From positions 8,907 through 72,906 of the forward strand of contig CAIWHP010000042.1 in assembly GCA_903912445.1 (NCBI GenBank): 64,000 nt of DNA. Reading direction: 5' to 3'. This stretch comes from an uncultured Lentisphaerota bacterium (lineage in GTDB: Bacteria; Verrucomicrobiota; Kiritimatiellia; CAIQIC01). Position numbers and translations under genes: made by a program. The notes under the pieces are model-generated. The model saw nothing but the letters and a program-made list of their open reading frames with translations, did no database searches and was not told the DNA's origin. Shown one piece after another: positions 1 through 64,000 of the stretch. Numbering within the stretch: the first letter of the stretch is position 1; each line of letters starts with the position of its first letter.

Positions 1-268
1 TCCGCCGCGCGCAGGAACGGGCTTTATGCCCGCGGCCGGACGGCGAAAACGGCGCGCATGATGCCGACGCCCCCGCCCCAACGCAAGGCAAATCAGCCCA
101 CGCACGGCGTTTTCCAAGGGCCTGGAAACCCGCGCCGGCCGGCTGCCCAGCCCTGGCTGAACCCGGCGCCAGGCCGGCCTTGCACGGGCGGAATACGCCG
201 GGTGAGCGCGCTGCCGGGAATGCAAAAGGATTGCCGCGGCGCGGGCGGGCGGCTACGGTGCCGCCACG

Positions 269-1126
269 ATGTGGACGCGGGCGACCAAAACCGACACGGT
301 GAGTTCGTGGCAGGAGTTCGAGCGCGACGACCTGCTGGCGACGCTGCACGTCCATGTCTTCTGCGCCTACCGCTCGCGCCTCGGTCCCGCTTGGTCGTGC
401 CAGCGCTCCTGCGATTCGCGGTCGCGCCTCTATTTTGTCCACGGCGGCGCAGGCGAGCTGCGGCATCACGACGGCGTCTTCCGTTTGCGCCCCGGCGGCC
501 TCTATCTGCTTCCCGCCGGCACACCGCACGATCACCGCTGCCAGCGCCGGCTTGATCTTTCGTGGTGCCACTTCGCGGCGACGCTGCACACGGGCCTCGA
601 TCTGTTTGCGCGGATGCAGGTGCCGTTCGAGCTGCGGCCCGCCGCCGCGGCACGTGTCCCGGACCTTTTCGCCGACCTGATCCGCCTCTATCACGACGAC
701 TCGCTCGGCGCGGTGCTGCGCCGCTCCGGCCTGCTGCTGCAACTGCTCGCGCTGTTTTTGGAGCAGGCCGATATGGCCGCGTGGAACCGCTGGCATACGC
801 GCGCCGCCGCCTTCGCGCCCGCGCTCGCGGAGATCGAGCGGCGGCTGCACGAGCCGATCGCCATCGCCGAGCTGGCGCAACGCCTGCACCGGCATCCCGC
901 CACATTCACACGCGCCTTCAAGGCCGCGCTCGGCGTCGCGCCGCACCAATATCAGTTGCGGCGCCGCATCGAGGCCGCGCAGCTCGCGCTCGCGCAAGGC
1001 GATGACAAGCTGGAAACCATTGGCACCGGCCTCGGCTTCGGCGACGCGTTCCATTTCTCGCGCGTCTTCAAGAAGATCACCGGCCTCGCGCCCGCCCGCT
1101 ACCGCGAGCTGATCCGCTCGCCGTGA
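269..1126 (+). CDS. AraC-family transcriptional regulator
   Basis: N-terminal cupin-like ligand domain. C-terminal double HTH with the AraC signature (GFGDAFHFSRVFKKITGLAPARYR). Confidence 0.93.
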   Translation: MWTRATKTDTVSSWQEFERDDLLATLHVHVFCAYRSRLGPAWSCQRSCDSRSRLYFVHGGAGELRHHDGVFRLRPGGLYLLPAGTPHDHRCQRRLDLSWCHFAATLHTGLDLFARMQVPFELRPAAAARVPDLFADLIRLYHDDSLGAVLRRSGLLLQLLALFLEQADMAAWNRWHTRAAAFAPALAEIERRLHEPIAIAELAQRLHRHPATFTRAFKAALGVAPHQYQLRRRIEAAQLALAQGDDKLETIGTGLGFGDAFHFSRVFKKITGLAPARYRELIRSP

Positions 1127-1168
1127 GCGCGCGGTCATTTTCATCCATGCCGCCGCCCGCTCCGTGCA

Positions 1169-1197
1169 TGGACAGCCACGCGCCGCTTTTCTATGGT
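1169..1197 (+). promoter_or_regulatory. Putative sigma70-like promoter of the glycosidase operon
   Basis: TGGACA(1169-1174)-17 bp-TATGGT(1192-1197), followed by AAGGAAG before ATG 1230. Confidence 0.45.
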
Positions 1198-1229
1198 GGT
1201 AGCGTGCTGATCACAAAAGGAAGTGCGAC

Positions 1230-3830
1230 ATGAAAAAGTTGCTTGGCTGGGCCCTGGCGCTGGCGTGCACCGGCTGCATGTCGGCGCACGGGGTGCGCAC
1301 CGGCGGGGAACGGGTCGCGGCTGGGTCCGGTACCGTGCCGGTGACGGACCGCGTGGACTGGCCGGCGTTCCTCGCCCGGCACGATCTCGTCTGGGAGACG
1401 TTGCCAACGAAGTTCGACTATGGCGCGTTCCTCGGCAATGGCCTGCTCGGTACGATGATATACCGCGACGGCGACAACCGGCTCCGGTTCGAGATGGGCC
1501 GCGCCGATGTCACCGAACACCGGCGCGACAACAACCGTCTCCCCATCGGCGGCCTGGTACTCGAAACCGTCGGCAAAATTCAAGACGGCACGCTGCGGCT
1601 CGACCTGTGGAACGCCGAGGTGCGCGGCACCGTCACCACCGACAAGGGCACGCTCCGGTTCGACACCTACATCCATGCTGACCTGATGACGATGGTGCTC
1701 GATCTCGAAACCAGTGCCGGCGAACAGGGTGCCAGGTTTGCCTGGGAGCCCGGTCACGGTCAGGACAAGCGCAACCAACAGAAGTTCAAAGACCCACCCA
1801 ACCCACCGGCCACGGCGGAGACGATTGATGGCCTGCCGGTGTGTGTTCAGCCCCGGTACGCGGGTGGCGAATTCGCCACGGCTTGGAAGGAACTCGCGAC
1901 GCCGAGGAACCGCCGCGTCTATCTAAGCATCGCCGACTCGTTCCCCGGCAACTCGGCGCGGCGGGAGGTTGTCGCGACGGTCCTGCAGAGCGCAGCCGCA
2001 GACCCCCTCCTGCTCGTGACGCGTCACCGGGCGTGGTGGCACAAGTTGTACCCAAAGAGCTTCGTGTCAGTGCCCGATCCCAAGCTGGAGAGCTTCTACT
2101 GGATTCAGTTCTACAAGCTCGCCTCCGCGTCGCGGCCCGACCGGGTGCCGGTGGATTTGCTCGGACCGTGGTTCCGCGATACCGGTTGGCCGCGCATCTG
2201 GTGGAACCTGAACATCCAGACGCTCTACCTGCCGGTGTACACAGCCAACCAGCTCGAACTCGGCGAGTCGTTCGTCCGGTTTCTCGACACCAAGCGCGCC
2301 AACTTTGTCCGCAACGCAAAGGAAATTTACGGCTTCGACGATTGCGCGACCGTCCCACACACGACCGACTACGAGGGTCTGCGCGGCGATGGTTCGTGCG
2401 CGCCCGATCACTACATCAATCCCGGCGACTTTACCTGGGCGCTCCACAACTATTACCAGCACTACCGTTACTCGATGGACCACGCCCTCGTCACGAACCA
2501 GACACAACACGCTTTCTATCCGCTGCTGCGCGGCAGCATCAACCTGTATCTACGCCTCCTGAAGAAAGGCGACGACGGCAAGCTGCACCTGCCGGTGTTG
2601 CACTCGCCCGAGTACGGCAATGCCGCCGACAACAACTACAACCTCGCGCTTCTGCGCTGGGGTTGTCAGGCCCTGATCGAGTTGAATCAACGCTACCAGC
2701 TCAACGACCCGCTGCTGCCCAAGTGGCAGGAAACAATGGCCATCCTCGCACCATATCCCGTGGACGAAAACGGCCTGCGCATCGGCGCCGACATGGCGTT
2801 CACCAAATCCCACCGGCACTGGTCGCACATCCTCATGGTGCATCCGCTCCACATCATGGACGCCAACGATCCTGCCCATCGTGATCTGCTCTACAAATCC
2901 ATCCACCACTGGCTCACCGTGGACGGCAGCCGCGGCGTCTATGGCTGGTCGAGGGCCGCCGCCGCGTCGCTCTACGCCGCGCTCGGCGACGGCGACAACG
3001 CCCTCGCCAGCATCCACCAACACATGGCCGACAAACGATTCGTCCGCCCCAACACGATGTACATCGAAGGCAGCCCGGTCATCGAATGTTCCATCGTCCT
3101 CGCCCGTTCGCTCCAAGACATGCTCCTCCAAAGCCACAGCAACCTCATCCGCGTTTTCCCCGCCGTCCCCGGCACATGGACCAACGCTGTCTTCCATAAC
3201 CTCCGCGCCGAAGGCGCCTTCCTCGTCAGCGCCGAACGCAAAGCCGGCAAGACGCGATGGATCCGCATCAAAAGCCTCGCCGGCGAGCCGTGCCGGGTGT
3301 GGGTGGATGGGCAGGTGCAGGAACTGCGGCTGGCGAAGGGCGAAGAGACCCTGCTTGGCGACAGCCCCGGCGTTATCGCGCCCTTGCCGGTTGCCCCTGC
3401 CGACGCCAATCCGCACGGCCTGAAGAAAGCCAAAGTTGATACGGTCGCGCTCTCGAACGGCAAACCGGCAAAAGCATCGAGCGTCTGGAGCACCGCCCTC
3501 AACGCCGCGAAAGCGTTTGACGGCGACGAGGCCACGCGCTGGGGCGCCGCGCCCGGGTCGCGCAGCGGTTGGCTCGCAGTTGACCTCGGCACGCCCACTC
3601 CGGTCAACCGCGCCGTGATCAAGGAGCTCGGATTCCCCCGCACCCAGCAATTCGCCGTCGAGTACAAAGCCGGCGACGCATGGCAACCGTTGGTCACCGG
3701 CACCACCATTGCCGGCGCCAAGTCGTTCGACTTTCCAGCCGTCACCGCGCGCCACTTCCGCCTGAACATCCTCAAGGCCGGCGAAGTCCCGACCCTCGAG
3801 GAATTTCAACTGCTAAACACCACCAAGTGA
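1230..3830 (+). CDS. GH95-like glycoside hydrolase (alpha-L-fucosidase-like) with C-terminal F5/8 type C (CBM32-like) domain
   Basis: Lipoprotein-like signal (LALACTGC). Motifs FLGNGLLG, WWNLNIQ, SHRHWSH, DMLLQSH..IRVFPAVP, NLRAEGAFLVSA. C-terminal ASS..AFDGDEATRW..LAVDLG discoidin motif. Confidence 0.82.
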   Translation: MKKLLGWALALACTGCMSAHGVRTGGERVAAGSGTVPVTDRVDWPAFLARHDLVWETLPTKFDYGAFLGNGLLGTMIYRDGDNRLRFEMGRADVTEHRRDNNRLPIGGLVLETVGKIQDGTLRLDLWNAEVRGTVTTDKGTLRFDTYIHADLMTMVLDLETSAGEQGARFAWEPGHGQDKRNQQKFKDPPNPPATAETIDGLPVCVQPRYAGGEFATAWKELATPRNRRVYLSIADSFPGNSARREVVATVLQSAAADPLLLVTRHRAWWHKLYPKSFVSVPDPKLESFYWIQFYKLASASRPDRVPVDLLGPWFRDTGWPRIWWNLNIQTLYLPVYTANQLELGESFVRFLDTKRANFVRNAKEIYGFDDCATVPHTTDYEGLRGDGSCAPDHYINPGDFTWALHNYYQHYRYSMDHALVTNQTQHAFYPLLRGSINLYLRLLKKGDDGKLHLPVLHSPEYGNAADNNYNLALLRWGCQALIELNQRYQLNDPLLPKWQETMAILAPYPVDENGLRIGADMAFTKSHRHWSHILMVHPLHIMDANDPAHRDLLYKSIHHWLTVDGSRGVYGWSRAAAASLYAALGDGDNALASIHQHMADKRFVRPNTMYIEGSPVIECSIVLARSLQDMLLQSHSNLIRVFPAVPGTWTNAVFHNLRAEGAFLVSAERKAGKTRWIRIKSLAGEPCRVWVDGQVQELRLAKGEETLLGDSPGVIAPLPVAPADANPHGLKKAKVDTVALSNGKPAKASSVWSTALNAAKAFDGDEATRWGAAPGSRSGWLAVDLGTPTPVNRAVIKELGFPRTQQFAVEYKAGDAWQPLVTGTTIAGAKSFDFPAVTARHFRLNILKAGEVPTLEEFQLLNTTK

Positions 3831-3840
3831 TCGGAGAGAG

Positions 3841-6800
3841 ATGAAAACAAAAACACTCGCAACGCTTCTGTTGGCTCTCGCGTGCGCCGGCTGCATCACG
3901 GGAGCGGTGCGCATCAGCGACGCGCGGGTGCAGGAGTTGCAAAACCAGCGCTTCGGCATGTTCATCTGCTGGAGCTTCTCGACGTTCTCCGGCAAGGAGT
4001 GGACGCCGGGCGTGACCAACATCAATTTCTTCCGCGCGACGGAGTGCGACACCGAGCAGTGGGCGCGCACCGCCAAGGAAGCGGGCATGGGCTACATCCT
4101 GTTCCTGACGAAGCACCACGACGGCTTCTGCCTCTGGGATACCAAGACTACCGACCGCAAAGTCACCAAGGCGCCGCTGGGTTGCGACGTGCTCGCGGAG
4201 TTGAAGAAGTCCTGCGACAAGCACGGCATCAAGCTCGCGCTCTATTTTTCCGAGGGCGAGTGGCGCCAGCCAGGCGGACTGGACGATCCCGCCACACCCG
4301 AGCCCAAGAAGAGGAATCAGGGCGGTACGAATGCGGAACTGAAGAAGGCGCAGCTTAAGGAACTGCTGACGCAATGCGGCCCGGTTGAATACATCTGGTT
4401 CGACCATGCCGTGGGCGATGGCGGCTTGAGCCATGCCGAGACGGTGGCGTGGTGCAAGCAGTTCCAGCCCGGCTGCTTCATCGGCTTCAACCACGGCGAG
4501 CAGGGCGAGGCCGATATCCGCCTCGGCGAGATGGGCCGGCCCGGTCCGCTCGGCGACCACAGCGCCGCCGGCCCGCACATGAAAAATCCGGCGGGAAAAA
4601 ATTATCGCCTCGCCGAGTTCACCTATCCGATCCTGCCCAAGCACAAGGGCGGCGCGATGTGGTTCTACTCGCTGCCGGAGCACGATGGCCTCTGCATGAG
4701 CGCGGAGAAAATCTACGCGGACTATCTCGGCGCGAAAAAATTCGGCAACGTCTTCGCGCTCGATGTGGGCCCCGACTACCGCGGCCGCATCCGCGACATT
4801 GACGTGGTGACCCTGCGCAAGGTTGGCGAACTGATCCGCACCGGCGCGCCGCTGCCGGAGCCGATCCGCGCGTTCTGCGTGGACTTCAACTGGGGACCGG
4901 GCGGGCCGAACGGCTTCGCGCCGCCGGGGCTCTGGGCCGACGCCGATCCCGCGCAGCATGTGGCGTGGTACGCCGGGCTCGGCGCAAATGTGCTCCAGAC
5001 GTTCGCCGTCTCGTGCAACGGCTACGCGTGGTACAAGGGCGGAAAAATTCCCGCGCAGCCCGGACTGAAAAGCGATTTCCTGCCCGAGGTCGTGAAGCTC
5101 GGTCACGCCAAGGGCATGCAGGTCATGGGCTATTTCTGCATCGCCGCCAACACACGCTGGGGCGCAGAGCATCCCGACTTGAGCTACGGCACGCCAAGCG
5201 CCTATCACATTCCTTTCACCGACGCGTATTTGGACTATCTCGCCGTCGCCATCGAGGAAGCTCTGGCCAAGAGCGGCATGGATGGCTTCATGGTGGACTG
5301 GCTGTGGAATCCCGCCGACAAGGTGCGCGCCGGCAAGTGGCTGAACGCAGAGAAAAAACTTTTCGAGCAGCTCACCGGCCAGCCGTTCCCCGGCGAGGAC
5401 AAGCTGACGGCGGAGGCGAAGCTCGCCTACGAGCGGAAAGCGCTGGATCGCTGCTGGGAGCGGATCCGCTCGACGGCGAAGCGCGTGAAACCCGACGGCA
5501 TCATCTGGCTTTCGTGCAACAAGGTGTCCGATCCGACCATCGCCGGCTCGCCGCTGCTCAAGGAGCTTGACTGGATGATGGACGAGAGCGGCACGCCGGA
5601 CGCGATGCGCGCCGTCGCGCCGATGTTCGGCGCGAAGACGCGGCAACTGCTCTGCGTCGTCGGCTGGGGCGACCGGCACGACGCGCGGAAAATTGTTTCC
5701 GACGCCGCCAACGGCGACTTCGGCATCTACGGTTTCAGCCGCCCCGGCACCAATTCGCTGCCGCTGCCCATCGCGACCTACGCAACCCAGCCGCCCGACT
5801 CCTTCAGGGGCAATGACCGTAACATCGCCGTGCTCGCGCGGCTCTTCAACGGCCAGCCATTGCCGCCGCCCGCCAGCTCCGCTGTTTTGCCCGCGGGCAT
5901 GAAGGTGCGCGCATCGAGCGAGTGGAACGCCGAATATTCTGCCGCTAAAGCCTGCGATGGCGATGAAAGCACGCGCTGGGGCGCGGCTCCGGAGTCGCGC
6001 GCGGGCTGGCTTGAGGTTGATCTCGGCGCAGAAAAAGAAATCAACCGCGCGCTGGTGATGGAACTTGGCCATCACCGGACCGAACAGTTCGCCATCGAAT
6101 GCAAGGCGGGGGCCGCATGGAAGCCGCTCGTCACGGGCACAACGATTGCCGGACGGCGCGTCTATGATTTTGCGCCGGAGAAGGCGCGCGTTTTCCGGCT
6201 GAACATCATCAAGGCGAGCGAAGTCCCGACCATCGAGGAATTCCAGTTGCTCGCGCCCGGCGCGAAACTGCCGGAGGCGCTGGAGAAGGCGAAGCAGGAC
6301 GAAGCCAAGCGCGCCGCGCGGCTGCAGTGGTTCCACGAGGCGAAGTACGGTTTCTTCATCAACTGGGGGCTCTATTCCATCCCCGCCGGCGAGTGGAAGG
6401 GCCAGAAGATCGGCGGCATCGGCGAGTGGATCATGCACAACGCGCGCATCCCGGTGAAGGAATATGAGCAGCTCGCGCAGCAGTTCAATCCGGCGAAGTT
6501 CAACGCCGACGAGTGGGCGCAGCTCGCCGCCGACGCCGGCATGAAGTACGTCGTGTTCGACTGCAAGCACCACGACGGCTTCGCGCTCTATCGCTCCGCC
6601 GTCAGCAAATACAATTGCTTCGACGGCACGCCGTGGCATCGCGACCCGTTCAAGGAATTGCAGGCGGCGTGCGCCAGGCGCGGCCTGAAATTCTGCTTCT
6701 ACTACTCGCAGGCGACCGACTGGCACGAGCCGAATGGCGCGAACAACAACTGGGACTTTCCGCCAAACCCACAGAAGGATTTCGACCAGTACTTCCGCGA

Positions 6801-7572
6801 CAAATCCATGCCGCAGGTCCGCGAGCTGCTGACCAACTACGGGCCCATCGGCCTGATTTGGTTCGACGTGCCGACCTTGATGACGCCCGCGCGCTGCCAG
6901 CAGCTCGTGGATCTTGTCCGCACGCTCCAGCCGGATACGCTCATCAACAGCCGCCTCGGCCCCGGCGGGTTGCAGGATTATCAGTCGCGCGGCGACAACG
7001 AAATTCCGCACACCGTCACGCCTGGCGCGTGGGAGACCGCCGCAACGATCAACGACACGTGGGGCTACAAGAAGGATGACCAGCGCTGGAAGACGCCCGA
7101 GGACATCTGCTTCAAGCTCGTGGATATCGTCAGCAAGGGCGGAAACTACCTGCTCAACGTCGGCCCCGATGGCGAGGGCGCGATTCCGCAGCCGAGCCAG
7201 GACATCCTCCGCACGGTCGGCGCGTGGCTCAAGCGCAACGGCGACGCGATCTACGGCGCGGGCCGCACGCCGTTCGGCGACGAGCTCGGCAGCTACGACC
7301 CCGCGAAAAAGGACAAGAAAGGCCGCCCCGCCTTCAACGCCAAGACCGACTGGCGCTGCACCACCAAGCCTGGAAAACTTTTCATCCACTTCTTCAAATG
7401 GCCCGCCGGGAAATTCGAACTCGCCGGCGTGAAAGAGAAAATCGCGCAGGTCTCGTTGCTCGCCACACACCAGCCGCTGCCCTTCACACAGGACGGCGAA
7501 AAGGTCAGCGTGACGCTCCCAGAAAAAGCCCTCGATGCGCTGGCGACCGTGCTGTGCCTGGAAACAAAATGA
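3841..7572 (+). CDS. Multimodular glycoside hydrolase: GH29 + GHL6/GH151-like TIM barrel + F5/8C + GH29
   Basis: Two GH29 motif sets (FGMFICW..TKHHDGFCLW..IWFD; YGFFINWG..KHHDGF..IWFD..YLLNVGP). They flank a second barrel (GANVLQTFAVSCNGYAWY..DFLPEVVKLGHAKGMQVMGYF..DGFMVDW) and a discoidin domain. Confidence 0.85.
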   Translation: MKTKTLATLLLALACAGCITGAVRISDARVQELQNQRFGMFICWSFSTFSGKEWTPGVTNINFFRATECDTEQWARTAKEAGMGYILFLTKHHDGFCLWDTKTTDRKVTKAPLGCDVLAELKKSCDKHGIKLALYFSEGEWRQPGGLDDPATPEPKKRNQGGTNAELKKAQLKELLTQCGPVEYIWFDHAVGDGGLSHAETVAWCKQFQPGCFIGFNHGEQGEADIRLGEMGRPGPLGDHSAAGPHMKNPAGKNYRLAEFTYPILPKHKGGAMWFYSLPEHDGLCMSAEKIYADYLGAKKFGNVFALDVGPDYRGRIRDIDVVTLRKVGELIRTGAPLPEPIRAFCVDFNWGPGGPNGFAPPGLWADADPAQHVAWYAGLGANVLQTFAVSCNGYAWYKGGKIPAQPGLKSDFLPEVVKLGHAKGMQVMGYFCIAANTRWGAEHPDLSYGTPSAYHIPFTDAYLDYLAVAIEEALAKSGMDGFMVDWLWNPADKVRAGKWLNAEKKLFEQLTGQPFPGEDKLTAEAKLAYERKALDRCWERIRSTAKRVKPDGIIWLSCNKVSDPTIAGSPLLKELDWMMDESGTPDAMRAVAPMFGAKTRQLLCVVGWGDRHDARKIVSDAANGDFGIYGFSRPGTNSLPLPIATYATQPPDSFRGNDRNIAVLARLFNGQPLPPPASSAVLPAGMKVRASSEWNAEYSAAKACDGDESTRWGAAPESRAGWLEVDLGAEKEINRALVMELGHHRTEQFAIECKAGAAWKPLVTGTTIAGRRVYDFAPEKARVFRLNIIKASEVPTIEEFQLLAPGAKLPEALEKAKQDEAKRAARLQWFHEAKYGFFINWGLYSIPAGEWKGQKIGGIGEWIMHNARIPVKEYEQLAQQFNPAKFNADEWAQLAADAGMKYVVFDCKHHDGFALYRSAVSKYNCFDGTPWHRDPFKELQAACARRGLKFCFYYSQATDWHEPNGANNNWDFPPNPQKDFDQYFRDKSMPQVRELLTNYGPIGLIWFDVPTLMTPARCQQLVDLVRTLQPDTLINSRLGPGGLQDYQSRGDNEIPHTVTPGAWETAATINDTWGYKKDDQRWKTPEDICFKLVDIVSKGGNYLLNVGPDGEGAIPQPSQDILRTVGAWLKRNGDAIYGAGRTPFGDELGSYDPAKKDKKGRPAFNAKTDWRCTTKPGKLFIHFFKWPAGKFELAGVKEKIAQVSLLATHQPLPFTQDGEKVSVTLPEKALDALATVLCLETK

Positions 7573-7588
7573 ACCGGTGCGCGCAACT

Positions 7589-7669
7589 TTTCCAACCATT
7601 GGAAACGGAAACAGCCGGGTTTTCCAAACCTTGGGAAAAGCCACGGAGGAGTTTCCCAAGGTTTGGAAA
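7589..7669. repeat. 17-bp dyad mini-array (3 units, period 32/32)
   Basis: TTTCCAACCATTGGAAA 7589, TTTCCAAACCTTGGGAA 7621, TTCCCAAGGTTTGGAAA 7653. Confidence 0.92.
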
Positions 7670-7763
7670 TTGCGCCAAAAACGAAGGAAGAGTGTGTTTG
7701 ACGAACAGTGGCGCGCATACTTCACAGTTGCTAAGCGGTGAAACCGATGAGCCCCGCGCAGGC

Positions 7764-7895
7764 ACTAGCTGGGAGCGGCGGCATTCCTGCCGCCGCAGAG
7801 GAACCGGCAGGCGAGGGCGTTGCATCCGGTGCTGTGGCTACGGCATGGCGGCCCCACTATGCAGGGCGGTGAGGACACCGCCCCTCCCAGCTAGT
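7764..7895. repeat. REP-like inverted doublet (GGAG-type)
   Basis: Perfect 12-bp terminal IR ACTAGCTGGGAG/CTCCCAGCTAGT, each arm with an internal hairpin. The right arm matches 34884-34916 at 31/33 nt (reverse complement). Confidence 0.7.
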
Positions 7896-8086
7896 CAGAC
7901 AGCCTCACCCTATTCTCAGAGCAATATCAAATTCTGGAGAGCTGGATCTCCCGCCCACAAAGCCATTCACATTCGGAACGCTAGGGCACGGCATCGGCCT
8001 GCGGGGCAGGCCTCAAGCGGGCAGAATTTTGGCGCGGATTGCAGGTGCGCTGCCCCGCAGCGCGATGCGTTTATAGAGGAGAAAGC

Positions 8087-10081
8087 ATGAAAACTCGTCG
8101 TCAACTGTGCTTGTGGACGTTGCTGCTGCTTGGTGGCGGCGGCGCGGCGTGGGCAGCGGCGCCGTTCCAGCCGACGGATGAGTCGCTCAGGCAGTATGCG
8201 TGTCCGGACTGGTTCCGCGATGCGAAGCTGGGCATCTGGGCGGTGTGGGGGCCGGAGTCGGTGCCGATGCAGGGCGATTGGTATGCGCGTAAACTCTACC
8301 TAAACGACGAAAAGGGCAGGGAAGGTCAGTCCATCGGCCAATCCCGCCATAACAAGTGGCACCTGGAGCACTACGGCCATCCCGCCACCAATGGCTTCAA
8401 GGACATCATTCCGCTCTGGCGTGCGGAGAAGTGGAACCCGGATGCGTTGATGGCGCTCTACCAGAAGGCGGGCGCGAAATATTTTTGCATGATCGCGATG
8501 CACCACGACAACTTCGATTGCTGGAACTCGAAGTTTAACCGGTGGAACTCGATCACCATGGGGCCGCGTCGCGACATCGCGGGCGAGTGGCAGCAGGCGG
8601 CGACGAAAAACGGGCTGCGCTTCGGCATGACGGAACATCTCGCGGCAAGCTGGTGGTTCTACGGCGCGACCAAGGGTGCGGACAAGACCGGCCCGCTGGC
8701 GGGTGTGCCCTACGATGGCAACGATCCGAAATTCGCGGACCTCTATTGGAGCGGGAACGATAAGACCGACTTCCACTATTACGGCACCAACGTGCCGCCG
8801 GCCTTCAAGCAGACATGGTTCGACCGCATCAAGGACATGATTGATCGTTATCACCCCGACCTGCTCTATTCCGACAGCCCGCTGCCCTATCCCGATGAAG
8901 TCGGCCGGCAACTGCTGGCGCATTACTACAACGACAACGCGCAGCGCCACGGCGGGAAAAATGAGGCGGTCTATAACTGCAAGCAGGAGGCGCAGGGTCG
9001 CTGGGTGCGCGACCTCGAACGCGGCGTCATGGAAGGCATCCATCCCGAACCGTGGCAGACCGACACGTGCGTCGGTGGCTGGTATTACGACGAGAAGGTG
9101 CTGGAGCGCCACGGCTACAAAACCCCGGCGCAGGTCATCCACATGCTCTGCGACATCGTCAGCAAGAACGGCAACCTGTTGCTCAACTTCCCGCCGCGTC
9201 CCGATGGCACGCTCGACGAGGACGAGCTGAAAATCCTCGACGCGATGGCCGCGTGGATCAACGTCAACGGAGAGGCGATCTACGGCACGCGTCCATGGAA
9301 GGTTTTTGGCGAAGGCCCGACGAAGCTCGGCAAGGGACGCCACGGTGGCCTCAACGACACCGGCAACTACAAGCCGTCCGACATCCGCTTCACCCTTCGA
9401 CAGGGCTCAGGGCAGGCCCACCAAGGCGGAACGCTCTATGCCATCGCGCTAGGGTGGCCCGAGGACGGCCAGCTCGTCGTGAAATCGCTCGCGCTCGCCG
9501 CTGGAAAAATTTCCGACGTTGCGCTGCTCGGTCACGCCGGCAAACTGGATTGGCAGCAGACCGCCGAAGGCCTCGTCGTGAAGCTACCCGCGCAAAAGCC
9601 GTGCGACCTCGCCTTTGCCTTCAAGATTACCGCCGTCGATTTGCAGCCAGTACCAGTGATCTATGACGGCAGCCTCACGCCTCGCGCCGACGGACGCTTC
9701 GTGCTTCCCGCCGCCGAGGCCACGCTTCATGGCGACACGCCGAAATATGAACACACCGCCACTAAGGATCACATCGGCTGTTGGGCTAAAGCCAACGACT
9801 TCGTTTCGTGGAACATCAAGCTGACCAAGCCCGGCACCTACGCCGTCGAAGTCACCTGCTCCTGCGCCGCGCCCGGCAGCGCCTTCACTGTCGAGGCCGG
9901 CGGCCAGACGCTCACAGGGAAGTCCGTGTCGACCGGCTCGTGGGAGACCTACCGCACCGACAACCTCGGCACGCTCAAGCTCGACCACCCCGGCACCATC
10001 ACCCTTGCCGTCAAACCCAAAGCCGACCCGAAATGGAAAGTCATCGGCCTGAAAGCTGTCACCCTCAAACCCATCGAGTGA
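8087..10081 (+). CDS. GH29 alpha-L-fucosidase with C-terminal CBM6/35-like domain
   Basis: GAGGAG RBS before ATG 8087 and a signal peptide. Motifs PDWFRDAKLGIW, HHDNF, LLYSD, DIVSKNGNLLLN. Confidence 0.9.
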   Translation: MKTRRQLCLWTLLLLGGGGAAWAAAPFQPTDESLRQYACPDWFRDAKLGIWAVWGPESVPMQGDWYARKLYLNDEKGREGQSIGQSRHNKWHLEHYGHPATNGFKDIIPLWRAEKWNPDALMALYQKAGAKYFCMIAMHHDNFDCWNSKFNRWNSITMGPRRDIAGEWQQAATKNGLRFGMTEHLAASWWFYGATKGADKTGPLAGVPYDGNDPKFADLYWSGNDKTDFHYYGTNVPPAFKQTWFDRIKDMIDRYHPDLLYSDSPLPYPDEVGRQLLAHYYNDNAQRHGGKNEAVYNCKQEAQGRWVRDLERGVMEGIHPEPWQTDTCVGGWYYDEKVLERHGYKTPAQVIHMLCDIVSKNGNLLLNFPPRPDGTLDEDELKILDAMAAWINVNGEAIYGTRPWKVFGEGPTKLGKGRHGGLNDTGNYKPSDIRFTLRQGSGQAHQGGTLYAIALGWPEDGQLVVKSLALAAGKISDVALLGHAGKLDWQQTAEGLVVKLPAQKPCDLAFAFKITAVDLQPVPVIYDGSLTPRADGRFVLPAAEATLHGDTPKYEHTATKDHIGCWAKANDFVSWNIKLTKPGTYAVEVTCSCAAPGSAFTVEAGGQTLTGKSVSTGSWETYRTDNLGTLKLDHPGTITLAVKPKADPKWKVIGLKAVTLKPIE

Positions 10082-10085
10082 AAGC

Positions 10086-12050
10086 GTGAGAATCACATCG
10101 TTCATCGCCGTTGCGGTATTGGCTTCAACGGTACACTCCGCCGCTTTGCAGATGCCGGTCGCCGACGGGCCGTTCAAGCCGACCGATGCATCGCTCCAGC
10201 AGTATCAGTGTCCCGAGTGGTTCCGCGATGCGAAGCTGGGCATCTGGTCGCACTGGGGGCCGGTCGCCGCGCCGGGCGGGTTCGGCGGCAACTGGTATGC
10301 ACGCCAGATCTATGTGCAGGGGACGCGGGAGTACGTGCACCACGCCCAGACCTACGGCCACCCGTCGAAGTTCGGTTACAAGGATGTGATCGAATTGTGG
10401 AAGGCCGAAAAGTTCGATCCGGACCGCCTGATGAACCTCTACGTGCAGGCGGGTGCGAAGTACTTCGTCAGCATGGGCGCGCATCACGATAACTTTGACC
10501 TCTGGAACTCGAAGCACCAAGAGTGGAACGCGGTCAACCACGGCCCGAAGAAAGACATCGTCGGGCTCTGGCGCGAGGCGGCGCTCAAGCGCGGGCTGCG
10601 CTTCGGCGTCAGCGAACATTTCGCGCGTTCCTACAACTGGATGCAGCGCAGTCACAGCAGCGACACCAACGGGCCGTTCGCCGGCGTGCCCTATGACGGC
10701 GCTGATCCGAAGTATGCCCGTCTCTATGGCCCGCCGCACGGCGACACGAGCGCGGGCTATCCCACCCATCCGCCCGTGGCGTGGAAGCAGGAATGGTTCA
10801 ACCGCATGCAGGATGTCGTGGATTCGTACCAGCCGGACTTGGTCTACTCGGATGGCGGCATTCCCTTCGGCGAGGTCGGCCGCAGTTTCATGGCGGACTT
10901 CTACAACAAAAACATGAAGGCGCACGGCGGCAGGCTGGAGGCCGTGTACAACATCAAGAAGGGCCGGGATTGCGGCGACTACGTGGAGGGGGTGGCGGTT
11001 CAGGATGAGGAGAACACCGTGCTGGCTGGCATCAAAGAGCAGCCGTGGCAGACGGACGCCTCCATCGGGACCTGGTTCTTCGTGCCGGATCTCGAGCCCA
11101 AGTGGCGGAGAACGGGGCCGGATGTCATCGTGATGCTGGCGGACATCGTGGCGAAGAACGGCAACCTATTGCTGAACATTCCGCAGCGTGGTGACGGCAC
11201 GATTGACGCGGAGGCTGAACAGGTGCTGGCCGATCTGGCAGCGTGGACGAAGGTGAACGGCGAGGCGATCTTTGCCACCCGTCCGTGGAAGATTCTCGGC
11301 GAGGGCCCGGCGCTGTCGGCCAAGAGTCGCGGTATCCGCAGGGCGGCAGACTACACCGCCGCCGACATCCGCTTCACGCGCTCGAAGGACGGTGCGACGC
11401 TCTATGCCATCGCGCTGGGCTGGCCCGCAGATGGCAAGCTGGTGGTGCGTTCGCTCGCGACAGCGGCCGGCCCGATCGGCGAAGTGTCGCTGCTCGGCCA
11501 TGCCGGCAAACTCGACTGGCGACAGAGCGCGGGTGGCCTCGAAGTAACCTTGCCCGGGGCAAAGCCCTGCGCCACCGCCAATGCCTTGAAGATCACCGCC
11601 GGCGACTTGAAGCCCGTGCCGGTGGTCTACGCCAACGCCGTGGCAGCCGATGCCAACGGACGTATCCTCCTGCCGGCCGCCAAGGCTCGGATTCACGGTG
11701 CGACGCCGAAGTATGAACACAGCGGCGCCAAGGATCAGATCGGTTACTGGAACGGGGCAGCGGATTTCGTTTCGTGGGACATCAAGGTCACCAAGCCCGG
11801 CACGTACGCCGTTGAAATCGCCTATTCCTGCACCACGTCCGGCAGCGCGTTCACCATCGAGGTCGGTGGACAAAAGCTACCCGGCACCTCCACCTCGACG
11901 GGTGCGTGGGCCACCTACCGCACCGACCAGCTCGGCCAGCTGACTTTCGACAAACCCGGCATTTATGAAATCGCCGTCAAACCCAAGGCACCGCCGAAAT
12001 GGAATTCCATCGGCCTGAAATCTGTTATCCTCGCGCCGCATGCAAACTGA
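10086..12050 (+). CDS. GH29 alpha-L-fucosidase with C-terminal CBM6/35-like domain (tandem paralog)
   Basis: Motifs PEWFRDAKLGIWSHWG, HHDNF, DIVAKNGNLLLN. Colinear with 8087-10081. Confidence 0.9.
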   Translation: MRITSFIAVAVLASTVHSAALQMPVADGPFKPTDASLQQYQCPEWFRDAKLGIWSHWGPVAAPGGFGGNWYARQIYVQGTREYVHHAQTYGHPSKFGYKDVIELWKAEKFDPDRLMNLYVQAGAKYFVSMGAHHDNFDLWNSKHQEWNAVNHGPKKDIVGLWREAALKRGLRFGVSEHFARSYNWMQRSHSSDTNGPFAGVPYDGADPKYARLYGPPHGDTSAGYPTHPPVAWKQEWFNRMQDVVDSYQPDLVYSDGGIPFGEVGRSFMADFYNKNMKAHGGRLEAVYNIKKGRDCGDYVEGVAVQDEENTVLAGIKEQPWQTDASIGTWFFVPDLEPKWRRTGPDVIVMLADIVAKNGNLLLNIPQRGDGTIDAEAEQVLADLAAWTKVNGEAIFATRPWKILGEGPALSAKSRGIRRAADYTAADIRFTRSKDGATLYAIALGWPADGKLVVRSLATAAGPIGEVSLLGHAGKLDWRQSAGGLEVTLPGAKPCATANALKITAGDLKPVPVVYANAVAADANGRILLPAAKARIHGATPKYEHSGAKDQIGYWNGAADFVSWDIKVTKPGTYAVEIAYSCTTSGSAFTIEVGGQKLPGTSTSTGAWATYRTDQLGQLTFDKPGIYEIAVKPKAPPKWNSIGLKSVILAPHAN

Positions 12051-13998
12051 TCACCCAGCTCGCGCGGAAGTTTTCCAAGGATTGGAAGACGAAGTGACCG
12101 GATTTTCCAAGGGTTGGAACTTTTCGGCAGGATTCTTCCAAGCCTTGGAAAAGTCCGCAAATGTTTTGCGCCGGGTCGGTGACCCGACCTACAGGTTCAA
12201 CGCTTTCTGTTGTAGGCCGGGTCACCGACCCGGCGTCTTCGGTTGCGCGCTGTTGGCCGTGGTGCTGGCTTGTGCGGCGCGCGCCGAGCTGACGCCGGCG
12301 CAGCAGCAGATTCTCGCGGCGCCGGTGATGCCGCCGCCCTCCGCGGAGTTCAGCTTTTCTTTTTCCGGCGGGCCAGAGTTCACCGATGCCGGGAAGCAGG
12401 CGCAGCGCGAGGCAGGCCAGACCGTGCTGCCGCTGGTGCTCACGGCCTACAGCAACGGCGCGGAGTCGGTGCGGATTCCGCCGGGCGATTACCGCTTTGG
12501 CAGCGAGCGCTGGGGTCGCGACGGCGTCCACTACGCGCTGGAGTTCTCCGGCCTGCAGCGCGATGCCGCGCATCCGTTCACGATCGACGCGACCGGCGCG
12601 ACGTTCTGGTTCGACCTGCCCGACGACCAGGCGCCGCACGCGCACTTCGCCTGCGGCCTCAAGAACTGCCGCAACATCATCTTCCGCGGCGCGACGCTTG
12701 ACCGCGGCACGCGCGGCCAGGTCGAGGGGCGCATCACGCAGCTCGACGCCGCCAACAACCGCATCGAACTGGAACTTTCGCCGGGTATCACCGTGCCGGC
12801 CAAGTTCAACGACAAGACCGAGCAGCGCATCGTGCCGTTCAAGTCCGACGGCCGCTTCTGCGCGCCGCTCTATGTGCTGCAAGCCGGCGGCGTGCACCTC
12901 AAGTACAAGAGCATCACGCCCGGCAGCGCAGCAGGCCGCGTGTTCGTGACGATGCAGGACACGAAACTTTTCGAGACGCTCCGCGACGAGCAGTGGCAGC
13001 AGACCTACGGCGAACTCGGCACGCTGAACGTCGGCGACGGGCTCTCGTGCGTCTATTCGGTGGCGTGTGGCGTGGAACTCGTCGGCAGCGAACACTGCAC
13101 GATGGACGGGCTCCGGGTGTTCATCACCAAGGGGTGGGGCGCGGAGCGCGGTGGCGTGGGCGGGCATCTCTGGAAAAATTGTTACTTCGGCCCGCGTCCC
13201 GGCACGAGCCGCTGGCAGGGCGGCGAGGGCTTCATGTTCAACGCCACGCGGCAGGGCACCACGCTTGATGGCGTCGTCATCCGCCATACGGCCGACGATG
13301 TCGCCAACGTCCACGGCTACTGGGGTCTCGTCAAGAGCCTCGCCGGGCAGCGCGTGGCATTCGAGATACCGGGCGAATTCCGCCAGACGGTGGCGAAGAA
13401 CGCGCTGCCGGGCGACAGGCTGTTGTTCCGGGACAAAAATTCCGGACGGGAACTGGGGCAGGCCACGCTCGTCGCCTTCTCCAACGACACGGCGACGGTG
13501 GATCGGTCGGTGGAGTGCTTCACGAATGCCATCGTCGAGTGGACCGATCATGAGTGCGCGAACTGGCTGATCCAGCGCTGCACGTTTCAGGATTGCTATC
13601 AACGGTTGCTGATTCAGTCTGGCCCCGGCGTGGTGCGCGGCTGCGAATTCACCCGGCTCGGCAGCAGCCTGGAAATCAACAGTGACTTCCCGTACGTCGA
13701 AGGCGGCGTCGCGCGCGACCTCACGATTGCGGACAACACCTTCACCGATGTGAACACCCGGCCCAACGGCGCGGCGATTGCGATGCACGCCCACACCTAC
13801 GGCCGCGAAGCGCCGCCGTTCGCCAACTTCGTCATCACCGGCAACACCTTCGAGCGTTACGCCGCCGCCGCCATCGCCCTCGACGGCGTCCAAGGCGCCC
13901 TTATCGCCAGCAACCGCTTCGGCCGCGCCCTCTCCCCCAGCGCCCAGCCCGTCCGCCTCAAACGCTGCTCCGCCATCCGCGAAGCAGCCAACCGCTGA
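12040..13998 (+). CDS. Secreted right-handed beta-helix protein, GH110-like (start uncertain)
   Basis: Motifs VRIPPGDYRF and NCRNIIFRG, plus a DDVANVHG motif resembling GH110. Signal-peptide h-region ALLAVVLACAARA near 12247. Confidence 0.65.
   Translation: MQTDHPARAEVFQGLEDEVTGFSKGWNFSAGFFQALEKSANVLRRVGDPTYRFNAFCCRPGHRPGVFGCALLAVVLACAARAELTPAQQQILAAPVMPPPSAEFSFSFSGGPEFTDAGKQAQREAGQTVLPLVLTAYSNGAESVRIPPGDYRFGSERWGRDGVHYALEFSGLQRDAAHPFTIDATGATFWFDLPDDQAPHAHFACGLKNCRNIIFRGATLDRGTRGQVEGRITQLDAANNRIELELSPGITVPAKFNDKTEQRIVPFKSDGRFCAPLYVLQAGGVHLKYKSITPGSAAGRVFVTMQDTKLFETLRDEQWQQTYGELGTLNVGDGLSCVYSVACGVELVGSEHCTMDGLRVFITKGWGAERGGVGGHLWKNCYFGPRPGTSRWQGGEGFMFNATRQGTTLDGVVIRHTADDVANVHGYWGLVKSLAGQRVAFEIPGEFRQTVAKNALPGDRLLFRDKNSGRELGQATLVAFSNDTATVDRSVECFTNAIVEWTDHECANWLIQRCTFQDCYQRLLIQSGPGVVRGCEFTRLGSSLEINSDFPYVEGGVARDLTIADNTFTDVNTRPNGAAIAMHAHTYGREAPPFANFVITGNTFERYAAAAIALDGVQGALIASNRFGRALSPSAQPVRLKRCSAIREAANR
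12072..12151. repeat. 17-bp dyad mini-array (3 units, period 32/31)
   Basis: TTTCCAAGGATTGGAAG 12072, TTTCCAAGGGTTGGAAC 12104, CTTCCAAGCCTTGGAAA 12135. Confidence 0.92.
12169..12235. repeat. GTAG-type REP doublet
   Basis: CGCCGGGTCGGTGACCCGACCTACA and TGTAGGCCGGGTCACCGACCCGGCG are inverted copies with 1 mismatch. A third copy is at 40588-40612. Confidence 0.82.
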
Positions 13999-14242
13999 AA
14001 GGGATAACGGCTGCAACGAGTGGCACGAGGGCCCGCCGACCAACCACCGCCTGCTGAAGCTCAAACCCGGCGCGGAAAAAGAGCTCCAAGTGACCCTGGA
14101 CGAGCTGATGGTCCAGCCGCCGAAGAACCCCGGCCGCTGCTTTCGGAAGAAGCAGGATAACCACGCAAGCATTCGAAGCTTGCGGGATTTTCTTTGAATA
14201 CCTTGTGAGCTTTTGCGGCCAGGCCTCTGCCGCGCTTCAGCG

Positions 14243-14809
14243 TTACAGCAACGCGAGCGCCTCGGCGACTTCCGCGAGCGGCAGGCCGACGACGTTGGTG
14301 TAGGAGCCGCGGATGGCGGTGACCATGTGCGCGGCGTGCCCTTGGATGCCGTAGGCGCCGGCCTTGTCGAACGGCTCGCCGGTGGCGAGGTAGGCGGCGA
14401 TCTCCGCATCGGTCAACGCGCGGAAGTCCACCTCGGTGCGCACCGCGCGGCAGTCCTCGCCCGCGCCCGTGAGCAGCGCGAGGCCGGTGATCACCTCGTG
14501 CCGGTGTCCGGCCAGCGCGCGCAGCATCGCGTGGGCGTCCGCGGCGTCGCGCGGCTTTTCGAGGATGCGCTCGCCGAGCACCACGATCGTGTCGGCGCCG
14601 ATGACGAGAAAATGGTCCGCCGCCGCGTGGTGGCGCACCGACCGCGCCTTCTCGCGCGCGTTGCGCACCGCATAGTCGCCCGGATGTTCGCCCGGCAGCC
14701 GCTGCTCCTCGTGCTCCGGCTCGATGACGCGGAACGGCCGCCCCAGCAGCGCGAGCAAATCGCGCCGCCGCGGCGAGCGGCTGGCCAGGATGAGGTCAAG
14801 GGCAGGCAT
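14243..14809 (-). CDS. maf: Maf-family nucleoside triphosphate pyrophosphatase
   Basis: Motifs LILASRSPRRRDLL, IGADTIV, DKAGAYGIQG, GSYTNVVGLP. Confidence 0.93.
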   Translation of the reverse strand: MPALDLILASRSPRRRDLLALLGRPFRVIEPEHEEQRLPGEHPGDYAVRNAREKARSVRHHAAADHFLVIGADTIVVLGERILEKPRDAADAHAMLRALAGHRHEVITGLALLTGAGEDCRAVRTEVDFRALTDAEIAAYLATGEPFDKAGAYGIQGHAAHMVTAIRGSYTNVVGLPLAEVAEALALL

Positions 14810-14841
14810 CGGCGCGAAGATAGCCGGAACGGAATTGTTTG

Positions 14842-15525
14842 TCAGTCGTCTTCGCGCGCGTATGGCCGCGCGCCGAGGTGGCGCGTGCCGTATCGCCAGG
14901 CGGCGATACGGAAGGAGACCTCGGCGATCAAGCGGTAGAGCCACACCGGCATCATCGGGCGCGCGAGCGCCTGGATGGCGCCCGCGGAGAGAGGACCGCC
15001 CGCGGCCAGCTCGTCGGCGGCGCGGTGCAAGGCCGCCGCGACCGCGTGCGTCCGGCCGTGTTCCGTGATGGCGTGGCCGGAGAGCGCGCCGCCCATGCCC
15101 AGCGCCAGGCCGCCGTCCCAGTGGAACCCGGCGCGGCGCGCGAAGCAGCGGCAGATAGCGAGCGCCGTATCGTTTTGGCTGGCTTCCGGAAAACCGCTGT
15201 TTACCACGGCGATCAACCGTTGCGCCTGCGGCGGTGTCGCGGTGCGACGCAGCGCATGCAAGCGTTCGAAGGTTTCGATCAGCGGTGCCGGCAAGCTGTC
15301 GACATACAGCGGAGTTGCCACGATCACCAGTTCCGCCGCCGCTGCGGCACGTTCCAATTCCGACCAGGAGGACGTGTTGGCGATGGCCGTACGTGCGACG
15401 TGGGTGGTCGCGGTCCAGCCACGCTTTTTCAGGCCGGCGACCAGCACTTCGCCGAGCTGCGCCGACGTGCTGCGACCGCCACGTGGACTGCCGATCAATA
15501 GAACCGCTTGGCCGGGCGCGCTCAT
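14842..15525 (-). CDS. Flavodoxin-like NAD(P)H-dependent oxidoreductase
   Basis: Motifs LLIGSPRGGRSTS, ATPLYVDSLP, NSGFPE. ATGA overlap with the upstream gene. Confidence 0.75.
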   Translation of the reverse strand: MSAPGQAVLLIGSPRGGRSTSAQLGEVLVAGLKKRGWTATTHVARTAIANTSSWSELERAAAAAELVIVATPLYVDSLPAPLIETFERLHALRRTATPPQAQRLIAVVNSGFPEASQNDTALAICRCFARRAGFHWDGGLALGMGGALSGHAITEHGRTHAVAAALHRAADELAAGGPLSAGAIQALARPMMPVWLYRLIAEVSFRIAAWRYGTRHLGARPYAREDD

Positions 15526-16082
15526 TTCCACCCCGCTATATCGAAGGCGGCTTGCAGCGTTGCGCGCGTCGCGGTGGCGCCGGCGTCCGCGCGCACGAGC
15601 GCCACGGCCGGGCGCGGCTCGTGCCAGTTGAGCGCGTTACGCGCAACCAGAGTGCGGAAAGTCTGCGCCTCTACGGCATCATCATCGCCCATCAAACCCA
15701 ATGCGCCAAAGCGCGGTTGCCGCGTGTAGCGCAGGCGGTGATGCGTTTCGCCGTTCACCGTGGAGAAGAACGGCGAAATCATCGGAATGATGCGGTCCAG
15801 CGCGCGTTTGAGCAGCGCCGAATATCCGCCGAACGTCACCGGCGTCAGCAAGATGACGCCGTCGCTTTGAACAAGCTGCTTGAGCACTTCGCGCCCGTCG
15901 TCGTCCGTTACGCAGATGCCCGGCGTCCGCAACCAGCAACCGAAGCATCCGGTACACGACGCGATAGTCAGCGCTCTCAAGTTCAGCGTTGTAGGCGACC
16001 AGCCGCGTTCGCGGCAGGCCTCCGCCAGCCACGCCGCTGCCGGCTGCTCCACCGCGCAGCCATCGATTAGGAGAATCTTCAT
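15522..16082 (-). CDS. Flavodoxin family protein (iron-sulfur flavoprotein/WrbA-like)
   Basis: CTGCFGCW..C cluster motif and TPVTFGGYSALLKRALDR. Confidence 0.82.
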   Translation of the reverse strand: MKILLIDGCAVEQPAAAWLAEACRERGWSPTTLNLRALTIASCTGCFGCWLRTPGICVTDDDGREVLKQLVQSDGVILLTPVTFGGYSALLKRALDRIIPMISPFFSTVNGETHHRLRYTRQPRFGALGLMGDDDAVEAQTFRTLVARNALNWHEPRPAVALVRADAGATATRATLQAAFDIAGWK

Positions 16083-16208
16083 GACGCCCTCCGGGCGCTG
16101 ATAGCATGCCCGTGCCGAAAATCAATCCGAAACCAGGCGGCAAAGGGGCAGCCAAGTGGGTAGCCATTGAACTTGACACGGAATGGGCCCCTTGGAGATA
16201 GTTTTGAA

Positions 16209-17009
16209 ATGACCAAAGCGATTCCTTCCATGGGCTGGCGAAGCGGGATGGTTAGCTTGTGTATGGTGCTTGGCTGGGGGCTGCCCTTGTGCGTTCAAGC
16301 GGACCTGGTGACTTCCTTTGAAGGGTTGACTTTGGATCCCAATCTGTACCTTGACGTTCCCGACCCTGACATTGGAACGATCGAACTGGATACGGTCAAC
16401 CACAATCTCCGGTTTACCGGCCCGGGTGCCGATTTGTGGGATTGGCGCAATGGCCTGCCCTATGCTTGGACGGACATCCCGCAGGTCGGGGTGGGCGGAG
16501 TATGGCGGGCTGAAACCGAGGTGCAATATTATGATACATCCGAGCGGGGGCGCATTGTCGGTCTGACCACCTATGCGGGGCCCGATGGCGCCGGCGGTGC
16601 CGCCATGGGGCAGGAGTTTACCTTTGGCCTCGACCACTGGGACTGGCCCAACGGGGTCTGGGTCCAGGGGCTAGGGGACAACCAGCCTGGCGATTCCGGG
16701 AATCTGGCGAACGAATTGATCACCGACCTGGTGGATTTGAGAATGGACGTGACCGTCGGCGACCTGAACTTCAATACGTACGATTTCTATTATAAGCAGT
16801 GGGATGATGTTGACTGGACCGGCCTAGGCACCATCAGTTATGTCAATGAAGACAAGCGTGTCGCGTTGTTTTTCAAGGGCAACGAGATGAATGTCTCGTT
16901 CAATTATTTCAATGTCACGGCCGTGCCCGAACCCGGTTCGATCGCGATGGTCGGCATCGGGGCTCTCAGCCTGTGGCTGGTTCGCCTGCGAAAACCAGCC
17001 CGGGCCTGA
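16209..17009 (+). CDS. PEP-CTERM sorting domain protein
   Basis: Signal peptide. C-terminal VPEPGS, transmembrane helix, then basic tail RLRK. Confidence 0.85.
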   Translation: MTKAIPSMGWRSGMVSLCMVLGWGLPLCVQADLVTSFEGLTLDPNLYLDVPDPDIGTIELDTVNHNLRFTGPGADLWDWRNGLPYAWTDIPQVGVGGVWRAETEVQYYDTSERGRIVGLTTYAGPDGAGGAAMGQEFTFGLDHWDWPNGVWVQGLGDNQPGDSGNLANELITDLVDLRMDVTVGDLNFNTYDFYYKQWDDVDWTGLGTISYVNEDKRVALFFKGNEMNVSFNYFNVTAVPEPGSIAMVGIGALSLWLVRLRKPARA

Positions 17010-17100
17010 AGTCCGCTACTGGCTGGGGCCGCGAACTGCAAAGCCTTTGCTTTTTCCGGCTGTCCCGTTAAGCTTCGCGCAACCAACCGGAGCAACGACC

Positions 17101-18540
17101 ATGGCCAAGAAAAAAGACGTTTTTATCACCGAGGATTTCCTGCTGTCCACCAAGGCGGCGCGGAAGCTCTACCACGATTACGCGGCGGACCTGCCGATCA
17201 TCGACTACCACTGCCACCTGCCGCCGGCGGAGGTCGCCACCGACCACCGCTGGAAAAACCTGACGCAGATCTGGCTCGCCGGTGACCACTACAAGTGGCG
17301 CGCGCTGCGGTCTAACGGCGTCGCGGAGCGGTTCTGCACCGGCGACGCGACGGACCGGGAGAAATTCCAGCAGTGGGCCCAGACCGTGCCGCAGACGCTC
17401 GGCAATCCGCTCTACCACTGGACGCACCTCGAGCTCAAGCGGCCGTTCGGCATCAGCGACCGGCTGCTCGGGCCGGATACCGCCAAGGGCATCTGGGACG
17501 AGTGCAACGCCAAGCTCGCGCAGCCGGAGTTTTCCGCGCGCGGCATCATGCAGCAGATGAACGTCGTGCTCGTCTGCACGACCGATGACCCGGTGGACGC
17601 GCTGGAGCACCACCAAGCCGTGGCGAAGGACAAGAAGTTCAAAATCCAGATGTTGCCGACCTTCCGGCCGGACAAGGCGATGGCGGTCGAGTCGCCGGAG
17701 CATTTCAACGCGTGGACCGACAAGCTCGCGGCGGCCGCGGGCGTGAAAATTACCACGCACGACGACTTCCTCGGCGCGCTGAAAAAACGCCACGACTTCT
17801 TCCACCAGGTGGGCTGCCGCCTCTCCGACCACGGGCTGGAGACCGTCTATGCCGGCGCCTATACGGACGCGGGCGTCGCCGCGTCGTTCCGCAAGCTGCG
17901 CGGCGGCGAGGCGCTGGGCGCGGAGGAGATCCTCGCGTTCAAGTCCGCCATGCTGCACTTCTTCGGCCTGCTGAACGCGGAGAAAAACTGGACGATGCAG
18001 CTGCACCTGGGCGTGCTGCGCAACAACAACAGCCGCATCTTCACCACGCTCGGGGCCGACAAGGGCTGCGACTCCATCGGCGACTTCCACCACGGCCGCG
18101 CGCTGTCGGATTTCCTCGACGGCCTCGACCGCCTCGGCAAGCTGCCCCGGACCATCCTCTACAACATCAATCCCGCCGACAACGCGATCATGGCGACGAT
18201 GATCGGCAACTTCCAGGACGGCCTCACGCCCGGGAAGCTCCAGTTCGGCAGCGGCTGGTGGTTCCTCGACCAGAAGGACGGGATGGAGCAGCAGCTGGCG
18301 GCGCTCGGCAACCTCGGGCTGCTCAGCCGGTTCGTCGGCATGCTGACGGATTCGCGCTCGTTCCTTTCCTATACGCGCCACGAGTATTTCCGGCGCATCC
18401 TCTGCGCCAAGTTCGGCGCGGAGATGAAAGCCGGCCTGCTGCCGCACGACTTCAAGCTCGTCGGGAAAATGGTCGCGGACATCTGCTATCACAACGCCCG
18501 CCGCTACTTCGGCTTCGCCGGCCTGCCGGAAAATCCCTGA
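17101..18540 (+). CDS. uxaC: Glucuronate (uronate) isomerase
   Basis: Motifs PIIDYHCHL, GDHYKWR, GNPLYHWTHLEL, GSGWWFLDQKDGM, GMLTDSRSFLSYTRHEYFRRILC. Confidence 0.96.
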   Translation: MAKKKDVFITEDFLLSTKAARKLYHDYAADLPIIDYHCHLPPAEVATDHRWKNLTQIWLAGDHYKWRALRSNGVAERFCTGDATDREKFQQWAQTVPQTLGNPLYHWTHLELKRPFGISDRLLGPDTAKGIWDECNAKLAQPEFSARGIMQQMNVVLVCTTDDPVDALEHHQAVAKDKKFKIQMLPTFRPDKAMAVESPEHFNAWTDKLAAAAGVKITTHDDFLGALKKRHDFFHQVGCRLSDHGLETVYAGAYTDAGVAASFRKLRGGEALGAEEILAFKSAMLHFFGLLNAEKNWTMQLHLGVLRNNNSRIFTTLGADKGCDSIGDFHHGRALSDFLDGLDRLGKLPRTILYNINPADNAIMATMIGNFQDGLTPGKLQFGSGWWFLDQKDGMEQQLAALGNLGLLSRFVGMLTDSRSFLSYTRHEYFRRILCAKFGAEMKAGLLPHDFKLVGKMVADICYHNARRYFGFAGLPENP

Positions 18541-18611
18541 CCAGCGCCGTTGCCGGAGCTGGTCAAGATTTTGCATTCGCAGCGACCGGGTGGCCTGCTA
18601 TGGTGCGCGCC

Positions 18612-21600
18612 ATGAAGATGCTTTTGCTGGGTCTGTGGGCGGGCGTGGCCGTGCTGGGGGCGGCCCGCGGCGGCACTGTGGGCCGGGTGGATCCGGAGAC
18701 GCTGCGCACGCCGCTTTATGTCGCGGAGGGCGATGCGTTCGTCCGGCACAACGGCGACCGCTTCAACAACCGGCCGCTCTACTGCAACCAGATCAGCGCC
18801 ATCGTCGTCGCGGGCGACCGGCCGCTCGTCCGCTTCGGGCAGGGCGTGGTGCTCAACGGCACGTTCATGGCGGCGCTAGTCCGTGGCGACAGGGCCAAGT
18901 GGCTGCACGATTTTTCCGATAACACCTCGAAGTATCGCCCGGACCGCATGGAGTGGATTCTCAAGGACAGCGGTTTCGGCGCAACAGAACTGATTTTCCG
19001 GGCGGTACCGCCGGCCGAAGGCGCGGGCGTGGAGCTGCAGCTGCAGATCGAAAACGCGCAGCCCGGCGACCGCCTGGTCTGGGTCTGCGGCGGCGCGGTC
19101 CAGCAGGCGAAGAGCATGGTTGATGTCTGGGATGTGACGACAGGCGGACGCCAGAAAACGCTGACGCGCGGCTTTGATCCTGAAGAGTGCCATACCAACC
19201 GCGTGACGCTCGATGGCGCACGCTTCCTCGTGCAAGCGAACAGCGGCCGCGCTGCGAGCGCCATGGTGGGCCAGTGCAGTGTGGCGTCCAAGATGATCGT
19301 CGCCGACGCCGCGGCGTGGAGAGACCCGCTGAAACTTTTGGCGAGTACCGGCAAAGAGCGGCCGCTCGTATGCGGCGAGGTTGATCTCGACGGCCAGCGG
19401 TCGCTCTGCTGGACAATGCACAGCTACCGGAGCGGGAAGTCGGTCAAGGTGCCGAAACTTTTGCCGCCGGTCGAGGCGTTCGTGGCGGGCTTGCGCCGGG
19501 CCGAAGCCATCGGCAACCGGATCGTCGTGCAGACGCCGGACGCGCAGCTCAACGCGCAGGTCGCGGCGTCGAGCGCGGTGATGGATGGCGTCTTCCGCGA
19601 AGGCATCTTCACGCACTCCGGGATGCGCTGGGGCGTGCCGCTGCTGGGCTGGCGCACCATGTTCGGCGGCACGGCCTACGGCTGGCACGAGCGCGTGCTG
19701 GCGCAGGCGCGCACCTGCCTCGCGAAGCAGATCACCGAATCCGACAAGACGGTCGCAAAGGCCGACGAGAAAACCGGCCTAAGTTGCCAGGCGCTCGACT
19801 CGCGCCTGTTCGGCAAGGGCCGCGTCAACCTCCATCACCCCTGGCACTACGACATGCAGAGCCAGTTTTTCGACCAGCTCATCCACGCGTGGCGCTGGAC
19901 CGGCGACGCGGAACTGGAGAAAATTCTGCGCCCTGCGTTGGAGCTGCATCTGGAATACATCCGCGACTGCTTCGATCCGGATGACGACGGGCTCTACGAG
20001 AGCTACGCGAATACGTGGCCGACCGACGACCAGTGGTACAACGGCGGCGGCACCGCGGAGGAGACGGCTTACGCCTACACCGGCCACAAGGCGGCGCTGG
20101 AACTCGCCCGCCGCGCGGGCGACAACGCCGCGGTCCAAAGACACGAGGCGCGGCTGGCGAAGATTCATAAGAGTTTTATAGAGCGGCTGTGGATTCCGTC
20201 CAAGGGCTACGTCGGCTCGTATGTCGAACAGGGCGGGCACGGCCGGCTGCACGAGGACTCCTGGCTGTATGCGATCTTCTGCCCGATCGATGCCGGCATG
20301 TTGCCGACCGACCTGGCGGCCAAATCGCTCTACTACACCGAGTGGGGACTGGAGCGCGAGCAGATGCCCTACGGCGGCGAGCGCGTGTGGCCTTCCAACT
20401 GGGTGCCGAGCATCTGGTCGCTGCGCGAGATGTGGCCCGGCGACAACTATCACTTGGCGCTCGCCTACTTCCAGACCGGCCTGGCCGACGACGGCTGGAA
20501 GGTGCTGCGCGGGACCTTCCCGCACATGGCTTTCTACGGCCCGGTCCCCGGCGATCTGGGCTATCCCAACGGCGGCACGGACTTCAACGACTGCGCCAGC
20601 ATGTTCTGCCGGATGGTGGTGGAAGGCCTCTTCGGCTACCGGCCCGATTATCCCAACGGCCTCGTCACCATCGCGCCGCAGCTGCCCTCCGACTGGGAGC
20701 ACGCCTCGATCAAAACGCCGGACGTTGCGCTCGATTTCACCCGGACAAAAGTTTCCGTTTCGCTGACCAAGCCCGCCGCATTGGAACTGCGCCTGCCGGT
20801 GCGTGCAAAAAAAGTCACGGCAGTCACGGTCAACGGTCAGCCAGCAAAATGGGATGTGTTGCCCGCCTACGGGCACAGCGATCTCCGCGTCCGCGTGCCG
20901 GCCACGAAAACCGCAACGATCGAAATGGTCTGCACGGAACCCTTGTCGCAGTTCGACGCCCTGCCGCTGAAGGTGGTGGCCGGGGAAAATCCCCATCCGC
21001 CGGTCGGCGAAGCCAAGCTGCTGGAATATTCCACCTTCCCGAAGACCGCCGGATATCATCTGGTTGACGCGCTGGTGCAGACCGGCGAAACACAGCAACG
21101 TCGCCTGTTCAAGGTCAAGGTGAGCGATCCTGCCGCCGAGGCAGCGGAGGCTGCGCGTATTTTCGAAAAAGTTCCGGCCGCTGCGCAGTGGGAGGGCGTG
21201 GACGTGTCGCAGCAGCTCAACGGCGATATTCGCGCGATCTTCCAGCAGCAGTATCTCTCGCCGCGCCCGGCGACCTGTTCGCTGCGGCTCGCGGCCGACG
21301 GCTACTCCACGTGGCAGATGATGCTCGACCCGAAACACAAGACGCCGGTGATTGACCTGGCCGGCGTGCCCAAGCTGCTCGACCCCGCCCAGCGACTGCG
21401 CACGCCGCAGGGTGTCCCGTTCGCGTGGGCCGGGGGCGGGAAGAACATCGCGTTCACCTCGCTGTGGGACAACTGGCCGCGGCAGGTGACCGTGCCGGTG
21501 AACAAGAAAGCCGAGGGGCTGTGGCTGCTCGTGTGCGGCTTCACCAACCCGATGCAGGGCCGGATCGCCAATGCCGAGCTGCGGCTCAAGTACGCCGATG

Positions 21601-21869
21601 GCGTGGTGGAAAAAATCGAACTCGTGCCGCCCTTCAATTTCTGGTCGCTGTGCCCGTTCGGGCGCGCGGACTACGACTACCAGCGCGACGGCTTCGCGCT
21701 GCCCAAGGTCCCGCCGCAGACCGTGCAGCTCGGCGCCAACTGCCGTGCGATCGTGCTCAACCAGCGCCTGCGCCCCGGCGTCGCGCTGGAAAGCATCACG
21801 CTCGAAACGCTCTCGCAGGAAGTGATCATCGGCCTGCTGGGCGCGAGCCTGATGAATTCGGGCAGATGA
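18612..21869 (+). CDS. DUF4450-like secreted protein with six-hairpin glycosidase-like core
   Basis: Signal peptide. Motifs EGDAFVRHNGDRFNNRPLY, YDMQSQFFDQ, FDPDDDGLYESY, NIAFTSLWDNWP. Confidence 0.7.
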   Translation: MKMLLLGLWAGVAVLGAARGGTVGRVDPETLRTPLYVAEGDAFVRHNGDRFNNRPLYCNQISAIVVAGDRPLVRFGQGVVLNGTFMAALVRGDRAKWLHDFSDNTSKYRPDRMEWILKDSGFGATELIFRAVPPAEGAGVELQLQIENAQPGDRLVWVCGGAVQQAKSMVDVWDVTTGGRQKTLTRGFDPEECHTNRVTLDGARFLVQANSGRAASAMVGQCSVASKMIVADAAAWRDPLKLLASTGKERPLVCGEVDLDGQRSLCWTMHSYRSGKSVKVPKLLPPVEAFVAGLRRAEAIGNRIVVQTPDAQLNAQVAASSAVMDGVFREGIFTHSGMRWGVPLLGWRTMFGGTAYGWHERVLAQARTCLAKQITESDKTVAKADEKTGLSCQALDSRLFGKGRVNLHHPWHYDMQSQFFDQLIHAWRWTGDAELEKILRPALELHLEYIRDCFDPDDDGLYESYANTWPTDDQWYNGGGTAEETAYAYTGHKAALELARRAGDNAAVQRHEARLAKIHKSFIERLWIPSKGYVGSYVEQGGHGRLHEDSWLYAIFCPIDAGMLPTDLAAKSLYYTEWGLEREQMPYGGERVWPSNWVPSIWSLREMWPGDNYHLALAYFQTGLADDGWKVLRGTFPHMAFYGPVPGDLGYPNGGTDFNDCASMFCRMVVEGLFGYRPDYPNGLVTIAPQLPSDWEHASIKTPDVALDFTRTKVSVSLTKPAALELRLPVRAKKVTAVTVNGQPAKWDVLPAYGHSDLRVRVPATKTATIEMVCTEPLSQFDALPLKVVAGENPHPPVGEAKLLEYSTFPKTAGYHLVDALVQTGETQQRRLFKVKVSDPAAEAAEAARIFEKVPAAAQWEGVDVSQQLNGDIRAIFQQQYLSPRPATCSLRLAADGYSTWQMMLDPKHKTPVIDLAGVPKLLDPAQRLRTPQGVPFAWAGGGKNIAFTSLWDNWPRQVTVPVNKKAEGLWLLVCGFTNPMQGRIANAELRLKYADGVVEKIELVPPFNFWSLCPFGRADYDYQRDGFALPKVPPQTVQLGANCRAIVLNQRLRPGVALESITLETLSQEVIIGLLGASLMNSGR

Positions 21870-21891
21870 CACAACCTTTCGGGTCTATGAA

Positions 21892-21939
21892 TTTCCAAGG
21901 ATTGGAATATGATCGCGCCGTTTTCCCAAGGCTTGGAAA
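21892..21939. repeat. 17-bp dyad doublet (period 31)
   Basis: TTTCCAAGGATTGGAAT 21892, TTCCCAAGGCTTGGAAA 21923. Confidence 0.9.
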
Positions 21940-21955
21940 TGACCGGAGACACCGA

Positions 21956-23548
21956 ATGAAACGGATTGTGCAGTTGATCGCCGCAGCGTTGCTGCCCGCC
22001 CTGCCGGTCGCGCTGTCCGCCGCTGACACTCCGCGAACGCCCAGCATTGTTTTCATCCTCGCCGATGATTGGGGCTGGGGTGATTTATCGTGCCACGGGC
22101 ATCCGTGGTTGAAGACGCCGAACCTTGACCGGCTGGCCGGCGAGGGCATCGACTTCCAGCAGTTCAATGTGCTCAATCCCGTGTGCTCGCCGAGCCGAAC
22201 AGCGGTAATGACGGGGCAGTATCCGGCGCGCGTTTCCATTCATCAGCATTTTGCCGCACCCGTGCAGAATCATGAGCGGGGTATGCCGGACTGGCTGGAC
22301 CCGAAGACACCCACGTTGCCACGCCTTCTGAAAGAGGCGGGCTATCGCACCGCGCACTTCGGCAAGTGGCATCTCACCAACCGCGAGACACATGGTGCGC
22401 CAAAACCGGAGGCCTATGGCTATGACGAGGCGGCCGTGTTCAATGGTGGCGCGGAATGGCCGTCGGCGGATTTGCACGCCACGGCGAAGGACGCGGTGGC
22501 CTTCATCAAGGCGAACAAGGCCAAGCCGTTCTTCATCAACGTGTGGATTCACGAAAGCCACACGCCTCACGTCCCCACGCCGGCATCCATGGAGCGCTGG
22601 AAGCATCTCGACGAGCAAAAGCAGGTTTATTCCGCTGTCATCACCGATGGCGACAACGCCGTCGGTATGATTATCGATGCACTCAAGGCGGAAGGTCTTG
22701 AGAACAGCACCCTCGTGATGTTTTCGAGTGATAACGGCCCGGAGAGTACCGGAAGCAAGCCGAAGAAGAGCTCAGTCGATCGGGATGCGAAGGTCACGGG
22801 CTACGACACCTACTACAGCATCGGCGACACCGGCGGGCTGCGCGGCCGGAAGCGCAGCCTGTTCGAAGGTGGCGTGCGGGTGCCCTTCCTCGTGCGCTGG
22901 CCCGGGCACACACCGGCGGGCGCAAAGAACAACACGACGGCTTTCACCGCGGTGGACCTGCTGCCGACACTCTGCGCCGCTGCGGGAGTGAGCCTGCCCG
23001 CCGACTACAAGGGCGACGGCGAAAACCTGCTCGCAGCCTTTGACGGGAAAGGCATCAGCCGCACGCGGCCCATCTTCTGGGAATGGCTCGGCAACAAAGC
23101 CGAGCCCGACTGGTGGCCGCGCCTCGCTGTGCGCGATGGCGGGTGGAAGCTCGCGATGACGGAAGATGCGCAGCGCGTCGAGTTGCATCAGCTCCTCGAC
23201 GACCGTGCGGAGGCGAAGGACATCGCGAAGGAGCACCCGGACATCGTCGCCCGTCTGACCAGGCTCGCGCTCGACTGGAAAGCCACGCTGCCCGAGAAAC
23301 CAAACCCCGCGTGCCTGACCACAGTGTCGGACCCCCAGAAACCCGGTCCGCAGAAACCCCGTGTCAAAGGCGTGACTCCTGAAGTCCGCTCCAAAGCCTT
23401 TGACCGCTGGGACACAAACCACGACGGGTTCCTCACGCTCGACGAATACCAAGCCGGATTGAAGGGTCAGGAAAACCTCGAAGCCCGTTTCAAGAGCTTC
23501 GACAAGAACGGCGACGGGAAACTGATCCGCGAAGAGTTCGTGCGATGA
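21956..23548 (+). CDS. S1 (formylglycine-dependent) sulfatase with C-terminal EF-hand pair
   Basis: Motifs FILADDWGWGD, CSPSR, GKWHL, SDNGP. EF-hands DTNHDGFLTLDE and DKNGDGKLIREE. Confidence 0.92.
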   Translation: MKRIVQLIAAALLPALPVALSAADTPRTPSIVFILADDWGWGDLSCHGHPWLKTPNLDRLAGEGIDFQQFNVLNPVCSPSRTAVMTGQYPARVSIHQHFAAPVQNHERGMPDWLDPKTPTLPRLLKEAGYRTAHFGKWHLTNRETHGAPKPEAYGYDEAAVFNGGAEWPSADLHATAKDAVAFIKANKAKPFFINVWIHESHTPHVPTPASMERWKHLDEQKQVYSAVITDGDNAVGMIIDALKAEGLENSTLVMFSSDNGPESTGSKPKKSSVDRDAKVTGYDTYYSIGDTGGLRGRKRSLFEGGVRVPFLVRWPGHTPAGAKNNTTAFTAVDLLPTLCAAAGVSLPADYKGDGENLLAAFDGKGISRTRPIFWEWLGNKAEPDWWPRLAVRDGGWKLAMTEDAQRVELHQLLDDRAEAKDIAKEHPDIVARLTRLALDWKATLPEKPNPACLTTVSDPQKPGPQKPRVKGVTPEVRSKAFDRWDTNHDGFLTLDEYQAGLKGQENLEARFKSFDKNGDGKLIREEFVR

Positions 23549-23582
23549 TTTTCCCAATAATTAAAACAATGAAGGGCATCAA

Positions 23583-24782
23583 ATGAAGCGAAACCTGTTG
23601 CTGGCGCTCACTCCACTGCTGCTGGCGCCATGGACCGCGCTCCATGCCGCGTTGCCCGATCCGAACACCTGCGAGGAGCTGCGCATGCGGGACGGACTGC
23701 CGAACTTCTTCGCCAAGCTGGCGGCGGGCGGGCCGGTGCGCGTCGCCTATCTCGGCGGCAGCATCACCGCCGCCGACGGCTGGCGGCCGAAAAGCTTCGC
23801 GTGGTTCAAGGCGCAGTTTCCCAAGGCGGAGCTGATCGAGATCAACGCGGCGATCTCCGGCACCGGTTCCGACTATGGCGCGTGCCGGATCGCCGGCGAT
23901 GTGCTCGCGAAAAATCCCGACCTCGTTTTCATGGAGCACCGCGTGAACGGCGGTGGCGGCTACGAGGCCAAGTCCGTGGAAGGCATCGTGCGGCAGATCT
24001 GGAAGCAGAACCCGCGGACCGATATCTGCCTCATCTACACGCTTTCGCAGGGCATGCTCAAAGACCTGCAAGCCGGCAAGCAGGCGTGGTTCGGCGATGT
24101 CATGGAGAAGGTTGCCAACGTCTACGGCATCCCCTCGATCGATCTCGGCGTGGAGGTCGCCAAGCGCGAGCAGGCGGGCAGCCTCGTTTTCAAAGGCGAC
24201 GCGCCCGTGGCCGGCAAGCTGGTCTTCTCCAAGGACGGCGTGCATCCCGGCAACGAGGGGCACGATCTCTATCGCGACAGCATCGCCCGCTCGATGCTCG
24301 CGATGAAGACCCTCGGCAAAGCGCAGGCGCATCCGCTGCCCGCGCCGATGGAAGCGCGCTGCTGGGAGACGGCGACGCTCGTGCCCATCGCCCAGATCGC
24401 GCATAGCGCCGGCTGGCAGCCGGTGGACGCGAAAAACGATGCCGTCTATCGCGACGATTTTGGCCGCACGGACGCGATGCTGCGCGGCGCCATGAAATGC
24501 GGCCAGGCCGGCGAAACCATCACCGTGACCTGGACCGGCACGACCCTCGGCTTCAGCGACATCCCGCAGGGCAGCAACATGGTTGTCGAGGTGACGATTG
24601 ATCACGCCGCGCCCATCGCCATCAAGCGCGTACAGTCGGAAAGCCGGAAACGCTACGCCCGGTTTTTCTATCTGCCCGAGCAGGCTCCCGGCGAGCATAC
24701 CGCGGTGCTGCAGGTGAAGCACTTACCCGACGGCCTCTGCTTCTACGCGGGGCACGTGCTTATCATCGGTTCCAAACACTGA
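23583..24782 (+). CDS. SGNH/GDSL hydrolase (putative carbohydrate esterase)
   Basis: Signal peptide. Motifs YLGGSIT, NAAISGTGS, DGVHP. Confidence 0.85.
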   Translation: MKRNLLLALTPLLLAPWTALHAALPDPNTCEELRMRDGLPNFFAKLAAGGPVRVAYLGGSITAADGWRPKSFAWFKAQFPKAELIEINAAISGTGSDYGACRIAGDVLAKNPDLVFMEHRVNGGGGYEAKSVEGIVRQIWKQNPRTDICLIYTLSQGMLKDLQAGKQAWFGDVMEKVANVYGIPSIDLGVEVAKREQAGSLVFKGDAPVAGKLVFSKDGVHPGNEGHDLYRDSIARSMLAMKTLGKAQAHPLPAPMEARCWETATLVPIAQIAHSAGWQPVDAKNDAVYRDDFGRTDAMLRGAMKCGQAGETITVTWTGTTLGFSDIPQGSNMVVEVTIDHAAPIAIKRVQSESRKRYARFFYLPEQAPGEHTAVLQVKHLPDGLCFYAGHVLIIGSKH

Positions 24783-24787
24783 GGCCC

Positions 24788-25900
24788 ATGAAGACCAAGC
24801 GTTTCGTTTTTATTGCCGCCCTGCTGTTGGCTCCGCTCGGCGCGCCGGGCGCCGCCGAGGCGCTGCCCCGCAAAACCATTGTCAGCATCGTTGGCGAAGA
24901 TTTTCACATCAATGGCCAGCCGACGTTCGCAGGCCGCTCGTGGCGGGGGCACCGCATCGAAGGGTTGCTACCCAACGCGCGGATGGTACAGGCAGTTTTC
25001 GACGACCTGAACCCGGAGACGGCCAAGCGCTGGGCCTACGCGGACACCGGCCGGTGGGACGCCGAACGCAACGTGCGCGAGTTCATCGCGGCGCTGCCGG
25101 AGTGGCGGCGCCACGGGCTGCTCGCGGTCACGGTGAACTTTCAAGGCGGCTCGCCGGAGGGCTACTCGAAGACGCAGCCGTGGGAGACCGGCGCATTCAC
25201 CGCCGAGGGCGCGCTGCGGAAAGAGTTCGCCGGACGGATGGCGCGCGTGCTCGATGCCGCCGATGAGTTGGGCATGGTGGTCATCGTCGGCTACTTCTAC
25301 TTCGGCCAGGACCAGCGGCTGCGCGACGAAACCGCCGTGCTGCGCGCGACGGACGAAGCCACGCGCTGGTTGCTCGACGGCGGCTGGCGGAACGTGCTCG
25401 TGGAGGTGAACAACGAGTGCAACGTCAAGGCCTATGACCATGACAGCCTGCGTCCGGCGCGTGTTCACGAGTTGATCGAACGCGTGCGCAAGACCGGACT
25501 CAAAGGCCGGCGCCTGCTCGCGGGCACCAGCTATGGCGGCGGCGCGGTGCCGCAGGAAAACGTCGTGCGCGCGTCGGACTTCCTGCTGCTCCACGGCAAC
25601 GGCGTCAAGCAGCCCGCCCGCATCGCGGAGATGGCGCAGAAGACCCGCGCCGTGCCCGGCTACCGGCCGATGCCGATCGTGTTCAACGAAGACGATCACG
25701 AAGCCTTCGGCCAGCCGGCGAACAATTTCACCGCCGCCATCGCCGCGCACGCCTCGTGGGGCTGGTTCGACTACCGCCGCAAAGGCGAAGGCTTCAATGA
25801 AGGCTTTCAATCCCCGCCCGTCAACTGGGGCCTCGCCTCCGAACGCAAACGCGCCTTCTTCAAACTCCTCGCGGACATCACCGGCGGTGCGCAACCATGA
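24788..25900 (+). CDS. Secreted TIM-barrel protein, putative clan-A glycoside hydrolase
   Basis: Signal peptide. VNNE acid/base-like motif and PIVFNED nucleophile-like motif. Confidence 0.6.
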   Translation: MKTKRFVFIAALLLAPLGAPGAAEALPRKTIVSIVGEDFHINGQPTFAGRSWRGHRIEGLLPNARMVQAVFDDLNPETAKRWAYADTGRWDAERNVREFIAALPEWRRHGLLAVTVNFQGGSPEGYSKTQPWETGAFTAEGALRKEFAGRMARVLDAADELGMVVIVGYFYFGQDQRLRDETAVLRATDEATRWLLDGGWRNVLVEVNNECNVKAYDHDSLRPARVHELIERVRKTGLKGRRLLAGTSYGGGAVPQENVVRASDFLLLHGNGVKQPARIAEMAQKTRAVPGYRPMPIVFNEDDHEAFGQPANNFTAAIAAHASWGWFDYRRKGEGFNEGFQSPPVNWGLASERKRAFFKLLADITGGAQP

Positions 25901-27162
25901 AACACTTATCCGTACTTGTCGTTCTGCTGCTGACGCCACTGGTCGCGGCAGGCGCCGCCGCTGCCCCCAGCGGAACGTTGGCCTCGGCCCTGCAACCGTT
26001 CGTGGACCGGCAGATCATCGCCGGGGCGGTGGCGCTGGTGGCGGACCAGGGCCGGGTGCTCGCGGTGGAAACGGTGGGCTATGCCTCCTTGAGCGCGAAA
26101 GCGCCGATGCAGACCAACACCCTGTTCTGGCTCGCCTCCATCACCAAGACCTTCACCGCGACCGCGCTGATGATGCTGGTGGACGAGGGCAAGGTGAGCG
26201 TGGATGACCCGGTGGAGAAATATCTGCCGGAGTTCAAAGAGCAGCAGGTCGCAGACGCGACCGACAAAACGCGCCGGCATCCGCCGCAGCATCCGGTGCT
26301 GATCAAGGAGCTTCTGACCCACACCAGCGGCCTCATCGGGCCGAACGATGCGCCCATCAAACGGACCAACGTGTTGAAGGAGGACGCGGAACAGTATGCC
26401 GCCGCGCCGCTCAAGTGGGAGCCGGGCACCAAGTATCAATACAGCAACGCCGGCATCAACACCGCCGGACGCATCATCGAGGTGGTCAGCGGCATGCCCT
26501 ATGGGCAGTTCATCCAGCAGCGCCTCCTGGAGCCGCTCGGCATGACGGAGACCACGTTCTGGCCCGATGCCCAGCAGGCGGCGCGGCTCGCGCTGACCTC
26601 GCAGCGCAACAAGGAGAAAACCGCGCTCGAAGACCTGCCCAACAAGCCCGACCCGGCCTGGCTCAACCAGCCGACCAACGCGCCCAGCGTGCCGCTCATC
26701 GTGCGCACCTATAGCGGCGATGCGCTGCGGGCCTATCCGAACCGCTACGCAGCGCCGGCGAGCGGCCTGTTCTCGACCGCGCCCGACCTCGTCAAATTCG
26801 GCCAGATGATGCTCAACGGCGGCGTGAGCCGCGGTAAACGGCTCGTGTCTGCAGCCGCGTTCAAGCGCATGACCACCATCGAGGCGCGCGCTGTCCCCAT
26901 GAAGCCGGAGCCCAGCATCGGCCTCGGCTGGTTCGTCAAGCTGAACGATGATGATGGATTTGCCGTGGGCAGCTTCGGCCACAACGGCGCGCGCGGCCCC
27001 GTGATAAACGTGGACCCCAGCCACCAGCTCGTGATGATCCTCCTGATCGAGAGCGCCGACATTCAGCTGCTCGGCCAGCCGCGGGGCGCGGAGCAGAAGA
27101 ACCTCCGCACCACCTTCTTCCGCACCGCCATCGAGAAATACGGAAAGACACCCCAGCCATGA
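25897..27162 (+). CDS. Serine hydrolase, beta-lactamase (class C-like/esterase) family
   Basis: SITK (SxxK), LLTHTSG, YQYSN and GHNG motifs. Confidence 0.88.
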   Translation: MKHLSVLVVLLLTPLVAAGAAAAPSGTLASALQPFVDRQIIAGAVALVADQGRVLAVETVGYASLSAKAPMQTNTLFWLASITKTFTATALMMLVDEGKVSVDDPVEKYLPEFKEQQVADATDKTRRHPPQHPVLIKELLTHTSGLIGPNDAPIKRTNVLKEDAEQYAAAPLKWEPGTKYQYSNAGINTAGRIIEVVSGMPYGQFIQQRLLEPLGMTETTFWPDAQQAARLALTSQRNKEKTALEDLPNKPDPAWLNQPTNAPSVPLIVRTYSGDALRAYPNRYAAPASGLFSTAPDLVKFGQMMLNGGVSRGKRLVSAAAFKRMTTIEARAVPMKPEPSIGLGWFVKLNDDDGFAVGSFGHNGARGPVINVDPSHQLVMILLIESADIQLLGQPRGAEQKNLRTTFFRTAIEKYGKTPQP

Positions 27163-28475
27163 GAAAGCCCCTGCTGTTCTCGGCCTGCTTGATGGGCTTG
27201 ATCGGCACCACAAACGCCGCGGAGTTTTTCGTCGCGCCAGCCGGCGATGACGCCCAACCCGGCACGGAAGCCAAGCCCTTCGCCACCGTGCAGCGCGCCC
27301 AGCAGGCCGTGGCGCCGGGCGACAGCGTCTCCATCCGCGGCGGCACCTACCGCCTGACGGAAGCGCAGATCGCGAAGAAGAAGAGCATCTTCGCCGCCAT
27401 CACCTGCCTCGACAAGAGCGGCGCGCCCGGCAAGCCGATCACCTATCGCGCCTACCGGGATGAGCAGCCGGTCTTCGACTGTTCGGCCGTGAAACCAGCC
27501 GGCATGCGCGTCTCCGCTTTCGCCATCACCGGCTCATGGCTGCACCTGCAAGGCCTCGAGGTCACCGGCGTCCAGGTGACGATCAAAACGCACACGCAAT
27601 CCATCTGCTTCGAGAACAACGGCAGCCACAACATCTATGAGCGCCTCGCGATGCACGACGGGCAGGCGATCGGCCTCTACAGCGTGCGCGGCTCCAGCAA
27701 CCTATTCCTCAACTGCGACGCGTGGAGCAATCACGACTGCACCTCCGAGGACGGCAAGGGCGGGAACGCGGACGGCTTCGGCTGCCATCCGACGAAAGGC
27801 AGCATGGGCAATGTCTTTCGCGGCTGCCGCGCTTGGTACAACAGCGACGACGGCTTCGACTGCATTGGTGCCGCCGAGGGCGTGACCTTGGAAAACTGTT
27901 GGGCGTTTTACAACGGGCTCGACGCGGCCGGCGCGAAACTCGCCGACGGCAACGGCTTCAAGGCCGGCGGCTACGGCTCGCGCAAGCCCGGCGAGCTGCC
28001 CGTGCCCCTGCCGCGCCATGTGATCCGCGGCTGCCTTGCCGTGGGCAACCGCGCCAGCGGCTTCTACGCCAACCACCACCCCGGCGGCTGCGACTGGTTC
28101 AACAACACCGCGTTCCGCAACGGCATCAACTTCAACTTTCTCGGGCGGCTGGCCGATAACCTCACCGATGTCCCAGGCAGCGGCCATCGCATCCGTAACA
28201 ACGTCAGCTTCCGCAGCCGCGGCCTTGTCACCAGCTTCAAGCCGGAGCAGAACGAGGCCGACCACAACACCTTCGCGCCGGAGATGAAACTTGCCGACCG
28301 CGACTTCGTCAGCCTCGACGAGAAGCAGCTGACGCTGCCGCGCCAGGCCAACGGCGACCTGCCGGTCATCACCCTGCTGCATCCCGCCGCCGGCAGCGCG
28401 TTGCTCGGCGCCGGTGTGGATGCGGGCCTGCCCGGTCGCGGTCCCAAGCCCGACCTCGGTGCGTTCGGGCGGTGA
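27159..28475 (+). CDS. PL9-like polysaccharide lyase (right-handed beta-helix)
   Basis: Motifs GNADGFG, RAWYNSDDGFD, DGNGFKAGG, ANHHPGG. Confidence 0.82.
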   Translation: MRKPLLFSACLMGLIGTTNAAEFFVAPAGDDAQPGTEAKPFATVQRAQQAVAPGDSVSIRGGTYRLTEAQIAKKKSIFAAITCLDKSGAPGKPITYRAYRDEQPVFDCSAVKPAGMRVSAFAITGSWLHLQGLEVTGVQVTIKTHTQSICFENNGSHNIYERLAMHDGQAIGLYSVRGSSNLFLNCDAWSNHDCTSEDGKGGNADGFGCHPTKGSMGNVFRGCRAWYNSDDGFDCIGAAEGVTLENCWAFYNGLDAAGAKLADGNGFKAGGYGSRKPGELPVPLPRHVIRGCLAVGNRASGFYANHHPGGCDWFNNTAFRNGINFNFLGRLADNLTDVPGSGHRIRNNVSFRSRGLVTSFKPEQNEADHNTFAPEMKLADRDFVSLDEKQLTLPRQANGDLPVITLLHPAAGSALLGAGVDAGLPGRGPKPDLGAFGR

Positions 28476-28499
28476 GCGGGGTGATGTGTGGTTGCGGTT

Positions 28500-28525
28500 C
28501 GCGGGACTGGAAAGCCCCGCCCACA
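28500..28525 (-). repeat. GTGG-type REP-like hairpin
   Basis: Reverse strand reads TGTGGGCGGGGCTTTCCAGTCCCGCG (tetranucleotide plus imperfect palindrome). Confidence 0.55.
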
Positions 28526-28563
28526 AAGCAGGGGGCCGAGGGCGGGTCATGCGGCGTACAGCA

Positions 28564-28612
28564 TTTCCAATGTTTGGGAAAAGAGCCTGTTGCGGTTTCC
28601 AATGCCTGGAAA
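28564..28612. repeat. 17-bp dyad doublet (period 32)
   Basis: TTTCCAATGTTTGGGAA 28564, TTTCCAATGCCTGGAAA 28596. Confidence 0.88.
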
Positions 28613-28685
28613 CGGCTTTCCGCCATGCAACCGGTGCACGGAAATAGGCTTGCGTGCGGGACGCGGCGGGCGTTATGCAGGGCGC

Positions 28686-31316
28686 ATGAAAACAATCCTC
28701 TTGGCGCTGGGCTTGGGTGTGGCCGCGCTCGGCGCGGCGCAGGCGGCGGAACTCCAGGTGACACCGGGCGGCAGCGGCACGGCCTCGCTCGCCGGCGCGC
28801 GCGAGGCCGCGCGCAAACTTCCCAAACCGGTGCGCATCGTCCTCACTGGCGGACGCTACGAACTTTCCGCGCCGCTCGAATTCGGTCCTGAGGATAGTGA
28901 CGTGAGCTTTTCGGCCGCGCCGGGCCATCGCCCGATCATCAGCGGCGGCAAAGTCATCGACGGGTGGGAGCAGGGCGCGGGTGGTATCTGGCAGACGCGG
29001 GTGCCGGACGTCGCCGCGGGCAAATGGCACTTCGAGCAGCTGACGATCGATGGCCAGCGTGCCGTGCGGGCGCGGACGCCGAACGAGTTCTGGTTCTACA
29101 CGCGCTCCGTCCGGGAGGAGTCGCTGGATGCCGTCAAGAAGACGGGCCCCAAGGTGCGCCCCGGCAAGGCGCAGCAGACCGTGGGGATGTATCCGGCGGA
29201 TTACGCGACGGTGGCACAACTGACTTCGGCGGAACTCAAGGACGTGAACATGGTGGTGCTGCACAAGTGGGACAACACGCGGCGCTTCCTCGACGGTCTC
29301 AACCCCGGTGAGCAGTCCCTGACCACCTTCGGCGGCGGCATGAAGCCGTGGAACACATGGGGCCGCAACACGCCCTATTACCTCGAAAATTTCCGCGCCG
29401 CGCTCGACCAGCCCGGCGAGTGGTTCCTCGCGCGCGATGGCGTGCTTTCCTATCTGCCGCGCCCCGGCGAGAACATGACCAAATGCGTGGCCATTGCGCC
29501 GATGACGGGAAAGCTGCTCGTCATCAAGGGCGATGCGGCCGCGGGCAAATTCGTCGAGAACGTGACGTTCCGCGGGATTTCGTTCCAGGACGCCGCGTGG
29601 AACATGCCGCCGGGCGGCTTCGAACCGATGCAGGCGGCGGCGGCGATCGAGGCCGCGGTCATGGTCGATGGCGCGCGGCGGGTGGCTTTCGAGGACTGCG
29701 AGATCGCGCACGTCGGCGCGCATGCGATCTGGCTGCGGATGGGCTGCACGGACTCCGCGTTGCGCCGTTGCCACATCCACGACTTCGGCGCGGGCGGCGT
29801 CCGCATCGGCGAGACGCGCGTCGCCAAGAACCCGGCCGAGCGGACGGGCCGCATCGTGGTGGATAACAACATCATCCGCCACGGCGGCTACACGCTGCCC
29901 TGCGCGGTCGGCCTGTGGGTCGGCCAGAGCGGCGCCAACCAGGTGACGCACAACGAAATCGCCGACCTCTTCTACACCGGCATCAGCGCGGGCTGGACGT
30001 GGGGCTACGGCGAGAACCTCGCCAAGACGAACACCTTCGCCTTCAACCACGTCCACCACCTCGGCTGGGGCGTGCTGAGCGACATGGGCGGCATCTACAC
30101 GCTCGGCCCCTCGGAAGGCACGGTCGTCACCAACAATGTCTTCCACGACATCCACGCCTATTCCTATGGCGGCTGGGGTCTCTACACCGACGAAGGCAGC
30201 ACCGGCATCCTGTTCGAAAACAACCTCGTCTACAACACCAAGACCGGCAGCTTCCACCAGCACTACGGCAAGGAGAACTTCGTCCGCAACAACATCTTTG
30301 CGTTCAGCAAGCAGCCGCAGCTCGCGGCGACCCGCATCGAAAAACATCTCTCGTTCACGTTCGAGCGCAACCTCGTGATCTGGACCAACGACTCGCCGCT
30401 GCTCGGCGGGCCGTGGGACAAGATCCAGCTCGTCACGCGCAGCAACTGCTACTGGAATGCCGGGGGCGGCAAGGTGGAGTTTGTCGGCAAGCCGCTCGCC
30501 GACTGGCAGGCGCGCGGGCAGGACGCCGGCAGCCTGATTGCCGACCCGCTTTTTGTGAACGCACGGGAACGCGATTTCCGCCTGCAGCCCGGTTCGCCCG
30601 CCGCGCAGATCGGCTTCAAGCCGTTTGACCCGGCGCAGGCCGGCGTCTATGGCGAGGCCCAGTGGGTGGCACTCGCGCGGAACGAAAAATATCCCGAGCT
30701 GCGCATCGCGCCGGAGCCGCCGCCGACCACGGTCGCCGATACGTTCGAGCACGACGCCGTCGGCTCCACGCCGAAAAGTTTTGAGGCGCACACCGAGGGC
30801 AAGGGTGACAGCATCCGCGTCACCGAGGACGGCGCTGCGTCCAGCAAACGCGCGCTCAAGTTTACCTGCGTGCCCGGCCTCCAGCATAGCTTCTATCCCT
30901 ACCTCAACTATCACGTGAACTATGCGACGGGCGTCGTCCAGAACGCCTTCGACCTGCGTGTGGAGAAAAACGCGCAGGTCAGCTTCGAGTGGCGCGACGA
31001 CCATGTGTCGCCCTACCAGACCGCGCTGCACTTCACGATCCGCGGCGGCAAGCTGGACCTCGGCGATGGCGCGCCCCTCGCGGTGCCGGCCGGGCAGTGG
31101 GTCCATTTCGAATTGAACGGCCGCGTCGGCGCGTCGGGTGCGGGCCAGTACACCCTGCGCGTCACCGTGCCCGGCCAGGCCGCGCGCGAGTGGAAGGACC
31201 GCCCGTGGGCGATGCCGAAGTTCCAGAAACTAACGTGGGTTGGCTTCACCAGCGGTGCGCGGACCAATACCACGTACTATCTCGACAACTTCAGCCTCAA
31301 CCTGACCGCGCCGTGA
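28686..31316 (+). CDS. GH141-like right-handed beta-helix glycoside hydrolase
   Basis: Signal peptide. Motifs [55 protein letters not shown]. Confidence 0.8.
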
Positions 31317-31360
31317 GGCGCAGTACGCCTTGCGCGCAAGCAAAGCCGCGGCTGATTCGC

Positions 31361-31399
31361 GCGAAGAACGCCAAGCAAGGGATGCTTGGCGTTCTTTGC
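31361..31399. repeat. Long hairpin (possible terminator or REP-like element)
   Basis: GCGAAGAACGCCAAGCA-AGGGA-TGCTTGGCGTTCTTTGC, 45 bp after the stop at 31316. Confidence 0.6.
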
Positions 31400-31579
31400 A
31401 TCTTGGGGTGCGAGGTTTTTGAACGTAGAGCTCCAGAATGATCTTAGCGGCCCGGATTCCGTCCGAACACCGCGCAGGGGCAGGCACGCAGTCGTCGCAG
31501 TAGGGTTCTACCCCATAGAACATGGCCGCCCGGCGGCGTAGCCTGAAGCCAGATATCGACAACCGAAAGGGCTCTCTAC

Positions 31580-31870
31580 ATGAATAAGTCAACGGGTCAA
31601 TGGGCGGCGGTGGTGGCGCTGGCCGCGGTGGTTTCGGGGTGCGCTACGTTTCGCTCCGAGGAAGTAACGGTGCCTTGGAACAATGTGCCGTCCGCGGTGC
31701 AGTCCACCATTGAGGCCCACAAGTACGGCGGCGTCGTAAGCAAGGTCGAGATGGAGCGGACGAAGTCCGGCCTGGTTTATGAAGCCAAGGTGCAGGGGCA
31801 GTCGGGCACGTGCAGCGAAGTCAAAGTGGCCGAAGACGGAAAGCTGCTGAAGTACAAGGTGGAGAAATGA
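31580..31870 (+). CDS. Small lipoprotein, PepSY-like
   Basis: Lipobox VSGC. VPSAVQSTI..VSKVEME..VYEAKV..EVKVAEDGKLL pattern. Confidence 0.7.
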   Translation: MNKSTGQWAAVVALAAVVSGCATFRSEEVTVPWNNVPSAVQSTIEAHKYGGVVSKVEMERTKSGLVYEAKVQGQSGTCSEVKVAEDGKLLKYKVEK

Positions 31871-31881
31871 AAGGGAGAACG

Positions 31882-32394
31882 ATGAAGAAGAACCAGATCA
31901 GCCTGTTGTTATGCGTCGGACTGCTGGCTTGCGCGCTGGGCGCGCGGGCCGAGGATAGCGGGTTGCGGCTTGGCGCGGGTGCGAACTATTGGACCGCGGT
32001 CAAGAGCCTGGATGCGGACAACGTGGACAAGCACGGTTTCTCCTGGGTCGGCACCGTGCAATATTGGCCGTCGTGGATTGGCGTCGAGGCCGATGTCGAG
32101 TGGTTCAAGAGCGGCTACGCCGGTGCCGTACAGGACGTCTGGGCTCCCCAAGGCTACCTGATCCTCGGCAAGACGCTCTACGCCGCGGTCGGTCTCGGCG
32201 GCTACTATTCCGATGGCGACTGGGCCGACAAGCCGTTCTACGCCTTCCGCCTCGGCTTGGACCTCGAATTCTTCTCGCGGCTGCATCTGGATATCAACGC
32301 CAACTACCGCTTCCAGGACTGGTCCTCGCTCAACACCTCGGACATCGATAGCGATACGATCACGCTCGGCGTGGCCGCCCGCATCGCGCTCTGA
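31882..32394 (+). CDS. Outer-membrane beta-barrel protein (8-stranded type)
   Basis: GGGAG RBS and signal peptide. Alternating amphipathic strands ending in a C-terminal strand TLGVAARIAL. Confidence 0.7.
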   Translation: MKKNQISLLLCVGLLACALGARAEDSGLRLGAGANYWTAVKSLDADNVDKHGFSWVGTVQYWPSWIGVEADVEWFKSGYAGAVQDVWAPQGYLILGKTLYAAVGLGGYYSDGDWADKPFYAFRLGLDLEFFSRLHLDINANYRFQDWSSLNTSDIDSDTITLGVAARIAL

Positions 32395-32434
32395 GCGTTT
32401 GCTCTAGCGCAGTTGCGGGGCCAGCGGTCCCGTT

Positions 32435-32472
32435 GCGCCCCTGCCGGATCAGCCGGCAGGGGCGCTCTTTTT
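32435..32472 (+). terminator. Rho-independent terminator
   Basis: GCGCCCCTGCCGG-ATCAG-CCGGCAGGGGCGC (13-bp stem) followed by TCTTTTT. Confidence 0.85.
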
Positions 32473-32610
32473 GGCGGAGTGCTGTGAAAACTCCCTGAAA
32501 TAATTAGATTGGAAATGTCCCCCGGGTCTGGACAATGCAGCGTGATCCGGCCCCGCTGGGGCCGGAGCCGGAAAAGATACGGCAGGCTTGGTCAACGCAG
32601 GAGCAACAAC

Positions 32611-34011
32611 ATGAATCGTCGCAGCTTCATCATGACAGGCGCCGGCGCCTTGGCGGTGGCGGGCCTCGCGCCGCACGCGCTCGGCGCGGCGAAACCCAAG
32701 GACGCGGCGAAGGCGCCGGCGGTGCCGAAGGCGATCCCGCGGTTCGGCGACGGGCGCGACTGGTTCTTCGAGAAGCGGTTCGGGATGTTCGTCCACTGGG
32801 GCCTCTATGCGATCCCCGGCTGGCACGAGCAGCACCAGTGGCGGGCGCGGGTGCCGCGCGCGGAATTCGTCAAGCTGGCGCAGCAGTGGAATCCGGCGAA
32901 GTTCGATCCCAACGCGTGGCTCGACCTGCTGGAGGCCGCGGGCATGAAGTACATCTGCCTGACGACGAAGCACCACGACGGCTTCTGCCTGTGGGACACG
33001 CAGCAGACGAAGTTCAACACGATGAACACGCCCTACGGCAAGGACATCGTCAAGCTGCTCGCCGACGCCTGCCACAAGCGCTCGGTGCCGCTGTGCCTCT
33101 ACTATTCCATCGCCGACTGGAACCAGCCGAATTATCCGAACGAGGGCCGGCACCACGAGCTGCCGCCGCAGGCGGGCGACTCGCCCGACTGGAACAAGTA
33201 TCTCGATTTTCTCCGCGCGCAGGTGCGGGAGCTGTGCACGAACTACGGCGAGATCCACGGGTTCTGGTGGGACATGAACGTGCCGAAGCACAAGGATCCT
33301 TCAATCAACGCGCTGATCCGCCAGCTCCAGCCGAAGGCGGTGATCAACAACCGCGGCTTCGACGAGGGCGACTTCGGCACGCCGGAGCGCGACTACGAGA
33401 AGGACGAGGCCAACGGCTTCGAGCGGCTGACCGAGGCGTGCCAGTCGGTGGGCGTGGAAAGCTGGGGCTTCCGGCGCGACGAGGATTACTACACCGACCG
33501 GCATCTCGAGCGCAGCATCGATCGCTATCTGGCGCGCGACGGGAACTATCTGCTCAATGTCGGGCCGCAGCCCGATGGCCTGATCCCGGAGGTGTCGGCC
33601 GGCATCCTGCGGCGCATCGGCCAGTGGTACGGCGCGATCAAGGAGTCGGTCGAGGGCGTCCAGCCCGCGTCGCACCTGACGGGCAACCGCAACGTGATGC
33701 TCACGCGCCGCGACCGCACGCTCTATGTGCACATGAACAAGGATCTGACGGGCGACGGCCTCAAGCTCAAGCCGTTCAATGTCCTGCCGAAGAGCGCCGT
33801 GCTGCTCAACACCGGCAAGCCGATCGCTTGCGTCTGCAACCTCACGCCCGCCGATCACCAGGAGCAGAAGGCCTACCTGCGCCTGATGCACCTGCCGGCC
33901 AACGAAATGGCGAACACCGTCCTCGTCGCCAAGCTGGAATTCGACCGCCCGCTCGAGGAGCTGGCCCGGTCCGGCACCGGCGCCGAAAAGGTCAGCGAGT
34001 TTCAGAAGTAA
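32611..34011 (+). CDS. GH29 alpha-L-fucosidase, Tat-exported
   Basis: AGGAG RBS and MNRRSFI twin-arginine signal. Motifs FGMFVHWG, TKHHDGFCLWD, FWWD, YLLNVGP. Confidence 0.9.
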   Translation: MNRRSFIMTGAGALAVAGLAPHALGAAKPKDAAKAPAVPKAIPRFGDGRDWFFEKRFGMFVHWGLYAIPGWHEQHQWRARVPRAEFVKLAQQWNPAKFDPNAWLDLLEAAGMKYICLTTKHHDGFCLWDTQQTKFNTMNTPYGKDIVKLLADACHKRSVPLCLYYSIADWNQPNYPNEGRHHELPPQAGDSPDWNKYLDFLRAQVRELCTNYGEIHGFWWDMNVPKHKDPSINALIRQLQPKAVINNRGFDEGDFGTPERDYEKDEANGFERLTEACQSVGVESWGFRRDEDYYTDRHLERSIDRYLARDGNYLLNVGPQPDGLIPEVSAGILRRIGQWYGAIKESVEGVQPASHLTGNRNVMLTRRDRTLYVHMNKDLTGDGLKLKPFNVLPKSAVLLNTGKPIACVCNLTPADHQEQKAYLRLMHLPANEMANTVLVAKLEFDRPLEELARSGTGAEKVSEFQK

Positions 34012-34025
34012 TGGGAACACCGTCC

Positions 34026-34853
34026 ATGCACAAACGAATCAGCGCCCTGTTGTTGTTCGCCTTGGCCGCAGGGCCGCTCACGTTGCTCGCCGCGCCGCCG
34101 CCCGGCTACAAGCTGGTCTGGTCCGACGAGTTCAACGGCGCGGTGCTCGATACCAACGTCTGGCACCACCGCACCGGCGCGCGCCTGCTGAGCTTCCAGA
34201 AGCCGGAGAACGTCAGCGTGACCAACGGCCTGCTGCGGCTCGCGCTGAAGAAGGAGCCGGCGGGCAAGCTCGCCTACACCGCGGGCGGCGTGATCAGCAG
34301 GCGCGAGTTCACCTACGGCTTCTATGAGGCGCGCTTCCGCTGCCCGAAGGGCGCAGGCTGGCACACGGCGTTCTGGACGATGTACTACCAAGACGCCGGC
34401 GCGCGGACCGGGGCGGACTTCGCCCAGCTCGTCGAGCAGGGCAAGGCGGGCGGCGCGGTGCGGGCGCAGGAGATCGACATCTGCGAGCAGGACGCCGTGA
34501 ACACGCGCTCCTATTCCGCGGGGGTGATCGATTGGAGCGGGCGGGGCGGCAAGAAGTCGGTCAACTTCGGCCGGCAATATTTCTACGCGCCACGCGAAGA
34601 AGTGCCCGACTTCGCCGCCGACTTCCACGTCTGGGCCTGCGAGTTCACCCCGCAGGTGGTGAAATTCTTCCTCGACGGCAAGCTGACGCACCAGACCGAC
34701 GCGACCAAGTTTCCGCACGGTCCACAGAGCGTCTGGCTGACCTGCGTCGGCGCGCTCTGGGGGAAACCAACCGCTCCGAAAAAGATGGACGACTCCGCCA
34801 TGCCGGCCTTCGCTGACTTCGACTGGGTCCGCGTCTACGAGCCGGCCAAGTAG
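34026..34853 (+). CDS. GH16 glycoside hydrolase
   Basis: Motifs LVWSDEFNG, YGFYEAR and catalytic EIDICE. Confidence 0.88.
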   Translation: MHKRISALLLFALAAGPLTLLAAPPPGYKLVWSDEFNGAVLDTNVWHHRTGARLLSFQKPENVSVTNGLLRLALKKEPAGKLAYTAGGVISRREFTYGFYEARFRCPKGAGWHTAFWTMYYQDAGARTGADFAQLVEQGKAGGAVRAQEIDICEQDAVNTRSYSAGVIDWSGRGGKKSVNFGRQYFYAPREEVPDFAADFHVWACEFTPQVVKFFLDGKLTHQTDATKFPHGPQSVWLTCVGALWGKPTAPKKMDDSAMPAFADFDWVRVYEPAK

Positions 34854-34883
34854 CCGTCACGCGCCGAACTCTTTGGCTTTTCC

Positions 34884-34916
34884 AGCTGGGCGGGGCGGTG
34901 TCCTCACCGCCCCGCA
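34884..34916. repeat. REP-like hairpin, copy of 7860-7892
   Basis: AGCTGGGCGGGGCGGTGTCCTCACCGCCCCGCA, 2 mismatches to the reverse complement of 7860-7892. Confidence 0.75.
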
Positions 34917-34992
34917 CGGTTCAGCTGTCATGCCATCCGCGCGGTCAGGTCGCCCCTGCTGTCGAATTGCATCTTGTCAGCACACCTTCTTC

Positions 34993-35066
34993 GTAGGGGC
35001 GCAGACTTGCTGCGCCCTATGTGCGTGGCTGTGGTGAAAGAGGGCGCAGCAAGACTGCGCCCCTAC
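34993..35066. repeat. GTAG-type REP doublet (REPIN-like)
   Basis: GTAGGGGCGCAGACTTGCTGCGCCCT ... AGGGCGCAGCAAGACTGCGCCCCTAC, inverted, 1 mismatch, between convergent genes. Confidence 0.85.
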
Positions 35067-35096
35067 AAGCGTGGCGTTTGCGCAGCTCTTTTCCGC

Positions 35097-35957
35097 TCAC
35101 CCTTCCCGCGAGATCGGCCGCATGCAGCGCGCGCCGGCGGCCGCAACAAGCTGGTCCGTGTCCTCTTCATGTGCCGCCGCTTTACTCCTCCCGCCCGGTT
35201 CCCCAAAGTCGGCGCATGTCCCCTGACGGGAACGGGCCGGGGCCTCGCGTCGGTCGTAGTAATAGTGATCCGCAGCCGTCCTGTCGCGCCCGGTCAGGAT
35301 GCGGGCGACCAGTTGCCGGTTGCGCAGCAGATGCCAGTCGCCGAACTCGTCGAACTTCCGGCATGAGGTCACGATGCAGGCGCGCAGGATCAGGCCGTAA
35401 CGCAGCCCCCGCGCCAAACCCCAGCGCCGCACCCGGCGGGCAAAATCCACATCTTCCGCGCTCACCAACTCCTCGTTGAAGCCGCCGACCGCCTCGAAGG
35501 TCGTGCGCGGCAGCCAGAACAGGCCCGCCCAGCAACGCTCCGCGAGCAGACGCGGCGCGAAGGTCAGGCAGCTCATGAAGATGCCCGGCGACGTGCGCTC
35601 CAGTTTGATGCGAGCACCGCCGCCCGCATAGCGGCCGGTCGCCAGCCGGCGCATGACCTCCAGCAGCATGTTGTCCGACATCCTGCTGTCCGCATCCAGG
35701 GTGATCACGCCATCGCCATGACTCGCCCGGACGCCGGCGTTGCGAATCCGCGCCATGTTTCGTGCGTCCTCCGTCACGAGCGCGGCCCCGTGGTCGCGCG
35801 CCAGTTCCGCGGTGCGGTCCGTGCAGCGGTTGAGCACCACCACCAGTTCCACGGGCGCCGCCAGCCGCCGTTCCGCCGCCCGGATGGACCGGAGACAGGG
35901 GACGATGAAGCGCTCCTCGTTATGCGCCGGCACGATGACGGAAAGGCGCGGCGTCAT
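35097..35957 (-). CDS. Glycosyltransferase family 2
   Basis: Motifs LSVIVPAHNEE, RNAG, TLDAD, GGFNE..AEDVDF. Confidence 0.88.
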   Translation of the reverse strand: MTPRLSVIVPAHNEERFIVPCLRSIRAAERRLAAPVELVVVLNRCTDRTAELARDHGAALVTEDARNMARIRNAGVRASHGDGVITLDADSRMSDNMLLEVMRRLATGRYAGGGARIKLERTSPGIFMSCLTFAPRLLAERCWAGLFWLPRTTFEAVGGFNEELVSAEDVDFARRVRRWGLARGLRYGLILRACIVTSCRKFDEFGDWHLLRNRQLVARILTGRDRTAADHYYYDRREAPARSRQGTCADFGEPGGRSKAAAHEEDTDQLVAAAGARCMRPISREG

Positions 35958-36289
35958 GTTCCTCGCCGCCGCCGCGGCGTGAGTTGTTTCTTCCGCCCGG
36001 CGGTATAGGCCCACCACGGACGGGCCGGCGCGCCTGCGACAAAGCGCGTGGCGGAGATGAACACGTCCAGCAGGCACGGGTCGTGACGCACGCCGGTGCG
36101 CGCATTCAGTTTCGCGTAGAGATCGTAGGGGTCACGGCCGGCCAGATCCAACGGTGTGCGGATGGCAAGCTGGCGCAGCTTGAGGGCAATGGCAGGTCCG
36201 ACGTTGGGCAGATCTTCGAGCCGGGATATCCGGGCCTGCCCTCGCGCATCCCGAAATCTCTGCACAGCGGATGGGGGGCCGGGCTGCAT
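35954..36289 (-). CDS. Helix-hairpin-helix protein, Cdd1/mitomycin-resistance-like
   Basis: Motifs LEDLPNVGPAIA, DPYDLY, HDPCLLDVF, PWWAYT. Confidence 0.8.
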   Translation of the reverse strand: MQPGPPSAVQRFRDARGQARISRLEDLPNVGPAIALKLRQLAIRTPLDLAGRDPYDLYAKLNARTGVRHDPCLLDVFISATRFVAGAPARPWWAYTAGRKKQLTPRRRRGT

Positions 36290-36302
36290 CGCCTCTCCAC
36301 GC

Positions 36303-37616
36303 TCAACCTTCCAGCGAGATCAGCAGCGGCTCCTCGATGGCCTCGACGATCCAGCGCATGAAGCGCGCGCCGTCGGCGCCGTCGATCAGGCGGTGGTCGT
36401 AGGAGAGCGAGAGCGGCAGCATCAGGCGCGGCGCGCAGAGCGCGTCCTTGTGCTGGATGCACGGCTCCATCTGCGCGCGGCCGATGCCGAGGATCGCCAC
36501 CTCCGGCGCGTTGATGATCGGCGTGAAGAACGAGCCGCCGATGCCGCCGAGGTTGGTCACCGTGAACGTCCCGCCGCCGAGGTCGGCCGGGCCGATCTTG
36601 CCGGCGCGCGCCCGCTGCGCCAGCTGGGCCATCTCCAGGGCGAGCTGGATGATGTTTTTCTTGTCCACGTTGCGGATCACCGGCACGAGCAGGCCGCGCT
36701 CGGTGTCCACGGCGATGCCGAGGTGGATGTACTTCTTGAAGACGATCTCCTGCTTTGCCATGTCCACGCTCGAATTGAACTTCGGGAAGACCTTGAGCGC
36801 GGCGGCGACGACCTTGAGCAGGATCGCGGTCATCGTCAGCTTGGCGCCGGCCTTTTCCGCGCGCTCGGCGAAGCGCTTGCGGAGCGCCTCCAGCTCGGTG
36901 ATCTCCGCGCGGTCGTGCTGTGTGACGTGTGGGATGGTCATCCACGCCATCGTCATGTGCGCGGCGGTGACGCGGCGGATGGTGCTCATCGGCTCGTGCG
37001 CGACATCGCCCCACTGCGCAAAGTCCGGCAGGGGATGCTGCGGGAAACCCGCTACCGGCGCGGCGGCCGGGGGCGGGGTCGTGATCAGCTTCTTGGCGAA
37101 CGCCTTGACGTCCTCTTCCGAAATTCTTCCGCCGGTGCCGGTGCCTTGCACTTGGTGAATATCCACGCCGAGTTCGCGCGCGAGCTGGCGCACCGTCGGC
37201 GCGGCCGCAACAGGTACGGCCGCCGGGGTGGGCGCCGGCTGCGCGACCTGCGGGTGCAGCGGGGCAGCGGCAGCAGCGGGGCGCGGGTCGGGGGTCGCGG
37301 GCGGAGTGGCGAGTGCGACAGCCGCCACGGCTGGCGCGGCGCTGACCGCTGACTTCTGATCGCTGACCTCTGGCTGCGCCGCCGCGCCGCCGGCGAGCGT
37401 CAGGAGGGCCTGGCCGCTTTTCACTTTTTCGCCGACCTTCACCAGCACCTGGGCGACCACGCCGGCGTCAGTCGTGGGCACCTCGATCGTGGCCTTGCCG
37501 GTTTCCAGCTCCACGATCGGCTGGTCCACGGCGAGGGTGTCGCCGACCTTCACCATGATCTTGGTCACATCGGCGGTCGTAATATTTTCGCCCAGCGCGG
37601 GAACTTTGATGTCCAT
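36303..37616 (-). CDS. aceF: Pyruvate dehydrogenase E2, dihydrolipoamide acetyltransferase (one lipoyl domain)
   Basis: Lipoyl domain (ELETGKAT), E3-binding domain (AAPTVRQLARELGVD) and catalytic SYDHRLIDG. Confidence 0.93.
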   Translation of the reverse strand: MDIKVPALGENITTADVTKIMVKVGDTLAVDQPIVELETGKATIEVPTTDAGVVAQVLVKVGEKVKSGQALLTLAGGAAAQPEVSDQKSAVSAAPAVAAVALATPPATPDPRPAAAAAPLHPQVAQPAPTPAAVPVAAAPTVRQLARELGVDIHQVQGTGTGGRISEEDVKAFAKKLITTPPPAAAPVAGFPQHPLPDFAQWGDVAHEPMSTIRRVTAAHMTMAWMTIPHVTQHDRAEITELEALRKRFAERAEKAGAKLTMTAILLKVVAAALKVFPKFNSSVDMAKQEIVFKKYIHLGIAVDTERGLLVPVIRNVDKKNIIQLALEMAQLAQRARAGKIGPADLGGGTFTVTNLGGIGGSFFTPIINAPEVAILGIGRAQMEPCIQHKDALCAPRLMLPLSLSYDHRLIDGADGARFMRWIVEAIEEPLLISLEG

Positions 37617-37630
37617 AAAAACCTTTCTTT

Positions 37631-37763
37631 CACCACAGAGGTTCACGGAGGTCCGCGGAGGTCACGGAGTTTCCAAGGATTGGAAAAGCAACTGACTGTT
37701 TTTCCAGGCCTTGGAAACCGCTGCCTCTGTGAACCTCGATCAGCCTCTGTGACCTCTGTGGTT
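37631..37763. repeat. Composite element: outer inverted repeat of CACRGAGGT subunits enclosing a 17-bp dyad doublet
   Basis: Left arm 37631-37669, right arm 37724-37763. Inner units TTTCCAAGGATTGGAAA 37670 and TTTCCAGGCCTTGGAAA 37701. Confidence 0.88.
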
Positions 37764-37774
37764 AATTCTTTTCA

Positions 37775-40435
37775 TCATGACAAAAGCGGATCGGGTTTCT
37801 CGGGATCGATCTCGAGCGTCTTGAGCGCCTGTGCGACGACGTCGGACGAGATTTCGCCCTGGCGCGCGAGGCCGGCGAGCGCGGCGAGCGTGATGTGGCG
37901 CGCATCCACCTCGAAGTGGTCGCGCAGGCTGTCGCGCCCGTCGCTGCGGCCGAAGCCGTCGGTGCCGAGCGTGATGATCGGGCGCGGCATCCACCGGCAG
38001 ATCGCGTTCGGCAGCACCTTGAGGTAATCGCTGGCGCAGACGATCGCGCCGGGCGCGTCGCCGAGCTGCTGCGAGACGTGCGGCACGCGCGGCGCAACGC
38101 CGGGGTGCCGGATGTTCCAGCGCTCGGCCGCGATCGCCTCGCGGTGCAGTTCCTTGTAGCTGGTGACGCTCCACACGTCGGCGCTGACGCCGAACTTTTC
38201 GGCGAGCAGCTGCTGCGCCTTGACCGCCTCGTTGAGGATCGCGCCGCTGCCGAGCAACTGCGCGCGCAGCTTCGCGTTTTGCTCGGGCGCGCTGCGCAGC
38301 TTGTAGAGCCCGCGCAGGATGCCTTCCTCGGCGCCGGCGGGCATCGCGGGCTGCGCATAGTTCTCGTTCATCACGGTGATGTAATAGAACACGTCCTCGC
38401 CCTTCTCGTACATGCGGCGGATGCCGTCGCGGATGATGACGGCGAGCTCGTAGGCGTAGGCCGGGTCGTAGGCGAGCAGGTTCGGCACGGGCAGCGCAAG
38501 GATGTGGCTGTTGCCGTCCTGGTGCTGCAGGCCCTCGCCGGCGAGCGTCGTGCGGCCGGCGGTGCCGCCGAGGATGAAGCCGCGCGTGCGCTGGTCGGCC
38601 GCGGCCCAGATCAGGTCGCCGGTGCGCTGCAGGCCGAACATCGAGTAGAGGATGAAGATCGGGATCGTGTCCACGCCGTGCACGCTGTAGGCCGTGCCCG
38701 CGGCGATGAACGAGGCGAGCGAGCCGGTCTCGGTGATGCCTTCCTCGAGGATCTGGCCGTTCTTCGCCTCCTTGTAATAGAGGAAGCTGTCGGAATCCAC
38801 CGGCTCGTAGAGCTGGCCGGGATGCGAGTAGATGCCGCACTGGCGGAAGAGCGCCTCCATGCCGAAGGTGCGCGCCTCGTCGGGGACGATCGGCACGATC
38901 AGCTTGCCGAGCTGCGGATCCTTGAGCAGCTTGGTCAGGATGCGCACGGCGACCATTGTCGTCGAGACCTCGCGCTCGCTGCCGGCCTCGAATTCGGTGA
39001 ACACGTCGCCGGACGGCGGCGGCACGCTGATGAACTTGGTCGAGCGCTGCGGCAGGTAGCCGCCGAGCGCGGCGCGGCGCGCCTGCAGATATTTCATCTC
39101 CGGGCTGTCGTCGGACGGGCGGTAGAACGGCAGCTGGTCGATGTCCTCGTCGGAGATCGGCAGGCTGAAGCGGCTGCGGAACTCGCGCAGCTGCTCCTCG
39201 TTGAGCTTCTTCTGCGAGTGCGTGATGTTGCGGCCCTCGCCGCCCGCGCCCATGCCGTAGCCCTTGATCGTCTTCGCGAGCACCACGGTCGGCGCGCCCT
39301 CGAACTCCGTCGCCGCCTTGAACGCCGCGTAGACCTTGTCCGGGTCGTGGCCGCCGCGCGGCAGCTTGAACAGCTGGTCGTCGGTCAGCCGGCTGACCAT
39401 TTCCAGCAGGCGCGGGTCCTTGCCGAAGAAATGCTCGCGGATGTATTTGCCGCCGGCGACGACGTACTTCTGGTATTCGCCGTCCACGACCTCGCCCATG
39501 CGCCGCACGAGCAGGCCGTGCTTGTCCTGCGCCAGCAGCGGATCCCAGCCGCCGCCCCAGACGAGCTTGATCACGTTCCAGCCCGCGCCGCGGAACATCG
39601 CCTCGAGCTCCTGGATGATGTGGCCGTTGCCGCGGACGGGGCCGTCGAGCCGCTGCAGGTTGCAGTTCACGACGAAGATCAGGTCGTCGAGCTTCTCGCG
39701 CGCGGCCAGCGTGATCGCGCCGAGCGTCTCGGGCTCGTCGGTCTCGCCGTCGCCGAGGAACGCCCAGACCTTGCGGTTGCTCGGCGCGCTCAGACCGCGG
39801 TCCTCGAGATAGCGGATGAAGCGCGCCTGGTAAATCGCCTGGATCGGGCCGAGGCCCATCGAGACGGTCGGGAACTGCCAGAAATCCGGCATCAGCCACG
39901 GGTGCGGATAGGAGGACAGGCCGGGCTTGTCGTGCAGCTCGTGGCGGAAGTTCGCGAGGTGGTCCACGTTCAGCCGGCCCTCGAGGAACGCGCGCGCATA
40001 GATGCCCGGCGCCACATGGCCCTGGATGAAAACCAGGTCGCCGGGGTGCTGCTCGGTCTTCGCGTGGAAGAAATGATTGAAGCCGACCTCGTAGAGCGTC
40101 GCCGAGCTGGCGAACGACGAGATGTGGCCGCCGATGCCGTCCTCGCGCCGGTTCGCGCGCACGACCATGGCCATCGCGTTCCAGCGGATCAGGCTCTTGA
40201 TGCGCCGTTCCAGCTCCCGGTCGCCGGGGTAGGGCGGCTGCTTCTCGGTCGGGATCGTGTTGATGTAGGGCGTGTTCGCCGAGAATGGCATCGTGACGCC
40301 CGCGCGCTGGGCGTGCGTCTGCAGGTCGCGCAGCAGCCGCTGCGCGCGCTCCGTGCCGGACCGCGCCAGCAGGTCGTTGAACGACTCCAGCCAGTCCTGG
40401 GTTTCCTGCACCTCAATATTTTCCGCATCGCTCAT
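37775..40435 (-). CDS. aceE: Pyruvate dehydrogenase E1, homodimeric type
   Basis: Motifs RWNAMAMV, GLSSYPHPWLMPDFWQFPTVSMGLGP, GDGETDEPE, GEGLQHQDG. AAGGAG RBS. Confidence 0.96.
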   Translation of the reverse strand: MSDAENIEVQETQDWLESFNDLLARSGTERAQRLLRDLQTHAQRAGVTMPFSANTPYINTIPTEKQPPYPGDRELERRIKSLIRWNAMAMVVRANRREDGIGGHISSFASSATLYEVGFNHFFHAKTEQHPGDLVFIQGHVAPGIYARAFLEGRLNVDHLANFRHELHDKPGLSSYPHPWLMPDFWQFPTVSMGLGPIQAIYQARFIRYLEDRGLSAPSNRKVWAFLGDGETDEPETLGAITLAAREKLDDLIFVVNCNLQRLDGPVRGNGHIIQELEAMFRGAGWNVIKLVWGGGWDPLLAQDKHGLLVRRMGEVVDGEYQKYVVAGGKYIREHFFGKDPRLLEMVSRLTDDQLFKLPRGGHDPDKVYAAFKAATEFEGAPTVVLAKTIKGYGMGAGGEGRNITHSQKKLNEEQLREFRSRFSLPISDEDIDQLPFYRPSDDSPEMKYLQARRAALGGYLPQRSTKFISVPPPSGDVFTEFEAGSEREVSTTMVAVRILTKLLKDPQLGKLIVPIVPDEARTFGMEALFRQCGIYSHPGQLYEPVDSDSFLYYKEAKNGQILEEGITETGSLASFIAAGTAYSVHGVDTIPIFILYSMFGLQRTGDLIWAAADQRTRGFILGGTAGRTTLAGEGLQHQDGNSHILALPVPNLLAYDPAYAYELAVIIRDGIRRMYEKGEDVFYYITVMNENYAQPAMPAGAEEGILRGLYKLRSAPEQNAKLRAQLLGSGAILNEAVKAQQLLAEKFGVSADVWSVTSYKELHREAIAAERWNIRHPGVAPRVPHVSQQLGDAPGAIVCASDYLKVLPNAICRWMPRPIITLGTDGFGRSDGRDSLRDHFEVDARHITLAALAGLARQGEISSDVVAQALKTLEIDPEKPDPLLS

Positions 40436-40587
40436 CGGGGCTCCTTCACACATCCGTGCCATCAAGGCGGCGAAATTAGCACAGAACCGCGCAGTTTTCC
40501 AAACCTTGCCGACATCGGGAACCTTGTGCCAGACGCCGCGTGCGATCACGCGGCCTGCAAATTCATTTATTCACATTGGTTTTTCGT

Positions 40588-40612
40588 TGTAGGCCGGGTG
40601 ACCGACCCGGCG
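40588..40612 (+). repeat. GTAG-type REP (copy of 12211-12235)
   Basis: TGTAGGCCGGGTGACCGACCCGGCG, 1 mismatch. Confidence 0.8.
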
Positions 40613-40796
40613 CAACAGGCGCTGGCCGGTATCGTCAAATTCAGGCGCTTACGGCGTGGAGTGCCGGGATACTGCACACCGCCCCATGAGCCGGAGTACG
40701 ACCGCTTGTGCCATGGCCCAGCATCGGGCTTGCACTTTGGCTGCGAAATCGGCGAAATGCCGCCGTGTCTGCGCGCCAACGAAAGGGCTGGGATCT

Positions 40797-41762
40797 GTGA
40801 ACACAAATTTAGGTTCGATCATCGCCGGGGCGCTGGCGCCCGGCATCCTGTGCGCGGCCGCCACGCCTGTCGCCACGGTCACCAACATGCCCGGGCTCGT
40901 CGCGTTCTGGACCTTTGGGGAGGAAGCCGGGCAGCCGCGCCACTCGGTCGGCACGCCGGACCCGCATCCGCTGCTCGAAATCGGCGGGCCGATCGCGCGC
41001 GTCGCCGGCGGGCCGTTCTCCGGCTATGCGGCGGACCTGAACGGAAAGCAGTACTTGCACATCCCCTATGCCGCGACGGGCGACCTGAACATCTCCGGCC
41101 CCGCGGCGCAGGTGAGCATGTTCGCCGCCGTGCGCATCATCGACCTCAAGCGCAGCCGCACCATCGCCGGCATGTGGAGCGAGGGGCAGGGCGCGGGCGA
41201 CGACAGCGGCACGCGGCAATACGCCTTGCTGATGAACATGCCGACCTACGGCGGGCCCAATCAGCTCGTGCCGCACATCTCCAGCGAGGGCGGCGTCACG
41301 CGCCGCGCCGACGGCAGCGCGTTCCCGTGGTGCGGCGACTACGCGGCGTCGCAGTCGGCCGTGCCCACCGGGCGCTGGTGCACGCTCGGGTTCACCTACG
41401 ACGGCCGGTTCATCCGCGCCTATATCAACGGCGTGCTCGATGCGCGGCCGTTCGATCCCGTGAAGGACAAGCGGACCGACCGCTACTACACCCACGAAGG
41501 CCCCGACGGCGGTCCGCGCGGCATCAACCCCTATTTCCACGGCCGCGGCATCTTCCGTTTCGATCCGGCGCTCCATGCCAAAACCAAGCCGATGGGCGGC
41601 TCCGATTTCACCGTCGGCGCGCGCTACGCCGTCGGCCACCCGCTGGGCGAAGGCTCGGCGACGGTCGGCAAGTTCGGTGGCCTCGCCGTCTTCAACCGCG
41701 CCATCACCGACGCGGAGATGAAGACCCTGCACGAGGCCGCCCGCATCGCGGATCTGAAATGA
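40797..41762 (+). CDS. LamG/ConA-like jelly-roll protein (start uncertain)
   Basis: [26 protein letters not shown] and [14 protein letters not shown] patterns. Confidence 0.7.
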
Positions 41763-41778
41763 GTGGGATTCAACGACC

Positions 41779-42267
41779 ATGAAACTTGCCATCCGCCCCG
41801 CGACCGCGGCCGACGTGCCGCTGATCCTCCAGTTCATCCGCGAGCTGGCCGACTACGAGCACCTGACGCACGAGGTCACCGCGACCGAGGAAAAACTGCG
41901 CGCCACGCTGTTCGACCCGCGTCCGTTCGCCGAGGCGCTGATCGGTTGCGTGGATGGCGAGCCGGCGGGGTTTGCGGTGTTCCTGCACAACTACTCAACC
42001 TTCCTTGCGCAGCCGGGCCTCTACCTCGAAGACCTCTTCGTGCGCCCGGCGTTCCGCAAGCTGGGCCTGGGCAAGGCGTTGATCGCCGCCGTCGCGCGCA
42101 TCGCCGTCGAACGCGGCTGCGGCCGCTACGAGTGGTCCGTGCTCGACTGGAACACGCCCTCCATCGCCTTCTACCAAAGCCTCGGCGCGGAAATGCACGG
42201 CGACTGGCGGCGCATGCGCCTGACCGGCGCACCGCTGGCGGCGCTGGCCCAGGCAACCGCGCGCTGA
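41779..42267 (+). CDS. GNAT N-acetyltransferase (diamine acetyltransferase-like)
   Basis: Motifs IRELADYE, YLEDLFVRP..RKLGLG, WSVLDWNTPSIAFY. Confidence 0.92.
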   Translation: MKLAIRPATAADVPLILQFIRELADYEHLTHEVTATEEKLRATLFDPRPFAEALIGCVDGEPAGFAVFLHNYSTFLAQPGLYLEDLFVRPAFRKLGLGKALIAAVARIAVERGCGRYEWSVLDWNTPSIAFYQSLGAEMHGDWRRMRLTGAPLAALAQATAR

Positions 42268-42269
42268 TT

Positions 42270-42317
42270 TTTCCAAGGTCTGGAAAATAAGGCGTTCGGG
42301 TTTCCAATGCTTGGAAA
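42270..42317. repeat. 17-bp dyad doublet (period 31)
   Basis: TTTCCAAGGTCTGGAAA 42270, TTTCCAATGCTTGGAAA 42301, between convergent genes. Confidence 0.92.
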
Positions 42318-42341
42318 ACTTTCCGGCGGGTTGGAAGGGCC

Positions 42342-43886
42342 TCAGGTTTCGAGGACGATCTTCCAGCCGAGCGCGTCGGCGAGCGCCTGCACGGGCGCCT
42401 TGAGGTCGCCGTAGGCGGTGACGCGGTGCCAGCCCCACTGGTCCCACGCGGTGAACAGCTTCTCGAAATCGCCGAGCGGTTCGCCACAGAGCTTCGTGCG
42501 GCAGGCGCGGTCGTCGGGGTCGTTGGCGACGGCCTTGGCCTGGTGCAGCAGGATTTCCTTGCGCGCGGGCTGGATCTCCAGCGTCGTGGTCAGGTAGCCG
42601 GTGGGCAGAAGCGAGCGCACCGAGGCGCCCTGCCGGTCCTCGGAGTGCGTCAGGATGTGGAACGGGTTCGTCGGGCCGGTCGGGCCGAACGCCTTGTTGG
42701 GGGCCACACAGTGGGCGTAGATGATCTGCCGCTTGGCGCTGTCCATCACGGGATCGGAGATGTAGCCCGGCCTGCCCTGCGTCAGCGTGGTGATGGCGAC
42801 CATGGTCGCGGTCGAGCGCACGTCGCATTCGCAGGCGCCGATCAGGCCCTCGTTGCACAACTCATGGAAGCCGAGGCACGGGTAGGCGTGGATGTGGCCG
42901 CCGTAGAAACCGCCGAGGCAGTTGACCGTGATGGCGTTGGCATCGTGCTTCTTCAGGACGGCCTTCATGCCCAGGTACATCGCCGCGGAGGTTTCGAGCG
43001 TCTCGCGGCTGACGCCCTCGATCGAGGCGGCGGTCTTCTGCCAGCGGTCGGCGATGGCGCGCGCGGCATCCTTGTCGGCGGCTTCCCACGCCGCGTTGAG
43101 TTCGGCGAACGCGACGCGCTCCTGCGGGATCGCCAGGATCGGCTCGGCCGGGCCGGCCTCCTGGTTGCGGATGGCGAGAATCTTCCCGGCCTTCATCCGC
43201 CGCACACAGTCCTCCGTCGAAAGCAGCTTGAACTCGTCGCTCTTGCAGCCCAGGTCGCCGGCCAGCGGCGTGCGCTCGCCGCGCAGCCGCGCGGTCGCCG
43301 CGACGAAGGCCGCGGGCGTACCGCCCTGCCTCACGACGTCGAAGCACTGCACCGCCGCAACCAGGTCGGCCAGCTTCGACGACGCGACGAAGCCGACGTT
43401 TGCCGACTGCGCGCGCAGGAAGGCCGCCGTGTAGACGAGGAAGCCGCCGCTGCCCGCGAATTGGAAATCGGCGTAGAGCACCGGCTTGCCGGAGGTCGCG
43501 ATCGTCTGCACGACCTTGTTCCAGCAGTTCATCTGCATGACGACGTAGCCGGCCACAGGGACCGCCTTGTCGGCCTCGAGGATTTTCTGCGCCTCCTCCG
43601 GGCCGGTCGCCTGTGTCGGGACGAACTCGAAACCGGAGCATTGCTGTGCCAGTTCGGTGTTGAACCGGTCCATCACCGGGGCGAAATCGAAGCCGACGTT
43701 CGGCCAGTCCGGGCGCGGCTGCTTGGTCGCGTGGAGCGCATAGATGATGCGGATGCGCGGTTTCCTTTCCACGGCACAGGCCGTGCGTGGCGCGGCCAGC
43801 AGGCCCGCGGCGCACGCCGCGCCGCCGGCTGCGAGAAAGCGCCGGCGGCTCATCGGACAACCAGAGCAACCCAGGTTCGTTTGCAT
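42342..43886 (-). CDS. Tat-signal protein with L-fucose/L-arabinose isomerase-like domain
   Basis: SRRRFL signal. Motifs TVNCL..YPCLGF..GACECD, ISDP, YAHC, CRTK, HRV. Confidence 0.65.
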   Translation of the reverse strand: MQTNLGCSGCPMSRRRFLAAGGAACAAGLLAAPRTACAVERKPRIRIIYALHATKQPRPDWPNVGFDFAPVMDRFNTELAQQCSGFEFVPTQATGPEEAQKILEADKAVPVAGYVVMQMNCWNKVVQTIATSGKPVLYADFQFAGSGGFLVYTAAFLRAQSANVGFVASSKLADLVAAVQCFDVVRQGGTPAAFVAATARLRGERTPLAGDLGCKSDEFKLLSTEDCVRRMKAGKILAIRNQEAGPAEPILAIPQERVAFAELNAAWEAADKDAARAIADRWQKTAASIEGVSRETLETSAAMYLGMKAVLKKHDANAITVNCLGGFYGGHIHAYPCLGFHELCNEGLIGACECDVRSTATMVAITTLTQGRPGYISDPVMDSAKRQIIYAHCVAPNKAFGPTGPTNPFHILTHSEDRQGASVRSLLPTGYLTTTLEIQPARKEILLHQAKAVANDPDDRACRTKLCGEPLGDFEKLFTAWDQWGWHRVTAYGDLKAPVQALADALGWKIVLET

Positions 43887-44022
43887 GCTGACTCCTTTGC
43901 GGCAGGGCTTGTTTCGCAGCCCCAGCCAGCGCTGGCGAAACTAGCAAAAACCGTCCAGCGCGCCAATGTGAAAAGCTCTTTCCGGCCTTGCTGCATCGCC
44001 GGCCCGCTCCTATGCTGCGCGC

Positions 44023-45024
44023 ATGAAAACCGCATGGCTTGCCGCCGCCCTGCTCGCCTTGATGCGGCACGCTTCTGCCGACGGCTTGGCGGCGCGCTAT
44101 CCCGGCGACGCCGGCATCGCCGGGGACCCGGACGTGCTGTTCGCGGAGTCATTCGCGGAAACCTCCATCGCGGCGCTGGCGCAGCAGTGGACGGAGGCGA
44201 AGGGCGCGCGGGACGGGACGCTGGCGTTTGCGGCGGACGTGCCGCCGGGCAGTCCGGGCCGGCAGTCGCTCCGGATCACCGCGACGAAGGGCAAGAACAC
44301 GGGCGGCCACCTGTGGAAGCTGATCAAGCCGGGCGTGGACGAGATGTACGCGCGGTTCTATGTGAAGTTCAGCCAGGACCATCCCTACGTGCACCACTTC
44401 GTGAAGCTTGGCGCGTGGAAGGATTCGCCCAACTGGCCGCAGGGCGAGGCGGGCCACCGGCATGACGGCGCAAAAAGCTTCCAGACCGGCATCGAGCCGG
44501 CGTCGGCGGGGGGCCGGTTCGATCCGCCGGGTGCGTGGCACTTCTACACCTACTGGTGCGGGATGCGGAGCTGGCAGGGTCCGGAGGGGACGAGCTGCTA
44601 CGGCAACGACTTCGCGCCGGCGGCGGCGCAACCGGTGCCGCGCGGACGCTGGCAATGCGTCGAGTTCATGGTCAAGGCGAACACCGCGCCCGACCGCCAC
44701 GACGGCGAGCAGGCGTTCTGGATCGATGGCCGGCTTGCCGGCCGCTGGGCGCCGGGCACGCCGCGCGGGCGCTGGCTCAAGGACCGGTTCATCGCCCGCG
44801 AGGATGGCGAGCCGTTCGAGGGCTTCCGTTGGCGGACCGATGACGCCGTGAAGCTCAACACCTTCTGGCTGCTCTACTACATGGAAAGCGTCTTCAAGGG
44901 GGACGCACAGTTCAAGCCGCGGGCGGGCGTCCTGCAGAATCCCGACGCCGGCACGGTCTGGTTCGCGCACGTCGTCGTCGCCCGGAAATACATCGGCCCG
45001 CTCGCGCCCGCCGGCGCGCGCTGA
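44023..45024 (+). CDS. Secreted hypothetical protein, polysaccharide-lyase/ConA-like fold
   Basis: Signal peptide. YARFYVKF and RGRWQCVEFMVKANT..DGEQAFWIDG patterns. Confidence 0.55.
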   Translation: MKTAWLAAALLALMRHASADGLAARYPGDAGIAGDPDVLFAESFAETSIAALAQQWTEAKGARDGTLAFAADVPPGSPGRQSLRITATKGKNTGGHLWKLIKPGVDEMYARFYVKFSQDHPYVHHFVKLGAWKDSPNWPQGEAGHRHDGAKSFQTGIEPASAGGRFDPPGAWHFYTYWCGMRSWQGPEGTSCYGNDFAPAAAQPVPRGRWQCVEFMVKANTAPDRHDGEQAFWIDGRLAGRWAPGTPRGRWLKDRFIAREDGEPFEGFRWRTDDAVKLNTFWLLYYMESVFKGDAQFKPRAGVLQNPDAGTVWFAHVVVARKYIGPLAPAGAR

Positions 45025-45099
45025 AAGCTCCAGTCTTGTCGGCACCGACCATGGTCTGTTTCGTCTGCGCCTCTGACGCGCCGCGCGAAGCGGAAGATG

Positions 45100-45220
45100 C
45101 GACAGAATCATTTGACGGCAGAGCCATTTTGACACGACGTGCGCGATACGCTTGCTGGCGACAAAGTCGGCGCACTCTGATCTTCGCCTTCCAATGATTC
45201 TGCCATCAATGGTTCTGTCG
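45100..45220. repeat. Intergenic inverted repeat (RCAGAAYCATT subunits)
   Basis: CGACAGAATCATTTGACGGCAGAGCCATT 45100-45128 pairs with AATGATTCTGCCATCAATGGTTCTGTCG 45193-45220. Confidence 0.7.
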
Positions 45221-45335
45221 AACTCCGAGCGACCCGTAGTGCGGCTTTCCCCGTCAGCAAACCGCCCGCCCACAAGAAGGCAAGGCGATACCGGAAAACT
45301 TGTCGCGGCGCGGGCGCGGCACTATGATGCGCGCC

Positions 45336-46349
45336 ATGAAAAAAATCCTCCTGCCGCTGCTGGGCCTCGCGCTCGGCCTTGCCGTGACGGTACGCGCCGA
45401 ACCGCTCCGGGTGATCTTCGACACCGACGTGGGCAACGATGTGGATGATGCGCTGGCGCTGGCGATGCTCCACTCGCTTGAAAGCCGCGGCGAGTGCAAG
45501 CTGCTCGCGGTGACGCTGACCAAGGACAGCCCCTTCGCCGTGGCGTTCACCGATCTGCTCAACACGTTCTATGGCCGCGGCGGGATTCCGATCGGCCGCG
45601 TCAAGAACGGCAAGACGTCGGAGCCGGGCAAGTTCCTGCAGGCGGTCGTCGAGGCGCGCGACGAGCGCGGCGCGCTGCTTTATCCGCGGCGGCTGGCGCC
45701 GGATGCGGCCGTGCCGGAGGCCGTCGCGCTGCTGCGCAAGACGCTCGCGGCGCAGCCCGATGGCTCGGTGGTGCTGATCCAGGTCGGGTTCTTCTCGAAC
45801 TTCGCGCGGCTGCTGGAGTCGCCGCCGGACGAGTTTTCGCCGCTCGCCGGCCGCGAGCTGGTCATCCGCAAGGTCAAGCTGCTCTCGGCGATGGCGGGCC
45901 GCTTCAACGACAAGAAGGGCCGCGAGTACAACGTCTTCATCGACACGCCCGCCTCGCAGAAACTTTGCAGCGACTGGCCGACGCCGGTTTATTTTTCGCC
46001 GTGGGAGCTGGGCGAGAGCATGAAGTTCCCGGCCGTCAGCATCGAGCGCGACTTCAGCTATGTGGCGCACCACCCTGTGACCGACGCGTACCGGGCCTAC
46101 ATGAAGTTTCCCTATGACCGCCAGACGTGGGACCTGACGAGCGTGCTGTTCGCGGTGCGCCAGGACCGCGGCTACTTCACCGTGAGTGAGCCATGCCGTG
46201 TGACGGTGGACGACAAGGGCAAGACGGTGCTCAACGTTGATCCGCAGGGCAAACATTACATCCTCTCGGCGACGCCGGAGCAGCGGGCGCGCACGCTGGA
46301 GGCGCTGATCGCGCTGTCCTCGCAGCCGCCGGACAAACCTTCCAAATGA
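45336..46349 (+). CDS. Nucleoside hydrolase family protein with signal peptide
   Basis: IFDTDVGNDVDDALA, EYNV and WD motifs. Confidence 0.85.
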   Translation: MKKILLPLLGLALGLAVTVRAEPLRVIFDTDVGNDVDDALALAMLHSLESRGECKLLAVTLTKDSPFAVAFTDLLNTFYGRGGIPIGRVKNGKTSEPGKFLQAVVEARDERGALLYPRRLAPDAAVPEAVALLRKTLAAQPDGSVVLIQVGFFSNFARLLESPPDEFSPLAGRELVIRKVKLLSAMAGRFNDKKGREYNVFIDTPASQKLCSDWPTPVYFSPWELGESMKFPAVSIERDFSYVAHHPVTDAYRAYMKFPYDRQTWDLTSVLFAVRQDRGYFTVSEPCRVTVDDKGKTVLNVDPQGKHYILSATPEQRARTLEALIALSSQPPDKPSK

Positions 46350-47518
46350 GCAAGTCCATGCTGAAGTCACTCCCGCCCGCACTCGCCTGTGCCACGCTGC
46401 TGGCCGGCTGCGCCACGCCCTTCAATGGGCTGACCACCAACCTCGGCAACCTTTACCGCACGTCGGACGCGCAGTCGCGCTCGATCTGCCCGGAGAATTT
46501 CACCGGCGAAAAAGGCGCCGCGGGCATGGCGACCACCGGCACCGGTACGCGCGCTTCGAGCGACCTCGGCCGCGGCTGGAAGGTATCGCCCTCGGTGCGC
46601 ATCAAGGCGAAAACCGTCTTCACGCTGGCCGACATCGCCGGCTCCGGCTGCATCCAGCAGATCTGGATGACGCCCACCGGCAACTGGCGCACCTCGATCC
46701 TCCGCTGCTACTGGGATGGCGAGACGCTGCCGTCGGTCGAATGTCCTGTCGGCGATTTCTTCGCCTGCGGCTGGGGCAAGTATTGCCAGATCAACTCCGC
46801 CGCCGTCTGCGTCAACCCCGGCAGCGCGTTCAACTGCTACTGGCCGATGCCGTTCCGCCGGCGCGCGCGCATCACGCTGGAGAACCTCGCCGACAAGGAA
46901 ATGACGCTCTATTACCAGATCAACTACGCCCTCGCGAAGGTGCCCGCCGATGCCGGGACGTTCCACGCGCAGTTCCGCCGCGAGAGCACGCTCAAGCAGA
47001 AGGGCCTCTACACCATCCTCGACGGCGTCGCCGGCCGCGGCCAGTACGTGGGCACCTACCTGGCGTGGGAAGTCCACAGCCCCCGCTGGTGGGGCGAGGG
47101 CGAGATCAAGTTCTTCCTCGACGGCGACAAGGAATTCCCGACGATCTGCGGCACCGGCACGGAGGATTATTTCTGCGGCAGCTACAACTTCGAGAACCGC
47201 GACACGAAAAAATACCAGACCTTCTCCACGCCCTACAGCGGCCTGGCCCAGGTGCTGCCGCCCGATCAGATCTATCAGCCCGGCCAGCGCTTCGGGCTCT
47301 ACCGCTGGCACATCGCCGACCCCGTGCGTTTCCAGCAAGATGTGCGCGTGACCATCCAGGCACTCGGCTGGCAGCAGGGCGGCAAATACCTGCAACTGGA
47401 CGACGACATTTCGTCCGTCGCCTTCTGGTATCAGCAGGAGCCCCACGCGGCGTTCCCCCCGCTGCCCGCGCAGCTGGAGTTCGCCCCGCAGCTGCCGGCG
47501 CCGGAAAAGAAACCGTGA
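46346..47518 (+). CDS. DUF2961/GH172 family glycoside hydrolase, lipoprotein
   Basis: LAGC lipobox. Motifs SRSICPENFTGEKG, PVGDFF, WWGEGE, GTGTEDYF. Confidence 0.88.
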   Translation: MSKSMLKSLPPALACATLLAGCATPFNGLTTNLGNLYRTSDAQSRSICPENFTGEKGAAGMATTGTGTRASSDLGRGWKVSPSVRIKAKTVFTLADIAGSGCIQQIWMTPTGNWRTSILRCYWDGETLPSVECPVGDFFACGWGKYCQINSAAVCVNPGSAFNCYWPMPFRRRARITLENLADKEMTLYYQINYALAKVPADAGTFHAQFRRESTLKQKGLYTILDGVAGRGQYVGTYLAWEVHSPRWWGEGEIKFFLDGDKEFPTICGTGTEDYFCGSYNFENRDTKKYQTFSTPYSGLAQVLPPDQIYQPGQRFGLYRWHIADPVRFQQDVRVTIQALGWQQGGKYLQLDDDISSVAFWYQQEPHAAFPPLPAQLEFAPQLPAPEKKP

Positions 47519-47557
47519 GCCGGGAACGCCCGGTGCTGCTCGCGGCACGAAGCCATA

Positions 47558-47596
47558 TTGACATACGGGGAGGGTAGCCATACTGTTCACCGTATG
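47558..47596 (+). promoter_or_regulatory. vapBC promoter with overlapping inverted-repeat operator
   Basis: TTGACA(47558)-17 bp-TACTGT(47581). CATACGG(47562-47568) and CCGTATG(47590-47596) form an inverted pair. Confidence 0.75.
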
Positions 47597-47824
47597 AAGA
47601 CGACGCTAGAGATTGACGAAAAGCGTTTACGTAGCGTGATGGCCCTGACGGGGCTCAAGACGCGCCGCGCCGCGGTGGACTACAGCCTGGCCGAGGTCGA
47701 ACGTCTGGCGCGCGTGAACCAGGTAATGGAGCGGGCGTGGTCGCCGGAGCAACTCAAAGATGTGCTCGACCCGCGTTACGATGTGGTCGCACTGCGCGAA
47801 CGGGAGCGGCCGGGGCGTAAATGA
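47594..47824 (+). CDS. vapB: VapB-family antitoxin
   Basis: MKTTLEIDE..MALTGLKTRRAAVD RHH-type pattern. Overlaps the start of the PIN gene. Confidence 0.85.
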   Translation: MKTTLEIDEKRLRSVMALTGLKTRRAAVDYSLAEVERLARVNQVMERAWSPEQLKDVLDPRYDVVALRERERPGRK

Positions 47825-48222
47825 TCCTGGTGGATTCCACCGTCTACATTGACCTGCTGCGGCAGCGGCAGGATCCGCGCGCCGCACTGGCTCAACTGTT
47901 GCGCAACGGCGGACTGGGCTGCTGCGAAATTGTCAGACTGGAAGTGCTGCGCGGTATCATCGCGCCCGCTTTCCGCGCCGAGATGGAGGCTTTCTTCGAC
48001 TTGGTTCCGGCACTCCCTTTGAGTCCCGCCGTCTGGCGCCGCGCTCTGGACCTGGGTTGGTCGCTCGACCGTAAAGGTGAAGTCCTGCCGCTGACCGATC
48101 TGCTGATTGCGGCCTGCGCTTTGCAGCACGGCGCGGCACTGGTCAGCAACGATCGACACTTTACTCGTATCCCCAACCTGAAGCTCTGGAAGAATCTACC
48201 CGTGTCGCCCACGCCGTTGTAA
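47821..48222 (+). CDS. vapC: VapC PIN-domain toxin
   Basis: Motifs MILVDSTVYID, LEVLRG, DLLIAACA, NDRHF. Confidence 0.9.
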   Translation: MILVDSTVYIDLLRQRQDPRAALAQLLRNGGLGCCEIVRLEVLRGIIAPAFRAEMEAFFDLVPALPLSPAVWRRALDLGWSLDRKGEVLPLTDLLIAACALQHGAALVSNDRHFTRIPNLKLWKNLPVSPTPL

Positions 48223-48371
48223 CCAGAAATGGTCGCGTCCGCACGGAGCATGGTGCCGCGTGTGGGCCGTAGCAGTGTGCGGATTGTGGCGGCAGGCATC
48301 TCGTGTTCCAGACACCTGCCCCCACAGGTTTTTATCCCGTGGTAGCCAAGCCAGACAGCCCTACGGCGTGC

Positions 48372-49655
48372 TCAGGGCTTGTCGTCGCCGCCGAGGGCGG
48401 GCGGGGCGTTCTTCAGGCGGTAGAGGACCTCGCCCGCCTTGGGCACGTGGAGGATGCCTTCGGCCTCGCGGTTGGCGTAGTCGGCGGGGTTGATCGTCGC
48501 CGGGTCCATGTAGCCGAGGTTGATCTGGCGGCAGGTGGCCTCCGGAATGCCGGTGGCGAGGATGACCTCGATGCGCGCCTTCTCGATGCCGTTCTCGTAG
48601 GTGCCGATGCCCTTGACGTGCGTCGAATGCGCCAGCACGCCCCACGGGTGATGCTTGAACTGGTCCCACTGCTTGAGGAAGTAGTCGCGCGTGTGGTAGC
48701 CGACGGCGCGGATGGTCTTGTCGTGCGCGACGGCGATCTCGTGGATGTGCGGGGCGTAAATGATCAGCTTGCCGCCGTCGGCGACGACGGGCTCGAGCTT
48801 GTACATGCACTTGGCGCCGACCCACAGCTCGTCGTACATCTGCGGCGCGCAGGAGAGGACGGTGTGGAATGGCTGGTCCTTGAACTCCACGTGGATCTGG
48901 CGCGAGAGGTCGGCGGCCGCGCTCCAGGCCTCCTCCGGCGTCCCGGCGTAGAGGCCCGCGAGGTCGCCGTGGCCGCGCACGACCATGCAGAACGCGCGCC
49001 GCTCGATCTTCAGCAGCGTCGCCGCGCGGTCCACCACCTTGCGCACCGGCGTCCACTTGTTGCCGATGATGCGCGGGTTGCTGATGACGGCGCCGAGCCA
49101 GTGGAAGAAGTTCAGGATCTCCTCGCCCGCGATGCCGGGGAAGATGTACTTGTTGCCGCCGGAGAAGCCGACGACCTCGTGCGGGAAGACCGGGCCGAGG
49201 ATCAGCAGCAGGTCGTAGTCCTTGATCATGCGGTTGACCGAGACACCGACCTCCATCTCGAACAGGCCGCCGGTCAGCTCGCGGATGTCCGCGTGGCGCA
49301 GCCGTCCGACCTCCATCAGCGCGGCAGGATTGTTCCAGTCGTGGTTGAAGAAGCGCGTCTTCGAGAACTTGGTCGCGTGCTCCGCGGCGGTGATGCCGAC
49401 GCGGTGGCAGATCGCCTCCATGCTCATCGCCGGGTGCGTGCCGAGGGCGACGAGCACGTCGAGGCACTGGGCCCGCGGCGCGACGGCGTCATAGACCTGG
49501 CGGTAGAGCCGGTCGAGCGGGCACGAGCGCGTGTGGTCGGGGATCAGCGCGAGCACGCGCTTGCCGTCGAGCTGCCAGCTGGCCGCCGCCTGCTGCACGA
49601 TCGCCGCGGATTCCGCCGGCGTCAGAAACCGGTTTGCAAAGCCTTGTCCGTTCAT
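48372..49655 (-). CDS. Lactate racemase (LarA) superfamily protein
   Basis: Motifs LIPDHTR, ALGTH, NHDW, PHEVVGFSGGNKYIFPGIAG. Confidence 0.85.
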   Translation of the reverse strand: MNGQGFANRFLTPAESAAIVQQAAASWQLDGKRVLALIPDHTRSCPLDRLYRQVYDAVAPRAQCLDVLVALGTHPAMSMEAICHRVGITAAEHATKFSKTRFFNHDWNNPAALMEVGRLRHADIRELTGGLFEMEVGVSVNRMIKDYDLLLILGPVFPHEVVGFSGGNKYIFPGIAGEEILNFFHWLGAVISNPRIIGNKWTPVRKVVDRAATLLKIERRAFCMVVRGHGDLAGLYAGTPEEAWSAAADLSRQIHVEFKDQPFHTVLSCAPQMYDELWVGAKCMYKLEPVVADGGKLIIYAPHIHEIAVAHDKTIRAVGYHTRDYFLKQWDQFKHHPWGVLAHSTHVKGIGTYENGIEKARIEVILATGIPEATCRQINLGYMDPATINPADYANREAEGILHVPKAGEVLYRLKNAPPALGGDDKP

Positions 49656-49742
49656 ATGCGCGTTCCTCTCGATTGAATCGCGGAAAACCTAGCGGTGCGG
49701 GCGGCGGCGCACAAGGAAAAAGCCGCAGAGCGCGAAGCGCGC

Positions 49743-49777
49743 GTCAGTTGTCAGTGGTCATTAGTCGGTGGTCGGCA
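49743..49777. repeat. Degenerate heptamer tandem repeat (GTCRGNN x5)
   Basis: GTCAGTT GTCAGTG GTCATTA GTCGGTG GTCGGCA. Confidence 0.6.
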
Positions 49778-49847
49778 ACCATTGGTCAGGTGCTCTACTG
49801 GAGGGGGTGGGATTGAGTCGACAGTCCCGGGGGGATAGGATGGCGCG

Positions 49848-50633
49848 ATGAACCGATGGGTACAAGGGCTGGTCGTGGCCCTGCTGGCGGCGCAGGCCGC
49901 GGGCGCGGCGGCGGGCGAGCGGATGATGGCGGAGGGCAGCAACATCTTTGCGCGCGCCACGGCCGTCTGCTACCGCCATCTCAACGTCCCGGCCAGCGCG
50001 CAGGTGCGCTGCGATCCGCAGGGCGACTGGATTTCCAGCAACGATTGCTCCGGTTTCGCCAGCTTCATGATCCACCGCGTCGCGCCGCGCGCCTATGCCA
50101 GCGTGCTGGCCGGCGAGCAGAAATACAAACATGTGTGCTCCATCACCTACGCCCTGTTCTTGCAGGGCCTGGAGACCAACCGCACGGCGGTGGGCTGGCA
50201 GCACATCGCCACGTGGCGCGAGCTGCGGCCCGGCGATGTCATCGCGTGGTCGTCCCTGCCCAGGACCAACAAGGAGCACCAGGTCAAGAGTGCCAGCCAT
50301 GTCCTGCTGGTGGCGCAGCCACCGACCGGTCCGCACGAAGCAACGGTGGACGGGAAAAAGTTCCGCTATGTGAGCGTGCCGGCGCTGGACAGTTCTTCCG
50401 TGAAGCATTTCCCGCCGGAAACCTATCCGCCGCACGCCGGCCAGACCGCGCGCAACGGGCTGGGTTACGGGACCGTCCGCCTGCTGCTCGACGACCACGA
50501 CCGGCCCAGCGGTTACTGGGAGGGCACGTGGTGGGGCGAAGGTCAGACGCCCATCCGCCGCCCGACCCGCACGCCGATCCTCGGCTTTGGCCGGCTGGTG
50601 GATGATCCGGCGGCGGCGCCAACGCCCCGTTGA
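49848..50633 (+). CDS. Secreted NlpC/P60-like (papain-fold) protein
   Basis: Signal peptide. Motifs DCSGF, LRPGDVIAW, SHVLLV. Confidence 0.6.
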   Translation: MNRWVQGLVVALLAAQAAGAAAGERMMAEGSNIFARATAVCYRHLNVPASAQVRCDPQGDWISSNDCSGFASFMIHRVAPRAYASVLAGEQKYKHVCSITYALFLQGLETNRTAVGWQHIATWRELRPGDVIAWSSLPRTNKEHQVKSASHVLLVAQPPTGPHEATVDGKKFRYVSVPALDSSSVKHFPPETYPPHAGQTARNGLGYGTVRLLLDDHDRPSGYWEGTWWGEGQTPIRRPTRTPILGFGRLVDDPAAAPTPR

Positions 50634-50707
50634 TGTCAGGTTCCCGCAGAACAACAGCCGCAGATCACACCACGACTCAGCGTGAGCCCGAACTGCAGCG
50701 TGGGGGC

Positions 50708-51850
50708 TCAGGCGCGCAGGCGCAGGATCGCGGCGGCGGCCGCCGCGTCGATGTCGCCATGCTCGCCAAAGGCGTCGCCGCGCGCGGCAAACCGCGCGCC
50801 CACTTTTTCGGCGGCTTCAGCGGCGTCGATGGAGTAAGCGCTCAGGCGTGTCGGCATGCCGATATCGAGGAAGAATTGCTCGGTCCGGGCGATGGCGGCT
50901 TCGGCGGTCTTCACGCCCCAGACCCGCCGGCCGTACTGCTCCAGCTTGGCACGCTTGGCGGCCAGCTTGTACTTCCAGACGCCGGGCATGACGATGGCGA
51001 GCGTCTCGGCGTGGTCGGGGCCGTAGAACGCCGTCAGCTCGTGGCCGATCATGTGCGTGGCCCAGTCCTGTGGCACGCCGCAGCCGAGCAGCGTGTTCAG
51101 CGCGAGCGTGGCGCTCCACATGAAGCTGGCGCGCGCCTCGTAGTTGCGCGGCTTGCCCAGCGTCACCGGCGCGACCTCGACCAGTGTCTGCAGCACCGAC
51201 TCGGCGAGGCGGTCCTGCAACGGCGCGGCCGCCGGGAAGGTCAGGTATTGCTCCATCGTGTGGGCGAAGGCATCGACGATGCCGTTACGCACAAATTTCC
51301 TGGGCAGCGAGAACGTCGAGGTCGGATCGAGCACCGAGAACGCCGGAAAGACCAGCGCCGAGGTGAAATGCAGCTTCTCCTGCGTCGCCGCGCGCGAGAT
51401 GACGGAGTTGCCGTTGGCCTCCGAGCCCGTCGCGGGCAGCGTCAGCACCGTGCCCACCGGCAGCGCGGCAGCGACGTTCGCGCCGTGCGTCTCCAAGATG
51501 GACCACGGATCGCGGCCCTTGAACACCGCCGCCGCAGCGATGAACTTCGCCGCGTCCAGCACCGAGCCGCCGCCGACCGCGAGGATGAATTTGACCTTCT
51601 CCTTCTTCACCAGCGCGACCGCCTTGAGACAGGTCTCCAGCAGCGGATTCGCCTCGATGCCGCCGAACTCGACGACACGATGTTGCTTGAGTGCGGTTTG
51701 GACCTGCGCGTAGACGCCGTTGCGCATGATCGAGCCGCCGCCGTAGAGCAGCAGCACGGGTGTCTTGGTCGGCACGCGCGAGGACAGCTCCGCGATCATG
51801 CCTTTGCCGAAGAGGATCTCCGTCGGGTTTTTATACGTGAAGTTCTGCAT
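50708..51850 (-). CDS. Iron-containing alcohol dehydrogenase, YqhD/BdhA-like
   Basis: Motifs NPTEILFGKG, AVGGGSVLD, TLPATGSE, DWATHMIGHELTA..DHA. Confidence 0.92.
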   Translation of the reverse strand: MQNFTYKNPTEILFGKGMIAELSSRVPTKTPVLLLYGGGSIMRNGVYAQVQTALKQHRVVEFGGIEANPLLETCLKAVALVKKEKVKFILAVGGGSVLDAAKFIAAAAVFKGRDPWSILETHGANVAAALPVGTVLTLPATGSEANGNSVISRAATQEKLHFTSALVFPAFSVLDPTSTFSLPRKFVRNGIVDAFAHTMEQYLTFPAAAPLQDRLAESVLQTLVEVAPVTLGKPRNYEARASFMWSATLALNTLLGCGVPQDWATHMIGHELTAFYGPDHAETLAIVMPGVWKYKLAAKRAKLEQYGRRVWGVKTAEAAIARTEQFFLDIGMPTRLSAYSIDAAEAAEKVGARFAARGDAFGEHGDIDAAAAAAILRLRA

Positions 51851-51870
51851 GTTGATTTCCTGGTTGAATT

Positions 51871-52857
51871 TTATTCCACAAACAACGCTGCGCTGGCCAC
51901 GGAAAAGCCGACACCCTTGGCCGGATCGGCCAGGGCGGCGGTTCCAATTTCGCCGCCGCCATAAAAGCCAAACAGCGGAACCTCCGGCGCAATGGCCAGC
52001 ATCTGTGCGAACTCGTCGGCGAGTTTCTTCTGTTTGAACAATTCGCCGCGCCGGCCGCCGCAATCGAAGACGAGCACCAGCGCCGGCTTGCCGGGCTGGG
52101 CCTTGACGGCCTTCGTCAGCGATTCCCCGGCCTTGGCCACGAGGTCACCGTTGCCGCCGCTCAGGCCGACGCCAAGCTTGAAGCCCCCGGTGATCAACAC
52201 GGCCACATTGGCGCCGGTCACCACCTCACCCTTGACGATCTCCTTGGCGCTGCCGCCACCCGCCGCCGCGCCGACCACAGGCACATTGCCGCCCAGCGTC
52301 TTGAGCAGGGCCTCCACATACGGCTGGTTGGAGCCCACATGCTGGTTGCCGAAGGTGAAGATCAGCTTGCTGCCGCTGGCGGCATCCACGGCCGCTTTCA
52401 GTTGTTCGCCGATACGCCGGCCGCACGCTGCGAAGCCATCCTTGCCGTCTTCCTTGCGTACGACATCCGCGACCAGCTTCATGTCGGCCTTGCCGCCAAG
52501 CGCCAGCACGGTCACACCGCTTTTGATCTCGTGGCCCTGGTCCGCAAAATTACCCGCCGCCGTGAGCGGCGCATAGCCTTCGCAGCCGGAGATCAGCGCC
52601 TTCTCGAATACTTCCGCCACGCCGCTGACCAGTTCCGGTGTCAGTTGCTTCCGTGCCGCGAAGACCACGATCAGCTTCGGCGACTCGCCGCCCAGCGCGG
52701 TCTTCGCCAGTTTCGCCGCCTCCGCGCCCGCCGCCCTGGCATCGACCAGCGCCGAGGCACCCGTGCCCGCCACCAATGCACGCGATGGTTCGGCCTGTGC
52801 CGTCAGCGCCAGCACAACCGCTGTGCCCAGCGTCCCTGCAAAGAGTTTCATGTTCAT
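51871..52857 (-). CDS. FIST domain protein with N-terminal signal peptide
   Basis: AGGAG RBS. Motifs PVVGAAAG, LVFDCGGR, PLFGFYGGGEIG. Confidence 0.75.
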   Translation of the reverse strand: MNMKLFAGTLGTAVVLALTAQAEPSRALVAGTGASALVDARAAGAEAAKLAKTALGGESPKLIVVFAARKQLTPELVSGVAEVFEKALISGCEGYAPLTAAGNFADQGHEIKSGVTVLALGGKADMKLVADVVRKEDGKDGFAACGRRIGEQLKAAVDAASGSKLIFTFGNQHVGSNQPYVEALLKTLGGNVPVVGAAAGGGSAKEIVKGEVVTGANVAVLITGGFKLGVGLSGGNGDLVAKAGESLTKAVKAQPGKPALVLVFDCGGRRGELFKQKKLADEFAQMLAIAPEVPLFGFYGGGEIGTAALADPAKGVGFSVASAALFVE

Positions 52858-52877
52858 CGTTTCGCTCCTCCCGTTAT

Positions 52878-55739
52878 TCAGAAAACTTTCCCGAAATTGC
52901 GCTCCTGTGGAATGGCGACGCCGCCGGGCATGTCCATGCGCGGACGGGCCTGCAGCGCGGCTTTGCCTTTTTCCAGCGCCTGGAGCAAGGCCTGATAGAC
53001 CGGGTCATGGGTGTCGCGGAACAGCGGCGGCTTGCGTCCCTCGTCGGCCGTTGCAAGGCCGAGGCCGCCGGCTTCGCGCGCGAGGTGCGCGTTGAGCACA
53101 CGGCTGAATTCCGGCCGCGTCAGGTTGAGCCAGCGGTTGTGCGGATAGAGGCCGTGGCGCGCGCGGCGTGTGCCGGCGCCAAATTCACCATGGCACGAGG
53201 CGCACTGCGCGGCGAACACCGCCCCGAACTCGGCGAACCACGGTTCCGGCTGCGGGGGCACGCGCTGGTTGTTGGCCACGAAGTGCCACGGGTCGCGGCC
53301 GCCCTGCGTGTGGGGGCGGCTCATGTCCCACGTGCCGTAGTACGGCGCATTGGCGTCGATCCACGCGAACACGCCCCGGCGCTCGACATCGGTGAGCTTC
53401 ACTTCATGGTGATTGGTCTCGACCAGCGTGGTCAGCCGGCTGATCCACGAACCGCTGCCCATGGCGGGGAACACGCCGGTCGGACCGGGATTGATGAAAT
53501 AATAGTCCACCATCCGGCGTGCCATCAAGTGGTCGAAGGACATGTTGAAGAAGCGCGTCTTGTCGCCGGACAGATCAAGGTCGGCCTTGGGCGCGCGGCC
53601 GGAGTGGCAGGCGACACAGTGGCGGTCCCACACCGGCTGGACCTGCCGGACGTAGTCCACCGGCCCCGCTCCCCAGGGCGGCGGAACAAGCGCGTCCGGT
53701 CCGCGCGCGAGCCGCGCGGCGCTCTTGGTCGAGACCGGCGGCGCCTGGAGCCGGTCCTCGTGGCAGCCGACGCACGAGACCTTCTCGCCGGCCGTGACCT
53801 GCGTCACCGAACCCATGCGCTGGATTTCCTTGCCGCGCGCGTCGAGCGCGATGAAATAGAGTTCGCAGTTCGAGGGCGCGGTGAAATAGGCCGAACCGTT
53901 TGCGTCCACGGGGGCCTCGCCGAGGATTTCCTTCACATAATAGCTGCCGTAGCCGATGAGCGGATAGTGATCGTGGAAGCGCGGGCCCTCGGTGTTCCAT
54001 TTCTTCGGCGTCTGCCGCAGCACGCGCAGCGCCTTGACCGCGCCGCGCGCCACGCCCTGCTGGAGCAGGCCCTGGTAGACATCCTGCACAAAGAACGTGC
54101 CCATGCCCGGTTCGACGGGGCATTGCCCGCCGATGACAACGCGCGGCAGTTCGCGCGGCGCGAGCGCCACCGGCGCGAAGAAGCTTTCGCCCTCGCGCGC
54201 CCACACGGGGAAGCGCGTGCCGTCGTAGCGGCAGAGGCAGATGCGGAAGCCCGCCGCGGGCCGCGCGTCATTGCCAATGGCGGCGAGGAACAGACCGTCG
54301 GCCAGCGGCCACGGGTCGGTGGCGGCCTGCGCGTAGAAGATATCGCCCGGTCCCCAGTTCGTGTCGCGCCACGTCCGGCCCTTGGTGGGCTGCAGCGGCG
54401 TCTCGAACGTCACCTTGCGGAGGCCCGCGAGCTCCTCGAGCCCGGCGCTACGGTCCACGAGTGCGATGTCGCTGATCGGCGGCAGATGGTGGCCCGCCAT
54501 CGTGATCAGCACCTGGTCGGTGCCCGGCACGGGCCGCCCGCCGTAGCGCGAGTTCGGGATGGTGAGCGTGTTGCCATAGTAGAGCTTCAGGTTGCGGCCG
54601 TCGGGATGGATCGTCCAGAGGCCCTGCCAGGAGAAGATGTTCTTGTCGTTATATTCCCAGCGCGAGCAGAGGATTGTGCCATCCGGCAGCACGGCGGGCG
54701 TGCAGGTGCAGAGCGTGGTGAAATCGATCCGCCGCAGGTTGCCGCCATCGGCGTCGCAGATGTGCAGCGCCGCCGCGAGAAAATCCTGGCACAGCGAATA
54801 GCTCTCGACGCGCGACGAGCAGAAGACGATGCGGCCGTCGGGATAATAAACCGGATTGAAATCATGGTACGGCCCCTTGGTGACCTGCCGCAGCCCGGTG
54901 CCATCGGCGTTGATTTCCCAGACGTGAAAAGGCTGGTCGTTCGCTTCCTTGTAGCTCATCAGCAGCTTCGTGCCGTCCCAAGAGGGGCTCAGGTCCCAGA
55001 TAAACCCATCCGTGGTCTCGAAGATGACCTGCGGCGGCTGCTGGGGGTGCGCGGGGTCGAAGACCATCAACGCCGAGCCGCGGTCGGTGCGGTGCGAAAA
55101 CATCGTCGCATTCGTGCCGCGCAGCCCGTGCGAACGACGCCGGACGAATGCGATACGCGGCAGCTTGCCAACCTGCGCCGCGCGCGCCTGCTCATAGAGC
55201 GCCGCGAACTGCGGCAGCGGTTCCTGCCTCTGCACCATCGAGGTCGGCAGATACTTCTGCGCCAATCCCTGCACGGCTTTCCGCGCCGTCGCATCGTTCG
55301 TGGCCGTCGCCCACTCCAGCCAGGGCACGCCGGCGCACGCCTCGAATGTCGCGAGCTGATCGGGCTGGCGCGCCTTGACCTCGTCGCGCAGGCCCGGGGC
55401 CGGACTGGCGTTTTGCAGCGCCAGCACCTTCGCCCGCCCCGCCAGCATCGTCGCGGGGAAATCCGGCGCCTCCGCGCGCGCAGCAAACGCGCCGGCCAGC
55501 AACAGCCAGAGCGGGAGGGCGAGCCGCCATGCAAACCGCCGCTGTAGCGGCGGTCTGTGACCGCCGCCTGCAACCGCCCTCCGCCACCCCGCCCACAGAA
55601 GACATTTCCAGCCAACCCGTGAGGTCGGTTTTCCAAGCATTGGAAAAGGAAACCGGTGGTTTTTCCAAAGCTTGGAAACCGGTGAAACGTGAGCACCGAA
55701 CAGCGAGGCCCGGAGAGAGGTTGTGTGCAACGACAGCAT
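52878..55739 (-). CDS. Beta-propeller/hydrazine synthase alpha middle-domain-like protein with three CxxCH motifs (start uncertain)
   Basis: TolB-like repeats (DFNPVYYPDGRIVFCSSR) and ILGEAPVDANGSAYF..YFIALD..GEKVSCVGCHE, plus CVACH and CASCH. Confidence 0.75.
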   Translation of the reverse strand: MLSLHTTSLRASLFGAHVSPVSKLWKNHRFPFPMLGKPTSRVGWKCLLWAGWRRAVAGGGHRPPLQRRFAWRLALPLWLLLAGAFAARAEAPDFPATMLAGRAKVLALQNASPAPGLRDEVKARQPDQLATFEACAGVPWLEWATATNDATARKAVQGLAQKYLPTSMVQRQEPLPQFAALYEQARAAQVGKLPRIAFVRRRSHGLRGTNATMFSHRTDRGSALMVFDPAHPQQPPQVIFETTDGFIWDLSPSWDGTKLLMSYKEANDQPFHVWEINADGTGLRQVTKGPYHDFNPVYYPDGRIVFCSSRVESYSLCQDFLAAALHICDADGGNLRRIDFTTLCTCTPAVLPDGTILCSRWEYNDKNIFSWQGLWTIHPDGRNLKLYYGNTLTIPNSRYGGRPVPGTDQVLITMAGHHLPPISDIALVDRSAGLEELAGLRKVTFETPLQPTKGRTWRDTNWGPGDIFYAQAATDPWPLADGLFLAAIGNDARPAAGFRICLCRYDGTRFPVWAREGESFFAPVALAPRELPRVVIGGQCPVEPGMGTFFVQDVYQGLLQQGVARGAVKALRVLRQTPKKWNTEGPRFHDHYPLIGYGSYYVKEILGEAPVDANGSAYFTAPSNCELYFIALDARGKEIQRMGSVTQVTAGEKVSCVGCHEDRLQAPPVSTKSAARLARGPDALVPPPWGAGPVDYVRQVQPVWDRHCVACHSGRAPKADLDLSGDKTRFFNMSFDHLMARRMVDYYFINPGPTGVFPAMGSGSWISRLTTLVETNHHEVKLTDVERRGVFAWIDANAPYYGTWDMSRPHTQGGRDPWHFVANNQRVPPQPEPWFAEFGAVFAAQCASCHGEFGAGTRRARHGLYPHNRWLNLTRPEFSRVLNAHLAREAGGLGLATADEGRKPPLFRDTHDPVYQALLQALEKGKAALQARPRMDMPGGVAIPQERNFGKVF
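55542..55566 (+). repeat. GTAG-type REP
   Basis: CTGTAGCGGCGGTCTGTGACCGCCG. Related copies at 61388-61438. Confidence 0.75.
55630..55678. repeat. 17-bp dyad doublet (period 32)
   Basis: TTTCCAAGCATTGGAAA 55630, TTTCCAAAGCTTGGAAA 55662. Confidence 0.93.
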
Positions 55740-55741
55740 CC

Positions 55742-55780
55742 TTCGATATTCGGTGTGGAGTGTTGGACGTTCGATGTTCG
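55742..55780. repeat. Degenerate heptamer tandem repeat (TTCGATG-like)
   Basis: TTCGATA TTCGGTG TGGAGTG TTGGACG TTCGATG TTCG. Confidence 0.6.
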
Positions 55781-55781
55781 C

Positions 55782-56582
55782 CTAGACCTGCGAGCCGGGC
55801 AGCGGCCGCAGGATCAGGTTGGTGATGTTCGAGACGGTGTCCTTGTACTGCGGGTCCTTGCTGAGCTTGGCCCACTCGGGATCGGCGCGGAATTTCTTCC
55901 AGCCGGCGTCGAGTGCGGCAGGGCTTTCGAAGCCGAGCATGTAGTGCAGGTTCGGCAGCTTGGTGCCGGCGACGGAGGAGCCGAAGAACACCGGGTGCAT
56001 GCCGAGCCGGCGGAAGAGCGCGATCTCGCCGCCCTCGTTGAACATCTGCACCTTGCGTGCGGCGCGCTCGCAGTTGTGGCTTTCGTAGATGCGGAGCTGG
56101 AAGACCCGGTCGGCGGCGTTGGTCGGCGTCTCGATCTTCGGGCACTGCGTGAAGGCGAGCATGAGCTGTGTCTCGATGCGCTGATAGACCGGATCCTTCA
56201 TCGGGGTACCGAGCACCGCCTGCTGGGCTGCGGCAAAGGTCGCATCGGCGGCGAGCCGTTTCGCGATCGTCAGCATGCTGGCGGCGTCCGGGAACTGAAG
56301 CAGGACGCGGATGATGAGCTCATCGGCTTCGAGCTTGGGATTATCGGCCTTCAGGACGCGGAACGCGCCGACGGGCGTGACGCCCGCGCGGTTCAACCCT
56401 GGGACCATGCTCTGGGCGAGGAAGTCGGCGAAGATTTGGAGTTTCGCCTCGTTGGCAAACGAGAGGGTGCGCAACTGGAGCAACTGCTGTGCGCCACCCG
56501 CTTCGGCCGCGCGCGCGCCGCGTCCCGCCGTGCCCGCCAACGCCGCCAGCCCCGCCGTCATGATGAATTCCCTGCGCTTCAT
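55782..56582 (-). CDS. NIPSNAP family protein, Tat-exported
   Basis: MKRREFI signal. Motifs FQLRIYES, KVQMFNEGGEI, PNLHYML, WKKFRADPEW. Confidence 0.85.
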   Translation of the reverse strand: MKRREFIMTAGLAALAGTAGRGARAAEAGGAQQLLQLRTLSFANEAKLQIFADFLAQSMVPGLNRAGVTPVGAFRVLKADNPKLEADELIIRVLLQFPDAASMLTIAKRLAADATFAAAQQAVLGTPMKDPVYQRIETQLMLAFTQCPKIETPTNAADRVFQLRIYESHNCERAARKVQMFNEGGEIALFRRLGMHPVFFGSSVAGTKLPNLHYMLGFESPAALDAGWKKFRADPEWAKLSKDPQYKDTVSNITNLILRPLPGSQV

Positions 56583-56687
56583 GTTGCCAGCCTTTCTTGT
56601 TGTTGATGCTGTTGAAAACGAACCCGGCCGCCATTTATTTCACAAAAGAATTTCACTGCGCACCGCCATGCAGGAGAACAGCGGAAC

Positions 56688-56750
56688 AGCCACGAAAGAA
56701 CACAAGGAGCACAAAGAAAGCCGCTGTGATCTTTGCGTTCTTTTGCGGCT
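56688..56750. repeat. Intergenic inverted repeat (CACAAAGAA-like subunits)
   Basis: AGCCACGAAAGAACACAAGGAGCACAAAG pairs with CTGTGATCTTTGCGTTCTTTTGCGGCT. Confidence 0.7.
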
Positions 56751-56766
56751 ATCACCTTTTCGGTTT

Positions 56767-58542
56767 TCATTTTGCTTTGTCACCAGCGGGCTTTTCTCCC
56801 GCGAATTTCCAGCCCGGCTGCGCGTCGCGCGCCAAGGGGAGTTTTTTGAGCGTGGCGCGGAGCAGCTCGATCGGCATGGTGTTCTCCTGCAGCACGGCGT
56901 CGTTGAACGGCTGCTCGGCGAGCTTGCCGCGGCCGGTCATTTCGTCATGCAGCGCGAGCAGCTGCAGCCCGCCGATCATGTAGCCGGCCTGGTAGAGCGG
57001 CGGCGCGCCGATGAAGCGCCGGACCTCGCTGGTCGCGCCGAACTTCTCGTGGCCGGCGCGCTCGACCATGAAGTTCACCATCTCGTCGGGCGTCATCTGG
57101 CCCAGATGATATTTGAGGGAGAGGACGATGCGTTCCGCCCGGTGCATCCGCCAGAACAGCATGCCCAGTTTATCCTCCGGCGTGCGCGCCCAGCCGAGCT
57201 CCCAGAGGCGCAGCTCGCAGTAGAGCGCCCAGCCCTCGATGTAGAACGGCGTGCCGAACAGGCGCCGGTGCTGGTTGCTGCGCGCGGCGACGAACAGTTG
57301 CAGGTGATGGCCGGGGATCAGCTCGTGCGGCACGGTCAGGCGTGTGAAGGCGCGGTTGTTGCCCCGCATCACCATCAGCTTGTCCTCCTGCTTCATCACC
57401 TGGTTGGCGTAGGCCACCAGCATGTGCTGGTTGTTATAGGCCGCGTAGGGAATGTTCTTGAGCGTCTCCGGCGACATCATCGTCACGCGCCACGTCTCCG
57501 AGCACAGCGGCGGCACGGTGACGAACTTGTGCTGCGCGACGAACGCGGTCGCGTCGCGGCCATATTGCGCGACGAGCTCGTCCTGCGCGCCGGGCGGCAC
57601 GCTGTTGGTCTTCACCCGCGCGAGCGCTGCCTTCCAGTCGTCGCCACAGCCCATCTTGCGGGCGGCCTTTTTCATCTCCGCCTCGCACCAGGCAAACTCG
57701 CGCTCGCCGATCGCGATCAGCTCGGCCGCGGAGTACGGCAAAAATTCGCAGCGGATTTCCTCGGCGAGCGCCGCCGCGCCGATGCTTTCGCCGACGAGCG
57801 GGTCCTCGTCCTTGCCCTTCTGCCCGGCGATCTCCTCCTTGAGCAGCTTGGCGTAATCCTCCAGCTCCTTGTCCGCGTCCTCGCACGGCTTCTTCAGCCA
57901 CCACGAAGCCTCGGGCTTGAAACCGTCGTAATATTTGAACCAGCCCTTGAGCGTCTCGCGCAGTTGGCCGACGGCGCCGGCGGCGCGCAGCGCCAGCGCG
58001 GGCGCGACCTTGAGCGGCACGACCTCCTCGGTCTTCTTTGCGTCGGGTTTCTTCTCGTCCTTTTTGTCCTTCGCGTCGCCCTTGCCCTTTTCGACGCGCT
58101 CGCGCAGCTGCTTGACCTGCTTGGCCAGGTCGCTGACGGCTGTCGCCGCCGCCGCGCCGTCCAGCCGGCCCTCGCGCCAGCGCGCGAGCTCAAGCTTCTC
58201 GATGGTGCCATGAAAGGCGAGCAGGTGTTTCATTTCCACCAGACGCTGCCGGTCGCGCGCAATATGCGCCAGCTCCGTCTGGCACGCGAGGCGCAGCAGG
58301 GTGTAATCCACCTGGTCCGCCGGCGCGAGCGCCGCGAAGTCCAGCTGCTCCAGCCGCGCGAGCCAGCCGGTGTTGAGCTTTTCCCGGTGCTCGAAGCGGC
58401 TCGCCGACCACGGTACGTTGTAGAAAGTTCCGACGCTGCCTTCGTCGGCCTCGTACTCGCGGATCAGCGCGGGCAGGGAAGGGGTGGCGGCGGACGCGGC
58501 GAGCGCGCCCAGCAGGACCGGCAGCAGGAACAGGCACTTCAT
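56767..58542 (-). CDS. DUF885 family protein
   Basis: Signal peptide. Motifs HELIPGHHLQ, EGWALYCE, EVRRF, YQAGYMIG. Confidence 0.88.
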   Translation of the reverse strand: MKCLFLLPVLLGALAASAATPSLPALIREYEADEGSVGTFYNVPWSASRFEHREKLNTGWLARLEQLDFAALAPADQVDYTLLRLACQTELAHIARDRQRLVEMKHLLAFHGTIEKLELARWREGRLDGAAAATAVSDLAKQVKQLRERVEKGKGDAKDKKDEKKPDAKKTEEVVPLKVAPALALRAAGAVGQLRETLKGWFKYYDGFKPEASWWLKKPCEDADKELEDYAKLLKEEIAGQKGKDEDPLVGESIGAAALAEEIRCEFLPYSAAELIAIGEREFAWCEAEMKKAARKMGCGDDWKAALARVKTNSVPPGAQDELVAQYGRDATAFVAQHKFVTVPPLCSETWRVTMMSPETLKNIPYAAYNNQHMLVAYANQVMKQEDKLMVMRGNNRAFTRLTVPHELIPGHHLQLFVAARSNQHRRLFGTPFYIEGWALYCELRLWELGWARTPEDKLGMLFWRMHRAERIVLSLKYHLGQMTPDEMVNFMVERAGHEKFGATSEVRRFIGAPPLYQAGYMIGGLQLLALHDEMTGRGKLAEQPFNDAVLQENTMPIELLRATLKKLPLARDAQPGWKFAGEKPAGDKAK

Positions 58543-58797
58543 AGGGCAGGCGTTTTAGCATCCGCCCCGCCGCTACGCCAGTTTTTCCAAGGGCGCCTCC
58601 GGCCCGGACGGGCGGGAAAAGGGTCCGGCGGTCGCTTCCGGGCCTTGGGAAAGAGGGCAGGGTGCCGCCCTCGACCGCCACAGCGAGACCGGCGCAAGCG
58701 GCCTTGCATTGAGGCTAAAGAGGCCTACCCTTGCAAAGCGGCCCCGATAGCTTGAGGCTGTTGAAGCAGGGTCGCGGCGCGTGAAAGTGGCAACGCC

Positions 58798-59208
58798 ATG
58801 GATTACGAAGAAATCTTTAATATGAGTTATTGGCGCGTGTTTGGTACCGCCGTGGGCGAGAACCCGTTTGCAGAAACGATGTACGGGCAGTTCTTGGGCC
58901 ACCCGGAGATTGCAGCGAAGTTCGCGCAATCCAATCCGTCCAAGCCCATGGAGATGCTCCGCTTGTCGGTCACGCTCGCCGCCTCGTACTATTTCCACCG
59001 CAAGCCGGAGCATCTGCTGGCGAAGTTCGCCGTCATGCACAGCCGCAGCCGCCTCGGCATCGAGCCGCACCTCTACCGGCACTGGCTGGATAGCGTGCTG
59101 CAGGCCGTCAAGACGCATGATCCCGCTTGTGACGAGAACGTGCTGGAGGCCTGGCGGCGCATCCTGACGCCCGCCATCGAGTTCATGCAGTCGAAATACG
59201 ACACGTGA
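58798..59208 (+). CDS. Single-domain globin
   Basis: Motifs F..MY..F..HPEIAAKF, HSRSRLGIEPHLY..WLDSVLQAV..HD, AWRRIL. Confidence 0.8.
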   Translation: MDYEEIFNMSYWRVFGTAVGENPFAETMYGQFLGHPEIAAKFAQSNPSKPMEMLRLSVTLAASYYFHRKPEHLLAKFAVMHSRSRLGIEPHLYRHWLDSVLQAVKTHDPACDENVLEAWRRILTPAIEFMQSKYDT

Positions 59209-59227
59209 GCCGCGGGTTCCGGCGCGG

Positions 59228-60721
59228 TCAGTGCTTCTTGTTGGCGGGGTTTTCCGGCATGGGGATGGGCTGCGGATTGGCGATGCGCCGGAGGGAAGAG
59301 GGGTCGCCGCCGAGCCACATCGGGCCGACATCGCGCGGTTCCAACGGACGGCGCAGGACCGGTGCGGCGCTCGCCTGATCGCAGCCGATGTCCGGTGTGC
59401 CCGACCGTGGTTGCCCGTCGATGTCGTCGGCAAGCGGCATGGCGGCGAGCGGCTTGGCGGCCCCGCTGGCGGCGCTGCCGGAGACCGGCAACCGCCATGT
59501 GCCGCCGCCCTGCACGAGGCCGGGATCCTTCTCGACGATGCCCGCGTGCTTCAGGCCCGCCACGGCTTTCTCGCGCGGCCAGACGATGTTCTGTTCCCAC
59601 GCGTTGCTCGCATGTGCGGACTCGGCCAGCGTGCCGGAGTGGCCCACGACAAGATTGTTGGCACAGCGGTTCTCGCGCGGCAGGAGCGTCGCGTCGGCCG
59701 GTTCCGCGCCGCCGGCGGCCTCCAGGCTGAGCCCCACCTTCTTACAATCCACGATGGTGTTGAACGCCACCAGGCAATGGGTCGCCGCCTCATGGATGCT
59801 GTCGCCGTGCGGCAGGCAGATGCCCCGCTGGCAGCCCTCGATATAGTTGTTCACCACCTGATGCTCCTGACCGTACACGCGGACACCGCCCTTGCAGCGG
59901 AAGAAGAAATTGCCCTCCGCCCGCGTGTGCGTTCCGCCGCGCAGCGTCAGCTCCGCATAGTCGCAGTCCCGAAACGTGTTGTAGCGAATACGATTGAACG
60001 ACGTCTTGTTCGAGATCGCCTCCGGATCGCCGTTCGCGCGCTCAAACAGGCAGCACTCGACGAGCGCCCGAACCGCTGTCTCACCGGCCGGTCCCTGTCC
60101 GAGCTGCACATTCTCCTGGCCGTTGTTTGAGCGGTGAACCATGTCGCGAAAATAATCATGGTCGAAAACATTGTCCGTGTTGCCGAGGTTGCCCGGCGCG
60201 CCCACCTTCACGCCCATGCCCACCGAGAGATTGCCCTGCATATAGCAGTGGTCCACCCGGTTGCTGCGTGCGCCACCGCTCAGCTCCACGATCCGCCCGA
60301 AGGTGCTGTGCGGGTTGCCGCACTCGATGAACGCACAGCCGGTCAGCCGGCACCGCTCCGCGCCACGGAGGGCGATGACCGGCTCGCGGCCCCACGCCTG
60401 GTCGAACACCAGGTCCGCAACCACGACGTCGCGGCCGCGGATCAGCACGGTCGAGCCGCCCGTCAGTATGGCCTTGCCCGGGTGCGCCGCGCGGAACGTC
60501 ACAGGTTTTTCAGGAGTTCCGTTGGCTTCGATGGTCAGGCGGAAATCCTTATAAAGGCCATCGGCGAGGCGGATCTCGTCGCCCGGCCGGGCGGCGGCGA
60601 GGGCCTTGGTGGCGGCCACGGCCGAATCCACATCCCTGCCTTCCGCTGTCGCCAGGCCCGCGCCCAAGGTCAGCGCCGCCAGCAAGGCAACCGCCAAGGT
60701 TGGAGGCAGAATGATTTTCAT
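59228..60721 (-). CDS. PL6 family polysaccharide lyase (chondroitinase B/alginate lyase-like)
   Basis: Motifs ARPGDEIRLADGLY, NRVDHC, NGQENVQLG, GDPEAISNK, LTLRGG. Confidence 0.82.
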   Translation of the reverse strand: MKIILPPTLAVALLAALTLGAGLATAEGRDVDSAVAATKALAAARPGDEIRLADGLYKDFRLTIEANGTPEKPVTFRAAHPGKAILTGGSTVLIRGRDVVVADLVFDQAWGREPVIALRGAERCRLTGCAFIECGNPHSTFGRIVELSGGARSNRVDHCYMQGNLSVGMGVKVGAPGNLGNTDNVFDHDYFRDMVHRSNNGQENVQLGQGPAGETAVRALVECCLFERANGDPEAISNKTSFNRIRYNTFRDCDYAELTLRGGTHTRAEGNFFFRCKGGVRVYGQEHQVVNNYIEGCQRGICLPHGDSIHEAATHCLVAFNTIVDCKKVGLSLEAAGGAEPADATLLPRENRCANNLVVGHSGTLAESAHASNAWEQNIVWPREKAVAGLKHAGIVEKDPGLVQGGGTWRLPVSGSAASGAAKPLAAMPLADDIDGQPRSGTPDIGCDQASAAPVLRRPLEPRDVGPMWLGGDPSSLRRIANPQPIPMPENPANKKH

Positions 60722-60854
60722 GCGTCGGACTGTAGGGAGCACGACCCGCCAAGGCAATCATGGAACACGTCCGGCGGTCCACGGGGGACGACCCCTTTCA
60801 TCTTGACCCTGCCGCGGGAAGCGCGAGAATCCGGCGCAACATTCGGGAGCCAAC

Positions 60855-61331
60855 ATGATCTTCAAAGCTGCCCAGATGAGCCGCGCCATCAAGGTCGTGA
60901 CGACGGGCGTGCTGGCGCTGGCGCTCGCCTTCGTCGCCGGCGGCCTGCTCGATAAATATCTGCCGCTCGCCGGCCTGTTCGTAGGCCTGGTCGCGCTCAT
61001 CTGCTATCTGCTCACCCCCGTCGCCTACGACACCACCGGCGGCCAGCTCACGGTGCTGCTGCGGGTCGGCCAGAAATCCTTCGGGCCGATCACGGGCGCC
61101 CTGCCGCTTTCCGGGCGCTGGCCGTTCACCCTCCGGCTCTTTGGCAACGGCGGCGTCTTCGCTGGCACCGGCCTCTACTGGAACAAAACCCACGGCGTCT
61201 TTCGCGCCTACCTCACCAGCGCCCGCCAGCAGGACGCCGTTCTGGTCACCACCGACGCCTACAAGGTCATGATCTCGCCGGAAGATCCGCAGGCCTTTCT
61301 CGCCGCCCTGCCGATGGCGGAGCAGCAATAG
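60855..61331 (+). CDS. Membrane protein with bacterial PH-like domain
   Basis: Two transmembrane helices, then RLFGNGGVF..G.Y..K.HG.FRAY and ISPEDP..F. Confidence 0.7.
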   Translation: MIFKAAQMSRAIKVVTTGVLALALAFVAGGLLDKYLPLAGLFVGLVALICYLLTPVAYDTTGGQLTVLLRVGQKSFGPITGALPLSGRWPFTLRLFGNGGVFAGTGLYWNKTHGVFRAYLTSARQQDAVLVTTDAYKVMISPEDPQAFLAALPMAEQQ

Positions 61332-61387
61332 CTGCCAAGTCCCGGCAGGAGCTGGTTACAAAGCCGTACTTGAGGTGGGGCCTTCTG

Positions 61388-61438
61388 CTGGAGCGGCGGC
61401 CTGTGGCCGCCGTCGGCGACCACAGGTCGCCGCTACAG
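61388..61438. repeat. REP doublet (GGAG/GTAG)
   Basis: CTGGAGCGGCGGCCTGTGGCCGCCG-T-CGGCGACCACAGGTCGCCGCTACAG, between convergent genes. Confidence 0.78.
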
Positions 61439-61524
61439 AGGCAACAGGCCACAGAGCCCACGTGTGCCCGCACACATTGTGTCCCTGTTCGGCGCTTTAT
61501 CCGGGGCTTGAATATTTTGGCGCG

Positions 61525-63615
61525 TCAATCGCCGGTGCGCTCGACACGGAGCCAGAGGTGGCGCAGCGGCGCGGGGATCTGGGCGGTGAGGACATGGCCC
61601 TGCAATTCGGCGGCGCCTTCGCCGGCGAGCGGGGTGAGACGGTATTTTCCGGCCGCGAAGAGCGGCAGCTCGGTCCGCCAGTCGGCGCGCGCGTTGTTCT
61701 CGCGGAAGAGCAGCAGGTAGCCGCCGCGCCGGTCGGCGGCGACCGAGGCGAAGCCGGTCCACGCGACGCCGTCCGGCGCGGCGCCGATCGGCAGCAGCGT
61801 GCCGCCCAGCAGCTGCGCGCGTTCGCGCTTCCACACCGCGACGAGCGGCGCGAGTTCGGCCACGTAGTCCTCCGGCAGGTTCGAGACCTCGAACCAGCCG
61901 AGCGGGTTGGCGAACATGGTGATGGCGAAGAGCGTATCGGCGCGGTAGCGCGCGGGCGCGAGCGGATCGTCGGCATATTTGGCGTCGTTGCGCCGGTTGT
62001 TGAGCAGCTCCATGCGCAGGCGCAGCGGATCCACATAGTGCGCCAGCTTCCACAGGTTGCGCAGCGTCTGGTGCGGCCAGTAGCGGTGGAAGTCGGTGTA
62101 GCGGTTCTCGACGAACAGCGGGCCGACGTGCGGCAGGCCGAAATAGCCCGGACGGATTTCTGCGGTCACATCGAGATCGAACACGACCTTGCCGCCGGAC
62201 TGCTCCAGCACGCGATCGAAAAAGCGGCGCAGATTTTGTTCCGTCGCCGGCACCGTGGCCTTGACGGAGTCGATCTTGAAATAATCGATGCCATCCTTCT
62301 GGTGTAGCTCCAGCAGGCGGCCGGCGTCGCGTTCCCAGTTGGCCATGCCGTTGCTGGAATCCGGCCCAAACCACAGGCCGAACTTCATGCCCTGCGCGCG
62401 CGCCGCCTGGACGACCGGCGCGAGCCCGCGTGGGAAGCGCTGCGGATCGGGCTGCCAGAAATGCGGGTCGGCGGCCCAATAACCGTCCCAGACGCCCTTG
62501 CCGCGCGCGGCGGCGGAGTTCGCCGTGCGGCCCTTCTGCCAGCCATCGTCCACCTGCACGATGTCCACGCCGAGCTTGGCGCCGGCGGCCACTTCCTTGA
62601 GGATGAACTCCTCGTTGATGCGCGCGTCGCGCGAGCGGTCGCCCCACGTGTTGGACAGAAACAGCCCGTCGCGGGCCGGCTCGAAGCGGCGCAGCTGCCG
62701 CTGCCAGCTTTGCAGCGCCGCGATGCGGCCCGGTTCGCCGCCGGTGTAGGCGAGCACGACGAACGGATAGCCCTGCCCCGCGAAGCGCACCTCGCGCTTC
62801 GACGGCGTGACGACCGCGTCGGGGCCGCTCTTGACCGGCCGCGCGTGCGGCAGCGGCGCCTGCTTGAGGAAGACCAGCCCCGCGCCGGTCAGCGGATCCT
62901 CGACCGCGAAGATGTTGCCCGCCAGCTTCAGCGGCGCCTCGTTCGGCATCAGCAGCCACTCGGTCTCGAAGGCCAGCTCGTTGTGGTTGTCGGTCTGGTC
63001 CATCAGCGTCGCCTGCACGAAGCGCAGGTGCTGCGGCGCGAGGGCGAAGAGTTCCAGCGCATCGCCGGAGTCCGGCGCGGTTTTGTCATCGCCCGCGCCC
63101 TCGATGCCCGAGGCCGTCGCGTTGCTGGCCTTCTTGGCAGGAGCGGCGGCGTGGCCGGGTTCGCCGCTCGCGGTGAAGCTGATGCCGATGCCGTGCGCGG
63201 CCGGAAATATTTGGAGCTGGTGGGCGAAGCTGGCGCGGCCGGGCGCGGTCACGGTGATGGTCAGCGCTTCCTCGGCGACCGGGTTGGCGCGCCCGGTTTG
63301 CGCGGCGATGGTGACGGGCCGGGTTTCCTTGGGCACATTTTCGCCGGGGCTGGGCGCGGGGCGCGCCGCGGGCTTGGCGAGCCATTCGCAGTTCGCGTCC
63401 TTGTCGCGGAACGAGGTCGCCAGCAACAGGCCCTCGGAAATTTTCCACGTGCGCTCGATGTGCGCGTTGCCGATGACCAGCCCGGTGGCGCTCCACTTCG
63501 CATAGCAGCCCTTGAACTCGGCCTGCCCGGGCTCCGCCGCCCACCCGCCCGGCGCCAGCAGCAGCGCGAGCGCCAGCCCGAACCATCTGCCAAAATTCTG
63601 TTTGTTTGTTTGCAT
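61525..63615 (-). CDS. GH36-like alpha-galactosidase
   Basis: Signal peptide. Motifs SNTWGD, QVDDGWQ, RFPRGL, KFGLWF, YFKID. Confidence 0.85.
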   Translation of the reverse strand: MQTNKQNFGRWFGLALALLLAPGGWAAEPGQAEFKGCYAKWSATGLVIGNAHIERTWKISEGLLLATSFRDKDANCEWLAKPAARPAPSPGENVPKETRPVTIAAQTGRANPVAEEALTITVTAPGRASFAHQLQIFPAAHGIGISFTASGEPGHAAAPAKKASNATASGIEGAGDDKTAPDSGDALELFALAPQHLRFVQATLMDQTDNHNELAFETEWLLMPNEAPLKLAGNIFAVEDPLTGAGLVFLKQAPLPHARPVKSGPDAVVTPSKREVRFAGQGYPFVVLAYTGGEPGRIAALQSWQRQLRRFEPARDGLFLSNTWGDRSRDARINEEFILKEVAAGAKLGVDIVQVDDGWQKGRTANSAAARGKGVWDGYWAADPHFWQPDPQRFPRGLAPVVQAARAQGMKFGLWFGPDSSNGMANWERDAGRLLELHQKDGIDYFKIDSVKATVPATEQNLRRFFDRVLEQSGGKVVFDLDVTAEIRPGYFGLPHVGPLFVENRYTDFHRYWPHQTLRNLWKLAHYVDPLRLRMELLNNRRNDAKYADDPLAPARYRADTLFAITMFANPLGWFEVSNLPEDYVAELAPLVAVWKRERAQLLGGTLLPIGAAPDGVAWTGFASVAADRRGGYLLLFRENNARADWRTELPLFAAGKYRLTPLAGEGAAELQGHVLTAQIPAPLRHLWLRVERTGD

Positions 63616-63687
63616 GGCCCGCATCCTAGCCGGAGCCCGGCGGGAACAAAAGCGCGCAAAAGGAGGCCCCGCCGCCGCCGGCAGAAA

Positions 63688-63736
63688 TATCCAAATCTTG
63701 GAAAAAACGCTGGCATCTTTTCCCAAACCTTGGACA
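63688..63736. repeat. 17-bp dyad doublet (period 32)
   Basis: TATCCAAATCTTGGAAA 63688, TTCCCAAACCTTGGACA 63720, between divergent genes. Confidence 0.85.
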
Positions 63737-63784
63737 ATCCGCCGCGTGTGTCTGTGGCGGGAAACAATACCGACGAGGTGAGCG

Positions 63785-64000
63785 ATGACCCAGCAACAAT
63801 GGAACGAACTGCTCGCGGTGGTCCGCGGCGACAAGCTGCCGCAATTACCGGTGGGCTTCATCATCGACAGCCCGTGGCTGCCGGCCTGGGCCGGCCTGGA
63901 GATCGCCGACTACCTGGCCAGCGAGACGCTGTGGTTTGAGGCCAACCGCAAGGCGATCGAGACCTTTCCGGATGCGACGTTCCTGCCCGGCTTCTGGTCG
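63785..64000 (+). CDS. Uroporphyrinogen decarboxylase family protein (partial, runs off window)
   Basis: GAGGTG RBS. Translated by hand: MTQQQWNELL..PVGFIIDSPWLP..FPDATFLPGFWS. Confidence 0.65.
   Translation, partial: MTQQQWNELLAVVRGDKLPQLPVGFIIDSPWLPAWAGLEIADYLASETLWFEANRKAIETFPDATFLPGFWS

Follow-up and report, generated by a model that had tools for sequence, protein, structure and literature searches.

In E. coli, palindromic repeats of the REP/BIME type serve as binding sites for IHF, gyrase and other proteins of the host. A regular helical register is found among operators, where NrdR boxes lie 31-32 bp apart, Lrp/FFRP sites lie about three turns apart, and NtrC-type 7-N3-7 dyads are spaced by 32 bp. 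Rickettsia palindromic elements (RPEs) are palindromes of about 100-150 bp with conserved internal sequence, which sit in frame inside protein genes without breaking them. We describe here a family of short dyads in phased arrays, found in a 64,000-nt stretch of DNA (hereafter the window), and compare it with these systems. The family extends far beyond the window: arrays of phased palindromes occur in several families of one class of Verrucomicrobiota.

The first-pass annotation of the window had reported 18 units in eight clusters, and this count held. Specifically, TTCCAAN3TTGGAA at no more than 1 mismatch was matched 17 times in the window, whereas shuffled sequences gave 0.02 matches on average and never more than 1; the 18th unit was found with 2 mismatches (Table 1). 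The spacers between 17-mers were 14-15 nt long and all ten differed, as had been reported. A Pfam check of the gene context identified three fucosidases and one sulfatase, besides aceE/aceF and a GNAT gene. Contigs from four independent public lake-water DNA runs, which may include the source sample, spanned the arrays at 7589 and 12072 without difference; these contigs were short and of low depth, and no indel polymorphism was seen at either of the two arrays covered.

Table 1. Phased palindrome arrays in the 64,000-nt window (positions in nt from its first letter; cores are 15-mer matches).
Array	Units	Core positions	Period (bp)	Gene context	Orthologous arrays and other features
7588..7670	3	7590, 7622, 7654	32, 32	Between two tandem alpha-L-fucosidase genes, 16 bp past the stop of gene 3841-7572	2 units in the orthologous G003 array
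12071..12152	3	12073, 12105, 12136	32, 31	Past fucosidase gene 10086-12050	Next to it, at about 12170-12236, a canonical GTAG-tagged REP pair; G002 has an orthologous 3-unit array, first spacer common to both
21891..21940	2	21893, 21924	31	17 nt upstream of sulfatase-gene ATG (21956)	Retained in G003, spacer included; 31 to 32 through an indel
28563..28613	2	28565, 28597	32	Between Pel9A-like and beta-helix/GH141-like genes, ~75 bp before the ATG of the latter (28686)	
37669..37718	2	37671, 37702	31	Intercistronic, aceE (37775-40549, -) and aceF (36303-37646, -)	Inverted runs of a 10-bp repeat on both flanks
42269..42318	2	42271, 42302	31	Fills a ~75-bp convergent intergenic region; begins at TGA of GNAT gene (41779-42267, +); opposing ORF 42342-43886 (-)	Predicted RNA fold -19.3 kcal/mol, z -2.15
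55629..55679	2	55631, 55663	32	Precedes the 5' end of an HZS_alpha/cytochrome c-like gene on the minus strand (52878-55739)	Orthologous place: 4 units in G002, none in G003
63687..63737	2	63689 (1 mismatch), 63721 (2 mismatches)	32	Start codon near 63785 lies about 50 bp downstream	

The whole 6.66-Mb genome under study (G000) contained 1354 units at no more than 1 mismatch. Neighbouring units lay 31 bp (n = 241) or 32 bp (n = 349) apart, and just 44 other distances below 200 bp were found, mostly 62-64 bp, where a middle unit had been missed, or 68 bp. The distribution is thus not broad, and the sharp peak at 31-32 bp that the annotation had predicted is present genome-wide. These units formed 574 arrays of 2-5 units each at dispersed loci. 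The position profile in G000 showed that the conserved unit is a 19-bp perfect palindrome, TTTTCCAAG-S-CTTGGAAAA (T4CCAAG-S-CTTGGA4), in which a T run precedes the stem and an A run follows it. The annotation had described a 17-mer with conserved arms and a free core; the arms stood, with 0.9-1.0 conservation at each position, whereas the unit is longer and its centre is mostly G-S-C in G000. The centre is variable and lineage-specific, being GSC in G000 and TGA/TCA or GGT/ACC in other lineages, and the spacer carries nearly no information.

Spacers between 19-mers were 12-13 bp long in G000, and 732 of 737 were distinct. Spacers of the same array were no more alike (0.383) than those of different arrays (0.394), and there was no signal of array growth via tandem duplication. 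Nearest-neighbour spacers with no more than 2 mismatches were slightly above control (94 vs 10 of 737). The arms diverged by ~5%, and adjoining spacers were unrelated and fixed in length. The spacer composition was itself dyad-symmetric, running from A-rich through GC-rich to T-rich. Arrays had no polarity: in tandem intergenic regions the sense-strand centre base was G in 366 and C in 349 cases, and the spacers had no G/C skew on that strand. Orientations of neighbouring centres in G000 were near random (GC 216, GG 177, CC 155, CG 154); of an alternating orientation as in BIMEs/REPINs, only a weak excess of G-then-C centres was seen. A search for a hidden oriented spacer motif by orientation EM gave totals of 6.25/6.92 bits vs 5.5/5.8 in controls, that is, a weak asymmetry. 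Half-sites do not behave as IS ends, since isolated TTTCCAA/TTGGAAA (361/350) were at background (29-544 for permuted 7-mers). Nor was there a signal of a larger host element with inverted ends; just 2 arrays, the aceE-aceF array included, had CCACAGAGG-type repeats in inverted orientation on either side. None of the six frames of the unit contains a stop codon. When transcribed, it is predicted to form a hairpin with an 8-bp stem and a 3-nt loop; G-U-compatible variants on the sense strand were in mild excess (161 vs 119), and 11 of 158 double variants were compensatory.

As to genomic placement, at least 481 of the 574 arrays in G000 were intergenic by crude gene calls, and roughly one intergenic region in five was occupied by the family. 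The rates were similar in tandem (305/1301), divergent (77/501) and convergent (68/373) regions. Most arrays lay inside transcription units, and many of them straight past a stop or at 10-40 nt from a start codon; distances to start codons are approximate because genes were called by a crude ORF/GC3 method. That the arrays flank unrelated genes agrees with the earlier view that they are not a pathway regulon; this view has to be qualified, however, given an enrichment at the 5' ends of sulfatase genes. A unit was found within 150 bp before the mature domain in 46 of 137 sulfatase genes, compared with 344 of 2483 genes overall (3.5-fold; OR 3.5, p 2e-9), and there it lies in frame within the signal-peptide coding region. 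A general coding role was rejected, as the frame of the downstream gene stayed open across the array in 149 of 331 instances, vs 157 and 144 for the other two frames. Coding use is real yet confined to a subset of arrays and to particular frames.

Among 301 genomes, the arms and the period were found together in 19, which belong to several families of one Verrucomicrobiota class; none of 201 genomes outside this class had them. Relatives differed widely in exact 17-mer copies, from 0 to 1014, with essentially none in a genus of nine genomes. The sharp 31/32-bp peak also occurred in two relatives of G000, designated G002 and G003, and four genomes of other families had no pairs with gaps of 1-13, the sole larger gap of 45 being a skipped middle unit. 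In one genus (g10), distance classes of 22 and 30 bp appeared beside that of 31 bp; these are whole helical turns, 22 bp being two. The linkers in this genus have consensus sequences, and its arrays resemble copied composite elements with hundreds of copies.

Orthologous arrays of G000 and G002 retained the arms and the spacer length with wholly different spacer sequence. Gaps between orthologous genes carried arrays in both genomes in 6 cases, in one only in 7 and in neither in 26 (odds ratio 15.6, p 0.003), indicating that arms and spacing are kept over long times in some lineages. Compared with the closest relative G003, on the other hand, the arms of G000 were conserved at 421 of 636 positions (66%), non-coding flanks at 65% and spacers at 55%. 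Many arrays were missing or decayed in one species, and G003 also had arrays of its own. Because arms resemble flanks in this comparison and arrays are lost or decayed, individual sites are not strongly constrained everywhere. Densities per Mb at 0/1/2 mismatches were 41/62/52 in G003 vs 290/188/95 in G002. Indel and synteny breakpoints coincided with arrays; for example, G002 lacks two fucosidase genes, and the junction falls exactly at the first unit of an array.

We compared the family with known classes of repeats and signals. It shares with REP/BIME the presence of high-copy short palindromes in extragenic DNA. REP palindromes carry a conserved GTAG or CGTC tag at one end, as described in PMC3733652. 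This tag was absent from our unit, whose position profile had T4/A4 flanks alone. G000 has a separate, canonical GTAG-tagged REP family, which flanks Y1 transposase genes. None of the five Y1_Tnp (RAYT) genes of G000 had a flanking array, and within 3 kb of them units occurred only about 1.7 kb from one of the five. Furthermore, PF01797 did not track the motif among 50 genomes (21 of 22 motif-bearing vs 22 of 28 motif-free); the densest motif genome had two weak matches only, and one motif-bearing genome had none. A RAYT/REP link was therefore rejected. An origin as MITEs was rejected too: flank complementarity (LCS of at least 8) was seen in 24 of 571 arrays vs 29 of 571 controls, so there were no terminal inverted repeats; abutting direct repeats in 4 of 571 showed no target duplications, and a conserved body was absent. 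CRISPR arrays are long, polar and present at one or a few loci, with spacers of a length that matches phage; the 574 loci found here have 2-5 units each, no polarity, and spacers of 12-13 bp. None of the three arrays in 5000-24000 was called as an intrinsic terminator or sigma-70 promoter by our scan; a terminator has its T run after a GC-rich hairpin, whereas the T run of our unit comes before the stem. The Rfam 15 covariance models gave no match in the window at gathering score. Among 2.9 million viral contigs only 2 contained the doublet. A literature search at the level of listings and abstracts returned no description of the motif, and none of the repeat classes tested fits the family. 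What the family does have are traits of dimeric operators: the half-sites of the dyad are conserved around a freely varying centre, and the sites are separated by whole turns whatever the spacer sequence.

Given these traits, we read the arrays as clustered, operator-like sites for a putative dimeric dsDNA-binding protein that would bind cooperatively on the same face of the helix; we hold this reading tentatively, at slightly less than an even chance. One dimer would occupy each 19-bp dyad through two half-sites of 8-9 bp, whose centres are about one turn apart, with the centre of the dyad unconstrained. Neighbouring dimers would then touch on the same helix face at a distance of three turns, or 31-32 bp (in g10 also of two turns, or 22 bp), and because of this contact spacer length would matter and spacer sequence would not. 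With ~1000 loci occupied per genome, such a protein would behave like a nucleoid-associated protein or a global regulator. Many arrays lie from stop to start, in 5' leaders or in the first codons of secreted sulfatases; a protein bound there would be a roadblock to the initiation of transcription or translation, or would occlude it, and would not be a classical upstream activator. We infer protein binding, cooperativity and any effect on expression from the features counted in favour of this reading, which are the phasing, the arm conservation, the unique but length-fixed spacers, the absence of polarity, the old retention, the sulfatase targets and the failed membership in rival classes. The annotation had likewise suggested a cooperative, dimeric, genome-wide binder, which fits the phasing, arms, lack of orientation and kept spacer length; this view is thus partly supported, although no protein partner was found. 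Lrp/AsnC and Y1_Tnp were profiled in 50 genomes and neither tracked the motif. Specifically, Lrp/AsnC, the obvious three-turn candidate, was present in 49 of the 50 class genomes irrespective of the motif, and neither of its two copies in G000 was array-linked. Counted against the dimeric binder are, besides the missing partner and the weak constraint relative to G003, the range of copy number with a near-empty genus, which is unusual for a core chromatin protein; the convergent regions and operon interiors (aceE-aceF), where an operator has no obvious job; the consensus linkers and copied-looking composites of g10; and the G-U excess and compensatory changes, which hint at some hairpin-level constraint. 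With an autoregulated partner in mind, 192 small ORFs that adjoin arrays were collected; among those listed, a LexA-like gene and genes of ribosomal proteins stood beside many spurious ORFs.

The main alternative, rather unlikely in our view, is a selfish or neutral, BIME-like repeat family, in which a putative enzyme acting in trans, or inter-unit recombination, would spread units and arrays that are tolerated where they do little harm, such as in intergenic DNA, operon spacers and signal-peptide regions. The conserved arms would then reflect the specificity of the mobilising enzyme, and mRNA hairpins may be incidental. A new selfish class had also been proposed by the annotation, and it gains some support from the fast turnover between congeners, seen relative to G003, and the arrays specific to that genome, the patchy distribution with huge differences in copy number, and the composite arrays of g10. 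The similar rates in all intergenic types, the arrays inside operons, the stop-free unit that sits in frame within ORFs as in RPEs, the slight excess of similar nearest-neighbour spacers, and the breakpoints at arrays point in the same direction. Several results speak against it: no link to Y1/RAYT transposases was found in G000 neighbourhoods or in the 50-genome profile, the 571 arrays gave neither terminal inverted repeats nor target duplications, the unique spacers bear no signature of tandem duplication, isolated half-sites are not enriched, and viral contigs hardly ever contain the doublet. Moreover, copy-and-paste from a master copy cannot yield ~5% diverged arms beside unrelated spacers of fixed length.

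This pattern would be accommodated by a further possibility, which we consider improbable, namely a putative and previously undescribed protein-DNA system confined to one Verrucomicrobiota class, whose oligomer would read 19-bp dyads and, like a ruler, would promote new dyads, by creation or conversion in pre-existing DNA, at exactly three (or two) turns from one already there. Such a ruler would account for perfect arms with unique spacers of fixed length, the absence of any transposon hallmark, decay upon loss of the system and the "dialects" of the centre, and it may result in a chromatin-like coat on gene boundaries and on the 5' ends of genes for secreted polysaccharide-degrading enzymes. 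A function at the RNA level seems quite improbable to us; transcribed hairpins, recognised by an RNase or another protein that binds RNA, would set mRNA stability or translation, notably of secreted enzymes. The position of most arrays in transcription units near starts and stops, the stable fold predicted for the GNAT-gene array (Table 1), the G-U-compatible transitions and compensatory changes, and the enrichment at sulfatase mRNA 5' ends are consistent with it. However, arm sequence is conserved class-wide beyond pairing and the loop is the most variable part, so that a dsDNA dimer site fits better than a reader of RNA or ssDNA hairpins. Both orientations are equally frequent without strand asymmetry, the arrays are not terminator-like and match no Rfam model, and a register of 31-32 nt with free linkers lacks an obvious RNA rationale, whereas 22 and 31-32 bp are whole turns of DNA. 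Finally, we give only a slight chance to molecular drive without site-level function, in which an uptake-signal-like or conversion-favoured motif would accrue in situ where tolerated, and flanks and spacers would therefore be unique. The family resembles DUS/USS in copy number, unique flanks and frame bias: it has about 1000-1700 copies with unique flanks, is conserved at a higher taxonomic level with centre-triplet dialects, decays in some lineages (G003 vs G002), and uses only particular frames in coding DNA. Uptake biology, however, does not predict strict arrays of 31-32 bp, and a perfect palindrome of 15-19 bp is hard to make by point mutation.

Either outcome would be of consequence, since the same arms and three-turn register recur in several families of a class of polysaccharide degraders that is mostly uncultured and has been little studied. 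Should there be a protein partner, it would be a major new organiser or regulator of these genomes, and it may be tied to the expression of the enzymes behind fucoidan-type carbon turnover, namely sulfatases and glycoside hydrolases. If there is no partner, a repeat that spreads without a known hallmark of transposition, keeps helical phasing and invents its spacers would be mechanistically new. The question can be addressed directly with a 50-bp probe, the spacing prediction, and motif-rich vs motif-free genera within one family.

Among known systems, REP/BIME of enterobacteria and pseudomonads (REP/RAYT, REPIN) are alike in forming hundreds of short non-coding palindromes inside transcription units, grouped in small clusters, in differing in copy number between relatives, and in that the consensus linkers of g10 resemble BIMEs. 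They differ in the tag and the RAYT association, both missing from our arrays, whose units are perfect symmetric 19-mers without orientation and whose linkers in G000 are unique and length-fixed. CRISPR likewise alternates a palindromic repeat with unique spacers of fixed length, but here the repeat is 19 bp, the spacer is 12-13 bp, the loci are dispersed, and the spacers evolve in place between species. RPEs share the in-frame position of palindromic repeats within coding genes, whereas our 19-bp units stand in phased arrays and are mostly non-coding. The analogy with matS/parS/NBS drawn in the first-pass annotation is weak, as those sites are not phased arrays and ours lie inside transcription units (aceE/aceF). 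The phased operators (NrdR, Lrp/FFRP and NtrC-type) are palindromic dimer sites, as our arrays would be; in both, the centre is free, sites lie three turns apart, and the length of the spacer is decisive while its sequence is not. The motif is unlike the consensus of any of these three, and they occupy few to some hundred promoter sites, whereas the arrays described here occupy ~1000 loci, some of which are in convergent regions, between genes of an operon or at the 5' ends of coding sequences.

The first-pass annotation had described 18 units in eight clusters of helically phased dyads, and this description held: 17 matches to TTCCAAN3TTGGAA with at most one mismatch were found in the window against 0.02 expected, the 18th unit carries two mismatches, and all eight clusters were recovered in place with steps of 31 or 32 bp. 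The window spans C42:8907-72906 of G000, a draft genome of 6.66 Mb in 280 contigs (64.8% GC), and the phasing extends over this whole genome, where neighbouring units lie 31 bp (241 cases) or 32 bp (349 cases) apart and almost no other distances below 200 bp occur. This genome holds 1354 units at up to one mismatch and 1759 at up to two (802, 552 and 405 with zero, one and two mismatches, respectively), and its 996 loci comprise 422 singles, 416 doublets, 131 triplets, 23 quadruplets and 4 quintuplets. As seen in aligned profiles of G000, the conserved unit is a perfect 19-bp palindrome, TTTTCCAAG-S-CTTGGAAAA, with conservation of 0.9-1.0 in the arms and lower values at the centre, and the 12-13 bp separating the 19-mers hold near-zero information. 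Contigs from public lake-water runs cross two of the window arrays with zero differences.

The spacers are fixed in length and almost all unique, as 732 of 737 in G000 are distinct, and the five identical pairs trace to a local duplication, to paralogous upstream regions or to overlapping contig ends. Nearest-neighbour similarity among spacers was slightly higher than in a column-shuffled control (at most two mismatches in 94 versus 10), and adjacent spacers within an array resembled each other no more than did spacers taken from separate arrays, either in G000 (0.383 versus 0.394) or in its congener G002 (0.428 versus 0.408). The centre base is oriented nearly at random in neighbouring units, and the arrays are symmetric to transcription (centre G 366, C 349), with spacers that lack G/C skew and share the dyad symmetry in their composition. 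Asymmetric signal in the spacers, as examined by orientation-EM, was weak, and isolated half-sites were not enriched in G000. Arm variants are predominantly transitions, with a mild excess of G-U-compatible ones on the sense strand (161 versus 119), and of 158 double variants 11 are compensatory.

Doublets with a gap of 14-15 nt were surveyed in 301 genomes sampled over the phylum, and 19 genomes carried them. All four genomes of the genus were among these, as were five of the nine other genomes of the order and 10 of 87 from elsewhere in the class; outside the class, none of the 201 sampled genomes had one. Exact copies of the 17-mer number 515 in G000, 714, 1014 and 162 in three congeners, and 33-455 in other families of the order; genus g5 has none in eight of nine genomes and a single copy in the ninth, and its sister genus in the same family, g10, has 431-455. 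Within this family, f4, g10 contrasts in motif content with both g5 and g9; in genus g16, four of nine genomes bear the motif, and over the class motif density ranges from 0 to ~300 per Mb. The centre triplet is lineage-specific (GSC in the G000 lineage, TGA/TCA or GGT/ACC elsewhere), with arms and period constant. Gaps of 1-13 were absent from all pairs in four genomes belonging to other families, where the sole larger gap, 45, is explained by a skipped middle unit. Genus g10 has additional spacing classes of 22 and 30 bp with consensus linkers (in its member G016 AAAAAGT, AATCGGGCSG.. and AAATTTTCGGCAT), which build composite arrays such as U-22-U-30-U-31-U-31-U-31-U-22-U (U, unit) in many copies, the seven-unit form being present hundreds of times in the 3.2-Mb genome of G016. 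Exact doublets with the 14-15 nt gap were present in only two of 2.9 million IMG/VR contigs (L177 and L178), possibly pieces of host DNA from the motif-bearing class or of its prophages.

To follow orthologous arrays, 386 kb of the congener G003 and 400 kb of G002 were mapped onto G000, and 27 and 39 loci, respectively, were compared. Genes of G003 and G000 are ~85-88% identical. Seven of the 27 G000 arrays placed in G003 had the same unit number, one had more units and 19 had fewer or none, and G003-specific arrays missing in G000 were also present. At orthologous positions the arms of the two genomes were 66% identical, the centres 60%, the spacers 55% and the non-coding flanks 65%, indicating no extra arm conservation on the G003 branch. 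G003, the motif-poor outlier of the genus, has 41, 62 and 52 units per Mb at zero, one and two mismatches (G000, 120, 83 and 61; G002, 290, 188 and 95), and the family looks to be decaying in this lineage. In orthologous gaps of G000 and the more distant G002 (~78% identity), arrays were found in both genomes at 6, in G002 only at 5, in G000 only at 2 and in neither at 26, a co-occurrence far above chance (odds ratio 15.6, p = 0.003). Arrays common to these two genomes have intact arms, and the spacer is swapped for unrelated sequence of the same length. Unit number shifts by whole periods, as in the array at window 7588 (three units in G000, two in G003), and indel breakpoints coincide with arrays: G002 (contig C88) is without the two tandem fucosidase genes at 8039-10081 and 10086-12050 (window 7670-12070), the junction lying exactly at the first unit of an array. 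In G002 the 12071 array's ortholog comes directly after the upstream fucosidase, so that this indel terminates in array units.

Array positions were examined with approximate gene calls of our own, based on long ORFs with high GC3 and on starts set by codon log-odds. With these calls, at least 481 of the 574 multi-unit arrays of G000 are intergenic, and the remaining ones are mostly within the 5' ends of over-extended ORFs. Among intergenic regions of at least 100 bp, 305 of 1301 tandem, 77 of 501 divergent and 68 of 373 convergent ones contain arrays, which frequently begin <20 bp from a stop codon or finish 10-40 bp ahead of an (approximate) start codon. Next to arrays of G000, 192 small ORFs were counted. 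Such array positions, in operon spacers, within convergent regions and inside leader peptides, hint at no more than a roadblock or architectural function for a putative bound protein.

Locations of arrays and associated repeats (window coordinates unless a contig is given)
Feature	Position	Setting	Basis
Arrays	7588 and 12071	between fucosidase genes	Pfam
Array	21891	17 nt upstream of sulfatase ATG	Pfam
Array	28563	ahead of GH141-like gene	Pfam
Array	37669	aceE-aceF intercistronic space	Pfam
Array	42269	fills convergent region downstream of GNAT gene	Pfam
GTAG-tagged REP inverted pair	~12170-12236	directly after 12071 array	
Split-unit loci (19 in G000), e.g.	C48:3132, C110:20075, C273:21969		
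Seven-unit composite array	G016 (g10) C1:7081-7264	outer steps 22 bp, inner 30-31 bp	

Other elements were also observed in the window. The aceE-aceF array is bracketed by an inverted pair of tandem-repeat runs with a 10-bp unit (CCACGGAGGT and its complement; 37633-37669 and 37724-37760), as is an array at G000 C198:901, 2 of 571 arrays in all. A ~135-bp dispersed repeat (7764-7905) occurs at >20 places in G003 with 76-88% identity and is absent from the orthologous intergenic region there. Another inverted-repeat element, TTGTGGGCGGGAGCTCC...GGAGCTCCCGCCCACAA, has left remnants at 7945-7965 and 28505-28530; complete copies occupy the orthologous intergenic regions of G003 (L124/L130), and G000 has only six near-matches. 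The minus strand of 52878-55739 encodes a 953-aa ORF in which a hydrazine-synthase-alpha middle domain (PF18582, 5.5e-18) is accompanied by a PD40 repeat and a cytochrome c motif; the large ORF that overlaps it on the plus strand matched nothing in Pfam.

A subset of arrays is absorbed into, or tolerated within, leader peptides. Fourteen unit pairs 68 bp apart in G000 revealed a variant with 19 copies, in which the unit is split by a conserved in-frame 36-nt insert (TTGG/CAGCCCAAGGCTGCC CGTCTCGCAAAGCTCGGCTGG/AAA), which itself contains a 7-bp hairpin. Upon translation, these copies sit in either orientation within N-terminal signal regions of sulfatases, where the insert encodes ...GSQGLPVSQSSAGK...; one such leader is of Tat type and continues with ...FPVVGS...GFQSLEKRKPNILL.... 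The unit is stop-free in all six frames (FSKAWK, FPRLGK, FQGLE(K)). G000 has 155 sulfatase-domain (PF00884) matches. In 137 of them the match begins at model position 1-2, and for 46 of these 137 a unit or array lies no more than 150 bp upstream of where the domain starts, against 344 of 2483 for all genes of at least 300 aa (3.5-fold enrichment, p = 2e-9). Every one of the 22 lying within 60 bp of the domain uses the FQxLE frame (p = 3e-11), and at 70-148 bp the FPxxGK frame is used by 18 of 24 (p = 4e-5). Genome-wide, the frame of the downstream gene was not open through the array more often (149 versus 157 and 144 of 331) and unit frame skew was only mild, indicating that most arrays are non-coding. 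Many sulfatases of G000 are in long same-strand clusters (C273, C195, C182 and C212) together with fucosidases, a gene content that is fucoidan-degrader-like.

Known repeat and regulator kinds were compared with the arrays. REP/RAYT was rejected, as none of the five Y1_Tnp genes in G000 is flanked by arrays; two of these RAYT-like genes (contigs C235 and C241) have at their flanks a canonical GTAG-tagged REP of another family, GTAGGCCGGGTC-N3-GACCCGGC, with 189 copies in G000. In a set of 50 genomes from the class, 21 of the 22 that bear the motif and 22 of the 28 that are motif-free contain the Y1 family, which hardly occurs in the densest genome. Lrp/AsnC is the textbook binder with three-turn phasing; it gained no support as a partner, being present in 49 of 50 genomes regardless of the motif. 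A MITE was dismissed because inverted repeats flanking G000 arrays were at control level and target duplications were absent, and CRISPR membership failed on the dispersed loci of few units. Rfam gave no match in the window, a simple scan called no promoter or terminator at arrays in window 5000-24000, and no description of the motif was found in titles and abstracts of the literature.

We tentatively favor, at somewhat below even chances, the reading that the arrays are predicted sites of a dimeric dsDNA reader, neighbours of which would touch on one helix face. It is based on half-sites conserved about one turn apart with the least-conserved position at the centre, whole-turn spacing (22 and 30-32 bp), spacers fixed in length and free in sequence, the absence of polarity, and arms constant class-wide. 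The chief rival, a BIME-like selfish family, is less probable; turnover of arrays, swings in copy number, tolerance of units in frame and the composite arrays copied in g10 all speak for it, but it would still have to account for how perfect arms come to stand next to unrelated spacers of exact length when no transposon hallmark is present. A function at the RNA level appears improbable, and an uptake-signal-like drive very improbable.

By analogy, the dimeric-reader and selfish-family readings are not mutually exclusive, since the BIMEs of E. coli both spread and are bound by host proteins.
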